Assembly: GCA_964019335.1 (NCBI GenBank) | Contig: OZ025665.1 | Span: 558,001-622,000 of the forward strand | Length of the DNA: 64,000 bases | From: Diplonema japonicum | Lineage: Eukaryota; Protista; Euglenozoa: Diplonemea | Direction of reading: 5' to 3' | Shown: positions 1 through 64,000 of the stretch, in pieces | Layout of the letters: every line of letters begins with the position of its first letter | Numbering within the stretch: the stretch's first letter is position 1 | The notes under the pieces: generated by a model | The model's database searches: none | Seen by the model: only the letters and a program-made list of their open reading frames with translations | Told to the model about the DNA's origin: nothing | Program-made: the position numbers and the translations under genes

Positions 1-675
1 GCTGCGTGCTGCATCTCGATGTTCGTACATAGGAGCCTTGGCCGCCATGTCGTAGGCAAGCATACCTACACCCCAGATATCAAGCTGGAGTTTATGTGGG
101 GTCATTGATGTCCCGTTGTAGGACAGCGCTTCGGGAGGCGTCCAGTGGGGCGCTGTTTCTAGGAGGTTGCTTTTCAGATATCTTTCGAAAAAGGCCATCC
201 CGTGGTCTAGCATGATGATGTCGTTGTTGTTGTTTACTAAAACGTTGGAACCTTTTAACCGGCAGTGGTACAAACCTGCCGTGTGCGCGGAGCCGAGATG
301 GAGGAGAACTTGTTTCAAGGTTTTGACGATGAATTCCTCGTTGGCTTCTTTGGACTTCCGCTCAATGAGGTTCTGATGACCACCGAGGTATTTGTAGATG
401 AGCCAGATTTCGTTTTTTGTAGTGTCCGCGCAGAAAACGGTTGGGCCGAGCATTCCTTGTGCACTGGAGTATTTCTCAAAGTGGATGATAGCGGAGTCGA
501 GGACACCTTGGAGATCTTCCTTCTCGTTGATTTGAAGTACGCGTATGGCCACCAGCCCTCCGTTTCGATGCCGCCCCCTCCAGCAGCTGCCAAAGACCTT
601 GCAGCATTGGGAGCTTTGCAACACGCTTAGCTTCTCATAATCCTTTGTGCTGCCTATATTCATTTTTGTCTCCAT
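1..675 (-). CDS. Protein kinase-fold protein (STE20-like), probable pseudokinase; 3' end runs off the window
   Basis: Not in the ORF track because it has no stop in the window. Manual minus-strand translation from ATG 675/663 gives ...GLVAIRVL...YHCRLKGSNVLV...MLDHG...APHWTPPEAL...LDIWGVGMLAYDMA, i.e. kinase subdomains II, VIb, VII, VIII and IX. Confidence 0.8.
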   Translation of the reverse strand, partial: METKMNIGSTKDYEKLSVLQSSQCCKVFGSCWRGRHRNGGLVAIRVLQINEKEDLQGVLDSAIIHFEKYSSAQGMLGPTVFCADTTKNEIWLIYKYLGGHQNLIERKSKEANEEFIVKTLKQVLLHLGSAHTAGLYHCRLKGSNVLVNNNNDIIMLDHGMAFFERYLKSNLLETAPHWTPPEALSYNGTSMTPHKLQLDIWGVGMLAYDMAAKAPMYEHRDAARS

Positions 676-1714
676 ACCCCCCCCCCCCCCCCCCTTTCCC
701 TCTCCACCCTCTCCTGTTATTATTATTTTTATTTGGGTGGAAGAATTGTAAAAAGCGAGGGGGGAAAATAGAAAAGAAAAATGAAAGGAAAAAGAAAAAA
801 AAATAAATAAAATAAACAAAGTGGGAGAGGGGATGGGAAGGGGAAGGGAGGGAATTATATAATAATGGGAAATGGGGGAAAAGGGGGGGGAAAAAAACAA
901 CAATGGGGAAGGGAGCAAGTGCACAAAAAAATAGGGTGAAGAGAGGAAAGGAGAAAATGGGGGGGGGTGGTGGTGCAATAAGTGGTTTGGCGCGCTGGAG
1001 GGAGGTTGTCAAGAAAAAAATGAAAGGAGTTGTGGAATAGTGTCACAGTTTGGTTGTGTTTGTCTTCCCTCTCTGCTTTTCTTCTTCTTTTTTTTTTTTT
1101 CCCAGCTTTTTTTTTTCTCTTTTTTTTTAGCGAGGATGAGAAAAGCGGTAAAAACAAAACAAAAAAAATCTCACAGGGGAAAAAAAAAATACTACTTTTT
1201 GCCTTTCTTTTTTTTTCATCAAACCCAACCAAAAAAAAAAAAAAAAAGAAAAAAGAACAGGGGTAGGAGTCGAATAAAATTCTTTTAACAAGAAGAGGGC
1301 TCGTAACACACGAGCCTACATCTTGGCCAACTTCTTTATTTCTTTGCTGAGGAAGTGAAGAAGAAGAGGGGTGTGGGGAGAGGCAGAGGGAGAGAACCCT
1401 GTCAAAATACAAAGCCCTCTCTACTCCCTCTTTTTTTTTTCTTTTTTTGAAAATCCTCCCTCTTCTTTTTTTTTTTAAAGAGTTAGTGACTGCCAACAGT
1501 GAAGGGGGGGGATGTAAAAAAAAAGGGGGGTCCAAAAAAAATCCACAATAATGTACGCAAAAAAAAAAAGGAGGGTATTGGGTTGGGAAGGGGGAAAAAA
1601 AGCTAGCTTTGTATTTGGGGAGAGCCCAGCTATTTCTTTTTTTTTTTCCCCTTTTTCTTATGACAACGAACAAGTATATAATTTTCTTTCCTTTTCTTTC
1701 TCCTGCACCTTTCT

Positions 1715-1748
<34 letters not shown>

Positions 1749-2755
1749 AAAAATACATGTCGCAGCATGCAGTCTTTCCTTCATTTAAACTATAGTTTCC
1801 CCCCCCTCTTACCTTTTCCTAAAAAACACATAAAAAAAGGGCATTTATGTGTTTACCTCCTGTGAGAGAATAGCAGTATGAACGAACTCCTGGGAAAAAA
1901 AAAAAAAAAAAAATCTTCTTCATAAAAAAAAAGAAAAAAAAGCAGAAGAAGGCAGGAAGCGCTCAGATGCACCGAGGAGGGGACAAGGAGAGGAGGGGCT
2001 TGAATAAAAATGAGAGAGGGGAAGAGAAAAAAAAAAGGGGGAATAAAAGGAAGAACAGAGCAGAAAGAGAAAAAGAATTGTTTTTTTTTTTTTTTTTTTT
2101 TGCCTCTTTTTTTTGCAGGAGGAAAAAAAAAAAAGATATACTTGAACGAAAGCAAAACTGTTGGTGATGAGAAATAAAAAAGGGGGGGATGGAGACAGAA
2201 AAAAAATATAAAAAAAGAAAAAGGGGGGAAGGGATGGGGTTAAAATAAATGGATTCATTGTTTCTTGTTCATTATACCTATACCGCAACAAGACTCCCTT
2301 GACGACACTCCCCCCCCCCACCCCCCGCAAGGCAAAAAGGGTTTAAGTTTTCTTTTACTGCAGCATAGGTTATTTTCTTTTTTCCAAAAAAAAGTGTTTT
2401 TCTCCCCCCCCCCCAATCACAAGGATTAGCAAGGGACTGCATTTTTGGGGGTATTTTTTTTTGTGGTCCACTATTTTCTTTTTTTTTCTCCAACAAAAGA
2501 AAAAAAAAAAAAAAAAAGGTGGACCTTGATTTTTTTTTTTTTTCTTTCATATTTTCTTCTTCAGATGTTTAAAAAAAAAAAATAGCAAAAATAAGAATAA
2601 AAAAGGCGCATGGGTTACCTCCCCAGTCTCAACAAAAAAAAAAAATGAAAAATAAAAAAAAGCACCACATTTTACAAGGGAATTGGGGGAAAAAAAAAAA
2701 TAATCTCTCTACAAATCATAAAGGGGGAGAGAGGGGAGGGCCTCTATAAATGACC

Positions 2756-3796
2756 TCAACGGCCGTCACCCTGGGCGGGGTCCTCCTCTCCTCTAGGAGC
2801 GTCGGCGTTCGCACGCTTTGCCGTGGTCCAGTCAAAGATGTAATCCATCTGGTACCCTTCCTTGATAAAGAGATCCCTGAGGAGCTTCCTGAGGTACTGG
2901 TAGTCAGGCTTGTCCTCGAACCTGAGCGACCTCGTGTAGTTGAGATAGGTAGAGAACTCACTGGGGAAACCCTTGCAAAGGATTTCGACGGGCGTAGACA
3001 TCTTTTTCTCAGAGATGCGGTCGTACTTCTGCTTCTTGGTCTGCGCCTTGAGCCCCTGCCAGGGGAGGGACCCTCTAAGGAAGTACATGAGAACGTACCC
3101 TACAGCCTCGAGGTCATCCCTCCTCCCCTGTTCAATCCCAATGTGGGTGTTGATACTTGCGTACCTTGCAGTCCCTGTGAGGTTCTTCCCCTCCTTGTAA
3201 GGGATGTGCTGGTGGGTCTTGGGGTCACGGTATTTCTTGGCCAGACCGAAATCGATCATATAAACGTGGTGGCCTTTCTTACACACACCCATCAGGAAAT
3301 TGTCGGGCTTGATATCCCTGTGCAGGAAGTTCTTCGAGTGGATGAACTCTACCCGGGATATCATCTGGGTAATATTTTTTTTTCTTTTTTTTAATTTTTT
3401 TTTTCTTTGTTACCTGATCGGCAAGCATGAGCGTCGTCTTCACAGAGAATTTCCTGTTCATGAAATTGAAAAGGTCTTCCAGAGAAGGCCCCAGCAGATC
3501 GATTACCTTTTTTTTTTTTTTCTTTGGAAAAAAAAAAAAAAAGAAATTCAAACCATCACGTTGTAGTCACCCTCCACCCCGTACCAATGCACACGGGGGA
3601 TGCCCACTGCCGCAGACCCGGAATTCAGGATCTTTGTGTGTTTTTTTATTTTTATTTATTTTTTTTTTATAAATACCTTATACAGCCTGGACTCGTACAA
3701 CAGTTGCGGGTGCCTGGTCTTCACAGGCTCCAGCTTAATCGCCACGGGCTCGCCGGTTTGGATGTTGGTCCCCTGGTAGATGTCACCGAAAGACCT

Positions 3797-3828
<32 letters not shown>

Positions 3829-3911
3829 TATCTTCCCCCTCCACCCATATCAACATACCCACCACCGATCTTGCGCCCGATCCTATATTTGTTCCCGACA
3901 CGGAGATCCAT
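2756..3911 (-). CDS. CK1: Casein kinase 1 (5 exons: 3911-3859, 3794-3677, 3631-3554, 3506-3414, 3364-2756)
   Basis: Spliced product reads [24 protein letters not shown]...VAIKLE...[10 protein letters not shown]...[10 protein letters not shown]...IDFGLAKKY...[11 protein letters not shown]. Four GT-AG introns of 45-64 nt restore the frame. Confidence 0.96.
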
Positions 3912-4053
3912 TTTTTTTGTTTTTTTTTTTTGTTTTCTTGTTTTTTTTTTCCCCCTCTTCCCCCTGATTTTTTTTTTTTACTGAAAAAAAAAAAAAAAAA
4001 AAAAAAAAAGCTGTTATCAAAAAAGTTCCACCCCCCCACCCCCCCGTTCCCTC

Positions 4054-5283
4054 TCATGTAACCTCCTCTGGTTCTGACCACTCATCGTCGTCGGCTAATG
4101 TATTGTCGAGCTCTTCATCCTCATGACCGTCACCACAGTTGCTGCTCAACTGCCCGCGAAGGGCGTCCGCGGTTTTCTTGCAAGGAAGGAAGCCTCCTTT
4201 GTAACAAAGCCCCACTGATAAAAACAGCAAGGCTGTTATTGTAAGACCGATCCACACCGCCGTGACTTCAAAGTCGGCTTTTACCAAACCAGTTACAATC
4301 TGCGTGATGGCCAACGGCACCACCACAAACACCAGGGATTTATGAACCATTCGGGTCCGTTTTGCTTCAGGACCGAGAACAGAAGACGAGATGCCAAAAA
4401 CAAACTGAACAACAAACCCGGTGTATAACACAATACCCACAACATTGTGCCCGCCTGTATCGGTAGTTTCCTCTTTGCTATGTTCGAACTTATAAAACGC
4501 CACCGCGAAACTAATTGTAATGACGATCACAGCAAGGGTCATAAAGGTCATGTGGAGGAAGAAAAAAAACATTTTTCTATCGGTTCTTCCTGCGATTTTG
4601 AACCCGATGCCAGCAGGGACGAGAATAATCCATGCCACAGACATCATTGCACCATGTACAGAAACCCAGTAAGAGTGATCGCTTTCGTGAGAGAATCCCG
4701 AGCCGGATTCGAGATCAACCTTAACTGATTTTCTGTGTTCGTGAAGATGGACCTCCAATGCAGGTTTGAACGGATCTCTCGCAATGTTCAAAACTATGGT
4801 ATCGTTGGCCTGTCCCTGGTTGATAGCTGACAGCGAGAATAGAAGCCTTAGTGTCGACCACCCGTTCTTTAACTCGTACGACATGTCTGAGCTGGAAGGT
4901 ATTCCTAAAAATTTTTCGATTGTCTTGTCTTTAACTACGCCTGCAGCCGTGGTTTCTCTTATATCGTATGTTTCAGGCAACCCGTTGCTGGCAACCACTG
5001 CTTTGCTCGGGGCCATTTTCATCATTTCGCTCAAACCGACACCAAGCCACCCTTCGGTCTGGCTCCGTAATGCCATGTACGTAACGGTCCCGGACGTCCA
5101 GTGCACTTCCATTCCTTCCATGCCCGTGGCCTCGGGGCCCACCATGCATTCGTACATCCCCCTTTCAGGGCTTTTCTCATCGATTAATATGGAAGAATTT
5201 GTGCACGCAGATGTCTCGCTTACTAGCACGCTGAACAACAATACCATGGCAAGTGTGGATAATATGGTTGGGGTGGGCATCAT
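4054..5283 (-). CDS. DOMON + cytochrome b561 domain membrane protein
   Basis: Signal peptide, DOMON-like GWLGVGLS...M motif, then transmembrane helices with His ligands ([27 protein letters not shown]). Confidence 0.8.
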
Positions 5284-5380
5284 TTCTTTCTCGGTTTTTT
5301 TTTTTCTTTCTGTTTTTTCCCCCTCCCCCCCCCCCTTTTTTTTTCGATGCAAAAAAGGGGGGAAAAAAAGTCTCTTTTGG

Positions 5381-5810
5381 GAGCCGTTTCATACGGGTGG
5401 TGTAGAGTGGACGCGCGCGTTCTCGGAAGCTGGCCCCTCCAGCTTCGCGGAGGTGGTTCAGTCTTCGTATTTCGTGCTGCTCCTCAGATCGCACAGAGCG
5501 CTTTCGCGTGAATAGATAATTCCATCTTGGCTGGTGCGCGGTGTGTTTCCACCTTGCCTATCAGGTGTGGATATACACCTGAAGGAGCTGTTCGGGGTGG
5601 TTCGCTTGGTCCACTGGATAACTCAGCGTGAAAACAGCGCAAGGGTTATAGCAGTGTGATAACAAGGCAGTTATCGGCTACGTGACTCGTGACTTTTCTC
5701 TGGACGCAACCACTATGCGTCTCTGTCCCATCTGCGCCGAGAATCTCGCAGATCGATATACAAGGCTGGCCTCTCAGAAGGCCCATTGTTAGACAGCCGT
5801 GCTGTTTCAG
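5381..5810 (-). ncRNA. Candidate structured non-coding RNA, family unassigned
   Basis: Homopolymer-free, GC-richer intergenic island with many hairpins. Two have GAAA tetraloops only when read on the minus strand (GTG-GAAA-CAC, CGC-GAAA-GCG). No convincing ORF. Confidence 0.35.
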
Positions 5811-5908
5811 AAGAAAAAAAAAAAAAGGAAGAAAAAGACGAATGAACTATGTTTATTTACATGAAAGGGAGAAACAAAAAAAAAAAGGGGGAAATAATAA
5901 TAGAATTC

Positions 5909-6342
5909 CTAAACAAGCGTTGGGGCCTTGTCTTTTGGGGGTGGTCTGCCCATTGCGTGTTGAGCTTTGTCGATTTCAGCGAGGCGAGCGCGAAGTTGTT
6001 GGATCTCACGTTTGTTGGCCTCGATGTCGTTACGCATTGTGTCGCTTACACCTGCTTCACGGGTCATGCCTTGGGCCTTGAGCATCTTGATCTCCCTTCG
6101 CAGCTGGTTGATTTCCTGAATTAGAACAACGTTTTCATGCATAATGCGATTGGCATCCGCCCTGTGGGTGTCCGCATCCTTTACCAGTTTCTTCTTCAAG
6201 CTCTCCACCGTCCTCTCCAAGTAGTCCCGCTGGCGATTGCTCTCCTTCTGAATGTCCTCGTCTCCCTCATTGTTTCTCCTTGCATCATCTTTCACGTGCT
6301 TCTGATACAGTCGCTTCGAGGCTTCCCGCAGGAGTTTCGGTT

Positions 6343-6384
<42 letters not shown>

Positions 6385-9300
6385 CTTAGGTCATAAAAAA
6401 AAAAAGAACAAGAAAAAGAAATACCTGGCCTATTGCTGTCAATTCTGCTATCTCGGCTCTTATTCTGGTCTTGAATACTTCACCGTCTTTGAGCTTCGAT
6501 TGCAAGCTTGCAATTTCTTTCTGCTGCCCTTCAAGCTTCAGCTTCAAGTCCGATATTGATAGGATTAATTGGTTGTTGTTTTGGTGGTATCTGTATTTTT
6601 CCCCCCCCCATTTTTTTTCCTGCAATACCTTTCCAGTTCACCGTCCATCGCTTTGATCTTTTGCTTGGCCTCAACGATCTCAACCTGCCGCGGCTCGATT
6701 TGAGACTTAAGTTCACGGATTTTATAGTCCAACACGAACTTGAACTTTTCCAGCTCTTGGTTTTTCTTTCTCAAATCGTAGATCCTCTTTTCCTTGTCGC
6801 CGATGGTTTCGTCTCGCTCTCGTATCTCGTTGCGAAGAGCCTCGATGTCCTTCTCCAGGCCTTTGATTTTCCCTTCCTTTTCGCCTTGTGATTCGAATAA
6901 ATTCCCAATCTCGTTCTCCTTATCCTTGATATCCTTCAGCAGCGTGTAAAATTTCTTCTTCATAATCCCGTTCTCACCTTTCAAGTGGAGAAGCTGTTCC
7001 TTCGCCTCGCGAAGCTTTCGTTCGTACCTCTCTTTGATTTCCTCAATGTCCCTGTCGGTCATGAGCTCGATCAATTGCCTCATTTCTTCGTGTTCCGATC
7101 GAAGGTGCTTCTCTTGCTGGCGCAGTGTGTGGCAGCTACCCTTCTCAGAATGCAATGCAGCTTGAAAAGCAGTTTCCTCCTCTTGTTTCGTTGTGTCGAG
7201 AATCTGTTCACGTGAAGCTAGCAGCCCGAAATACTCCTTTTGTTGTTGCTCGATTTCGTTGTGAAGCCGTGCGATCTGGTCCTCCGATGCTTGGAGCTGC
7301 ATCTGGTAGTCGCTTTCAACCTTGCACAGCTCGGTTCTGTGTTTCTCAGCGGTCTCCCGTCGTATTTCCGTGAACTCCAATTCCTGTTCGTTTTTCAACG
7401 CCAACAAATGTTCGAATTTCTGATACTGCCGTTCTGACTGTTCACGGTGCTCGTCCTCCATGGTTTTCATCTCCTTGATGTGCTGGATGTCGTGCTTTTG
7501 CGCCTGGTACTCCATGTCAAGCTTCAAATCCTCGACCTTCGCACGCTGCGACCCGATATCGTCGTTCTTGTCCTCCAGATCCGTCTTTGAGATCAATATT
7601 TCCTCTGCGTAGGTAATCTCCCGCTTTGCGGTTCTCCCGTCTTTGTCGCGGACATCGTAACAATACAGAGTGCAGTCGTCGCCGACAGTGAACAAGACAG
7701 ACTCATCGAAGGTTAACGCGCTTCGTGTGATGGGTCCTGAGTGGGCCAGTGTTGCCTCCCATGGTATACTTTGTGTAGCGGAACCCGACGGTGTTCCCAG
7801 AGGTATGGGAATGGTCGAGACGGACCCGTCCTCCGAACCCGCCAGAAGCAATTTATGATGTGATGAAAATGATATTGTCGATAAGGGACAGTCGCCTGTG
7901 TCGGGCTCGTGTTGCGGGCCGGAATGCAACGATGTGATATCGAATTCACGGAGTTTTCTATCCCCAGCAACCGCCCATGCCAACGGGGCCGCAGATGTGT
8001 TTGCAGTTGGGCATCCTGCGGTGACGCTTGTGTAATGCGCAGATTTTATAACGTAATCGTTCTCCTTCCTGCAGTCTTTCAATGACCAGTCAAACACGGC
8101 CCCATCCATGCCGACGGAGACGAGCCTCGTGTCGTCTGGGGGCATCCAGAATAAGGAGCGGACCTTCCCGCTGTGCCCTCGAAGGTGTCCTATACTTTCG
8201 CAAGTGTAGGTTGAATAGATGCTGATGATGTTTCCGTGAACCGCCGCGAAATATTGCCCGCCGTTTGAAAAGCGACACTCAGGGCACTGTCTGATGGGGA
8301 ACGATTTGAATTCTCGGATGTCATCGCCGTAAAGGTTCATGAAACGGAGCTTGTCGCTGAAGCCCACTAAAATATGCAGCCCGGAAGGGTGCATTGCGAT
8401 CGACGTCGCCTCCGAATGAAAGGTCCGCGTCATCTCCAGCGTGTGGTCGAGGTGGTTCCAGATTTTAATGGAGCGATCCTTCGAAGAAGTTGCGACCAAG
8501 GGTTTTCTGACACACGTGTCGAGCCCTGTAATAGGCGCCGAGTGGAACCATTGTGCCAGCGATTCGAAAACAGCGTCCTCGCCTTTTGAAAAATCTGCGT
8601 TTGACAGGTTCAACAGATAGATCTGGTTGTTCGATGTGGCCAAGGCGAGGAACTCTTCCTGTTGTGTAAGTGCGAACGATTTCACCTTTATCGAATCTGC
8701 TTCCATCGGGGTGTCGCATTCTCTCTTGTGGTCCACCTTCATCGCCTTCATTTTCCTGTACACCTCCTTGTCATCAGAACGCTCAAACAGAAACACCAAA
8801 CCCATGTCACCACCGCAGATAAAGCCTTTTGCGTAGCTTATTAACGAATCGATGGACAGGCCTTCCGATGGGGAACCTTGTAAAATGCATTTGAATTCGA
8901 AATTCTCTATTAGAAGTAGATCGCCTGATTCTGTGGACACGACAAGCCTGTCTTCTGGAGGAAGCCATGCGTGGGAGAGGTAGTTCTGTGGTTCCCGTTT
9001 CCCCATCCCACCGACAGCGGGTTTTAACTGCCCCTCCGACATTTTAAAGAAACGGAAAACATTGTTCCCCGTCACGCAAATCAGTGTAGGGTCCTTGGGG
9101 CATATTGAAACCTTTGAAATGTGGCTTTTATCTTGAGACGCGGCTGCTTTGTCAAGCGCGGTGCTAGTCCATGAAACGGCCTTTGATCGGTCCCACGTCC
9201 ACAGAACGAGCATCCATTCAGGTGCACCGCCTTGGGTTATTAAAGTTCGTGAGTCTGATGAAAACGAGATCGAGGTGTACTCTCGGGAGCCGATGTCGGG

Positions 9301-9630
9301 CAGCATCATGCCTTGGCCCGGGAGGGTTTTCTTCTTGCGCTTGTTCACTGTGTCGTATATAGTGACCATGGGCGGGGAACCAGATTCAGCGAAGGCAAGC
9401 CATCGTTTGTTAGGAGACAGTGCCATCGCTGTGATGCCGTCGCATTTTTCGTTGCCTTGGATGAACTTCTGTGTGTTTGATTGCGTGTTGTACAGCACGA
9501 TATTCCTCCCGACTGGGAACGCGGCCGTGGCGTCATCTATAAAATGGATATTGTCTGTCACATCTGATTTGATCCCGAATGCGTGCCGTCGGGTAAGCCG
9601 CGGCTCCTTGTGTTCATCTATTTTTGCCAT
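5909..9630 (-). CDS. CFAP57: Cilia- and flagella-associated protein 57 (WD40 + coiled coil), two short introns near the 3' end
   Basis: WD40 N-terminus with FHSAPITGLDTCVRKPLVATSSKDRSIKIWN and HPSGLHILVGFSDKLR; C-terminal coiled coil with LKGENGIMKKKF, KNQELEKFKFVLDYKI and RIMHENVVLIQEINQLRRE. ORFs 6565-9756, 6386-6625 and 5909-6295 are joined by introns. Confidence 0.93.
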
Positions 9631-9752
9631 TTTTTTTTTTTTTTTTCGTTTCCCCCCTACCCCGCTCCCCCTGCGGTGAATCGTGTTGTGTCGAATAAGA
9701 AAAAAAAAAAAAAAAAAGGAATAAATTTGATCATTCACACGTTTGTCATTAA

Positions 9753-12700
9753 TCAAACCGGCTTCTCAGATTCTGTTTTTTTGTTTTTGTTTTTGTTTTT
9801 GTTCCCCCGACTTTTCAAGCAAATTGAATGAAAGTTGACGCTAGTCCCTATTAAAAAAAGAAATTAATCAGTGTCCTCGGAAATGAATAGGCTGCAGCAT
9901 CGCTGACCGTCTTACTTGTCGCTATTAAACACGGACCAAGATGTGAAATCATCATATTATTCTTCTTGTGGTGAGAGAAAGAAAAAGGGGGAGGAATCTC
10001 AGAATTCTTTTTGGTTTTAATTGAGAAGTATAGTCCGCCATCAGTCCTTCTTGGAAAGGGCCGTCGCAGTGCGAATATTCACCGTTTATGTGGAAAACAA
10101 GGGCGTAGTGGAAGGGGGTTCAAAACTGGATCAGTATATTGTTGTTGTTTAGGTTGATAAGTAGAATTGTAGTTTACCACTCGTCTTTCCCAAGAGGAAA
10201 AGGCGTCGTAAGTAGCGAATATTCTTACTGATCATCATTTGGCTAAAATGGCACAAACAAAAAAAAAAAAGATGGTTTCAGTGTCCTCGGAAATGAATAG
10301 GCTGCAGCATCGCTGACCGTCTTACTTGTCGCTATTAAACACGGACCAAGATATGAAATCATCATTTTTTATCGCTTTCTTCCCGAAATCCCAACCAAGT
10401 TTGAAGGGATAAAAAAAAATCTCGATGTTCAGTGTCCTGTTTGCTCAAGGCAATCGAAGCATTGTGGCCCTCTTAAAAGCCGCTCTTAACACCAGTCAGA
10501 AAGGATATTGTCATCACAACACATTCCATTTCCCCCCCCTTGTGGGTTGCCTTGTTGGAGGATCAGTATATTGTTGTTGTTTAGGTTGATAAGTAGAATT
10601 GTAGTTTACCACTCGTCTTTCCCAAGAGGAAAAGGCGTCGTAAGTAGCGAATATTCTTACTGATCATCATTTGGCTATGATAGCTGGGGTGGGATGGCGC
10701 AAACGATGGTTTCAGTGTCCTCGGAAATGAATAGGCTGCAGCATCGCTGACCGTCTTACTTGTCGCTATTAAACACGGACCAAGATGTGAAATCATCATT
10801 TTCTTTTATCGTTTTCTCCCCAAAATTCCCAGTTTGAAGAGATAAAAAAAAATCTCGATGTTCAGTGTGGCGGGGGCGCTGAGACACGACAGTAACTAAG
10901 GAAAACAGGAAAAGAAACTGGAGGCAGCAAAAAACAAATAGTTTCAGTGTCCTCGGAAATGAATAGGCTGCAGCATCGCTGACCGTCTTACTTGTCGCTA
11001 TTAAACACGGACCAAGATATGAAATCATCATTTTTTTCTTCTCTTTTCTTTTCCCGGGGGGGGCGAAGAAGAACACGGATCAGTACTTAGTTGTTGTTTA
11101 GGTTGATAAGTAGAATTGTAGTTTACCACTCGTCTTTCCCAAGAGGAAAAGGCGTCGTAAGTAGCGAATATTCTTACTGATCATCATTTGGCTAAAATGG
11201 CACAAACGAAAAAAAAAAAAAGATGGTTTCAGTGTCCTCGGAAATGAATAGGCTGCAGCATCGCTGACCGTCTTACTTGTCGCTATTAAACACGGACCAA
11301 GATGTGAAATCATCATGAGAGAAGACTTGAAGAGTAAGGGGGGGGATCAGAATTCTTTGGTTGAGAAGTATAGTCCGCCATCAGTCCTTCTTGGAAAGGG
11401 CCGTCGCAGTGCGAATATTCATTTTACTGGTCATCATGGATATTTTGGTAAACAAGAAAAAAATATAAGAGACAAAGGAGGGTCAAATTAAAATAAACCC
11501 GATGCCACACGAACTCCACGTGAGAGCTGCAAGGGGATCAGTGTCCTCGGAAATGAATAGGCTGCAGCATCGCTGACCGTCTTACTTGTCGCTATTAAAC
11601 ACGGACCAAGATGTGAAATCATCATTTTCTTTTAGAAAAAAAGAGAGAAGACTGCCGGGAAAAAAAAAATTCAGAATTCTTTGGTTGAGAAGTATAGTCC
11701 GCCATCAGTCCTTCTTGGAAAGGGCCGTCGCAGTGCGAATATTCATTTTACTGGTCATCATGGATATTTTGGTCAACAAGTAAAAAAAAAAGAGTAATGC
11801 GCTGCAAGGGGGGATCAGTGTCCTCGGAAATGAATAGGCTGCAGCATCGCTGACCGTCTTACTTGTCGCTATTAAACACGGACCAAGATATGAAATCATC
11901 ATTTCCCCCTCTTTTTGTTGCATCACACGAAAAAAGAACACGGATCAGTATATTGTTGTTGTTTAGGTTGATAAGTAGAATTGTAGTTTACCACTCGTCT
12001 TTCCCAAGAGGAAAAGGCGTCGTAAGTAGCGAATATTCTTACTGATCATCATTTGGCTATGATAGCTGGGGTAAAAATGGCACAGACAAAAAACAAAAAC
12101 GAAAAGATGGTTTCAGTGTCCTCGGAAATGAATAGGCTGCAGCATCGCTGACCGTCTTACTTGTCGCTATTAAACACGGACCAAGATGTGAAATCATCAT
12201 ACCTTTTTTATCGGATTCGGGTTCACTTTTTTTTGCGTCTTTCACACGTTTTGCTTCGAATGCTTGATTGGCCGACGTGAACAAGTCTTTAACGTCCTCC
12301 TTCTCGGCCACCCTGCGGGTCGGCAGGACAGCCATAAAGGCTGCGTCCCAAGACTTACTGATCTGGAACTGTGTCAAGATCTCCACCACGTGGTTTGTTG
12401 TCAATGTCTTGCATATTTCTATCTTCTCCACATTTGCCTTTGTCAGGAAGTCATCTAAGGGGAGCTTTGCATGTCCGATTCCCAGAGCGGTGGCTTTCTT
12501 CAAGGTGATGCCCTTGCACCGGTTGCGATCAACGATACCGCCAATAACGTAGTTGACACCGGGTTTAATGGTTTCCAAAGTGTTGGGAGAATCTCCTGTC
12601 AGGTAAATTGTGTTGGTTTCGTCAAGGGGCAAATATTTATCGATTCTCTCCGCAGTTTCAGTGAGCTTCCAGTTTGAAAAATTCTGTCTTTCGTTCAGGC

Positions 12701-13211
12701 AGGACCTGACACGACCCTTCTCGGACAACCCTGCCAGGGTGAGCCAGCAAGGTAGGCCTGCTTTGCGGAGATAAGCATGTGATAAAGAAACCTGTTGTGC
12801 TAGTGATTTCATAGCCTTCTCATCCATTTCTTTTTCGAAATCCATGTCGATGACCAGCTGAGGGCGTGCGGTTTTGTTATCGCAAGCTTCTTGAATAGCC
12901 TTTTCCAGGTCTTCTTTTTCCTTTAGTTTTCGTGTCCATGATTCTCCCGCTGCTTTTCTGACAGCGTCCTGTTCCTCTTCCGTCATCTTTTTCCAGACTT
13001 CTTCTTTTTCTTCTTTTATCTTTCGTCTTTTGTTTCTTTGGCGTTCCTTGTGCACGGCCTTTCGTTTTTCCCAGTGTTCCTTAATGCCTTCCACGCCACC
13101 GTATCTTGCCAGCCGCTTCTGCTGTTTCTTCGAGAGAACAGGTGGAGCATCTTTCTCCTCTGTTGTTGAGGCAGGCAATGCAGCCTCTTCTGCAGGTTTT
13201 TTTTCTTCAGA

Positions 13212-13214
<3 letters not shown>
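9753..13214 (-). CDS. TRM10: tRNA m1G9 methyltransferase TRM10 (exons 13214-12203 and 9772-9753); host gene of snoRNA array 1
   Basis: Motifs IDMDFEKEM, YLTGDSPNTL, YVIGGIVDRN, LPL and LTTNHVVEIL. The ORF-track tail MMISHLG... is snoRNA sequence. Donor G|GTATGA at 12202 and acceptor AAAACAG| at 9773 give the in-frame ending ...SDKKESEKPV*. The last exon is an inference. Confidence 0.88.
10429..10517 (-). ncRNA. snoRNA unit D (89 nt), box C/D RNA with unrecognised target; 5 copies (10429, 25073, 25672, 26260, 54818)
   Basis: GTGATGA...CCTTTCTGACTGGTG...TTGAGCAAACAGGACA-CTGA. Sequence conservation between copies is highest from box C to box D. Confidence 0.8.
11347..11437 (-). ncRNA. snoRNA unit C (91 nt), paralog of unit B with an altered guide; 3 intact copies (11347, 11671, 54190) plus 1 truncated
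   Basis: ATGATGA-CCAGTAAAA-TGAATATTCGCACT-GCGA...hairpin...CTGATGG(C')...CTGA; colinear with unit B. Confidence 0.8.
11945..12052 (-). ncRNA. U24: snoRNA unit B (108 nt), U24-like box C/D guide; 13 copies in the window
   Basis: ATGATGA...GAATATTCGCTACT-T-ACGA(D')...hairpin...CTGA. The guide is antisense to LSU AGTAGC(G/A)AATATTC, and the spacing to D' matches the yeast U24 5' guide as recalled (Am1449-equivalent site). Confidence 0.85.
12113..12200 (-). ncRNA. U18: snoRNA unit A (88 nt), U18-like box C/D guide; 18 copies in the window
   Basis: ATGATGA...CTTGGTCCGTGTTT...CTGA. The guide is antisense to the conserved LSU rRNA AAACACGGACCAAG, the segment targeted by U18/snR18. The D' box is degenerate. 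Confidence 0.85.
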
Positions 13215-13242
<28 letters not shown>

Positions 13243-13977
13243 CCTTTTTTTTTTTCCCCCTTTTGTTTTGGTGGTAATATGTTATGTGAACAAATGTTTA
13301 TAAAGAAAAAAAAAAACAATTCACGATGATTTTTTTTTTTGGGAAAGGGAGAGCGAGAACATGTTAATAACAAAAAAAAAATAAAAAAAATGGAATTTTA
13401 TTTCTTTCCGATAAAAAAAAACAGTTTTGGTGGATACTCTTTTTTTTTTTTTTTTTCTATTCTTCCCTCCTAGTATTTGAAGTGCCCAGGGGCTCTTTCT
13501 AACCAGACGGAGACAAGAGGGGAAATGGGGGGGGGGGGGGGGGGGATGAACGACGGAGATGAGGCGAAAAGAATAAAGAAAGAACAGAAAGAAAAAAAAA
13601 AACTGGAAATAAAATAAAGTATAAGTTGAGCGACATATTTCCTCTCCCCTTCACCCGCCACCCCATTTTTTTTTCTTCTTTTTTTTCGTTGATCACCCCC
13701 CCCCAAAAAAAAGGAAAAAAGAAGAAAACACGGGGACACACACCTAAAATCAAAAAAAAAAGAACAATAAAAGAACGCCTCGCGCTTTACATTTTGTGTT
13801 TTTTTTGTTTTTTTTTTATCAATTGCTGGACACACGGGAAAAAAAAAAAAAAAAAAGAAGGAAAAAAAAAAAAGAAAAAAAAAAAAAAAAAAAGATAGAT
13901 ACGATTGGAGAGAAGCGTTCACAAATGACCTCACAAAAAATAAAGGAAAAAAAAAAAAAAATAAAAAATAAAAAAAA

Positions 13978-16793
13978 TTAGATTACCGAAATCAAGTGCT
14001 CCACTGGAGTTTCGTAACAGTCCTCGCCCGGTTGGTTGTCAGGGGAAAGATCAAGAGTAGCAGTTGTGGACGTGAGGTCAACCAACATAGCGGTCTCTGT
14101 AGTGGTGGTCCAGGAGGAAGGGGTAAGCTCGGCTTCACAGGAGAAGGCGACAGTGGTACCAGTACGGAACGTGGTGTCGATCTTTTTGAGGTTCTTTGTA
14201 GGAATTTTGAAGAGAGCACTGTCCGCCTCGTCCCACTTTATGGTGGCGCTGCCTTCCTCAAGCGCATCGATTGTACCTATGTCAACAGACGGTATCCATG
14301 AACCATCCTCAAGCTCCTTTTCGTAATTAACGATGACCCTTGCACCGATCTTGAAGTCCTCTCCAACGATCTCAGATACGAACTTTACATGTTCTAAACC
14401 ACAGGTGTACACCTCCCCACCATCTGTCCATCGAACTGTTACCTTGTTGTCTGCCTCATGAACGTCGACTATCTCGGCCTCCGACTGCTGCCCCTCCCAG
14501 GCCCCTTCGTCGTTCTGTTGGTCATATGACACAGAGACGATATGCCCTTCTGCTGGTTCGTATGTGAAGTCTCTGGACTCTGCACTGACGCTGTCGTCGT
14601 CGGAGGCGGAGGAGGAGCCCACAGGGCGGACGAAGTCAAGGGAGCACCTGTACAAGCTGCCGTCGTCCTCCCAATCGACCACCGCTTCGTTGGCTTCAAT
14701 TGCGTGAAGCTTTGCGATTTCTTCCTTCAGCTCCCAGTCGCCTGTCTCTGTTTCGACTTCGATCTTCACGTGTACCTGTTTGCCGACCTGTAGCTTCGAG
14801 TGGTCTTCGTTCTCGGCTGCCACCTGCTTCTCGACAGTGTTGACGGGTGCGAGGTACGATGGTGACCCGTCGCCCCACTCGACCTCCACCATGCCTTCCG
14901 TCATTTTTATTACCGTCCCCACGCTGTGCGCCATGTTCCATTCCCCGTTCGGTTCTTCCTTCTCGTAGCTCACCTTCACCGTCTCGCCCGCCACGAAGGG
15001 TGGCCGTTCCTGATCGATGATCTTCCTGACGTGTCCTTTTTCTATTTTGAACAGCGGCGACCCGTCGTTCCAGTCCACCACCACAAGGTGTCCCTCCTCG
15101 TGCACGACTTTCCCCTCGGCGTAGCACTCCTTCCATACCCCGTCCGCTTGTTCCGCTTCGTACGTCACCTCGACCTTGTCCCCCGGGGAGAAGGTTGTTT
15201 TCTCCGTTGCTGCTGGAAGGTCGTCCGCGACCTCCACCCTGTCCTCCATCCCAGCCAGACGCCGCACCACCCACTCCACAGCGTTGGCGGCGATCTGCAG
15301 TATGTTCCCCACGTTGACACGGTTGTAGAGCTCGTTGTTAGTGTGGTACAGTCTGTTGATGAAGAAGAAGTAGGTGAAGATGCACCACAATGCAGGGGCG
15401 AGGGGCGGCGTCGGGACGAAGAGAAGGATGAGGAAGAAGAGGATGGCGCGCTTCAAGACGGACTCGGCAGTGTGCTGGCGCTGCCAAGAGATCACCTGGT
15501 GATAGACGACAGCCTTGTCGGCAGCCAGCCCGACGTACGGCGCCATGTTGTTAGTGGACGTCTTCAGCTCCTCGGCGGTGGGCTTCGTGTACTCGAAGTC
15601 AACGCCGTCCTCAGGCTCAGACAGGTCGGAGGTCGTCTGGTGCGACATGTACGAGAGGCGTGACTGCGCGGTCGACCGAATGGACTCAGGGCGTGTTCTT
15701 GTAACCACACCTGCGACAGTGTTCCCAAGGGTACCGACCGCTCCTGCTACGTTCCCTACAGCACCTGCGGCAACACCTGCAACATTGCCCACGGCGCCTG
15801 TCAGGACGCCTGCCACGTTACCAACAGCACCGACGGCCTTCCCGATGAAGCGCTTCTCGAAGACTTTGGTGTCTACGCCAAAGAAGACCTGGAAGCACGC
15901 CGGGGACTGCAGGAAGAGGAACGGGTTCTGTTTTTCGTCGTGGTCCTCCCGTTTGTACGAAGCACCCCGCCGGAACAGCACCAGAAGGACGGCAGGGAGC
16001 GCCGCCCGCGACAACCTTTCAGCGATAAAATACGGAACGTAGCCAAGAATGGCAACCATGGTCACAGCAGCGAAGATAGCCATGCGGTGGTCGTCAATGA
16101 GGACGACTTGCTTCTCAGTGGTGCCCCCCTCCCCTTCCTCATATACTATCTTGTATCCGGAAATGTGGTCGCGAAGCCACAGCAATGGTGCGGTGAAGTT
16201 CCTTGCGTGGATTGCTAGGCGAGCGAGATCGCGTTCAATGATGTCTAGGTCTGCGGTGCCGGATTTCTTCTTGGCGGGTTTTCCGACGGTTTTGTTTTCT
16301 AGCTGGTCGAGCAGATGGTCGGACGCGAGGTACTTCGACAGTGCGAAGTACGTGTGAGAATAATCGATCTTCACTTCCCCCATCCCGCCGTACTTCTCAA
16401 GCAGAGCCTTGTCATCGGCGTTATCAGGACGTGGTTTCAAGGGGAGCCAGATGCTGTCGGAGTTTGGGAGACCTGCGCCGAAGGTGAGCTCGGCCATTCC
16501 CATGAAATCGTTTGACCCTACCTTGTCGTGGTCATAGACAGTGATCGTCACCTTGTTCACCTTGTTCTTGTGAAGGAACACAAAGGACTCTGCGTCCCAC
16601 TTTGGGTTCAACGTTCGCGCGCACACTTTTGTTTGCTTTTCTTCGTTTTGAAACTTCACCTTCACGAATGGGTCACTGTACCCAGCTTTTTTTTTTAAAT
16701 TTTAATTTTTTTTTTTTTTTTCCGATACATACTTGTGTCCATTGGGATCATCTGTCTCCCTTCGATCACCCTGATGCGAAGCGACCCTGACAT
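13978..16793 (-). CDS. C2-domain multi-transmembrane protein with C-terminal tandem Tudor/SH3-like barrel repeats (one intron near 16731-16677)
   Basis: Exon 1 MSGSLRIRVIEGRQMIPMDT joins DPFVKVKF...TLNPKWD...VYDHDKVGSNDFMG (Ca-binding C2). Hydrophobic segments follow, then about 6-7 repeats of G..V.V.YE.E..DG.W...V.V.W.DGS..Y. Confidence 0.8.
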
Positions 16794-16810
16794 TTTTCTT
16801 TTCTTTCTTT

Positions 16811-16850
<40 letters not shown>

Positions 16851-16966
16851 TGCCTCTCTCTCCCTCCCCTCCTTTTTTTTTTTTTTTTGTATTTGTTTTG
16901 AAGGGACGACATCAAACAAGAAGAAACACACTACAAACAGGTAAAAAAAATATATTGACACTCATA

Positions 16967-17917
16967 TCAGTATGGAATAGGCCCCCAAGGCGCGTGTTTG
17001 AACCCTGCCACCTGTTTTATCGAGTTGTTAAACACATCGAGATACAGGTACCTGTCCTCGGAGAATTGTTTGCACCAGTGTTTCAAAAGTGGGTCGGTGA
17101 GGAGTAGCTGTTCCGCAGGTGTGGTTCTGATAGACTCATCCTCAGGGTGGTGGGAATAGGTGGGGGTGTGGACCCAATTGGTCTCGAGAAGACTTTTATA
17201 GTACGAGTTGGATAGAAGTGGTCTACTTTTCTGAGCGGGACAGAGGGAAGGGGCTACACTATGTGCACTCATCAGAGCAACTATATTCTGGTCATGAAGA
17301 CCCTTTTTGTAGAAGAACCGTCGAAATTCGTCAGTGCTGGACACCTCCATGCCTTCTACAAGATCAGCGACATCTGGCTGTATGTCGGTCCCTTCAGGCC
17401 TCCCGTACTTAAATGGTACTTCGGGGCCCCCTAACACCTGAACGGCAACACAGCTCGAGAGGACCCATAGGTCGGGTGTGGAAATGTTAGGGTGGGCCTT
17501 GTGGAGTTCATCTAATTTTTCCAGTAAACCGTCGAATTTTTTGGTATGCTCATGTGTTGGAAGGTGTCCTGAGAGGCCGTGTGCGGTCTCCTGTGGTCTT
17601 CGATACCGGAAGGAGGAGTTGCCCACCCAGAGTAGTTTTAAGGCGAGGGGTGCCATTTCGGGGTTGCGGCTGAATATCTCGTCGAGATCCTCGTGGAGCT
17701 GCAGGGCGTCAAAGGGGGCCAGTGCCTCGTCACCTTCGTTGAGCTCGCCCTTGACAATCCACACTGCAGCCGCCATCATCCCTCCACCTATAACTACTGT
17801 TGTCGTAAACATGTCCCATTCCGCGTGCTGTGAAGGCAGCTTTTGCTTGAACCTTCTTTGAACTCCTATTTTCCCCACTCTGGTCGCTGCGGCCCGCCGC
17901 GCTAAACTAGACAACAT
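16967..17917 (-). CDS. Class I heme peroxidase-like (APX/CCP family) mitochondrial protein, probably catalytically divergent
   Basis: Arg-rich presequence MLSSLARRAAATR, a TM helix, ISTPDLWVL, LGGPEVPFKYGR, IVALMSAHSV, LSNSYYKSLL and LLTDP. Confidence 0.8.
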   Translation of the reverse strand: MLSSLARRAAATRVGKIGVQRRFKQKLPSQHAEWDMFTTTVVIGGGMMAAAVWIVKGELNEGDEALAPFDALQLHEDLDEIFSRNPEMAPLALKLLWVGNSSFRYRRPQETAHGLSGHLPTHEHTKKFDGLLEKLDELHKAHPNISTPDLWVLSSCVAVQVLGGPEVPFKYGRPEGTDIQPDVADLVEGMEVSSTDEFRRFFYKKGLHDQNIVALMSAHSVAPSLCPAQKSRPLLSNSYYKSLLETNWVHTPTYSHHPEDESIRTTPAEQLLLTDPLLKHWCKQFSEDRYLYLDVFNNSIKQVAGFKHAPWGPIPY

Positions 17918-18108
17918 GTGTCCCCCCTTTTTTTTTTCCACTTTGAGAATGTAGAGTTGCAAAACGGAGGGGGGGGGGACGAAGAGGAACGAAAAAAAAA
18001 TAATAAACACTCAGGAGACACTTTACAAAACTGATTTGTCTGTTTTTTTTTTTTTTTTTTTTTTCTTCTCCCCCTTTAAAAAAAAAAAAAAAAAGAAAGG
18101 AAAAACCT

Positions 18109-18465
18109 CTAGTACGGCCCGTATCTAGGTGGCGGCATCATCCCGCCCCTTCCGGGCGGCGGCAACATCACTGGCGCACCCTTGCCAGCAATGATCGGGT
18201 TTCCTTTGAACCCACCCTTCCCACCAATGGGTGCACCGGCAGCCAGGAGGCCGGGGAGAGGTGGCTGTGAAGATTTTTTTTCTCTTTTTTTTTCCCATAC
18301 TCGGAGAGGCATTCCCATATTGAGCCCGTAGTCGAGGCGAACAAAGGCGGGTTGAGGAGTTCCAGGCGCTGGGTTTTTGTGGCAAATTTGGAGCTTCAAC
18401 CCTCGCCAGTTCAACCCGTTCTTTTTAAGCCCTGCCTCTGCACCGTCCAGGTCCTAAGAGGATTT

Positions 18466-18496
<31 letters not shown>

Positions 18497-18849
18497 GCCC
18501 GTACCGAAAATTCAACGTACGCGAAGCCGCCTGGCAGAGATGTGAAGGAATCGGTGTGTATGCTGATTTTTTCAACTTTTCCGCAGTTTTGGAAAATCAT
18601 GAAATAGAGCTCGTCGGGCTGGGTGGAGAGATCGACCTGGCCCACGTACAACGTCCGCTTCTCGGGGTCTTTGTTCCACACAATTTTTTTCAACTGCGCA
18701 AGCTCGTCCTCCCGACTCTTCACCCGCGACTTCAACATTTCAATGTGCTCATCAAGCGAATCTTCACTCTCGTGCCCGTCGTCATCCTCCACAATCTCAC
18801 CACCAAGCACGTCATCTGTTTTCTCGATCTTCACCTGCGTTTCTGTCAT
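18109..18849 (-). CDS. PABPN1: Nuclear poly(A)-binding protein 2-like single-RRM protein (spliced)
   Basis: Acidic N-terminus, coiled coil, RRM RTLYVGQVD...CGKVEKISIHTDSFTSLPGGFAYVEF, and a G/P/R-rich tail ending RYGPY. Confidence 0.75.
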
Positions 18850-18912
18850 TTTTTTTTTTTCCTTTCCCCCCCTCGCTTCCTATTTTTTTTTTTTTTTTTC
18901 TTGGACGGCGGG

Positions 18913-18946
<34 letters not shown>

Positions 18947-18970
18947 AGAAGAAGATGCTGAACAGCCCCT

Positions 18971-20266
18971 CTAATCCTTTTGCACCGCGACCTTTGCAAG
19001 CTTCATGGCTGCCTCGTCCAATTTCCCGCTTTTGAACAGTTCTGGGTAAACGTGTTTGATAACCCCTTGCCAGCTGGGGTTCTGCACGTAGAGATAGAGC
19101 ATCGATTCGAGCGTCTGCTTCTTGACGACATTTTCGGACGTGGCGTCTAAGAGCTTGCAGACCTCACGTGGGGTGTCGAGCCTGAGAAGGCGTCGTAGTA
19201 ACGGTTCCGTGACCTTGTCGAGAAAGAGGTGCGAGAAGATGTTTTTTATGGCGGTGCGAAGACGCTTGTGCATCGCGTAGACCTTGATGAAACTGTTGAT
19301 CTGGATGTTGTTCATCCCGAGAAAGGTTTCCGGCTGCGTTGTGAAAAGATCACCGATCTCATGGTGATGCTCTTCCCCAACAGACTCCACAAGCTTCAAT
19401 ACAGCAGCTCTTTTAAGCCCATCAAGATTGTGCTCCACCGTAATACTGTCCACCACCGAAACCTTGTCAGAGAAGCAATCATCGAGAAGTGCATCATCAT
19501 CGTAGTGATCATCAATGTTTAGCTCTCCCAGTTTTTCAACGTTTTTGACTTCGATTTTGTCGGTTCTCCTTTTTTTTTTTTCGGGTTGTTTGGCGGGGGT
19601 TTCGGGGGATTTGTTTTTTGCTCGTTGGATGCTTCCTTTTCCCTTTGAAGGCTCTGCGGCAACGTGGGTCACGGTGGTGGTGGGTAGTTTATCTCTTCGA
19701 GCCTCCTTGTGCATTCTTTCCAGTGTTCTGTGATCGGTCGTACGTTGGAAAACCGCAGATTCTTTTTCTACAGGAATATCAGTGTCAAGGATGTTCCGAA
19801 CAGATTTCCTCCCCCGGCCAGTGTGGCTGTTCGTGTGGCTGGGAAATACAACAGATATTGCTGCAATGCCACTGCTCACAGCATCTTTAACAGCCTTGTT
19901 GATGTCTCGTTTGTTGGTGACAAGCGTTCCGTTGATACTCGTTATGATACAGCCTGCTACAATCCCAGCGTCGTATAAGGGTGATCCTGGCTCGACTCTT
20001 TTGACTTTAGTGCCTATGACTTCTCCGCCCAGGTGGGGGGTATCACCTATTGCCACTGTTACAATTCTCTCGTTGGTTTTGCTTTGTTTTTGCTCTTCGG
20101 GTTCTTCTGTTTTTTTTGGTGCGGGGGTTGTTGTTTCGTTCGGTGTATTGCTACTTGTGATCACCCATTCTCCGTTAGCGCAACCCAACGGTACGTTAAC
20201 TTCACGGCTACCCACGAGCTTTTCGTGTAGTCTGTCGACAAACACACAGAATTCTGGGTCTTTCAT
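18971..20266 (-). CDS. Hypothetical protein with a PDZ-like domain
   Basis: 431-aa ORF; VKRVEPGSPLYDAGIVAGCIITSING is PDZ-like. Confidence 0.7.
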   Translation of the reverse strand: MKDPEFCVFVDRLHEKLVGSREVNVPLGCANGEWVITSSNTPNETTTPAPKKTEEPEEQKQSKTNERIVTVAIGDTPHLGGEVIGTKVKRVEPGSPLYDAGIVAGCIITSINGTLVTNKRDINKAVKDAVSSGIAAISVVFPSHTNSHTGRGRKSVRNILDTDIPVEKESAVFQRTTDHRTLERMHKEARRDKLPTTTVTHVAAEPSKGKGSIQRAKNKSPETPAKQPEKKKRRTDKIEVKNVEKLGELNIDDHYDDDALLDDCFSDKVSVVDSITVEHNLDGLKRAAVLKLVESVGEEHHHEIGDLFTTQPETFLGMNNIQINSFIKVYAMHKRLRTAIKNIFSHLFLDKVTEPLLRRLLRLDTPREVCKLLDATSENVVKKQTLESMLYLYVQNPSWQGVIKHVYPELFKSGKLDEAAMKLAKVAVQKD

Positions 20267-20737
20267 TTTATTATTATTTTTTTTTTTTTACTTTTACCCC
20301 CCTTCTCCTTTTTTGTTGGTTTTTTGTTTGAGAGATTTTATTTTTTTGGGGGGGGGTGAGGGGAGGAGAAAGTCTAGAGGGAGTGGGGGAGAGATGGGGT
20401 GAGGGGGGAAATAATAATAATATGATCTAAAAAAAAAAAAACGAAAAGAAGGGGGATACAAAAAAAAAATCGTTCGTTTGTTCACACAAAATTACGCAAA
20501 GTAAACGGGCGGATTTCTTTTTCTTTTTTTTTTTCCTTCTCCTCTTTTCTCCTATAATTTTTTTTGAATTAAAAAAAAAAAAAAGAGAAATAGGAATACT
20601 CCCCAAAAAAATAATGTTACCATGGAATAATTCAGAGATTGGTAATTAGAAAAAAAAAAGGGGGGGAAAAAAAAGCTCTAACAGAACCCTCTCTTTTTTT
20701 TGTTTTAAATTCTAAACAAGCAAAAAAAAAAAAAAAG

Positions 20738-20783
<46 letters not shown>

Positions 20784-20920
20784 ACCAGGTGCGTAGAAGT
20801 ACGCACAGGCTCGTGTGCGGCGTGTCCATGAGATAAGAAAGAAAAAAAAAAAAGAATAAAAGAAGAAAAAAAAAAGGCAGCTCCCGGGTTTTTTATTTTA
20901 TTTTATTTTCATTTTCATTT

Positions 20921-23900
20921 TCATTTACCCTTCTTGGTTGACCTCGAGGCTGGTGTTTTCGTAGCGGGTGTTTTTGTTGTGGGTGTCTTGCTGCTTTTCT
21001 TGCTTTTTTCCCCAGCGTCGGATAGAATCTTACGCTTACCCGTTTTCGGCGAAGAAGTAGCAGTCGATGTAGCCGGCTTCACCCTCTTAGAAGAAGACCC
21101 GGGCGATCTTCCACCAGCAGGGGAAAGGTTCCGCTTCCGAGGCTGCTTCGGTGATGTTGGCTCGGCTTCAATAGTCGCTTCTCTTGGGTTAATATGCCTG
21201 TCGTTTTTCCTAGTAACGGGGACAAATTTTCTTTCGTCAATGTATATTATCCCGGAACAATTCTTACGTGACTCGTCAGCTTCGGTGAAGAGGTTGGGAA
21301 TATTGATCATCCCAGGGAAGGGCTCCACCTTCACCTGCTTGCTCACAGTAACTTGCTTCAAAACCACATAAGCTATGTCACAAATCAGCCTGGTATCGGT
21401 CGAAGCAGGATGAACGGCATCGTCCATTCCCTTCAGCCTCCCAATGATATCAAATAAAAACGATGTACAACCCCTAACCTCAGTCAGCTTGTCAAACAGT
21501 ACAAATAGGACCCTTTGGATGGGAAGGTACGACGGTCGTAATTTTTCCAAGTACTCCCATCTTGCTAATAGATGGATCAGGGGAGGTACGGTGTACTCCG
21601 GGCTGAGACCGGCAGCGGCCTTGCTTGCCAGTTTTACGTCGTATTGTTTACATTTCGTGCGGAAGTATGTGATGCACTCCTCGACTCTTTCCTTCGCCTT
21701 CAAGTAGCAATTCTTGTTCCCGTCGACGAGAGTCATAATCAACAGCTGCATGAACTGCATTGGGAGCTTGCCTCTCATGATGTCTCTGTGGAGTACTCTC
21801 CCTACCTCAGACCGTGCTTCAGCGTGTGCCAGTTTAACTTCAGCTTCCGCTGAGAATTCCGCCGTTAAGAATAGCAACGTGAACGCGATTGTCTATTTTT
21901 TTTTTTTTTTTTTTTAGAGAAAAAAAAAAAAACTTTTTTTCCTTATACCTGCCAAACGTGCGGGGTCACCCCTGTGTTCGACACGAACAGGATTTTCGAA
22001 AGCTTCTTTTCCCTGCCAAGCTTCAGGATCGCCTTCAACGTGTCAGCCGTTTGAATTGCCTTCGCGATGTTGTTCTCCACAGCGGACATATGCTGTTTTT
22101 TTTTTTTTTTTCCCTTCCCGCTTCATACCCGGAGATAGGTTACCAATTGTTTGTAGGTCCCCTTTATCATTTCTGTTACGCTTGGAGAGTCGGGGAGGGA
22201 GGCCACATATGCTATGAAGACCCTCAGCGCTGCCTTGTAGGCTTGGCAGTCCAGCGGAGGTTTGCGGAAAGAGTGGTGTTTCGACAGCTTGATGTCCTTT
22301 TGGTGCAAGGTGTTCATCACTGTTGTGACGTATTTAGCAGCATGGTTGGTGGTTTTCGAAGACAGCGGTACGAGGAGAAGGCATTGCTGCAGGACACGGA
22401 AGAGCGAGAGGGTTTTATGAGTGCTTGTTTTTTTGGGGTCGAGCGCCTTGAGACACTCATCGGCGAGGCCGTTGAGGAGCGCAGCCTTGTCGCCTTGTGC
22501 CGTGAGGTGGAGGACTTGAACTGATATTTTTGCGATCTTTTCGGTTGTGTTTAAACTGAGCTTTTTCAAGACCTTGCTCAGCTTTGTCTGCTCGGATTTC
22601 CCGAGGTTCTCGAGCACCTTATTATCTGCAATTACCAATGACTTCAATGTGGTCAGCATGTTCCAGAGAAGAGACCGCCGTTGCCCTAAGGTGGTGACCT
22701 TTTGTCGCTTTCCTGTTGATGTGCTGACGGGTATGGATTCATCTTCACCACCCCATCCTTCGTCATCAGCCTCGTTGGAGGCTATTTGTGTGAGGAGTGC
22801 GAAGATTTCAGAGGAAATTGTTTCCTCGCTGCAAATTTCAGGGAAGCTGCTCACCAAGACGGACAATAGGTAGGCCAGGTCGTTGCTCTTCTCCCCATCG
22901 ACCCCGGCCACATCGTTCAGAAGCTGCACCACACCCTTCAGCACCAAGTTGTCGATAGGGAAGGCAACCCTGACAAGCAGCACCTCCATGTTCTTAGCCA
23001 ACGCCTTCAGATCGTTGTTCCCCTTGACGCTTGCCTCGATCGCCTTTAAAGTCTTCTTCTTCTGTTTCATTGCGTCTTCCGGGTCCTGACACAGTGCGAT
23101 CAGGTTTTTGAACACCGCCTCGTCCTTAAGCAGTAAGAGGTTTTCCAACCCGGAGGAGATTGCACAGCATTGCTGAAGCTGTTGGATAATCTGGTGGATG
23201 GCAGCTCTTGACTGTTCTTTCATGAGAGGCTCGCTGTTCTTTTTCAAATACGGGCGTAGAGTCATCATCCGGAGGACGAGGTCTCGGATACTTTTTTTTG
23301 AGCGGAGCAGTTTTGCGAAGGTTTCCTTCGCTGTTGGGGTGAGACTCCTCCAAACCTCGACGAGGACAGCAGCAGAGCGTGAGACGCTGTCGTCGGCAAG
23401 CCCTTCACCGTCGTTTTCATCAACATCATACAGGATTGTGTGGGTGATGTTTTTCTCAATCTCACGACGTTCCTCTGGTTCCGTGGAGCGGTACACATCG
23501 AGAAGTGCAGAGGGTATCATGTTGAACGGGTGGGGCAGCTTTTTTTCAGCCTCCACGTATTCGGAAAACATCTGCGAGAGCACTGTCATGGCGAATCTTC
23601 TAATAGGTGCCTTCTTGTCCCTGATGCGTTCCAAGGCCTTTTCCATCACAACTTTAGGAAGCAACGAATGGTCGGTTTGAACGATGGCGATGACCGATTT
23701 CAACGCGGCTTTCTTGACATCGTTTTCGCTGTCTTCGAGTCTCTGGATCAACGCGCTGCCGACTGTGTCTCTTGTGTCGCGGTGCCTTGGTAGGAATCGT
23801 ACCACCCACTCGGTCATTACAAGACGGATGTCTTTGTTTTTGTCGATGAACCTTCGCATGGTCGAGGTGAACATAGTGGGGTATTCTGAGTAGTAAGTTG

Positions 23901-26900
23901 TGTGCATTTCGAAGGCTTTGCACATTGCATTTGTCGCCATCATGCGGAGGGCGTTGTTTGTGTGCCCGAGGCGGTGGGCAATGGTTGGGAACAACGTTGT
24001 CGCAACGTGCTGGTTCCCCGTATCTGCTAGCGCGAGGATCACCATGAAAAACGATCGGATTTTCTTCGATATTTCATGTTGGCTCGCCTTGTCTGCTACC
24101 GCTAAGGACGCGTCCAGCTTGTCCACGTTTTTAACAATGTATGAGCAGAATGCTTGCAGTACTGGTGTGTCCAGTCTTCTCACAACCGATTTGACCATTT
24201 TTACCCCTGCGGACGATTTCGTTTTCTTCCCCGAGAGGGGTGCGATGATGAGTTCTAATAGTTCTTCGGTCACCTCCTGTGCTTGGTCCAGGATACCTTT
24301 TAGTAGATCTGCGAGCTGAGCGGCCAGAGCCACATCAGCGTTCTCTTCGGCCCTGAAGGAGAGTTTGTTAATGCACATGTCGAAGAGGTCGGACATCATC
24401 TGGTCGCCGTCTTGTTTCAAGGTCGCCATCAAGGCGAGTAGACCGCTCTTCACGATCGACTCCACCACGTGGTACATCAGCTGGTAGGTTTCGGAGTCCT
24501 TGTCGGCCTTCTCCAAGTGGTAGAACTGGCGCAGCAAAAACTGCATCACCGGCTTCTCGTCGGGAAATATAAAATTCGGCTTCGTCGCCTCGCAAACGTC
24601 TGCTATTACCGCCGCTGTCAGAATCTGTTTTTTTTTTTTTTTTTTTTTTCTTTTTGTCGTAAAAAAAAAAAAAAATAATAATAATAATAAGAGAATCAGT
24701 GTTGCTTGGAAAATGATGCAGGAGATGCAGGAGATGCAGGGCGAATGAATGAGACACGGATCAGCGTTTTAGTTGTTGTTTTTGGCTGATAAGTAGAATT
24801 GTAGTTTACCACTCGTCTTTCCCAAGAGGAAAAGGCGTCGTAAGTAGCGAATATTCTTACTGATCATCATTTGGCTATGATAGCTGGGGTGGGATGGCGC
24901 AAACAAAAAAGATAAACGATGTTCAGTGTCCTCGGAAATGAATAGGCTGCAGCATCGCTGACCGTCTTACTTGTCGCTATTAAACACGGACCAAGATGTG
25001 AAATCATCATTTTCTTTTAACGCTTTTTTCTCAAAATTCCCAGTTTGAAGAGATAAAAAAAAATCTCGATGTTCAGTGTCCTGTTTGCTCAAGGCAATCG
25101 AAGCATTGTGGCCCTCTTAAAAGCCGCTCTTAACACCAGTCAGAAAGGATATTGTCATCACAACATATTTTCATTTACTCTTCCTTTTCTTTTTGCCTGG
25201 TGCCCTTGTGGGTCGCATCAGTATATTGTTGTTGTTGTGGTTGATAAGTAGAATTGTAGTTTACCACTCGTCTTTCCCAAGAGGAAAAGGCGTCGTAAGT
25301 AGCGAATATTCTTACTGATCATCATTTGGCTATGATAGCTGGGGTGGGATGGCGCAAACAAAAAAAAAAAAAAAATTCTTTATGACTATATGTCCTTGTT
25401 GTTCGCACGAGCAAAAAAGATTTTTAAAAAGCTGCGAAAGTTTTTTGCTCGGCACAAGTTGCATATAGTTATAAAATCATTTTTTGAAAGATAAATATTT
25501 GTAACAAAAAAAAAAGATGGTTTCAGTGTCCTCGGAAATGAATAGGCTGCAGCATCGCTGACCGTCTTACTTGTCGCTATTAAACACGGACCAAGATGTG
25601 AAATCATCATTTTCTTTTAACGCTTTTTTCCCAAAATTCCCAGTTTGAAGAGATAAAAAAAAATCTCATGTTCAGTGTCCTGTTTGCTCAAGGCAATCGA
25701 AGCATTGTGGCCCTCTTAAAAGCCGCTCTTAACACCAGTCAGAAAGGATATTGTCATCACAACACATTCCATTTCCCCCCCCTTGTGGGTTGCCTTGTTG
25801 GAGGATCAGTATATTGTTGTTGTTTAGGTTGATAAGTAGAATTGTAGTTTACCACTCGTCTTTCCCAAGAGGAAAAGGCGTCGTAAGTAGCGAATATTCT
25901 TACTGATCATCATTTGGCTATGATAGCTGGGGTGGGATGGCGCAAACAAAAAAAAAAAAAAAATTCTTTATGACTATATGTCCTTGTTGTTCGCACGAGC
26001 AAAAAAGATTTTTAAAAAGCTGCGAAAGTTTTTTGCTCGGCACAAGTTGCATATAGTTATAAAATCATTTTTTGAAAGATAAATATTTGTAACAAAAAAA
26101 AAAGATGGTTTCAGTGTCCTCGGAAATGAATAGGCTGCAGCATCGCTGACCGTCTTACTTGTCGCTATTAAACACGGACCAAGATGTGAAATCATCATTT
26201 TCTTTTAACGCTTTTTTCCCAAAATTCCCAGTTTGAAGAGATAAAAAAAAATCTCATGTTCAGTGTCCTGTTTGCTCAAGGCAATCGAAGCATTGTGGCC
26301 CTCTTAAAAGCCGCTCTTAACACCAGTCAGAAAGGATATTGTCATCACAACACATTCCATTTCCCCCCCCTTGTGGGTTGCCTTGTTGGAGGATCAGTAT
26401 ATTGTTGTTGTTTAGGTTGATAAGTAGAATTGTAGTTTACCACTCGTCTTTCCCAAGAGGAAAAGGCGTCGTAAGTAGCGAATATTCTTACTGATCATCA
26501 TTTGGCTATGATAGCTGGGGTGGGATGGCGCAAACGATGGTTTCAGTGTCCTCGGAAATGAATAGGCTGCAGCATCGCTGACCGTCTTACTTGTCGCTAT
26601 TAAACACGGACCAAGATGTGAAATCATCATTCCCTCCCTCCTCCCTTTACAACAAAAAAAGTTGTTTCGATTTTAGTGGTGCCATGCAGTATGTGACACA
26701 GCGGCCACCCTTGTGAAACTTCGCCCCGAAGCCTCCCAAGTCCCCTGTGGTCCCGTAGAAAGTAAAAGTGGAGAGGTAAAGAAAGCTTGGAAATTGAAAT
26801 AGGGAGAGGGGCCACAGAAGCAATTAAACACCAACTGGAGAGTTGTGGGAGGCTTGCTTCACTGGCACGATGCCGCGGGGAGGCTACTTGCCTGACCTGG

Positions 26901-27387
26901 TGAAGCCACCTCCTTGTTCGATGTAATGGGATAAGGGACTCTCCGTTGAGGGCGATGCTAACTGGCGCCACGCGTAGGGTGGGCTCTCCACCCCCGTCCA
27001 GGTTTCCCCACGTGTACGGCTTTAGAACGAGAGTTTCCCTTTCGCTTGTGTTTCTCCAAACCACAATTACCAGGAACCACCACAGGGAGGTTGGAAACAT
27101 TGGTCCCCTAACATTAGTCCCCAAAAAAAGAGGCCACAAACCTGTACAGCCTGTGGAGCCGCCTTTCCAATGTAACTTTCGCGGGAAATCTCTTTTGTGA
27201 ACCCGTTGGGCTTGAGAATGGATGCAACAGCACCATCTGCAAATTCGCCGCCTCTCTCTCCAAAGAAATTGTGTATGTCCCTCAAACGTTCTTTGATTTC
27301 ACTATTTGAGAGGCTTTTCAGCACCTTGCCTGTTGTGAGGGTCTCGAGCTCTTTCTCGGCCTTCTCGTTCTTCCCCGCTTTCGGCAT
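20921..27387 (-). CDS. PDS5: Sister chromatid cohesion protein PDS5 (exons 27387-27142, 24624-22129, 22092-21949, 21892-20921); host gene of snoRNA array 2
   Basis: HEAT repeats with RFIDKNKDIR, RLEDSENDVK, ERIRDKKAPIR and PEYTVPPLIHLLA, plus a basic S/T/P tail. Phase-0 join CAG|GTTTGT (27141) to AAAACAG| (24625) gives KAAPQAVQ-ILTAAVIADV, matching the Pds5 DVRLLVACCLAD motif. Confidence 0.9.
24761..26630 (-). ncRNA. Intronic polycistronic box C/D snoRNA array 2 (4 A, 4 B, 3 D) in PDS5 intron 1 (27141-24625)
   Basis: Left ends: B 24761, 25218, 25806, 26394; A 24923, 25523, 26111, 26543; D 25073, 25672, 26260. Includes a 588-bp tandem duplication. Confidence 0.92.
25379..25475. repeat. ~97-nt imperfect inverted repeat (hairpin), second copy at 25967-26063
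   Basis: Arms TTTATGACTATATG/CATATAGTTATAAA, CTTGT/ACAAG and CGAGCAAAAAA/TTTTTTGCTCG. Confidence 0.8.
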
Positions 27388-28183
27388 TGTTGTTTCTCTT
27401 TTTTTTGCCCCCCTCCTATACCCCTCTTACCTCTCCTGTGGAATTTATGAATGAATATGAACCTTGACCAAAATAAGAAATTTGCAGATACAAAGCTGGG
27501 GGAAGAAAAAAGGGGGTGCAAAATAGAAACGTTAGGGCAAATGGGGGGGGGGGGGGAGAAAACCAAGGGGGGGAATTTTTTTTGGGGGGGGAAATAAAAC
27601 AAAAAAACAACAACAAAGATCTTTTTTTAAAGTTTAAAGAAAAAAGTTCTCTCCCCCCCCCCCCCCCCCGCGCTAATTTTAGAAATGGTTTGCTTTCTCA
27701 TGCAAAAAAAAAAGAAACTTTAATGCACCACACGAGCGTTATTTTTTCTTTACCCAATAAAAAAAAAGAAATTACTCGTTCGCACTGCAAAACAAAAATT
27801 CTTTTTTTTGCTCTTTTTTATTTTTTTTAGCCGCGACAGTAATGTTTAATAAAAAAGCGGAGGAGGGGGGGGGGGGGGGGGGATCTAACAACATCAAATA
27901 TCTAAAACAAAAAAGCCCCCCCCCCCCCGGGTCCTTTCCATAGCCCCACGTGTATAAACCGAATAAATCTAAAAAAGCAAAAATAAATAAATAAAAAGAA
28001 CATGTCCTCTACTGCTTCTACAAAGCATCGTATTCCTCAACATCCTATTTTTTTTTTTTTAAAACAAAAATCCCCCAGCGTAAAATACCGAATAAGGGTG
28101 CCCAGCTGCGGCCAAGCGGTGTTGTGCGTGTGCAGCCTGCACACGGGATTCTTCAAGAGACTCGTCTGGGCGCCTGTGGATTG

Positions 28184-31100
28184 TCATTCATATTTCCCCC
28201 TCACAGCAGCATACCACACAGGTACACCGTCCCCATTCAGCTGGTAAGCTGTGCCTCGCGTACGAGGCGGCGAATTGAACGGAGGGACCTCCTCTTCAAC
28301 GGCATAGTGGGCAGTGTAGTAGGTTTCGTACTCTGCTGTGGCGCCTGCATGCCTTGTGTCCGTCTGCGATCTGGTGGCGGATTGGGGTGCAGATGTCTGC
28401 CGCTTCATCTGCCACTCACGTGTGATCCTCTGCTTTTGCTCTCTGGTCGCCCTGATTTCTTCTCTTTTCCTCTCTAGCATTTCTTCCCTCTCCAGCTTCA
28501 TCTCCAACCTGTGGTGCCTTTCCTCCACGTCCATCCTCTGCCTTTCCAAAATTCTAATCGCCTTGTTCTCTGCCTTCCGCATCTGCTCTGCTCTCTCCAG
28601 CACCAGCTCCTGCTCCACGCCCTTCTCCCGCAGCGACAGCTCGAACCTTTCCATCGCCGTTAGGGGACCACGGGCCCCTTGCGTCATAGGAGCCTTCCAG
28701 TTGAGCTCCCTCTCCCTCTTCAGCACCTGTTCCGTGGCGGGGTCCCTGTTCGGTGTCCTGGACCTCGGCCGCGGAGCCTGGTAGAAGACCTTCTTTGGCT
28801 GTTGTGAATGTACTTTATTCAGGGTGCATACCTCGACAGACGTCACCTTCCTGGACCCGATCGACCTGGAACGTGTCGGCACGTGCGCAGGCGGAGCAGA
28901 CTGCACGGGCGGCGGGGCGGGTGCTGCCTTCTTAACTCCTGGCTTTGGCGACTTCTTCGAGAATGGCTTCTTCTGTGCGACAGGCTGCGTGGCCGGGGGT
29001 GCCGTCACTGGCGCTGGTGTGGGTGTTGGCTCGGGAGTCGCGGCAGGCACCACCGGGCTCGGCTCCTGCGGGGGAGGCTTCTCTGATACCTTCGCCTCCT
29101 CTTTCGGTTCCTCGTCCATCTCGACAGGCTCCATCTGCAGGGCTGCGTTGATTAGTGCAGCGTAGGGCTTCTCGGGAGTGGCGGGGGTCGACGAGCGCTT
29201 CTTCTGCTCGGAGTCATGATGCTGGGGGGACAAGGGGTTGGGGAGGCCTTCTTGGACTTCTTGCAAACTCGACTGGCTGACACCCCTCACGGGGGACGCG
29301 ACGGCCTTTGGTGGAGGGAGTTCCACCTCTTTCTGCTGCTCAAGGATTTGAGTAGGAGAGAGTGGTACGGTGGGCGGGGTCACGTCAGGCACGTCGTACG
29401 CAGTGTTGTTGATGTAGGTGGTGGTTGTGCTGCGCTGTACTTGCGCCTGAGGTGCCTGGTGAGGTGCGCATGTCTGTGGTGCAGGAACAGGTGCGGGTGT
29501 GGATTTCCTTGAGCCTGCACTTGTCCTCGGTTTTACCCCTGACCAGTTGGGCAGCTTCCCTTGGGGTGCCCCGAATTTCTTCTTGTCAGTTTTTGGGTGG
29601 TGTGCTGATACTGCATTCCCTGTGGTCCACCTTGGCTGCGGCTTTTCCCTTTCTTTTTCCTTTTCCCTTTCCTTTTCTTTCTCATGTTCCTTCGTGTTGT
29701 TGTCCACCTTTTCTTTAAGCACCTCAACTGGCTGCTTTCTTACCGGCGTCTTTGCCGAGGTTGCCCCTATCCTCCCCCTCCTCTGCGTAGGCGTCACTGC
29801 TCTCTTTACTTCTTTCGGTGTGCCTGTCGTTGAGCCTTGTATCTTCTTAGGTGTCCTCCCTCTAGGTGCGGGCTTTGGAACGCTCTCCTTCTTCATGTGC
29901 TGCGGTTCTGTCTTGGGCAGGCTCTCTTCCCTCTCCTTTGGTTTTTTCTCCTGTTCCGGGATTTTGTTCTTCAATAGCTCTACTTTCTTCATCTGCAGCT
30001 CTTGGATCTGCAGCTCGATGAGTTCCTCTTCCGTCAGAACGGGCTCGGGCGTAGGCTGTGATTCCCTTTTAACTTCTTTCGGGGGGTCGCGCTTGGGCTT
30101 GCCACGAACAGGGGACACGCCTTTTGGTCTTGCTGTAGGAGAACCCGTTCTTCTGGAGGTTGGGGTGGGAACGGTAGGTTTAGGTGCAGGGGTAGAGGAG
30201 GTAGGTGTGGCCATTTTGGGAGACGGCTTTGCGGCTGGCTTCTTAGCGATGGGCGGCCATGAAGTGGGGCTAGGAATCGCCGTGGTTGCAGGGATGACAG
30301 GCTGGGGCGTGCAAGCAGGTTCGGGTGTAGGCGGCTCCTTGAAACTCTGAGAGTACTTGTTCTGCAGTGCGTTCCACAAGTTTTCTTCCTCGCCCTGGAA
30401 CTGGGACAGAAGCTGTTGAACCTTCTTTACCTTTTCGGGGTTGTGCACCTTGTAGAACTCAACAAGCCTCGTCTCCCAGTCCACAGAATGCGGCGATGCA
30501 GGCGGTGCTGCTAAAGGCATAGGCTCGGGAACAGGTGCCGGAATAGGTGCTGGTATAGGTGCTGGTATAGATGCAGCAGGCGGGGCTTGCATGTGTTCCG
30601 GAGGGGCAACGTAAGCAGGCTTCGGCAGAGGGGGCTGGTTCCAGTTCTCCTCGTTCAGGTTGTACTTCTCGAGGAGCATGTTCCACAGCTTGCTTTCCTC
30701 TCCTTCGTACTTTTGGAGCAACATCGAGATGCTGCCCCCCTTGCTTGGGTTATGCAGCTGGTAGAACGCAGTTATCAACCTCTCCCAGTCCACACCCCTA
30801 GCCTGCGGAGTGGGCTCTTCCAATTCCCTTTGAGGAGTGACTTCCCTCAGTGGAGTGGGTTCCCTTTGAGGGGTGGGGTCTCTAATAGGGGTAGTCTCTC
30901 GTTGTGGGGTGGGTTCTCGAGGAGGGGACTCAGAGTGTTCGTCGATGACGGTGCCAGGGGGAACGGGCGGCGGAAGCTCACGGACACCCATTCCGGTAGA
31001 TCGAGGGCTGTTGTGGTCTTCTTCCCAAATGCCAAGGAAGTAGAATTGAGGGATGCGGCCCATAGCAGCAAGCTCGTAGGGCTCTTCGGTGACAAAGACA

Positions 31101-32176
31101 CCGCGAGACGCGTTCCACCAGTGGGGCAGCGAACGCCAAGACATCCCGAGAATCCCCCCAACCCTCGCTTCGGAGATGAACTTCTCACCAACACAGTCGT
31201 CTTCAAGAAGCCAGGTCTTGGGAACGTTCAGCTCGTAGTTGACAATGCTCCCACGCCCTTCGCGGGTGCGGGTAGCTACACGGATGGTGATGCTCGGGTT
31301 GCCAATCTGGACAGCTTCGGGTGCAGGAAGATCATTGAGAGTGAGACACACACCTCGTGGGGAGTCTTTTTCGAAGACACCTAAGAGGTAAAGTTGTGCT
31401 GGGGTTTCGCCAAGCAGCATCTCAGGGGTGTATTCGTTCACGATGATGAACTCCCCTACTTCGCCCGACCACAAGTAGGGTACCGACCGCCATTGGCTGG
31501 GCGCGTCATGCCAGACTTTGTTCAGCAGCGATCCAAAACACGACTGCCCGATCAACGCCCATGATGCAGCGTCGCCTTCAAACCAGCTGTAAGGCACGGT
31601 GCATCGTAGGTTGCGTATTTCACCGTCACCCCGTTCCCCCATGCGGGCAGCGACGTGTACTTCTATGTGTTTGTGGGAATGGCTGTGGACCGTGGGTTTC
31701 ATAAGAGGCGGTGTTGAAGGGAGGGATTCCTTGTCGTCGGCTTCTTGTTGCATTTTTCTCAGCATAGCGATCATGGTCAGCAAGTCCGTTACTTCGTCAC
31801 GTGAAAGTTCGAGCTGTTCTGTCAGAACTGTGTCGCCCTTCCCTGATTTCTCTTCTAAGAAGTTGATTTCATCGAGGATTTCAGTAACCTTGACCTCTTC
31901 TTCCAGTGCCGCCCTCAGGAGCTCGGAACCTCCGTTCGCAGATAGCCTTTCAAGTCTTTCGCGAATACTTGTCATTTTTGTTTTGAAGCATGCTGCCAGT
32001 TCGTACGCGGCCTGTCTTGTCTCGTTTTCTTCAATCTCGTCCTCTTGTTCTTCGTTGAAACTAATTTTCTGCTCCACCGTGCGTGGAGGGGACTCTTCTA
32101 GTTCTTGGGATTCATTCCCCGGCGAGAACTCCTCAAACGTATCGGGCATCACACCCTCCCCAGGGCTGCCTTCCAT
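28184..32176 (-). CDS. Large Pro/Glu/Lys-rich hypothetical protein with internal duplicated domains
   Basis: 1330-aa ORF with two copies of DWE.L..FY..HNP.K...LL...GEE..LW..L..KY, two copies of I.VA.R..E.G....I.N...VP..W, REPTPQ repeats and a C-terminal coiled coil. Confidence 0.8.
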   Translation of the reverse strand: MEGSPGEGVMPDTFEEFSPGNESQELEESPPRTVEQKISFNEEQEDEIEENETRQAAYELAACFKTKMTSIRERLERLSANGGSELLRAALEEEVKVTEILDEINFLEEKSGKGDTVLTEQLELSRDEVTDLLTMIAMLRKMQQEADDKESLPSTPPLMKPTVHSHSHKHIEVHVAARMGERGDGEIRNLRCTVPYSWFEGDAASWALIGQSCFGSLLNKVWHDAPSQWRSVPYLWSGEVGEFIIVNEYTPEMLLGETPAQLYLLGVFEKDSPRGVCLTLNDLPAPEAVQIGNPSITIRVATRTREGRGSIVNYELNVPKTWLLEDDCVGEKFISEARVGGILGMSWRSLPHWWNASRGVFVTEEPYELAAMGRIPQFYFLGIWEEDHNSPRSTGMGVRELPPPVPPGTVIDEHSESPPREPTPQRETTPIRDPTPQREPTPLREVTPQRELEEPTPQARGVDWERLITAFYQLHNPSKGGSISMLLQKYEGEESKLWNMLLEKYNLNEENWNQPPLPKPAYVAPPEHMQAPPAASIPAPIPAPIPAPVPEPMPLAAPPASPHSVDWETRLVEFYKVHNPEKVKKVQQLLSQFQGEEENLWNALQNKYSQSFKEPPTPEPACTPQPVIPATTAIPSPTSWPPIAKKPAAKPSPKMATPTSSTPAPKPTVPTPTSRRTGSPTARPKGVSPVRGKPKRDPPKEVKRESQPTPEPVLTEEELIELQIQELQMKKVELLKNKIPEQEKKPKEREESLPKTEPQHMKKESVPKPAPRGRTPKKIQGSTTGTPKEVKRAVTPTQRRGRIGATSAKTPVRKQPVEVLKEKVDNNTKEHEKEKEREKEKEREKPQPRWTTGNAVSAHHPKTDKKKFGAPQGKLPNWSGVKPRTSAGSRKSTPAPVPAPQTCAPHQAPQAQVQRSTTTTYINNTAYDVPDVTPPTVPLSPTQILEQQKEVELPPPKAVASPVRGVSQSSLQEVQEGLPNPLSPQHHDSEQKKRSSTPATPEKPYAALINAALQMEPVEMDEEPKEEAKVSEKPPPQEPSPVVPAATPEPTPTPAPVTAPPATQPVAQKKPFSKKSPKPGVKKAAPAPPPVQSAPPAHVPTRSRSIGSRKVTSVEVCTLNKVHSQQPKKVFYQAPRPRSRTPNRDPATEQVLKRERELNWKAPMTQGARGPLTAMERFELSLREKGVEQELVLERAEQMRKAENKAIRILERQRMDVEERHHRLEMKLEREEMLERKREEIRATREQKQRITREWQMKRQTSAPQSATRSQTDTRHAGATAEYETYYTAHYAVEEEVPPFNSPPRTRGTAYQLNGDGVPVWYAAVRGKYE

Positions 32177-33601
32177 GTTTTTTTTTTTTTTTTCTCTTTC
32201 TCCTTCTCCCTCCTGTTAGCTTTTTTTTCTTTGTATCCTGCTTTTAATAAAACACAGGGGGGAAGAGGGGAGGGGGCAGGGGCGGTTTTGTTATATGACA
32301 CAATCCAGCTTTTTTTTTTTTTTTTTAATTATTGCCCGAGAACAACATATCCCCCGCACCCCGCTAATTAGCCGGTTCCTATGTGTTTTCATTAAGTGCA
32401 GAGTATTCCAAGTAAAAAGATAATATAAAAGGAAGCACACCCAGGAACCCACCACGAATGAAATAAAAGACAAGTATTTACGTAATGGCAGCTTTGCTGG
32501 TCTGGACTGCTCGGGTTCGCGTTTCGTAATTTCTTTTTTTTTTTTTTTTTTGCTATGTTCAGCATTACCCTGTAATAATAAGGAAACAAAGAAATGGGCT
32601 GTCGTGGAGTAGCGTACCAGGGTGGGAGTAGAAACTTGGAGAGAGGTTTTATAAACCCCCAAAAACACGTTGCCAACCGTCCCCCCCCTGCATTGTCCAA
32701 GGGGAAAAAAAAAAGGGAAAAAAAAAGGAAAAAAAAATGCCTTCTTTCTTCTTCTTCTTCTTCTTCTTCTTCTTCTTCTTCTCCTCCTCCCCCGAACCGT
32801 GGAGCAGTTCTTTCACCAAAGGGATGGTTCAGCAAGAGGGGAAAAAAAAAAAAAAAAAAAAAAAATACACAGGGCTTGAAGGAATGGCCTCATGGGAAGA
32901 GAGAGAGAGAGGCGGGGAAAGAAGCAGTTTGAAATAAGAGGGGATGGGAGTGAAACAGGGATGTGAACTGAAGACATAAATAAACATGTGCGGGAGGGGG
33001 AGTAGGGGGGGGGGGGGGGGGGGACGAGGCACTTGAAACCACAAGGAAGAAACGAATATATTATTTTTCTTCTTTGCCCCACTCATGTGGCCCTTCCCCC
33101 TTCTTCACTTTTTACAAAGTTTTTTTTTTTTTCTTCTCTGCTGTTCTCTTTCTGCTTTTTCAAGATGAGAACAGTAATCTTACCAACCAGTGGAAAAGGA
33201 AAGGGAGGGGGGGACCACATCAAATTGTGTTTTTTCTTCTTCTTTCTCTTCTTCCGGAATTGTGTATACTTTTATTTATTATTAATTTTCCCCGTTTCTT
33301 TTTCTTGTTCCTTCCTCCCCAAACCATGCACTCCTCCCTAAGCTAACCTTTCGGGCTCTGAATCAGTAGATGCAGAGAGGGGGCCCAAAGAGTGAAGATT
33401 TCCTGTTCTCGAGCCAAAAGAAAAAAAAGGGAGGAAGAAAGTCAACTGAGGAAAAAAAAAAGGGGGAGGAAACAAGAGACTTGAAATCAGCAACAGAAAA
33501 AAAAGGGGAGGGGGAGAGTGGGAACTACAAAAGAAACCAAACTTTTTTTTTCTTCCTTATTTTGAGAACTGCACTATGGTTTAGATTTTTTTTTTTTTCA
33601 T

Positions 33602-33634
<33 letters not shown>

Positions 33635-33967
33635 ATGTTGTGAACTGGAAGTGAGCAAGGTAAAATGCTCTGGGAAAGAAAGAAAGTTAAGAAAAAGGCA
33701 AAAAAAAAAAGGGAAGAAAAAAGAACAGCGTGCTAAGATTTTGTTGTTTGTTGAACTTACACCCCCCCCCCCCCCCCCCCCATTTACATTCCCTTTTTTA
33801 TTGATTTTTTAAAAAAAGAAAGGAGAAACAAAAAGAAAAGTATAAAGTAGCACACGTTAACTCTTTTCCTTTTAACTTTTTTTTTTCTCTCTCTCTCTCA
33901 ACACCTTTTTTTTAAAACTTTTTTGCCCCGCCCCACGCCCCCTTTTTTTTAAATAAAAACTAAGATT

Positions 33968-34835
33968 TTACAAAGATTGGCCGGCTAGTTTCGACTGGTG
34001 TTTTTTTTTTTCTCATTTTTTTTTTTTTTCTTATATACCTGATAATATTTATACTTCTCGGTGAGGGAATTTTCTTGGAGGAAATTCTTGACCGGACCAA
34101 GGCAAATTTCGAAGTGTTCTTGTGTCAATTTTAGGGTAGATAACTCTGATGTAGCCACAACGTCAGCCACAGCGTCATGCTGGTTAAGGAATTCGAGGTC
34201 ACCTATGAGCTCTCCAGAAGAAAGTACACAGACCTCCTCTTCTTCGTGTGACTCGGTCTCACCAATAACCTTTGCAGTACCAGTCACAATTATGTGAAGG
34301 CACGAAGGTGTGTCGCCTTTCTTTAAGAGGGTTTCACCCTTGCCGAAAGTACACGGGGAAAGAGCGTCTGCAAGATGGTCTTGTTGCCAAGGGGTCATTG
34401 ATTTGAGGAATGGAACGGCGGCGAGAGATTTTTTGCAAAGTTCCCGCTTGCTTTGGCTGGCCTTCATGACGATGTGCCGGTAGGTTCCTCTGCCAAGTCT
34501 CCAGCACGTGCATTCTTCTGAAGATACGATGACAGATGCTGCTGTCCTGCATGCGTACATCAGTTCCATTTCACCGAAGCCTTCTCCACTCTTGAACGAG
34601 GTGACCTTCACAGAGTCCTTTACAATATCCACTTCACCTGTTTCTATTATGTACCAGTGTTCGCCTCCCACGTCGTTCTGGACCATCACCTGGGTGTCTT
34701 TGGGGTAGACTACCTTCTCCATAGCGTCCACGACCACCTGCATCGCCTCTGAGTTCCCCTTCAATGCCGAGAACAGAATATTCTTCCCCAACACCGCTTC
34801 GATCGTTTTCCGTTCCGACTCTTGTTTTTCGATCA

Positions 34836-34884
<49 letters not shown>

Positions 34885-37103
34885 GAAAATTGAACACAAA
34901 CCACTGGTGTGAAATCGTCATCTTCGTGGACCTCAGCGGACACCGCTCCTCTTTTAGCTGCAGGGGGTTGTGGGATGGTTGATTTTGGTGTGTCTGACAG
35001 AGTTTCCGAGTTGGTGTCAGCTGTTGCGGAATCACCGAACGCGAAATCATCGAATTTGTTTTTGTAGTACGTGTACTCTGTTGAGTCGGCCTTCTCTTTG
35101 AGGAGATCGGAGATAGACCCGAGGACCCTTTCAAAGTGCGTTCTGTGTAGTTTTCCCGTGACAACCTCCTCGCTTGTGGCGACAACGTCGGCAACCGTCG
35201 CGTGTTTGTTGAGGAACTCTAGCTCGCCCACCACGGATCCCTTTGAGAAGGAACAGACGAATATTTCCTTCCCGTTCTCATCACGTCCTATGACGTCGAC
35301 AGTTCCCTTCAGAATGATGTGCATCCAGTCGGGTGTTTCACCGTGGGCTAGCAGTTTATCGCCTTTTGTGTAATGGTCTTCTGTCAATGCATCTGCTATC
35401 ATCATCCGCCGATCGGGTGCTGTGTTTGCAAGGAGATCAACACCGTTGAGGAGCTCTATGACCTCCTCCCGGCGTTTTGTGACGCCGCGCATTACGACTG
35501 CTTTGTACGTGTTTCTTTCGATTTTCCACGCTACGAGTTTTCCGGATTTTGCCCGAACGGTTGCTCTGCAAGGCTGGTCATACATGAGCTCGAGCTCTCC
35601 GATTGATTCCCCCTTTGTGAGGACGCATATGGTTTCTTCATTACGGGTAACAAGCGCGTCGCCTTGGGTTATGATGAACAGGAACTGACCGGTCTCGCCT
35701 TGCTTCAAGATGATCTGGTCTTCCTCGAACTCTTCCCTTGCCATGACATCGACGATGACGGAGCGTTCGGTGTCGTGAAGGGACTTGAACAAACTGTGCA
35801 TGTTTACAACGGAGAACAACAGTTCACGGTCGGAGTCGGTTTTGTCAACGACGACCGGGACGTAGTTGCTGTCCACGGGGTTGTTGTCGGACACTGCGAC
35901 GCGTCGGAGACCGTCGGTGGTTTTTCTTTTGATTTCTTTTGGGGTCGCTGCAGGGGATTCGCATTCTGTCGATTCTTTTTCATCTGCGTCTCCGAACGCG
36001 AACCCTTGCACGAACTTCACGGTCCCGTCTTCGTTTGTCGTTACGTTTTCGTTGTAGTAATCGTAGCTGCTCTCCTTTGCCTTGTCTGTTAAGAACGATT
36101 TGACAGACCCCATGCACATTTCAAAATGTGCTTTGTGGAGTCTTAAGGAAGTTACGTCGCCTTCTGCTACAACATCTGCGACGCATTTATGCCCGTGGAG
36201 GAATTCCAGCTCCCCCACGCTCGCCCCGCGGGTGAATGTTGCGACTTCTGATAAATGATCATTTTTCTTCCCCATGACCTTCACTGTTCCCGACGAGATG
36301 ATGTGCATCCATTCTCCTTCCGAACCGAATTTGATGAGCTTGTCGCCTGATTTGTAATGGCAGAGTTCCAAGGCGTCTGCGAGAGTGCTTTTTTGGTACT
36401 CGGTGAGCGTGGAGAGAAACCCGACGGAATTCAACAATTCCTTGTATTCTTTTTGCCGTTCAATCTGTACTTGCATGACGATTACCTTGAATGTCGTGCG
36501 TCCGAGGGAGAAACATGTTGTCGGTTGCTTCGCGCACACCGTCGCTACACATGTTGTTGAGTACATGAGCTCCAGCTCGCCGAAACCCTGTCCGGGACCG
36601 AACGTGGCTACGGTTTCCGACCCTTTAATTATGTCAACCTTCCCTTCTGAAACTATATAGTACTTTCCTGTTGAATCTTCGTTTTGCGTTAGGATATTAA
36701 CGCCGTCTTCGAAGCGCTCCTCCACCATGGCTGCGATGACGGTTTGTAGGTCCGCTTGTCTCAAAGAGCTGAACAGTGGGTTCTTGGTCAGTGTCTCCTT
36801 CAGCCTGTTTATTTGATCTGTTGTTTTTGGGATATCCACGTATCTGTGTTCTCCTATTGAGTCTACCTCTTGGCTTACACCTCTTCTTCTTATTGTAGTC
36901 CGCCTTCTTAACATGTCTTCCTTCTCCGTTTTTGCGTCCTGGCCGGTGCCATCGTCTGCTTTATCGCCAAAGCTGAATCCTCTTTCCGGTTCCGACACTT
37001 TCTGCGGAACCTCCTCGGTGGGGACCGTTGTTTCCTTTTTCTCGCCTTTTGCCGGTTCCTCGCCGTGCTCGGGTTTTGCGTTTGTGCTTCCGCCGCAACC
37101 CAT
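33968..37103 (-). CDS. N-acylated protein with three tandem PKA-regulatory modules (6 CNB domains); exons 37103-34902, 34836-34039, 33994-33968
   Basis: MGCGGS N-terminus, inhibitor-like sites RRRGVS, RRVAVS and KRGAVS each followed by a CNB-A/CNB-B pair (GELELMY / GELEFL). Confidence 0.88.
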
Positions 37104-37516
37104 TTTTTTTGGATTGTTTTTCTTTTTTTTTTTTTTTTTGTGGTTTGTTTTATATTATTTATTTCTTTTTTTTTTTTTCTTTTTTGGCGTTTCTTCGTGC
37201 GGGGACCTTCCTCCCCTTCCGCCCTTGACGAACCTCCTCCCTCCCCCCCCCTCTTTTTGTCTTCCCTGTATTGATGATGATTTGATAGTAAAAACAAGGA
37301 GGGAATTTATAAAAAAAAAAAAAAAATTGTTTCTCCTCCCTTCATCCCATCTCATTTCCGCGTCCCCGGAAAAGTGTCTAAGTACTCAGGTATAGGGGCG
37401 GGCTGGCGCCGTGTAGGGGTTGCCGGCTTAGGGTTATCTATCTGACCTGTGAGCGGAGGGAAAAAAAAAAAAAAAATACATTTTAGAAGCGGAAGGAGAA
37501 GGGGAAAAAAAAATTG

Positions 37517-38671
37517 TCACATGTCCTTCAGCTTCATGGCATAAAGGTGGAGGAACTGCCCTTGGTTGAGCTGGGGCACTGTCGGGTCATGGAGAACATG
37601 CTCGAAATCGGTTTTCAAAGCGTTTGGAAAGCAGCTGAGAAGCTCATTGTATGTGACATTGCCGTCTTGATTCGAGTCGCAATTGTGAAACGCGTGTTCG
37701 GACTGGAGAAGGTCGTCGTAAAGAGTTGCGAAAGAGGGTCGAAGGGAGGGGTCCGCTGCCCAGCATCGGACCATAAAATAAATCAGAAAATCCTGGTGGA
37801 GGATGCCCTTTGTGTCTGGCCGTTTTTCGTCCAGTATAAACGGGATTTTGTGGAGGTCTTCGCTGGGCCACGGATCCTTGTTCGCAGCAATCTCGAACAA
37901 CACCATCGCGAAGGAGAACACATCGCACCGTTCGTCATACACGCCACTCCACACCTCAGGTGCAATCCAACCCGTTGTCCCCATCTCCGTCGTTCTTCGT
38001 GCACTCCTCGACGACAACTTCGTTCGGAACGGTTTCATTAAAAACGGTTGCCGTTTGTGGATGAACCCTGCGGTGCCGAAATCGATTAGAGACACGTTTA
38101 AAACAGGCTTTGCCGTTACGTCTACCACGATGTTCATGGATTTAACATCTCTGTGCATCACGCCCGATCCATGCACATCCTTCAGAACGCGTGTCACACT
38201 TTTCATCACGAGAAATTTCTCTCGCATTGAAAGCGATCCTTCTTTAACCAGTTCGAACAGAGACCGGCCTTCGATGTACTCGTACACCAGTGCATACCCC
38301 AGTGAAGGGGTGTGGGTTGCTACCCCGACAATACGGGGGACCGAGGGGTTTCCCCTCAGGGCGTGTATAATTTCGACCTCATTGTGGATTGACCATGCTG
38401 CGTGTATTCCCTTCCAACCGGTGCCTTTTATGGTGCACATAACACTGCGCCCGTCGGCTGTTTCTATAATATCTGTGTAGACCGGGGTGTGGTTCTGGGC
38501 AGTGCCCCCGAGCTTCGTCATTTTTGTTACGTCCAAACCATTTCTAAACTCCACCGGGTTCACTTTCTTCGCCATGGTCAGTGTCCTATTCAGGATGTAG
38601 CTCACTGCAATTCTGTTCCCCGCGTACAATAACGGGGGGACAAGGAGCCCTCCCCAAATAAGAGGGTCCAT
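37517..38671 (-). CDS. TKL-type protein kinase with N-terminal hydrophobic segment and C-terminal EF-hand
   Basis: HRDVKSMN, DFG, GTTGWIAPE, DVFSFAMVLFE, CWAADPSLRPSF, and EF loop DSNQDGNVTYNE. Confidence 0.88.
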   Translation of the reverse strand: MDPLIWGGLLVPPLLYAGNRIAVSYILNRTLTMAKKVNPVEFRNGLDVTKMTKLGGTAQNHTPVYTDIIETADGRSVMCTIKGTGWKGIHAAWSIHNEVEIIHALRGNPSVPRIVGVATHTPSLGYALVYEYIEGRSLFELVKEGSLSMREKFLVMKSVTRVLKDVHGSGVMHRDVKSMNIVVDVTAKPVLNVSLIDFGTAGFIHKRQPFLMKPFRTKLSSRSARRTTEMGTTGWIAPEVWSGVYDERCDVFSFAMVLFEIAANKDPWPSEDLHKIPFILDEKRPDTKGILHQDFLIYFMVRCWAADPSLRPSFATLYDDLLQSEHAFHNCDSNQDGNVTYNELLSCFPNALKTDFEHVLHDPTVPQLNQGQFLHLYAMKLKDM

Positions 38672-39518
38672 TTTTTTTTTTTCTTTTTTCCTTTCTTCTT
38701 CCCCCCCTTTTTCTTTTCGGATAAATACCATCAAGCCAATCTGCTACCCTGTCCCCCCACTTGTGCATCTCGCCTCTTAAATCCTCTGCCTTCTTCACAT
38801 CCCCTTTGTTGTTCGCGGTTGTGATCGCTTCCATGAACTGCCTGCTCACGCGGCGTACCTCATCCCCAGTTAGCTTTTGCAACGGTTTTTTGTGCATTCT
38901 GAAAAGGGTGAGTAAAAAAAAAAAATATATATGAGTTAAAGGAGGCCGGTGTTGGCGGCGCCCTGCTGAGGAAAAAAAGGACAAAGAAAAAAAAAAATGT
39001 CGAAGGTTAACCCTTACGCAACCAAGGTCGTTGGTTCATTTTATTTGGGCACAGGGACAACGAAGCTGCATTAGGGCTAAGCCAAGGACGAAGAAGAAGA
39101 AAAAAGGGGGCGAACCCCACTTGAGGAGCCCTCCAGGAAATCGTCAGGACCAATTGTGGCAAAAGGTCTGATCTACCGCAGGTAAGACCACGTCACTGTC
39201 GATCAAAGCAATAAGCTTCCTGTCATGAGGGACTGCAGGCGACCTGATTGACAGCTCCAACTTCTAGTCGACGCTCAAGTTGGAGTACTGCCAGATGCTG
39301 GGGAAAAGTGGGAAAAAAATAATTCAGGCTTTTCAAAGAAAATGGAATAATTCACTATGAGAAAAAAGCAGCCTATCACAAGAGAGAAGAAGAAGAAGAA
39401 AAAAAAAAGGGGGGGAACCAAGAGCAAAAATCCAGCTGTAAAGAAGACTTTTGAAAAAAGGGGGAAAAAAGTGAGCAAAAGAAAGCGGAAGCTGTTCAAT
39501 TTTTTTTTTCCCTCCATC

Positions 39519-42500
39519 TCAAGAAATCTTGGGCAACGACGACCCCGAGAGCGCAGGCACGAATGGTTTCACGGCTTCTACATAGCAACCAGAAAGGACG
39601 TCTGGGGTGGGCATACGGGGTTGAGGGGTCCAGGCTCGGGGGTGTTGATGTGTGACGGCTACGAGCTCTTGAAGAATACTATGTTCATGCGCTTTGACCT
39701 CCTCGAGGCGTCGTTTCCATGGCAGCTTTGAGTCGGAGCTCAGATCTGCGAAGTTCTTGATCAGCCCAGCAGTTGCGGTGGTGTTCTGATCGGGGTTGTT
39801 AATCACCGAGTTTTCAAAAGCGGCAATGCTGCATAACGTGCTCTTCTGAGCAGCCGTAAGAGAACTATTCGACTGTATTGCCTCCAAAGGATTGCTCGGT
39901 GGTTGGCTCACAGCAAATGTTTTTGCGACCACAGGCGGCGGCTTGCTCTTCGCCACGTCGAGCAAAGGAAACGTTGCCGCTTTACGCGCCACCACCCTGT
40001 TGGCCTGCCGCTGTTGTTTCCTCTGTTTACTTATTGCGACCATGCTCCATGTGATTTTTTGGTTGGAGAGAACTCTGGCGTTCTCGATCTTGCTTGACTG
40101 TACGGCTTTGTAAACCTTCTCCCTTGCGCATGTAATCGCTTCTCGGGTCTTCACCACCGCCTCGCGATTTATTTGATGCTCTCTGTCTTGGAGCTGTTTG
40201 ACCCTGTGGAGTCTGTACTCGAGCTTCCCCTTGGCGTCAAGAGCGGTACGGATCCTCTCTGCCATGATCTCTGTGGCGAGCATCTTCTTCGACATCGATG
40301 TGCGTTCAACGGACTCGATTTTTTTGATTTTTTCGAAGTTTTCGTGTTCCTCGATGCTGGTTTGTGCCTGGACGCTGTTCACCCGTTTCCACAGTTTTGC
40401 TGCCCGCTGCTCGTAGCTGGAGTCTTGCGCATGGCGTTCCGAAGACGACGGGTGGAACTTCGTGCTGCGCAATGTTCCGGAAACCGTGTTCGGGTTCGAA
40501 ACAGACGAAGGCGGTGGCTTCGCCGTAAACGCCGTGAAACCCAAATGAGATCTAAGCGGAAACCCAATCGAGTCCACCCACGAGTGGGTGTCCTCATCAA
40601 ACGGACCGTGCGGACACAGATACAGCTCCGCTGGTTCATTACACTGCTCGGACGTTGATTGTTCGGAAGGCGACTTCTTAAGAGGTGCGATGCGGCTTTG
40701 CGGGATGTTACTTATAACTTTATGGACCGGTACATGCCCGAACCCCAGGGGCTTTCTTAAAGGAATCTCCTCGTGGGTTATTAGAGGCGGTGCGTATGGA
40801 GACGGAGATGGGGGCGATTCACCACTGTCCTCTTTTTGCACAATTACTATCTTCTCCACTATCTTTTCGACAACCTTGTTGTTGTTGTCGCTGTTCTTCT
40901 GAGCCTCTGCGAGTCTTCCAAGCTCTATCAAGCTTTTTGCCTCAAATTCTTGTAGTTTTTGTTTCCCCGTACTGACGTAGTTTCGCAAGCTGACCAAGCC
41001 TCCTCGAATCTTTTTCGCCTCCGATTTCAATTGCACGGCGTGTTCGAGCTGTTCCTCTGTGAGCCCTCTCACGACAACCTGGGTCGCCACTTCTTCCTTT
41101 CCCTGTTCCTCCCGTTCTTCCCGCACCTCTTCAGGTGGGGTAATTTCCTTCTCTTCTTCAGTTGAACCCGAGTTGCTCACAGGCACCTCATCAACAACAT
41201 CGTGTAGTTCTGGTTCTGACGACGCTGGACGGGATGATGGTGGCGAAGAGTGCCATGACGCTTCCTCGCTTGGCTGCATGATTCGAGTGTCCTCTCGTTG
41301 CAGCTCCTTAGGTGGTGGTGGGGGTGGCGTCGGCGGCGGCAGTGGCGGTGGCGGTGGAAGGGGTAAAGGATCCGGTTTTTTCGGCAAATCCGGCAGTTTT
41401 TCCGGTTGACTCTGTTCGACCCCCGGCTGCGCCTCCTTCGGCACGTCCACCGTCTTTGTTTTTCGAATGAGGTTGATGAACTTGTTTTGTTTCGTCCGCA
41501 TGTTGCTGAGAAGCATGTCGGTTTTGCAGCTTTGCTCCTTCAGCTTCTCGATGATCGCTTTCTCGGAATCTTCCTGCCGCTGTTTTTCAGCCTCGTGGTT
41601 CGCTTGAAGCTTGACCTCGATGACGCTTTTCCTCAAATTCGACGTGTGGTGAGGGACACGGAGCTTCTTGTTGAGGAGGCCCGAGAGGAAGCTTGGGTCG
41701 TGGATGTCGCCTGTTTCAGGGAGAAAATTTGCTTTTTTGAGGATTTCGCAACTGACACCGTATTCTTCTGCAAGAGCGGACAGCGTGTCGGTGGAAGCAA
41801 CCATGTGAACTACGTACTCCTGCCGACGTTCTCTCGTCAGGGCGTGGACGTCGTGGAGTGCTGCAATCGCTGTCATTGTCAAAGGTATGACCACGCCCGT
41901 GGCAATAGGAAGCACTTCGTCCTCAAAGACAACCTCAAGCTGCGTATTGGTATCCAGTAGTTGGCTCACATTCGTGTCAAACTTCTCTGCAAGATCCACC
42001 AACGTGTCGCCTTCTTGCGTAATGTACACAAAGGCTCCTGGGGCGCCGTCGGGAACGATATCTTCCACCCGTGTGGGTTTTGTCGCTTCCAGTTCGTTTT
42101 TTTCCTTGTTCAGCTGTTCCACGCGCAGTTGTTCAGCTTCGAGCTGTTCTTGAAACCTCACGGCGTCGATCTCCAAGGTGGACTGCCTGAGGCGTTCCAC
42201 GGTTTCTTTCACCGTTTCCAGTTCTTCGTCCTTCTCGAAGATCTCCTCCTCGAGCTTTTTTATCTGAACCGCCGCATTTTGTTTGATCTCTGTGACCTCG
42301 TGGTGGTGTTTGGTTTGCATCTCCATCTGTTCGGAATGCTTTCTGGACTCCACTTCTCTGAGCGCTTCTTGGATGGCTCTGTCCTGGTCTTCTTTGATCT
42401 TATCAGGGTTGAGGTCGGGGTGCATAAGATGCGTTTCTAAGTTGTCGGTCACCGGCCTGTCTATCTTACGAGCACGGTCGGGCGATGCGACTGATTCAAC

Positions 42501-45500
42501 CTTGTACGTCAGATCTTCGATGACGTGTTGTCGGGTAGCACCTTCAAAGGCGGTGTGAGACGCGTTCATTTTCCGTTTTTGCGAAGCGACGGCATCGTTG
42601 TGGGCGAGCAATTGCTGGGCTTCCCGCATCTTTCTCTCTTCGGTGTCGAGAAGTTTGAGTTTTTCCTCGCCGATGCCTGCATCCCGTAGCTTGATAACAA
42701 ACTGTTTGTACGATTCAGATTGAGATTTGAAGATGCGGAGTTGGGATTGCAGATCAATCACAATGTTCTTCTGGGATTCAAGCCATTGGGTTTGGTTGGC
42801 GAGAAGCTTGATAAGTGTGTAGAAACGTCCGTCTTGGTATTGAACGCCTTCGCTGAACTCGTTTATAACCTTTTCCCTCTCGGCGTCGAGGAGCTCTCTT
42901 TGTGCCTCTTCGTCTTTCAGAGCTTCGGTCTCTTCGTCCGCCACCCGGTCCATCCTGACCTTTTCGATGATCTCCTTTTCGATTTTTAAATACGTTTGTG
43001 CAAATAGTTCCTTCTCCATCACGTCGGTCGTCACGCTTACCTGGCGTAGCCCCGTCGCGTATTCCCTCAGCTGTTTGACTTGCTCCTCTTTTTCAACCAT
43101 GTTTTCCCGAAGCTCGTTTATTTGCGACTTCAGCTTCCCTTCGGTTATGTAAAATCTTCTCGTCATTTGATTGACCCTGTCGTAGGCAAGCTTCACAAAC
43201 ACACCGAGCATCTGAAACTTGACAGACGGTACGTCAAAGACTTGAACGGAAGTGTTTTGCCCGTAATTTTCTTCGTGCTCTGCAATGGTATCCAAAGCGG
43301 GTGTCCAAGGATGGCCTCCCTTGGGAACGGTAGATTCGTATCTCAATAGATCTCGGTGCACCTCCGGTGGGGCGTGTGCGGGTTCGGTTTCGCTGTCAAT
43401 ATGTTGTTCAATTGCATCGGCAAGTTCTGCGTCTGCAGTGGGTTTGTTTTCAGTTGGGTCTATTCTATCCTTTGTTTGTTTCGTGCGCCATTTCTCAAAC
43501 TCACTCCGAGCCTCGGCGTCCTTGTTGCTTTTGAGGTATGCGACAAGCATGGATCTTGTTTCCTTAACGTTCACAATCTCACCCGAAGGGAACGGAAGGG
43601 CAACAGCGTGTTTCGATTCATCATCGAGGAGAGCGTCGTCAGGGGATGTTTCTCGCCGACATGTTGTGGAGATGTTTAAAACGGCCAGAACTGAATTTAG
43701 CTGTCGGACCTTTTGCATGGTCAACGATGACTGGTTGTCTGACAACGTTCTGAGCAGCAGTGATGCTGCATTTTCTGCACCGAAAGTGGACCGAATGGTT
43801 TCGGAAACCACTAACGAGCATGAAGCTCTGTCCGTCGGGTTGCTCAGCGCAGCGTTTTCCGCAAAAATAGAAACCAACACGAGCAAGAACCGTCTGAACG
43901 TAAGACAGCTGGCGCCTTCCCACGTTGTCGCGTAGTGGTCGAACCAGAAGGAGTCATTTACCTCTTGAAGACCGAAGTCTTTTTTAATGAGATCCCACGC
44001 CTCCCTCCCCAAATATTTATCGTTTTGGTAATTTGTCTTCCGCGCGGCGTACTCGGTGAACAAAGATGAGATTCTTGTTTGGGTACCCCCAAAGCTCAGT
44101 TCCCCTCCGTGCTCAGTGTATGTGAACGTAAGGCCCGACGAGAACGTTTTTGCATCATTAGACACCCGTACTTGTGTTGTTCTTGTGAACGTTATTTTCG
44201 CACCGTAAACCTGATTCTGTAGAAGGATGCTGCACAGCATTTTCACGTCCCCCGAGCACGGAGGCACCACCACCCTGACAAGGTCGGGCTTCACCTCAGT
44301 ACAAATAACTTTTTTCCCATCGTTTTCAAACGTCACGTAAACCCCCTGCGACTCATCAAAACCAGACCCATATAAAACAGCGTTGTAACCACCTGAAACC
44401 TCGCCTTGGACAGGGTCGATCGAGTGGAGCTCAGGAGCGGCGATCTTGTCCTGCAACGGTGTGAACGGTTTTTGGAATATCCTGCTGTATACAGGTGTGA
44501 GCTTCACGAGCAAGCAGTATAGCCTTGCAGCGACTGTGGGAAGTTTTTCGTGGTGGGGTGCCACAAGGTACATTTTAAACCCGATTCGAATGAGGCAGTT
44601 TACAAAGGAATCGAAATCGATGCATAAATCCTTCCCGGGTTCTTGCTTGCACTGCTCGAAGAATACCTCGTAAACAAACCCATGGCTGACCTGTTTGGGA
44701 ACAACGTCGCAATCGGACAACAACGAGTTCAGCTGTTCTATGTTGAGCGAGAAAGGCGTGAGGTCTGAGAAGGACTGTAACACCTGCTTGGTTGCATAGT
44801 ATAGAAACAATCTTCGCAGAAGCACGCTGTGAGTTCGCAAGATGTTTGGGATGTTTGAGATTGCCTGGAGAGGGTGCCCGACATCGGTTTCGGTTTGGGG
44901 TGACCGCTCATAGATGAAATCTGTCATCGTGGCGTGAAAAAGCATGAGAACTGCTTTAGAGCAGGAGTTTGAGAACTCCACCGAATGATGAATCTGAGCG
45001 AGCCGGAGAAGAAAAATGGTGAAGCCCTTGACCCGCAACCCTTCCTGCCCCACCGTTCTGCATTGATTGAACAAAATCGTGAGCTCCGCGACGGACATTT
45101 TCTCTTTTTTCGCAAACTGCACTGTTAAATCAGGTGCAGTGTCGGGGAGGGACAGCCTTCGAGTTCGGTATCCCAAGGATGCTGATGATTTCGCCTCCCG
45201 CCATATGCACTCTGAGGCTTTTTTTAACGCCTCAAATCGATTTTTTTGTACTTTCAATTCCCGGTATTTCTCTGCTTTCAAGGCTGTGTTGTGATTGTCT
45301 GCTTCTACCAGGCATTTTGCGGTCTCCTCCCGTGCTTCTGGGTCGAATTGGGTTTTAGCTTCTTGGGAGGACTCTGGTGTTCCGGGAAGGCTCTCTTCGT
45401 CGCTTCTTGTCACCACCCCCACGTCGGCTAGCCATTCCGCACATCTTCGAAATGTTACTACCCCCTTCGCAAGATCTGGTCCATGGCTGCACACTACACG

Positions 45501-45605
45501 GAATAGCTTTAAGGTGTTGTCCTTCGCCTCTTCCACTTCCATCATCCCCGGGAGCTTTGCGTTCAACGCCTCATAATCAAAGGGCTCTTGGTGGCTCCTG
45601 AGCAT
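39519..45605 (-). CDS. 2028-aa multidomain protein (EF-hand-like/p25-like region, IPT/TIG, coiled coil, two LysM, Pro-rich)
   Basis: IPT-like PELHSIDPVQGEVSGGYNAVLYGSGF; LysM-like YITQEGDTLVDLAEKFDTNVSQLLDTN and HMVASTDTLSALAEEYGVSCEILKKANFL. Confidence 0.8.
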   Translation of the reverse strand: MLRSHQEPFDYEALNAKLPGMMEVEEAKDNTLKLFRVVCSHGPDLAKGVVTFRRCAEWLADVGVVTRSDEESLPGTPESSQEAKTQFDPEAREETAKCLVEADNHNTALKAEKYRELKVQKNRFEALKKASECIWREAKSSASLGYRTRRLSLPDTAPDLTVQFAKKEKMSVAELTILFNQCRTVGQEGLRVKGFTIFLLRLAQIHHSVEFSNSCSKAVLMLFHATMTDFIYERSPQTETDVGHPLQAISNIPNILRTHSVLLRRLFLYYATKQVLQSFSDLTPFSLNIEQLNSLLSDCDVVPKQVSHGFVYEVFFEQCKQEPGKDLCIDFDSFVNCLIRIGFKMYLVAPHHEKLPTVAARLYCLLVKLTPVYSRIFQKPFTPLQDKIAAPELHSIDPVQGEVSGGYNAVLYGSGFDESQGVYVTFENDGKKVICTEVKPDLVRVVVPPCSGDVKMLCSILLQNQVYGAKITFTRTTQVRVSNDAKTFSSGLTFTYTEHGGELSFGGTQTRISSLFTEYAARKTNYQNDKYLGREAWDLIKKDFGLQEVNDSFWFDHYATTWEGASCLTFRRFLLVLVSIFAENAALSNPTDRASCSLVVSETIRSTFGAENAASLLLRTLSDNQSSLTMQKVRQLNSVLAVLNISTTCRRETSPDDALLDDESKHAVALPFPSGEIVNVKETRSMLVAYLKSNKDAEARSEFEKWRTKQTKDRIDPTENKPTADAELADAIEQHIDSETEPAHAPPEVHRDLLRYESTVPKGGHPWTPALDTIAEHEENYGQNTSVQVFDVPSVKFQMLGVFVKLAYDRVNQMTRRFYITEGKLKSQINELRENMVEKEEQVKQLREYATGLRQVSVTTDVMEKELFAQTYLKIEKEIIEKVRMDRVADEETEALKDEEAQRELLDAEREKVINEFSEGVQYQDGRFYTLIKLLANQTQWLESQKNIVIDLQSQLRIFKSQSESYKQFVIKLRDAGIGEEKLKLLDTEERKMREAQQLLAHNDAVASQKRKMNASHTAFEGATRQHVIEDLTYKVESVASPDRARKIDRPVTDNLETHLMHPDLNPDKIKEDQDRAIQEALREVESRKHSEQMEMQTKHHHEVTEIKQNAAVQIKKLEEEIFEKDEELETVKETVERLRQSTLEIDAVRFQEQLEAEQLRVEQLNKEKNELEATKPTRVEDIVPDGAPGAFVYITQEGDTLVDLAEKFDTNVSQLLDTNTQLEVVFEDEVLPIATGVVIPLTMTAIAALHDVHALTRERRQEYVVHMVASTDTLSALAEEYGVSCEILKKANFLPETGDIHDPSFLSGLLNKKLRVPHHTSNLRKSVIEVKLQANHEAEKQRQEDSEKAIIEKLKEQSCKTDMLLSNMRTKQNKFINLIRKTKTVDVPKEAQPGVEQSQPEKLPDLPKKPDPLPLPPPPPLPPPTPPPPPPKELQREDTRIMQPSEEASWHSSPPSSRPASSEPELHDVVDEVPVSNSGSTEEEKEITPPEEVREEREEQGKEEVATQVVVRGLTEEQLEHAVQLKSEAKKIRGGLVSLRNYVSTGKQKLQEFEAKSLIELGRLAEAQKNSDNNNKVVEKIVEKIVIVQKEDSGESPPSPSPYAPPLITHEEIPLRKPLGFGHVPVHKVISNIPQSRIAPLKKSPSEQSTSEQCNEPAELYLCPHGPFDEDTHSWVDSIGFPLRSHLGFTAFTAKPPPSSVSNPNTVSGTLRSTKFHPSSSERHAQDSSYEQRAAKLWKRVNSVQAQTSIEEHENFEKIKKIESVERTSMSKKMLATEIMAERIRTALDAKGKLEYRLHRVKQLQDREHQINREAVVKTREAITCAREKVYKAVQSSKIENARVLSNQKITWSMVAISKQRKQQRQANRVVARKAATFPLLDVAKSKPPPVVAKTFAVSQPPSNPLEAIQSNSSLTAAQKSTLCSIAAFENSVINNPDQNTTATAGLIKNFADLSSDSKLPWKRRLEEVKAHEHSILQELVAVTHQHPRAWTPQPRMPTPDVLSGCYVEAVKPFVPALSGSSLPKIS

Positions 45606-46192
45606 TTTTCTCCCCCCCTTCTCTCCCTTTATTTTAATTTTTTATTACAGTCTTCTTTTTTTTTTTTGAAAACAATAATACAGATAAAGGGACGGGATGA
45701 GTATAAAACCATTGGGCAAGGAAAGGGGGGGGGGGGTGTGAAATAAAAGGTTAAAAAAGAAATGGACACCAGGGGAGGGGATGGGAATGCGAAGGTGGCA
45801 GGGAAAGGGGGGACCTGGGACGAAGGGGGGAATCAGATACACTCTTTTTTGGGGGGAGGAGAAGGGAGACAATAAATCGCACTTAAAAAAAAAGAGACAT
45901 TTAAGGGTACCTGCGGTATGTGGCAGGACACCTTGAAACCCAAGCCCAAAAAAAGGTGAAGAGGAAATCAGAAAGAGAAAAAAAGAAAACCTAAGATGTC
46001 TTGCTTTTTTCTTTCCCTCCTTCTTTTTTTTTCTCTTGATTCTTTTAAGCAATCTTTTCTGGAACTAAGGAGAGTAAGGAAAGAAAGAGAGAGAGAGTGG
46101 GGGGGGGGGGGGGGGGATGGTTTTTTTCGGTTCTATTGTTGAGCTTAAACCGAAGTGACCCGTACAGTTAGATAACGTTCTTTTCTTTTGCA

Positions 46193-46232
<40 letters not shown>

Positions 46233-46852
46233 CAAATGCAATATGGCTTAAAAGCTTAGATCCCTTTGTGCCGAATAAGGATTTATTTCCGCGGGCGTGG
46301 CATTCTTCTCTCTTACTTGAGCGAAAAACCAAAGTGACAAAGCTTACCACATTTATTATTATTTCTTTTCTTTTGCTTTTTCTTTTTCTTTTTTTCTTCT
46401 TCTTCTTTAATTCCCGTCACCCTTTCATTCAAAAAATTGCCTTACCGGGTTATATTCCTCCCCCCCCCCCCCCATTTTCTAATCTCATTTTTTTTTGTTT
46501 GCCCCCGTTAAGCCACAAAAGATAAACTTTCGACAAAAAAGATTTTAAAATCAGATTGTTTACCGGATGGTACTACAGTTAAAAAAAAGGGGAGGAGGGA
46601 AAGAAAGAGGTACCAGATTTCTTTTCCCCTCTCTATCTTCACCCTCGAAGAAGAGATAATAAAAGAAAAGGACGGTTCGCTCTGTTCAAGTATATAAAGA
46701 AAAAAAAGAAAAAAAAAGGAGGGGAAGGAGGGATTTAAAGAAAAAAAAAAAGAATCGACCCAAACACTTATAACGAGTGGAACAAAGGAGGGGGAAAAAA
46801 AAAAAAAAAAAAAAAAAAAAAACACACTTTTTCTTGTCTCCCCCTTTTCTTT

Positions 46853-48477
46853 TTAGTTTTCCTTCATGGTGTCCCTGTAGTACTGAAACACTTCGCTAGT
46901 GTCAGCCACCCTCTTCAGCAGATCGACGCAAGGACTATATATATATATTTTTTTTTTTGCCCCCTCCTTACACATACCCCATGACCTTCTCGAAATGGCG
47001 CCTGTTCATCTTAGCAGTCCTGACACCAGGTGAGAGTGCAACAACATCGGCAACACACACATGGTTGTTGATAAACTCAAGCTCCCCAACACAATCCCCC
47101 TCAGTGAAGGTGCAGACCTTTTTTTTTCTTTTTTTTTCCTTAGAGCACACAAACCTGTACTTTCTCTTCATTCTTTCTCCCGATCACCTCCACAGTACCC
47201 TCCGTGATGATGTGGAACCACATCCCCTGCGAGCCGTGTTCGATTATCGTTTCACCGGTCTTGTACGTGGTACTCTTAAGAGCATCAGCAAGCTGCATCA
47301 ACTCCGCCGGCATCATCTTCTTCAAAAAGGAAATCCTTTCCAGGAATCCCATGTACCTCTGGCGCTTGTCGGCGCTCGACTTCGTGACAATGTGTCGGTA
47401 GGTGTTTCTGTCAAGCCTGAACCCTTTGAGCGACTCTGATGTCACAGAGACAGAACAAGGGTGAGGTGCGGAGTAGAGAAGATCAGTCTCGCCCAAGGTG
47501 TCGTTGGGGGACAGAGTTCGAATGGTAGAACCGGACTTAGATTCTTCCGCTGTACCTTCTCTGATGATTATGAGCCGGTCGCTTTCCTCGCCTTCTTCAA
47601 GTGCGAGTTCGCCTTTTGATAGGTTGATGGCTTCCATGGCACCGACGGCCTGTTTGAGTTCGAAATCTTCGAGGTGGGAGAAAAGGTGGACTTCTTCAAG
47701 AGTTGAGGTTAGCCATGCGGTGTCTGCGTCATCTTTGGGGACGAATCTTGCTTGGAAAGATGTCATGTCTTTCTTAGATATAACCTCACTTGAGACTGTT
47801 TTTCTTCTGTTCCCGCCGGCTTGCATGGCGCGAAGCATCATGGCTTGACGGGCTTCCTCCTCTTCATCTAGAATATCAGAATCATTGTCATCATCGTTTT
47901 CGTCATCGTCGGCTTCTTTCTCTTCTTGAACATCTTCTTCAATCTGAACACCTCCACCACCGAAGCAAAACCCTCCGAAATCATATTCGTCGGTTTCCAT
48001 TTCCTTCCGTTCCTCTGCTGTGATGACCAATGGGACCGCTGTCCCCTTTTCGTTTTTTTTAAGCTGGTATTCGATTAGCTTGGTGAATAGGGGCCGGATG
48101 TGAGTCTCGGCGATGTTGATTTCCCTCAAAGCCTGGTTGGCCTTGGCTAGTTCCAGCATGGATTCACCGCCTAACGGGAGATGGTTCTTGCTGATGTCCA
48201 GTGATGTCAGTGTTGGATGTCCTGTAAGCCGGGTACCGACTTCTTTTGCTGCAGGAGAGGTCAGTTGATTATCTGAGACGGAAAAGGAACGTATTTCCTT
48301 GCACGCTTTCACAACGTCCAACACCGGAACCAAACCCTTCAGCCCAACCATGTTGTTGCTCAGATCCAATTTCGACATGCCGACATCCGATGTCGGAAGC
48401 AGTTCCAACAATGCGGAGTTCGGTTTGATCTCCAACTCCTTGCACCGGTCTTCATACAGCTGTTTCGGGTTTGTCAT
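46853..48477 (-). CDS. PKAR: Kinetoplastid-type PKA regulatory subunit (N-terminal LRR, RRKTVS inhibitor site, two CNB domains); exons 48477-47155, 47117-46978, 46934-46853
   Basis: LRRs (LDLSNNMVG, LTSLDISKNHL), acidic linker, RRKTVSS, and CNB-B GELEFINNHVCVADV...TAKMNRRHFEKVMGP. Confidence 0.88.
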
Positions 48478-48561
48478 TTTTCTTTTTTTTTTTTTCTTTT
48501 GGGTCCTCTCCTCTCCCCTGTTTCTATTTTTTAAGGGGGGACAAAAAAAGTTTTTTTTTTC

Positions 48562-48592
<31 letters not shown>

Positions 48593-48637
48593 AAAAATCT
48601 GTTTTTTTTTTTTTTCCTTCTTTTTTTTCCATTCGAG

Positions 48638-48669
<32 letters not shown>

Positions 48670-48711
48670 ACTGCGAACGAACACTTTTTTTTTTTTTTGT
48701 TGGTTGCTCCC

Positions 48712-51234
48712 TTATTCTTCATCGTCAAGGTCGCCCTTCGCGTTTTTGGCTGCATGCTCTTGGCTGCCTGTGATCACATCGCCCGTCGTGGGTTCCAAAC
48801 CGGATTCTATTTTTTTCTTTTTTTTCTTCCCCCCCCCCGACAACAAACCTCCAATATTGACGTCATCATCATCATCAAAATTGAAATCAGCATAGGTGCT
48901 GTCTCGGGAAATAGTACCGCCCATGGTCCTGTGTGTGTTTTTTTTTTTTTTTTTTTTTTTCCCCTCTCTCCACATACGAGCTGGATTCAGACACAGCATT
49001 GAGCCTGGAGAAGGCTTCCCGACCATCCTCCGACAGGTCCTCCTTCATGAATAGATATTGAACCTCGAGCTCGGGGCGGCAATCGACTGTGAAAGCAATA
49101 AATAAACTTTATAAGAAAACCCCTCCTTCCATACCTTCTTGATAGGGAATCCTTCCAAACATGTTCAATTTGTTTGTCTCACTCGATTGCGACCATCTAG
49201 TTACCTGCTCCTCGATCAAGGTGTCCATGTTATCATAAGTTATGAAATCCTGAACCTTATGGTTTGTGAGGTATTGGAGGTCCTCGGAGTACCTATAATT
49301 TTTTAACTATCTACCAACGGACCATTTTTGCCCACCAGGGGGGTAAATTTTCAAAACTTCAAAAAAAACTATTCTAGCGCAACGCCGGGGCTATATGCCC
49401 CCGGAAATGCCTCCAGATGTCCCAATTCTAGAGAGAGGGTGCCCACAGCAGGTCCCACCCCCACAACATTGTCAAAAATATCGTTCCCGAAGTGCTCGAG
49501 AGGGGGTACAAAAAACAAGTCAAAAAAAAATCGACTGTAAAATTCTATAAAAAGCTATTTAAGGCCTTCTTGACGCGGTTCGTGCGTGCCCCAGGGCTGT
49601 CACCCAGCGTCGGTTCCGCCCATTGCGGTGTTGTAAATATGCACTTGGTGGGGGGCGGGATGTCCTTTCTGGAGGGCCTCCGGCTTTCATTCTCTTTTGG
49701 CCGACACGCCAAATTTGACTTCACCAGAACATCGAACGTCGACAGAAAGCGCACAGGCTTGATGACATGCCACGTTGTGGTGCAAAGGATGCTCACGTGC
49801 TGGTGGAACTGGGTGTCCCAGGGTGCGCGTCCTCGGGCCTGCGGCCTCGCTTCTTTGGGGCATCCGTGATCTCCGGGAGGCCTTTGCGATAGGTAGAAGT
49901 CAGCACGCTTGTTTGTTTCGCTGTGGAAACACAGATTTCCCAGAATAGTCAAAAAGCAGTCTCTTGACATGACGGTGGCCTACCCAGTGCGCCAGTAATC
50001 AGAATAATCTGGCTTGATATCCCAAGTCCATCGACAAAAGGGCACCTAGGAAGGTACGCAGAGAAGCAGCATCGAGATTCAGGGAAACACCTTTTTTAGC
50101 CGCATTTGCCACATTGTTCGAAGTTATGACCCGAATAACGTTTGGGACGAGCATTTGGGAGAATATATGGTATGGCGTTGAGCCTCTGATGTCAAAACAG
50201 GGTCCACAAGGATTCCGATCTTCACGAAACCGGATGCCTTCCAACTGCTCCGGCTTTGCCGTCTAATCACCCTGCTGTGACTCGGAATCGGTCGAATTCG
50301 AATCAGAATCACTGTTCGTATCAAAATTGCATAATAGGGATGAGCCATCAGTGCTACCATCACTCATAATGTCCTCTTCCGGCCTCTTTCTGGGTGCCCT
50401 TTTTTGAAGTGATTTTTAAGGGTAAATTTGGGCTGGCGTTTTTTTTTATTTTTTCATTTTCTTGCAAAGTTAGGGCAGCATTTAGTTTATATTTTTCATA
50501 TTTTCCGCGCAGGACGCGAGAAGTGTCCGGGCTGTATTGCATTGAAAGCCCTTTGCGCAAAAGATTTTTTTTTTCAAATCGTCTCTATAAAGACGCTCGT
50601 TGGTAGATGGTTAAAAGTTTTTTTTTTCACAACAATACCTCTCGTATTTCCATATATTGAGCTTCCATTTCCGGTCTAATATCATTTTCCGTCTCTTTTC
50701 TTTCAATTCGTTGATGGCGTCAATCTTTGCAAGGTCTTCTTGGAAGAGTTTCTCGCTGTTCTCTTCGCTTACCTCTCGCTCGGCTTTCTCCTCAAGCTTC
50801 ACCCGGCTCATCACGGTTAGATATTCGTCTAGGTTGTACCTGTCAGCATCCTGCCATTGCTTTCTATAGATTTTTCGAAGGTGCTCGTAGTTCTTTCGGT
50901 GGACCTGTAGTGACATTTGCAGGTCGTCCCAGTGTCGTTCCCTTGCTTCGACCCACAATGGGTCTTTGGAGTACAAGTATTTCCCGTGGCCCGTTAAGAA
51001 ATTGTAGTTTTTGCGGTACTTCGGGGGGACCAAGAAGGGTTCTTTTATAGGGGAATACAGTTCTTCTTCAGAAGGCGGCGTCAGCTGCAACGGGCCGAGC
51101 CCCGTCGGGGGAACGAAGTGCCGTTCCACACCATACTGGTCGCTCCCGTGATCCAACTTGTACTTTTCCGGAAGGAAGTCCACAGCTGTTTCGAATGCCG
51201 TTGCCATTGTCGCCGTTGTCCGCCGTAGCACCAT
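48712..51234 (-). CDS. Mitochondrial protein, mS26/MRPS26-like (exons 51234-50639, 49292-49135, 49086-48978, 48928-48849, 48806-48712)
   Basis: Presequence MVLRRTTATM and charged helical body. Splicing over the 1346-nt intron gives WKYER-YSEDLQYL...QDFITYDNMDTLIEE, resembling the MRPS26 FIT.EN...IE motif. Product assignment is tentative. Confidence 0.65.
49307..50610 (-). mobile_element. Decayed, internally deleted piggyBac-like DNA transposon (1304 bp) within an intron
   Basis: TTAA at 49303-49306 and 50611-50614. TIRs CTATCTACCAACG / CGTTGGTAGATGG (12 of 13 match). Transposase remnants PYHIFSQML..., LRTFLGALLSM, YSDYW and MSRDCFLTILGNLCF are broken by stops and frameshifts. Confidence 0.88.
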
Positions 51235-51380
51235 GTTTCTTTTTTTTTTTTTTCTCCTTTTTTTTTTCCCTTCTAAGGAAATCGAAAAGAGAAAGCGTGC
51301 TAACAAAAGAAGAAGAAAAAAAAAAAAGTAAAAGCGAGGAATTGTTTGGAAAACCACTTCTCTCATCTTTTTTTTTTTTT

Positions 51381-54300
51381 TTATTCGCACGTGTGGGTGT
51401 GTTTCACCCTTTGGATGATCAGCTTCAACTCCTTGAAGAGTGCCTCGTCTCGATTGCTCTCCTTCAAGATTTTTATCTGTTTGTTGCACAGATGCACTGC
51501 GTTGCTCAGGTCCTTCCCCGCAGGCGACGCCTCAGCAAGAAACTCGACAAGATCTGGAGGTGGGCTGGGGGTGGCGAGCACCAAGTGGAGAGGTGACCGA
51601 AGATGGGTGAAGCAAGGCAGAGAGCCTTGTTGAAGGAGGAGCTTTGTACAGGATACATGTAAATTGACGATAGAGTAATGAAGCGGTGGGTACCCCAGCG
51701 CATCAAGAAGATTCGGGTCCGCAGAGCGAGCCAAGAGAAGCGAAACTATCGGGTAGGGATCGGTGCCCCGGTGCAGTAACGCACAGTGCAGGGCTCTGTA
51801 ACCTTTCCCTTTACGCTTTTTATCGTGGTTTTCCTTTAACTTGAGCACTTCTTCGCTGAGCCCCTCCAATCGGTGATCGTGGGACCATTCTGCAAAACCC
51901 CCTGGGGACGTGCATATATCCATGAACTTTGCCCCGCACAACTTCCACATGGTTTCAAGTATAAAGGTGTTCTTGTATCGTTCGCCCCCTGCCTCGCTGA
52001 CGATTTTTTTCACCTCGATTCTGCTGAGCTGGGAAAACATGACCTCCGGGTCCTCTGTTGGCGAATCGACCGTTATGACCTCGCGCTGCTTTGAAAGCGC
52101 GGAACTGAAACTCTGCCTCCCGGCTTCACAGCGTGCCCTGTATGCCGGTTTCAAAACCGGTTTTCGCAGCAGGTTCTGCAACACAGCATGCCGCCCCAAC
52201 AACGCTGCCCGCTGGAAGGGGTGCATCCCGTCGCCGAGGCCTTCTTCAAGCCACGGCACCGATTTGTAAGGAAGCCCGTAAGGACAGGACAGCATTGCCT
52301 TGTTGGAATCAAGACATTCTGTCAGAGTAGCTGCGATGTTGGTGCTGTGTGAGAAGGACACGTAGCAATCATTCACCGTGAAGGACCCTGTAATGGGCTC
52401 CAGATCGGGGTCGAGCCAGGTGACTCCCAACGAGTTTTTACCTTGAAAATAGGTAACGAAGAGACCCGGTACTGGGTCGGGGTGGGTGCATAGATGGTCC
52501 CAAGCGGTTGCTTGGTTCAACGACGGGTGGAAGCACCCCGTTCTGGAGAAGCTTGAAAAGTTCCACAGGAGCTCAGTCTCGGGCCCGAACAGATTTTGAA
52601 ACCGTTCCCAGTCTTCCTCTTCGCAGTACCCTCCTCGGAGTGGTTCTAGAAAGTCCAGAAGAGGCTTTGCAATGTGGCTCAAGGGCCTTCCGTTTCTGGC
52701 GGCAAGCTTGCGTATGACAGCAGTTGTTTTGGTTCTGTTGTGTTTCTCGCCTTCATGGCGTTCCCTGACTACGAGCAAGCACCGTCTCCATGCGATTTCG
52801 TCTAATAAAAGCATGTCCCATGCTTGGTGGCGGAGGTCTCGTTTCTTGATCAGGTGGATGTGGTTCACCATTTTTTCCAACCCCGCGATAAACGACTGCG
52901 TGCTGTGCCCTGGTTCACAGATGACCTCGTGTTGCTGGGTGAACTCGTCCAGCGTTGTGCCTATAGATTTCAAGTCGTTCCGAAGCGACAGTGGTAGGTT
53001 CGACAGTTCGCCTATTAAGTACAGCACACGCTGTGTTGTCCACGATGTCAGAGGGAGATCAAGAGGTGGGTGCATTATACCGTCGTTCTTGGTGTTCATG
53101 AGAACCCAGACTTGGTGGAGGCCGTTGCTCGCTGGGTCCATACCCATGTCGGTAATCAGCCGTTTTACTGTCTTCTCGTCGCCCCTCAAGCCTTCCGTTA
53201 CAATGAACTCGTATAGTACTTTAGCCAAGGCTTGTACTAATGGTCTTCCTGTTGCGCCTGCGGTGAGGTTCTTCCAGGTTATTTTCGGTTTTGCTTTCTT
53301 AACGTGCCGTGGTCTCAGCACCCAGGTGATCTTTTCATTCTCCTCCCACTCGTCTTGTTCTTGTTCCACTTGCACGATGCTCTTTTGCTTCATGGAGGAG
53401 GTTAGTTTCCTAGAAGATGACCTGAGCTTTGCATCGAACATCGAACAGGGCAACAACGGGATCTGTGTATTGTTGTGATCCACAGTTTTAATAGAATACA
53501 AAATTGAATGTTTTTTTTTGGGGGGGTGGGATCAGTGTTGCTCGGAAATGAATAGGCTGCAGCATCGCTGACCGTCTTACTTGTTGCTATTAAACACGGA
53601 CCAAGATGTGAAATCATCATTTTTGTTCTCCTTCTTTTTTTTGGGGGGAAAAGAAAGAATACTAAAATGCAGATGGGGTTTGTTGGAGGATCAGTATATT
53701 GTTGTTGTTTAGGTTGATAAGTAGAATTGTAGTTTACCACTCGTCTTTCCCAAGAGGAAAAGGCGTCGTAAGTAGCGAATATTCTTACTGATCATCATTT
53801 GGCTATGAGGGGACGGACGGTATCTCGTCGAGAAACTTTACACGAGGTTATGCTAAGCGTACTCGTTGTGCGAATGTACTCCCCCCTGAACCCATAATCT
53901 TTGATTTCTCGTTTCAGGGGTTAGTGCCGTGAGAGCCATTTGAAGAACATCTCTCGATCCTGAGACGGCATCGTTTACAGTAGTGGACTACGACGGTATC
54001 TGATCCCCACACTCTCGTTCTTGATTAATGAAGACATTCTTGTCGAATGCTTTCGCAGAAGTTCGTCTTCCCACGATCTAAGAATTTCACCTCTGACGTG
54101 GGAGTACGTACGACCCCGGCAGTCCCTATTGATCCCGCTGGGTGAAGGTTGAGGGCGATTTGGCTCGAAGAGAAGAGTAAGGGGGGGGATCAGAATTCTT
54201 TGGTTGAGAAGTATAGTCCGCCATCAGTCCTTCTTGGAAAGGGCCGTCGCAGTGCGAATATTCATTTTACTGATCATCATGGATATTTTGATCAACAAGA

Positions 54301-56254
54301 AAAAAACATAAGAGACAAAGGAGGGCCAAATTAAAATAAACCCGATGTCCACGTGAGAGCTGCAAGGGGGATCAGTGTCCTCGGAAATGAATAGGCTGCA
54401 GCATCGCTGACCGTCTTACTTGTCGCTATTAAACACGGACCAAGATATGAAATCATCATTTTTTCTCTTTACTTTTTCCGGGGAGGGGCGAAAAAGAACA
54501 CGGATCAGTATATTGTTGTTGTTTAGGTTGATAAGTAGAATTGTAGTTTACCACTCGTCTTTCCCAAGAGGAAAAGGCGTCGTAAGTAGCGAATATTCTT
54601 ACTGATCATCATTTGGCTATGATAGCTGGGGTGGGATGGCGCAAACAAAACAAAAAAGAAGATGGTTTCAGTGTCCTCGGAAATGAATAGGCTGCAGCAT
54701 CGCTGACCGTCTTACTTGTCGCTATTAAACACGGACCAAGATGTGAAATCATCATTTTCTTTTATCGTTTTCTCCCCAAAATTCCCAGTTTGAAGAGATA
54801 CAAAAAAATCTCGATGTTCAGTGTCCTGTTTGCTCAAGGCAATCGAAGCATTGTGGCCCTCTTAAAAGCCGCTCTTAACACCAGTCAGAAAGGATATTGT
54901 CATCATAACATATTTTCATTTACTCCCTTTATTTTTATTTTTTTTGCCTGGTGCCCTTGTGGGTTGCCTTGTTGGGGATCAGTATATTGTTGTTGTTTTT
55001 GGTTGATAAGTAGAATTGTAGTTTACCACTCGTCTTTCCCAAGAGGAAAAGGCGTCGTAAGTAGCGAATATTCTTACTGATCATCATTACAGCAAAATAA
55101 AAGAATTGCTAAATTTCGGTGTGCGGGTGGGTGCTCATTGCTCAGGGAGAAATTCACATTTCTGCGGTCGCTGTCCGGCGTCTGCGGTGGCTATGTGTCG
55201 TGATAGGATGGACGGCATCTGGGCGAGAAACACAGCTTGGAAAAAAGGGTAAAAAAGAAATAGAAACTATCATGGGGAAGGACAAGAAGCTTTAAACACA
55301 AAGAGAAACAAGATTCAGTGTCCTCGGAAATGAATAGGCTGCAGCATCGCTGACCGTCTTACTTGTCGCTATTAAACACGGACCAAGATGTGAAATCATC
55401 ATTTTTTTGTTCTCTCTTTTTGTTCCCCTCCTGGTGGACAAAGAAGAAAGATCATCATTTGGCTATGATTGGCGGGGGGCGCTGAGACACAACAGTAACG
55501 AAGGAAAACAGAAAGAAACTGGAGGCAGCAAAAAAAAAACAAATAGTTTCAGTGTCCTCGGAAATGAATAGGCTGCAGCATCGCTGACCGTCTTACTTGT
55601 CGCTATTAAACACGGACCAAGATGTGAAATCATCATTTTTTTTCTTCTCTTTTCTTTTCCCGGGGGGGGGGGGGGGGGGGGCGAAGAAGAACACGGATCA
55701 GTACTTAGTTGTTGTTTAGGTTGATAAGTAGAATTGTAGTTTACCACTCGTCTTTCCCAAGAGGAAAAGGCGTCGTAAGTAGCGAATATTCTTACTGATC
55801 ATCATTTGGCTATGATAGCTGGGGTGGGATGGCGCAAACAAAAAAAAAAAAAAAAAAAAAATGGTTTCAGTGTCCTAGGAAATGAATAGGCTGCAGCATC
55901 GCTGACCGTCTTACTTGTCGCTATTAAACACGGACCAAGATATGAAATCATCATTGTTCTTTTTTTGTTCTGATTGCAACACACGGGAAAAACGGATCAG
56001 TACTTAGTTGTTGTTTAGGTTGATAAGTAGAATTGTAGTTTACCACTCGTCTTTCCCAAGAGGAAAAGGCGTCGTAAGTAGCGAATATTCTTACTGATCA
56101 TCATTTGTACGGCAAGAAAACAAAGTTTTATGTATCCTTCTTCTTCCCCCCTCCCCTTCTTTAACCACACCGGAGAAAGCTCCCAATTGCAATAGATATT
56201 GCCAGAAGGATAGGGTTCAGCAAGAAGCCTCTCAGCGATGCTCGGACTTGCCAT
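51381..56254 (-). CDS. Ankyrin-repeat protein with SH2-like segment (exons 56254-56171 and 53462-51381); host gene of snoRNA array 3
   Basis: Ankyrin motifs GYRALHCALLH, ADPNLLDALGYPPLHYSI and SPLHLVL. Phase-0 join CCG|GTGTGG (56170) to ACACAG| (53463) gives MASPSIAERLL...WELSP-IPLLPCSMF. Exon 1 is an inference. Confidence 0.75.
53532..56104 (-). ncRNA. Intronic polycistronic box C/D snoRNA array 3 (6 A, 5 B, 1 C, 1 D) with an embedded SSU rRNA fragment
   Basis: Left ends: A 53532, 54372, 54668, 55315, 55549, 55867; B 53691, 54505, 54979, 55698, 55997; C 54190; D 54818. Confidence 0.92.
53869..54134 (-). pseudogene. 18S (SSU) rRNA fragment, post-V4 to V5 region, non-functional
   Basis: Minus strand AATAGGGAC...AGAGGTGAAATTCTTAGA...GCGAAAGCATT...TTCATTAATCAAGAACG...AGATACCGTCGTAGTC...TAAACGATGCC...GGGGGAGTAC. 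Lacks the conserved ~10-nt (R)AAGATGATC between two GATC at about 54001-54005. Confidence 0.92.
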
Positions 56255-56447
56255 CTCCCTCCCTGACCCCCCTCCCCTTTATTTTTTATTTTTACAGATT
56301 TTTTGGACAGGGGGGGGGGGGGGGAAAGGGAAGAAAAAAAAAAGAACTACACGGGAGAAAGCCACTAAGTTGGGGGAGGGGAGACCCCTTCGCTTCCCTG
56401 TGGAAACAGGAAGAAGCTTAAAGAAGAAGAAAGGCCATCCGCTTGGG

Positions 56448-59400
56448 TCACCTTCCCACCAAAACTGAACGGGTTGCAGTGAGCAGAGCCTCGTCGACAA
56501 CAGGTTGCTCGCCCCCACGACTGCCAGCCACCAAGTTGAATAGTTTCCTGTAATGCACCGGGGGCAGGTGATGCACCGAAGACTCTTGAGGACGTGTGCC
56601 TGCAGCACGTTTCTCCGCCCCGTTGAGCACTGGCCCCAACGGCCGGAACGGCACTTTAGGGGCGGGGATGGCCTGCCCCTTTGGATTGGCCAACGCAGGC
56701 AGCCGCGACTTCGCTCCTTTACTCATCATGACTTTACAAAATTCATCCCACTCAGAGTACACAAGCCCAAGTCCTTCAGGTGGAATGCTGTTACAGCGTC
56801 TAACTGACATATACAAAGGGCGGTTTGCAGGCAACACAGTCGCTGGTGTGGCACAACGCTTTCCCGGAAACGGCACCAGTTTCCCCTTTTTCTTGCGGAT
56901 CTGTTTATTCTTGACTGTTTTCCGTGCTTGTACAGGAGGGTCCTGCTCCTCCCCTTTCGCGTCCAGCTGCTGGCTGTGCGCCATACTATACAACTGCCGC
57001 AAAGGGTACAACGTGCTCCCTTCGGGCACTTTAAAACTCTCAAGCAGTATTTTGTAGTTATAAGGTTTATCATTGCAAGGCGGTGGCGCGGACACCGACC
57101 CTGGTATGATACGCGTGAGCCTAGTGTGGAGCCTCTTCATCTCCTGTCGGAGGTACGCTTGAAAGGCTTGCTGTTGGTCATAAGCACGGGACGAACGTCT
57201 TTGGAAAGAAACGTTTCTGTCGCTCAGACTGTCGTTGGTGGGGGGGCTGTTCAGACACTTTGCTAGAAGCTCCACAGTGTCGTCTGGTTCAGCGATCTTG
57301 CCCTCTTCGGTGATGTCAGAAGAGTGCCGTGTGCCTGTTGTCCGGTAACGGTCCTTGCCGTGGTACAGGTTGATGCCCCAGAACGCGTCGCCGTCTTTCG
57401 AAAGCATTCCCAGATGGTTCCCCTCCACACCCCACACGTTCACAACACAGTCCCCGACGGTGATGACGCAGTGCGCTGTTTCGCTGTCGTTGCCAAGTGC
57501 ATGAAGCTCCTTCAAAGGTGTTGTATGTGGGCATGCCCATGAGTGGGACAGCTGGAGATGCATTGTCGGGTCGTCCTCAGTCGATGTGATGAAAAATGTA
57601 TCCGACGTGCCCCCCTTGCTAGGTCCTGCGTGGTACGCGTTCACTGTTCCTGTGTCGTCTGCTGCGTAGAGAAGGCAGTACTGTACATTCCAAGCCAGTT
57701 GTGTGATGGTTGGTGTGTATTGCTTGTCGCTTGGGTGGTCCGCAACGAACCTGGACAGGAGCAAAGGGGTGTTCGAGGCTTCGGGGAGCGCCCAGATGTG
57801 AATGCCTCCTGTTGTGTCGGCTACGGCGAACATGAAGAACGGGTCTAGAAAGCATAAAGCAGTCACGGGTTGTCCAGATGGCCTGCTCACACATGTTGCA
57901 AGCCGTTTCCACCCGTCGATCTCATAAGCGCAAACCTCGTTGCACCCGCTTCCAGTTAAGAAATATTTTTGGCTTCCGTCAACGGCCATTTTGCGGACGT
58001 CGACTCTCCTGTCGCGACCCTTGCTCAAGGGCAGGCCCTTCAGACCGTCGGGGCCGTGCGTCACGATCTGCAGCGAGCCGTCCTCGGCAACCGCCGCCAT
58101 CGTCTTGTCGACCAACATCTGCATCAACGACACGCGGAACCCGCTAGGGTGCGGCCAGGACAACAACGTTTTCCCGGTGAAACCGTTGCAACACACAACC
58201 TTGCCACTAATGGTGCCTAGATAGATGTACCCCGCGTCGTGTGAAACACACAGACTGCAGATATCATCGTTCACACATTTATCGAATATGTGCAGAGGCT
58301 GTCCTGTTTGGCTGCACCAAATCCGGACCTCTGTTCTCGCGGTTGTGACGAATATCTTTCTGGACACAATGTAGGAAAGGTTTGTGACAAGATAGTCCGC
58401 AGCGGTGTGGGGGTCGGTGTTCCGTTCCCGTACGTTGTGTTCGCAGACGTACACCTTCCGCGCGGCGGCCGTGATGAACTGCCTGCGACGCTCGTTGTAA
58501 GCACCCGCGTTCCATTCCACACCAACATGGCTGGGAAGCGACACTTCACATTGAAACGTCTGCACGCATACAACCCGGCGAAGACACCATACCTTCGCCA
58601 TACCCTTTTTGTCGAGAGAGACAACATGCGATGTGTAAGGAATGGATATGACCGACGTGATGGTGTGAGCATGCGGGGCACGGCCGTCGCGAAGCGGGAA
58701 GGGCTTGGAGTTGACGACATTGACGACCCAACACAACGGTTCGTATTCCATCCCAGCGGAGATGAGGTAGTTGAACTGGGCGTTGTGCGCCAAGCACGTT
58801 ACACCCATTCGATGCCCAGACAGCCTTCTAATTTTCATGTTTTTTTCAGTGTTTATCAGAACAACATCGCCGTCCATTCCGCACGACGCAACATCCTTGC
58901 ATCCAGGTGTTAAAAATGCAACCCCCGTGACTGCTGCGTTGTGGACCTGAACAGACCACAGCACAACGGGTTCATGCGTGAGAGAATTCGGCGGGAGTTG
59001 TTTGTCGATGGCAGACACGTCCCACAATGACAACACCCCGTTCAATGTTCCAACAAAGAGCTTTGCAATTGACTTCGCCCACATAAGCATGGTATGCGAT
59101 GTGTCGCCCCTTATAACATACGCGCAATCTGGGCCGCATTGATGCTTTGCGGACAACGTGCATTGATACCCCGGTGCAACGAGCCTGATTTGGTTTCCGA
59201 TGAAATCGGATATTCTAACCCTTCCGTCAGAGTACGATATCGCAACATGCCCGCCCCATAGGTCGATTACGGTGAACGCGAGAACAGATCCTGCTGAGGA
59301 CTGCAACGGTATTGTCCGTCTTTGTTGCAGGGTGGCCTCGTCGACAACACGTAAAGATGTTTGTGCGTCTCGCATGCCGTCCTTCCCGAAGACGATGTAG

Positions 59401-60083
59401 CAGGATCCTGTTGGGTAGTGGAGGATTTTAATGGCTTTGTAGAATGCGGGTTCAGCACGAGAGACGACCATGGTGTATTCTTCTTCACCGTTGGAAGATG
59501 TTTGCAGCCGTCCCTTCATCATGGAGTCCAGCAGTACCACAATACACTCTTCCCACAGGACAACCCCAGTCCGTCCTGTGTCTATCGTTTTGAAAAACTC
59601 CCACAATCCAATTCGTAACAAGCCATCGTGTTCAAACACATCCACACCAGCAAAGGAACCATTTCCGTATTCGTGCATATATTTGTCCGCAAGAACGATC
59701 ATAGCGGTCTCGTACTTTTTGCTTTTCTCGGTGTCTTTTGGGGTTTCTTGTATTGTTCGCTCTGTGACACGTTCACCTGCCAGGGTGTCTAAGATTTCAT
59801 CCCTGCCCTCAACGCCCATCGAAGGGTCTTGCTTTAAAGCTTGCAGCACACCTTCAACGAAGGTATGTGGTGGGATGACCACCCCTAACCGGGCCTTCAG
59901 CATATGCAGCCGTCCTGAGAGACGTTGTATCAGCGAGACGGAAAACGGTCTTGTTTGAAGCTGTTTGATGCACTTCACCAAAACATGTGGAGCGGAGGAG
60001 GTAGATGCCGACGCCGATGGATCCGATTCAGGCTCCACCACGGACAGCCTCTGCTCCTTTTGCTGTGAGCTTTGTTGCGCCAT
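56448..60083 (-). CDS. EF-hand + WD40 repeat protein (WDR49/EFCAB8-like architecture)
   Basis: FKTIDTGRTGVVLWEE EF-hand-like loop followed by many WD repeats (LSGHRMGVTCLA, AHTITSV...KVW). Confidence 0.82.
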   Translation of the reverse strand: MAQQSSQQKEQRLSVVEPESDPSASASTSSAPHVLVKCIKQLQTRPFSVSLIQRLSGRLHMLKARLGVVIPPHTFVEGVLQALKQDPSMGVEGRDEILDTLAGERVTERTIQETPKDTEKSKKYETAMIVLADKYMHEYGNGSFAGVDVFEHDGLLRIGLWEFFKTIDTGRTGVVLWEECIVVLLDSMMKGRLQTSSNGEEEYTMVVSRAEPAFYKAIKILHYPTGSCYIVFGKDGMRDAQTSLRVVDEATLQQRRTIPLQSSAGSVLAFTVIDLWGGHVAISYSDGRVRISDFIGNQIRLVAPGYQCTLSAKHQCGPDCAYVIRGDTSHTMLMWAKSIAKLFVGTLNGVLSLWDVSAIDKQLPPNSLTHEPVVLWSVQVHNAAVTGVAFLTPGCKDVASCGMDGDVVLINTEKNMKIRRLSGHRMGVTCLAHNAQFNYLISAGMEYEPLCWVVNVVNSKPFPLRDGRAPHAHTITSVISIPYTSHVVSLDKKGMAKVWCLRRVVCVQTFQCEVSLPSHVGVEWNAGAYNERRRQFITAAARKVYVCEHNVRERNTDPHTAADYLVTNLSYIVSRKIFVTTARTEVRIWCSQTGQPLHIFDKCVNDDICSLCVSHDAGYIYLGTISGKVVCCNGFTGKTLLSWPHPSGFRVSLMQMLVDKTMAAVAEDGSLQIVTHGPDGLKGLPLSKGRDRRVDVRKMAVDGSQKYFLTGSGCNEVCAYEIDGWKRLATCVSRPSGQPVTALCFLDPFFMFAVADTTGGIHIWALPEASNTPLLLSRFVADHPSDKQYTPTITQLAWNVQYCLLYAADDTGTVNAYHAGPSKGGTSDTFFITSTEDDPTMHLQLSHSWACPHTTPLKELHALGNDSETAHCVITVGDCVVNVWGVEGNHLGMLSKDGDAFWGINLYHGKDRYRTTGTRHSSDITEEGKIAEPDDTVELLAKCLNSPPTNDSLSDRNVSFQRRSSRAYDQQQAFQAYLRQEMKRLHTRLTRIIPGSVSAPPPCNDKPYNYKILLESFKVPEGSTLYPLRQLYSMAHSQQLDAKGEEQDPPVQARKTVKNKQIRKKKGKLVPFPGKRCATPATVLPANRPLYMSVRRCNSIPPEGLGLVYSEWDEFCKVMMSKGAKSRLPALANPKGQAIPAPKVPFRPLGPVLNGAEKRAAGTRPQESSVHHLPPVHYRKLFNLVAGSRGGEQPVVDEALLTATRSVLVGR

Positions 60084-60332
60084 TTCTCCCAACCCTCCCC
60101 CTCCCTCTTTTTTGAAAGACTATTATTTTTTAGTAGGGGGACAAAAAAAAGACGGCAAATTTTCATCCCATTGTATCGGTCCTTCCTTTTTTTTTGTGGA
60201 AACAAAAAAAAAAAAAAAATGGAGCAACGGGCGGGGGGCGGTGGGGGAGAGGGAAGAGGAGGAGAATACAACCCTTTTTTGTGTGTGTTCCCCCCCACCC
60301 CGATATAAGTTTTCTTCCATATAAAAAAAAGT

Positions 60333-62092
60333 CTATCGCATAACAAGCTTGTCACCGCACCCGGCGCAGTATTTTCCGCCTTGGTGTTCCTGGGTTGTTG
60401 TGTTAAAAAAAAAAAAAAAAAAAAGGAACACCCACATACCCCGCAAGTCCTGCAGAAAGGTAAGATCCTTCTTCGCTGTGCAGCGTCGAAGGGCGACATA
60501 ACTTTACTGTTCAATTTTTCGCGCTTCATCGCTTCGACGAACTTCCTGTCCTTCCACGCTCGGAACATGGCCTGCACCCTGATGCACGCTCGTTGCATCT
60601 TGAACTCCTCGTCTGCGTCTTGCAGCTTATCCTTCCACAGGAAGGACACCCCCTTGATGAGGCCACCGTGCTCCACCCGTGCGGCTTCCTTATAAGCCTT
60701 CTGCGCGTCTTGCAGTTCAAATATTTCGCTGTAAAAGTCGCCGAGTGCCTTGTGCTGTTTTGCGAGGGATTTTGCAGTGCTGCCTTCTGTTTGCGATATG
60801 TACTCAATGAGCTGCAATCTTGCTTTTCTAGCAAGCCATGTGTAGTGGATCTTCAGTGCCGATCCTATTGGGTACTCCCGCATGGTATGCCAGTAGATGC
60901 TGGCCAACATGTTGAGGACATCGGACAGCTGTGTCCTGAGAAACTCCGGTCTTGCCTCGACGTTCTTCTTCCATTTTTTTTCGTAGTGTCCGAAGGCGAG
61001 TTCCTGTTGTTCCTCAGGGGGCTCTTGAGGGGTTGGGGTTGTTTTCGATGATTTTTTAGATGATTTTCGCTCCGGGTCGAATGATGGAGGCGGGGCGTCG
61101 TCAGCAGTGGTAAACATGGCCGCACACATACCAACCCCTTCACGGCTACCCGATGCAGCAAGCAAGTTGAACACCATACCAGACTGTCGTCGAGAGGCAC
61201 GCCGTGACGGGGCGTTACTACTGACAGCCCGGCTTGCACGGCGTGAGGGAGCATTGCTTGCTCTTCTAGAGACCTCTTTCGATATAAAACTCGCAATCGG
61301 TTTATCTTCGACACAAGGCGAAAGCGGGGCATCCGCCTCTTCCTCGTTGACTGTCACCGCGCATTCCAACTGCAACAACGGTCTTTTAATCTTTTGCGTC
61401 GAAAGCGAGACACGCCGTTTCCGTGCAGAATGCATCTGTGGAGAGCCTTGCCCGCGGATGAATGAGTGCATTGACAAACTTGACTTCAGCGGTGATTTTT
61501 CGGAAATAAGAAAAGGCGATGCGGGTGAAGGTGATGCGGGTGAAGGCGATGCGGGTGTCCTAGGCGGTTCACCAATTTGCGGTTGGATTTCAGGTTGGTT
61601 TTCATTGAGAAGGTCTTGTAAACCAACTTGTAGAAATTCGAATAACAAGTACTTGCAGTCTTCTAGCAGGCTAGTTGCTTCTTGGGACTGCGACTTGGCA
61701 TCTATGTCATTTGTTTCGTTTTCAGAACACCAAATGAGGAGCTTTGCTACCTCATAGTACGAGAGTGCTCTGACGTGGTCACCGAGGTCCTCGCAGAGAG
61801 ACATTGCTTCTTTCAGTTCGGTGATGCTTTCGCTCCGCTTGTTGATCTGCTTTCGCAGATATGACCTTCTTGTGTGGACTGTTACCTTGTCCTTCACCTT
61901 TAAGTCGAGGGCTTGTTCACCACTGAAGAACTGTTCGAAGAATGCAACGTGGGAGAATTGCATCAGTCCATCTTCCGTGGATTGATCCTCTTCCGAGCTC
62001 CCCATGGACACTGTCTCGAGTTCATCATCATTTTCATCGTCGTCGTCTTCTCTGTTCGATAGGTCCTTCTGCTTGCTGGACTTACATCCCAT
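60333..62092 (-). CDS. N-acylated TPR-like/IQ-motif protein with C-terminal zinc ribbon (intron 60439-60390)
   Basis: MGCKSS N-terminus and IQ motif ACIRVQAMFRAWKDRK. Splicing gives FCRTCG-EHQGGKYCAGCGDKLVMR*, replacing the homopolymer tail in the ORF track. Confidence 0.78.
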
Positions 62093-62304
62093 TATTTCTC
62101 CCCTTTTTTCTGGGGGGGGGGGGAACTTTTTTTTTTGACATTTTCAGGGAAAAAAAAAAAAAAAAAAAAAAAAAAACGAAGAGAGCCACACCGGGTAGCC
62201 TCGAAAGAAAGGAACAAAAAAAAAAAAAAAATAGACGAAAACGTTGCTACTGCACACTTTTTTTTTTTTCTTCTCTTTTTTTTTTTTCTTCTTCTTCACA
62301 ACTA

Positions 62305-63786
62305 TCACAAAGCTTTGTTTGCGAGGTACTGCCTAATCATGTAAAGGGTTTCACGGGGCTTGTAGCGAGGCGCCATGTGGCCGGCCCCACGTACGGTGGC
62401 GAAGGTGAAGTTGTTGGTAGTGTAAGTAGTGACGTACCCAGTGTACGGGATGGTACCAGGAGCGTTCCAAGGGTGCCAGTTGTCAGCGACAGTAAGGTTC
62501 ATGGAGTCGATCCAGCGCTGCGTGCCAACGTAAGGTACGCACGGGTCAGAGTCCCCGGAGTACTGAAGAATCCTGAAGTTCTTGATAAGAGTGGCCCTGT
62601 ATGTATCCACAAGTGAGTCCTCGCTGTGCGTGTAGTAGAGAGGTTGGAAGAAGTTGAACGAGGTCTTGCCAATGAGCTTCACATGCAGAGCATCCTGTAC
62701 CTCTTTGACGTTCAGCCACACATTGGTCGCGCGTTCCTGTCCACAAGCATACTCACCAGAGTTCAGGTCATATGCAGAACGAAGCCCTTTCCTTTGCAAC
62801 GCAGTCTCCCTGTCGGGTGCGTCCTTCGAACCCTTACCGTTCAGCGCCATGAGGTCTGGCTGGCAGTTGTCATACAAGAAGTAACCCCCGCCCATGTTAT
62901 AGGTGTCGCCTGCTTCCCACATCACAGGGCGGATCGGATCACCAAGGAGCGATTTGCACGGTTCAGGCGGGGCTTCAAATGTTCCCCAATGCCCTTTACA
63001 AGCTTCATTAATCTTCTTGTAGGTAGCATCCTTGATCATCCCATGCCCGAAGAGGAAATCGACAGATGTCTTGGTCCCGATCCAGCCACTGTATGGCGTG
63101 CAGGTTTCAACCTTGTTCCCCGGACAGTCGTTGCCCAGGGCGAAGCCTTTAAGGGACCACGGGGCGGTGTTCCTGTTCGCATCGGTACGGTGCGAGAGGA
63201 TCTGCAAAGCAGCGGTGGGGATGAGAACCCCGGCATAGCTTTCCCCAACCATGAAGAACTCGTTCGACGCAAGCTCGGGGTACGCCTTGAAGAAGTTCAC
63301 CATAAAGTTGTAGTTCACAACCGCCTGTGTTGAGTCGGTCCATGTACAGTTTTCTGTGCAGTACGAGAAGCCTGTCGGTGCAGGGTGCTCTACGTATAAG
63401 ACGTTCGCAGGAACAGTGTGCCAGCTGTTAGGGTTCAGGAAGACAGTAGGAATGCCCGACTTGGCGTACTCTTCGGTGTTGAACGAATCGTCATTCAACG
63501 TCAGCGGGCCGTGTTCTGTGAAGAGGCCCATCAGTGAGCTAGAGCCGGGGCCGCCGTTGTTCCACAGAATTGTCGGGGCCTTTGGGTCTTTGGCGCTGTT
63601 CTCCACCAGATAGTAGTGGAAGAAAGCGTCACCTCCAGCGGGGACCTCCGCCTTAATGTACCCGCTCCAGTGTCTAGTCGGTAGCTCCCCTTGCAGCCCC
63701 GGAACATTCGTCACCCTGTCGCCAGGAACCTCACCCATGGCGCACCCCACCGCACACCCGAACAGCAGTAGCGCTGTCTTTTTCAT
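62305..63786 (-). CDS. Serine carboxypeptidase (S10 family), secreted/lysosomal
   Basis: Signal peptide, WNNGGPGSSS, GESYAG (catalytic Ser), YSGDSDPCVP and VRGAGHMAP. Confidence 0.95.
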   Translation of the reverse strand: MKKTALLLFGCAVGCAMGEVPGDRVTNVPGLQGELPTRHWSGYIKAEVPAGGDAFFHYYLVENSAKDPKAPTILWNNGGPGSSSLMGLFTEHGPLTLNDDSFNTEEYAKSGIPTVFLNPNSWHTVPANVLYVEHPAPTGFSYCTENCTWTDSTQAVVNYNFMVNFFKAYPELASNEFFMVGESYAGVLIPTAALQILSHRTDANRNTAPWSLKGFALGNDCPGNKVETCTPYSGWIGTKTSVDFLFGHGMIKDATYKKINEACKGHWGTFEAPPEPCKSLLGDPIRPVMWEAGDTYNMGGGYFLYDNCQPDLMALNGKGSKDAPDRETALQRKGLRSAYDLNSGEYACGQERATNVWLNVKEVQDALHVKLIGKTSFNFFQPLYYTHSEDSLVDTYRATLIKNFRILQYSGDSDPCVPYVGTQRWIDSMNLTVADNWHPWNAPGTIPYTGYVTTYTTNNFTFATVRGAGHMAPRYKPRETLYMIRQYLANKAL

Positions 63787-64000
63787 TTTTTTTTTTTTGT
63801 TCTTCGACCTCCCTCCTCCTGTGTTTGCGTGATGTTTTGAAAAGTATTCAAAAAAAAATTTTTTTTTTTGCAATAAACATACAACGAGGGGTGGGGGGAC
63901 AGGGGGGGCAAGACCATTTTTCATGGACACTTGAAAGAGAAGATCAAACAAAAGGAAGCTGGTTTTAACGATTAGAAGAAACGAAGAAGGAAAAAAGAAA

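What the first reader, a model, noticed from the sequence alone, without database searches (positions are those of the whole stretch)
9773..56170. The same shuffled snoRNA array occupies giant introns of three unrelated genes, suggesting a spreading snoRNA-cassette system
Seen: most introns here are 36-65 nt, but TRM10 (12202-9773), PDS5 (27141-24625) and the ankyrin gene (56170-53463) each have a 2.4-2.7 kb intron. Each holds 11-15 intact copies of near-identical box C/D units from the same set of four (18 A, 13 B, 3 C, 5 D in total), always sense to the host and in different orders. Spacers are also shared between loci up to 45 kb apart (e.g. 10870-10943 vs 55472-55548, and TTGGCTATGATAGCTGGGGTGGGATGGCGCAAAC). 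Known: trypanosomatid and Euglena snoRNAs form tandem polycistronic clusters, and yeast/vertebrate U18 and U24 are single intronic units in translation-related hosts. Inference: a modular snoRNA cassette is amplified and moved or homogenised between arbitrary host introns, by retroposition or ectopic gene conversion, at a copy number far above what a few methylation sites should need. The similar intron sizes hint at a length constraint.
Basis: partly seen in the sequence, partly recalled or inferred. Interest (0 to 1): 0.92.

Follow-up and report, generated by a model that had tools for sequence, protein, structure and literature searches.

The report
Repeated snoRNA arrays inside giant introns
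In the marine protist Diplonema japonicum, all copies of four ribosome-modifying guide RNA genes sit as repeated arrays inside three very long introns of unrelated neighbouring genes. This is a new variant of known snoRNA gene layouts and not a cassette spreading through the genome.

Summary
Forty box C/D units lie in three minus-strand arrays: 18 A, 13 B, 3 C plus one truncated C, and 5 D. All are sense to the host genes and share spacers and multi-unit blocks.

Two of the three giant introns are confirmed. A D. japonicum transcript-derived protein ends exactly at the predicted TRM10 junction. A relative's PDS5 aligns without a gap across the PDS5 junction. The ankyrin intron has only indirect support.

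A carries a U18-type guide, and B and C a U24-type guide, to conserved LSU rRNA sites. Units are 98-100% identical, while spacers are 63-86% identical.

The idea of a spreading cassette is not supported:
- Every copy in the 62.5 Mb genome lies in this 46 kb stretch.
- No solitary or poly(A)-tailed copies exist.
- Blocks are copied with their spacers, which points to local DNA duplication and unequal crossing-over. One 588-nt repeat is still perfect.

The similar intron sizes are coincidental. The introns also hold three families of dispersed repeats and a 281-nt piece of the cell's own 18S rRNA.

Closest known layouts are the intronic snoRNA clusters of rice and Drosophila and the reiterated clusters of Euglena and trypanosomatids. 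I found no paper on diplonemid snoRNA genes.

Other first-stage notes of this scan (unchecked) report similar arrays on other pieces of the same genome.

The parts
9773..12202 (-). Giant intron of TRM10 (2430 nt, GT..AG). The donor GT abuts box C of the first A unit.
   Evidence: Transcript-derived protein P0036 ends ...DKK|ESEKPV, exactly exon ending 12203 plus exon starting 9772. Signals match the small introns.
9868..12200 (-). Array 1: 16 units, A B A C A C A B A A B D A B C' A
24625..27141 (-). Giant intron of PDS5 (2517 nt, GT..AG)
   Evidence: Relative's PDS5 P0035 residues 7-84 align to exon 1, and residue 85 onward to the first residue of exon 2. Pfam PDS5 profile 50-824 falls on exon 2.
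24769..26630 (-). Array 2: A B D A E B D A E B D A B, where E is an inserted repeat and not a snoRNA
25239..26535 (-). Perfect tandem duplication: a 709-nt stretch (26535-25827) is identical to the stretch 588 nt downstream, module B-D-A-E
53463..56170 (-). Proposed giant intron of the ankyrin-repeat gene (2708 nt); not verified
   Evidence: The typical gene-start architecture (pyrimidine tract, purine-rich leader, ATG at 56254) lies upstream of the array and the frame is kept. No transcript or homology evidence.
53532..56107 (-). Array 3: B A B A A B D A B A C [18S piece] B A
11228..11316 (-). Reference unit A (U18-type C/D snoRNA, 89 nt). 18 copies with upper ends at 12200, 11902, 11625, 11316, 11031, 10799, 10365, 9955, 26630, 26198, 25610, 25010, 55954, 55636, 55402, 54755, 54459, 53620.
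   Evidence: Box C ATGATGA and box D CTGA. A 14-15 nt guide pairs LSU 715-729. Rfam SNORD18 scores 25 bits, below the cut-off. 12 copies are identical.
11076..11190 (-). Reference unit B (U24-type, 115 nt). 13 copies with upper ends at 12055, 11190, 10673, 10241, 26504, 25916, 25328, 24873, 56107, 55808, 55088, 54615, 53801.
   Evidence: A 14-nt guide pairs LSU 1515-1528. The first ~88 nt are invariant in all copies.
11345..11437 (-). Reference unit C (paralogue of B, 93 nt). Copies at 11761-11671, 11437-11345 and 54280-54188; truncated copy at 10081-9999.
   Evidence: An 11-nt guide pairs LSU 1519-1529.
10428..10516 (-). Reference unit D (89 nt). 5 identical copies with upper ends at 10516, 26347, 25759, 25160, 54905.
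   Evidence: An 11-13 nt guide pairs LSU 2703-2715. 100% identity between copies.
53869..54149 (-). Piece of the cell's own 18S rRNA inside array 3, where an A unit would be expected
   Evidence: 281/281 identical to the rDNA (SSU about 1048-1338) with one 10-nt deletion.
26651..27111 (-). Dispersed ~455-nt repeat inserted 30 nt after the PDS5 donor site
   Evidence: At least 317 candidate copies genome-wide, 40 scored at 98-100%, flanked by T runs.
25370..25505 (-). 'E': 136-nt palindromic dispersed repeat inserted in a T run of an A>B spacer. Second copy at 25958-26093.
   Evidence: At least 503 candidate copies genome-wide, on both strands, 97-100%. The fold is a long hairpin.
55094..55241 (-). 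~150-nt member of a third dispersed repeat family inside array 3
   Evidence: At least 274 candidates at about 80% identity.
27142..27387 (-). PDS5 exon 1 (82 codons)
9752..9772 (-). TRM10 last coding exon: the end of a split codon, then S E K P V and the stop
56171..56254 (-). Proposed ankyrin exon 1 (28 codons)
   Evidence: unverified

Best explanation
These are the only genes in the Diplonema japonicum genome for a U18-type guide (A), two U24-type guides (B, C) and a fourth guide (D). All four are box C/D snoRNAs that guide LSU rRNA 2'-O-methylation. They are arranged as three reiterated head-to-tail arrays, each inside one very long spliceosomal intron of a protein-coding gene (TRM10, PDS5, and probably an ankyrin-repeat gene). 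The three hosts lie within 46 kb of one same-strand gene cluster.

Inferred working: RNA polymerase II transcribes the arrays as part of the host pre-mRNAs. The units are cut apart in the spacers and trimmed back to the ends protected by snoRNP proteins, either from the excised intron or in competition with splicing.

The arrays arose and keep changing at the DNA level. Multi-unit blocks, spacers included, were duplicated locally into two further sites and then shuffled by unequal crossing-over between the abundant A and B units. Selection, perhaps helped by short-tract gene conversion, keeps the units nearly identical while the spacers drift. The long introns also collect unrelated insertions: three repeat families and an 18S rRNA piece.
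For: Units and counts.

Guides: 11-15 nt pair with conserved LSU sites directly after box C. Rfam SNORD18 is the best family for A, though below its cut-off.

All copies in the genome lie here:
- A 18/18, B 13/13, C 4/4, D 5/5.
- The box C plus U18-guide pattern gives 18 hits, all in the window, and 0 in the control.

Introns:
- TRM10 is confirmed by the D. japonicum transcript protein P0036.
- PDS5 is confirmed by seamless alignment of P0035 across the junction and by Pfam.
- The small PDS5 introns use the same GTATGA/GTATAA donors and an A run followed by YAG at the acceptor.

DNA-level block duplication:
- Collinear blocks of up to 580 nt are shared between arrays.
- Spacers are specific to the pair of flanking unit types.
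- The T13 variant of A mostly travels with its upstream B>A context in arrays 1 and 3.
- A 709-nt stretch is repeated perfectly at a period of 588 nt.

Constraint: units are 98-100% identical, equally within and between arrays, while spacers are 63-86%.

Copy number is real: X3 short-read depth is about 99 for single-copy sequence, 203 for 2-copy, 316 for about 3-copy and 778 for about 8-copy segments.
Against: - No RNA evidence for mature snoRNAs or for their processing. No run on record as RNA held the locus.
- The ankyrin junction is unverified, and its donor GTGTGG is less typical.
- The D' boxes are degenerate, and no rRNA target was found for the 3' guide regions.
- Rfam does not reach its cut-off for any unit.
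- Whether unit identity is kept by selection alone or by gene conversion cannot be separated with these data.
- A second TRM10 transcript isoform (P0001) ends earlier, through a 9-A run. Two DNA runs show 8 A there. The cause is unexplained.
Confidence: 0.75

Rival explanations
1. A mobile snoRNA cassette that spreads by retroposition, or as a transposable unit, into arbitrary introns across the genome.
For: The genome has active retroelements and many scattered rRNA pieces. A 100% identical 18S piece sits in array 3, so RNA-templated insertion does occur here.
Against: - There are no copies of A-D outside the 46 kb stretch.
- There are no solitary units, poly(A) tails or target-site duplications.
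- Blocks are copied with their non-transcript-like spacers.
- The truly mobile families in these introns have hundreds of copies. That shows what spreading looks like in this genome.
Confidence: 0.05
2. The arrays are intergenic, as in trypanosomatids. They would lie between a polyadenylation site and the next trans-splice site, not in cis-spliced introns.
For: All large ORFs are on one strand, as in a polycistronic cluster. Earlier notes of this scan report spliced-leader use in this genome. The ankyrin exon 1 is only 28 codons and unverified.
Against: The TRM10 junction is present in a transcript-derived protein. The PDS5 exon 1 / exon 2 junction is seamless against a homologue. For the ankyrin gene, the usual pyrimidine tract, purine leader and ATG lie upstream of the array, not downstream.
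Confidence: 0.2
3. Assembly artefact: one array collapsed, expanded or wrongly placed three times.
For: Near-identical repeats are hard to assemble. Short-read contigs break inside the arrays.
Against: - Each array has unique junctions to different unique genes and a distinct unit order.
- Each array carries private insertions: the 18S piece and different repeat families.
- Short-read contigs from two studies cross the TRM10 exon/array border with no differences (records 21 and 30).
- k-mer depth matches the copy numbers.
- The transcript junction spans array 1.
Confidence: 0.03
4. Decaying satellite-like pseudogene arrays with no present function.
For: Some units are broken: the truncated C at 10081-9999, a B stump at about 55470, a D stump at about 10875, and a decayed A at the end of array 2.
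Against: Intact units are 98-100% identical while adjoining spacers are 63-86%. The guides are invariant in all copies. These are the only U18-type guide genes in the genome.
Confidence: 0.04

Closest known systems
Intronic snoRNA gene clusters of rice and Drosophila (Liang et al. 2002; Huang et al. 2005, as cited in PMC2780460)
   Same: Several snoRNA genes lie head to tail in one spliceosomal intron of a host gene, sense to the host, and are presumably released from the intron.
   Different: Here each intron holds 11-16 units drawn from only four types, so the same snoRNA recurs up to 8 times in one intron. The same set occurs in three unrelated hosts close together. The organism is a trans-splicing euglenozoan.
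Reiterated polycistronic snoRNA clusters of trypanosomatids and Euglena (PMC2784804; PMC2780460)
   Same: Same supergroup. Short units with short spacers are repeated many times on the coding strand of directional gene clusters. High copy number is normal.
   Different: From my own knowledge, those clusters are described as lying between genes. Here at least two arrays lie inside cis-spliced introns of protein-coding genes.
U18 and U24 single intronic snoRNAs of yeast and vertebrates (U24: Qu et al. 1995, cited in PMC2780460)
   Same: Same conserved LSU target regions. Rfam SNORD18 is the best model for A. The U24-type assignment of B and C rests on my recollection of the U24 guide sequence. 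The location is intronic.
   Different: Those are one snoRNA per intron, in hosts related to translation. Here there are arrays in hosts unrelated to translation.

Membership tests
Box C/D snoRNA | Box C (RUGAUGA) near the 5' end and box D (CUGA) near the 3' end | tested here: met
   All intact A, B, C and D units start with (A)TGATGA and end with CTGA.
Box C/D snoRNA | A guide of 10 nt or more, complementary to rRNA and placed next to box D or D' | tested here: inconclusive
   Perfect duplexes of 11-15 nt to LSU rRNA lie 8-16 nt after box C. The D' box that should follow is degenerate (for example AATA after the A guide). No target was found for the guide region next to box D.
Box C/D snoRNA | A stable small RNA bound by fibrillarin/Nop56/Nop58 that directs 2'-O-methylation | not testable with these tools
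   No RNA run held the locus.
Rfam SNORD18 (U18) | Score at or above the family's gathering cut-off of 41 bits | tested here: not met
   24-25 bits, E 0.04-0.17. The resemblance rests on the guide and the target site.
Intronic snoRNA gene cluster | Two or more snoRNA genes inside one spliceosomal intron of a host gene, in sense orientation | tested here: met
   TRM10 by transcript-derived protein. PDS5 by homology across the junction. Ankyrin unverified.
Intronic snoRNA gene cluster | snoRNAs processed from the host pre-mRNA or the excised intron | not testable with these tools
   Needs RNA data.
Euglenozoan intergenic reiterated snoRNA cluster | Tandem reiteration of a few snoRNA genes on the coding strand | tested here: met
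Euglenozoan intergenic reiterated snoRNA cluster | Location between genes of a polycistronic unit | tested here: not met
   At least arrays 1 and 2 are inside cis-spliced introns.
Retroposed snoRNA copies / mobile cassette | Dispersed solitary copies with a poly(A) tail and target-site duplication | tested here: not met
   No copy outside the three arrays. Units are always embedded in shared spacers.

The most novel reading that the evidence does not exclude
The insertion of array pieces itself created, or hugely expanded, the host introns. In TRM10 the donor GT directly abuts box C of the first unit, and only a 20-nt coding remnant follows the array. This looks like an array dropped into the 3' end of the gene and then spliced out through fortuitous signals. 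If so, reiterated snoRNA arrays would be a source of intron gain in diplonemids, with host splicing and snoRNA release coupled or competing.
Probability: 0.2. Interest if true: 0.7.

Novelty: new variant of a known kind. Interest (0 to 1): 0.5.

Why it matters
Diplonemids are among the most abundant marine protists, and I found no paper in the searchable library on their snoRNA genes.

This locus shows a layout that combines two known ones: the reiterated arrays typical of Euglenozoa, and the intronic clusters of plants and insects.

It offers a clean natural system for two questions:
- How are many snoRNAs released from one intron without destroying the host mRNA?
- How do tandem RNA-gene arrays copy themselves to nearby sites and stay uniform?

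It also corrects the more exciting reading. The cassette is not spreading through the genome.

Tried and rejected
- **'E' as an H/ACA-like snoRNA.** It forms a single hairpin followed by AGA, with z -4.3. I rejected this because it is a dispersed repeat with at least 503 candidate copies on both strands.
- **The TRM10 array lying after the stop codon.** The transcript protein P0001 ends DAKKK, which suggested this. I rejected it after the second isoform P0036 gave the exact spliced end and two DNA runs confirmed 8 A.
- **RNA evidence.** The look-up of sequencing runs gave no run on record as RNA. The two 'RNA?' runs X1 and X2 turned out to be relatives at 95-99% identity, with changes at spacings that are multiples of three as third-codon changes would be, and they show no joints at the introns.
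- **The search for homologous proteins for PDS5 and the ankyrin gene.** Both gave nothing.
- **Regex and ORF scans for small introns.** These were too noisy to give a splice consensus.
- **The three intron tails.** They are not alignable beyond the A-rich run and CAG, so the introns themselves were not duplicated.
- **Rfam.** It finds no family for B, C, D or the 455-nt repeat.
Full report
**What is there**

BLAST of four reference units against the window finds 40 hits, all on the minus strand, in three blocks.
- Array 1, 12200-9868: 8 A, 4 B, 1 D, 2 intact C and one C that lacks its 5' 16 nt.
- Array 2, 26630-24769: 4 A, 4 B, 3 D.
- Array 3, 56107-53532: 6 A, 5 B, 1 C, 1 D.

The unit orders differ between arrays. 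Each spacer is specific to the pair of unit types it separates (A>B, B>D, D>A, B>A, A>C, C>A). Collinear multi-unit blocks of 250-580 nt are shared between arrays at 89-97% identity.

**What the units are**

Every intact unit starts with (A)TGATGA and ends with CTGA. Each carries, 8-16 nt after box C, a perfect 11-15 nt complement to the organism's own LSU rRNA (rDNA fetched):
- A pairs LSU 715-729.
- B pairs LSU 1515-1528.
- C pairs LSU 1519-1529.
- D pairs LSU 2703-2715.

Rfam's SNORD18 is the best model for A, but at 25 bits it stays under its 41-bit cut-off. B and C pair with the site that I recall as the U24 target, but Rfam gives no SNORD24 hit.

Units are 98-100% identical, and equally so within and between arrays. 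The spacers next to them are 63-86% identical. Twelve of the 18 A copies are identical, and the guides are invariant in all copies. This is the signature of constrained, functional genes.

**Organism and setting**

All large ORFs in the 64 kb window are on the minus strand. The TRM10 protein is 100% identical to EukProt EP01064 Diplonema japonicum transcripts. This agrees with an earlier follow-up note of this scan. The assembly is 62.5 Mb in 132 contigs.

**Are these introns?**

*TRM10: yes.* I first took the transcript isoform P0001, which ends DAKKK, as evidence that the stop codon lies before the array. The second isoform of the same Trinity gene, P0036 (343 aa), ends ...SEPESDKK|ESEKPV. 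That is exactly the exon ending at 12203 joined to the exon starting at 9772. P0001 needs nine A where the genome has eight. Two independent short-read DNA runs also have eight (records 21 and 30). The cause of that variant is open.

*PDS5: yes.* A phmmer scan of 1.8 billion representatives with exon 1 alone found a 1280-aa protein, P0035. Its residues 7-84 align to exon 1, ending at the last exon-1 residue. Its residue 85 aligns to the first residue of exon 2, and the alignment then runs on for 830 residues. Pfam's PDS5 profile starts at position 50 on exon 2.

Two small PDS5 introns (36 and 56 nt) show the local signals: GTATGA or GTATAA at the donor, and an A run followed by CAG or TAG at the acceptor. 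The TRM10 and PDS5 giant introns use the same signals.

*Ankyrin: plausible only.* The usual gene-start architecture of this genome is a pyrimidine tract, a purine-rich leader and then ATG. Here it lies upstream of the array at 56254, as it does for eight other genes. The frame is kept across the proposed junction. There is no transcript or homology evidence.

**Not a spreading system**

Whole-genome searches find every copy of A (18), B (13), C (4) and D (5) inside these three arrays and nowhere else. The pattern 'box C plus U18 guide' hits only these 18 places, against 0 in the control. The U24-type pattern hits the 16 B and C units plus three places elsewhere that I did not follow up.

So these arrays are the genome's only U18-type guide genes, and almost certainly its only U24-type genes. 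They are confined to 46 kb. No unit stands alone, none has a poly(A) tail, and units are always copied with their spacers. The T13 variant of A mostly keeps its B>A context in arrays 1 and 3.

This argues for local duplication of multi-unit DNA blocks followed by unequal crossing-over. It argues against retroposition. A 709-nt stretch repeated perfectly at a period of 588 nt in array 2 shows that the process is recent. Short-read depth in run X3 matches the assembled copy numbers: about 99 for unique sequence, 203 for two-copy, 316 for about three-copy and 778 for about eight-copy segments. That speaks against an assembly artefact.

**What else sits in the introns**
- Unit 'E' in array 2 folds as a long hairpin, and I first took it for an H/ACA-like RNA. 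It is a dispersed repeat with at least 503 candidate copies on both strands, inserted in a T run and then duplicated with its module.
- The 511-nt head of the PDS5 intron is mostly a ~455-nt repeat. It has at least 317 candidate copies at 98-100% identity and is flanked by T runs.
- Array 3 holds a ~150-nt member of a third family, with at least 274 candidates at about 80% identity.
- Array 3 also holds a 281-nt piece of the cell's own 18S rRNA. It is identical at all 281 aligned positions and has one 10-nt deletion. It sits where an A unit would be expected. Further SSU pieces lie on five other contigs.

Without these insertions, the snoRNA parts of the arrays measure about 2.3, 1.5 and 2.2 kb. 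The similar intron lengths therefore give no sign of a length constraint.

**Comparison with known systems**

Intronic snoRNA gene clusters are known from rice and Drosophila, and polycistronic clusters from plants and trypanosomatids (PMC2780460). Clustering of guide snoRNA genes is also noted for trypanosomatids and Euglena (PMC2784804). The present case joins the two layouts: reiterated arrays of a few types, but inside cis-spliced introns of unrelated protein genes. No paper in the searchable library treats snoRNA genes of diplonemids. I therefore class it as a new variant of a known kind.

**Limits**
- No run on record as RNA held the locus.
- The two 'RNA?' runs were relatives at 95-99% identity.
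- The primary papers on rice clusters and T. brucei snoRNAs are not held in the library.

Noticed in passing
window 53869-54149 (minus): A 281-nt piece of the cell's own 18S rRNA, identical at every aligned base with one 10-nt deletion between short direct repeats. It sits in array 3 in place of an A unit and is followed by 67 nt of unique sequence (53802-53868) found nowhere else in the genome. Other SSU pieces lie on contigs C37, C78, C80, C34 and C22.
   Followed up: partly
window 26651-27111 (minus); loci L005-L010: A ~455-nt dispersed repeat with at least 317 candidate copies at 98-100% identity, bounded by T runs of variable length on both sides. It has no Rfam match. It looks like a very young non-autonomous mobile element.
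   Followed up: partly
window 25370-25505 and 25958-26093 (minus); L009: A 136-nt palindromic dispersed repeat with at least 503 candidate copies on both strands. It is inserted in T runs. On contig C7 it lies directly after a copy of the 455-nt repeat.
   Followed up: partly
window 55094-55241 (minus): A member of a third dispersed repeat family (~150 nt, at least 274 candidates, about 80% identity) inside array 3.
   Followed up: no
window 12225-12232: An A8 run in the TRM10 coding sequence. One Trinity isoform (P0001) reads as A9 and ends the protein early, while two DNA runs show A8. The cause could be transcript slippage, strain difference or an assembly variant.
   Followed up: partly
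window 12201-12203: The TRM10 donor GT directly abuts box C of the first A unit (G|GT-ATGATGA), so the splice site and the 5' end of the snoRNA share bases. An earlier first-stage note also records this.
   Followed up: partly
window 21893-22128: The small introns of PDS5 end in runs of 17-21 A before the CAG or TAG acceptor. The two confirmed giant-intron acceptors are A-rich as well. An A-rich rather than pyrimidine-rich 3' intron end seems typical here.
   Followed up: partly
window 59975-60092: The 705-aa ORF and the 1214-aa WD-repeat ORF overlap in different frames. This may be one gene with an intron or a frameshift.
   Followed up: no
G000:C119 (L001-L004): The rDNA unit is only 6825 bp, with a 2070-nt SSU and a contiguous 3480-nt LSU by Rfam. 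At least five tandem units lie on a 33 kb contig.
   Followed up: no
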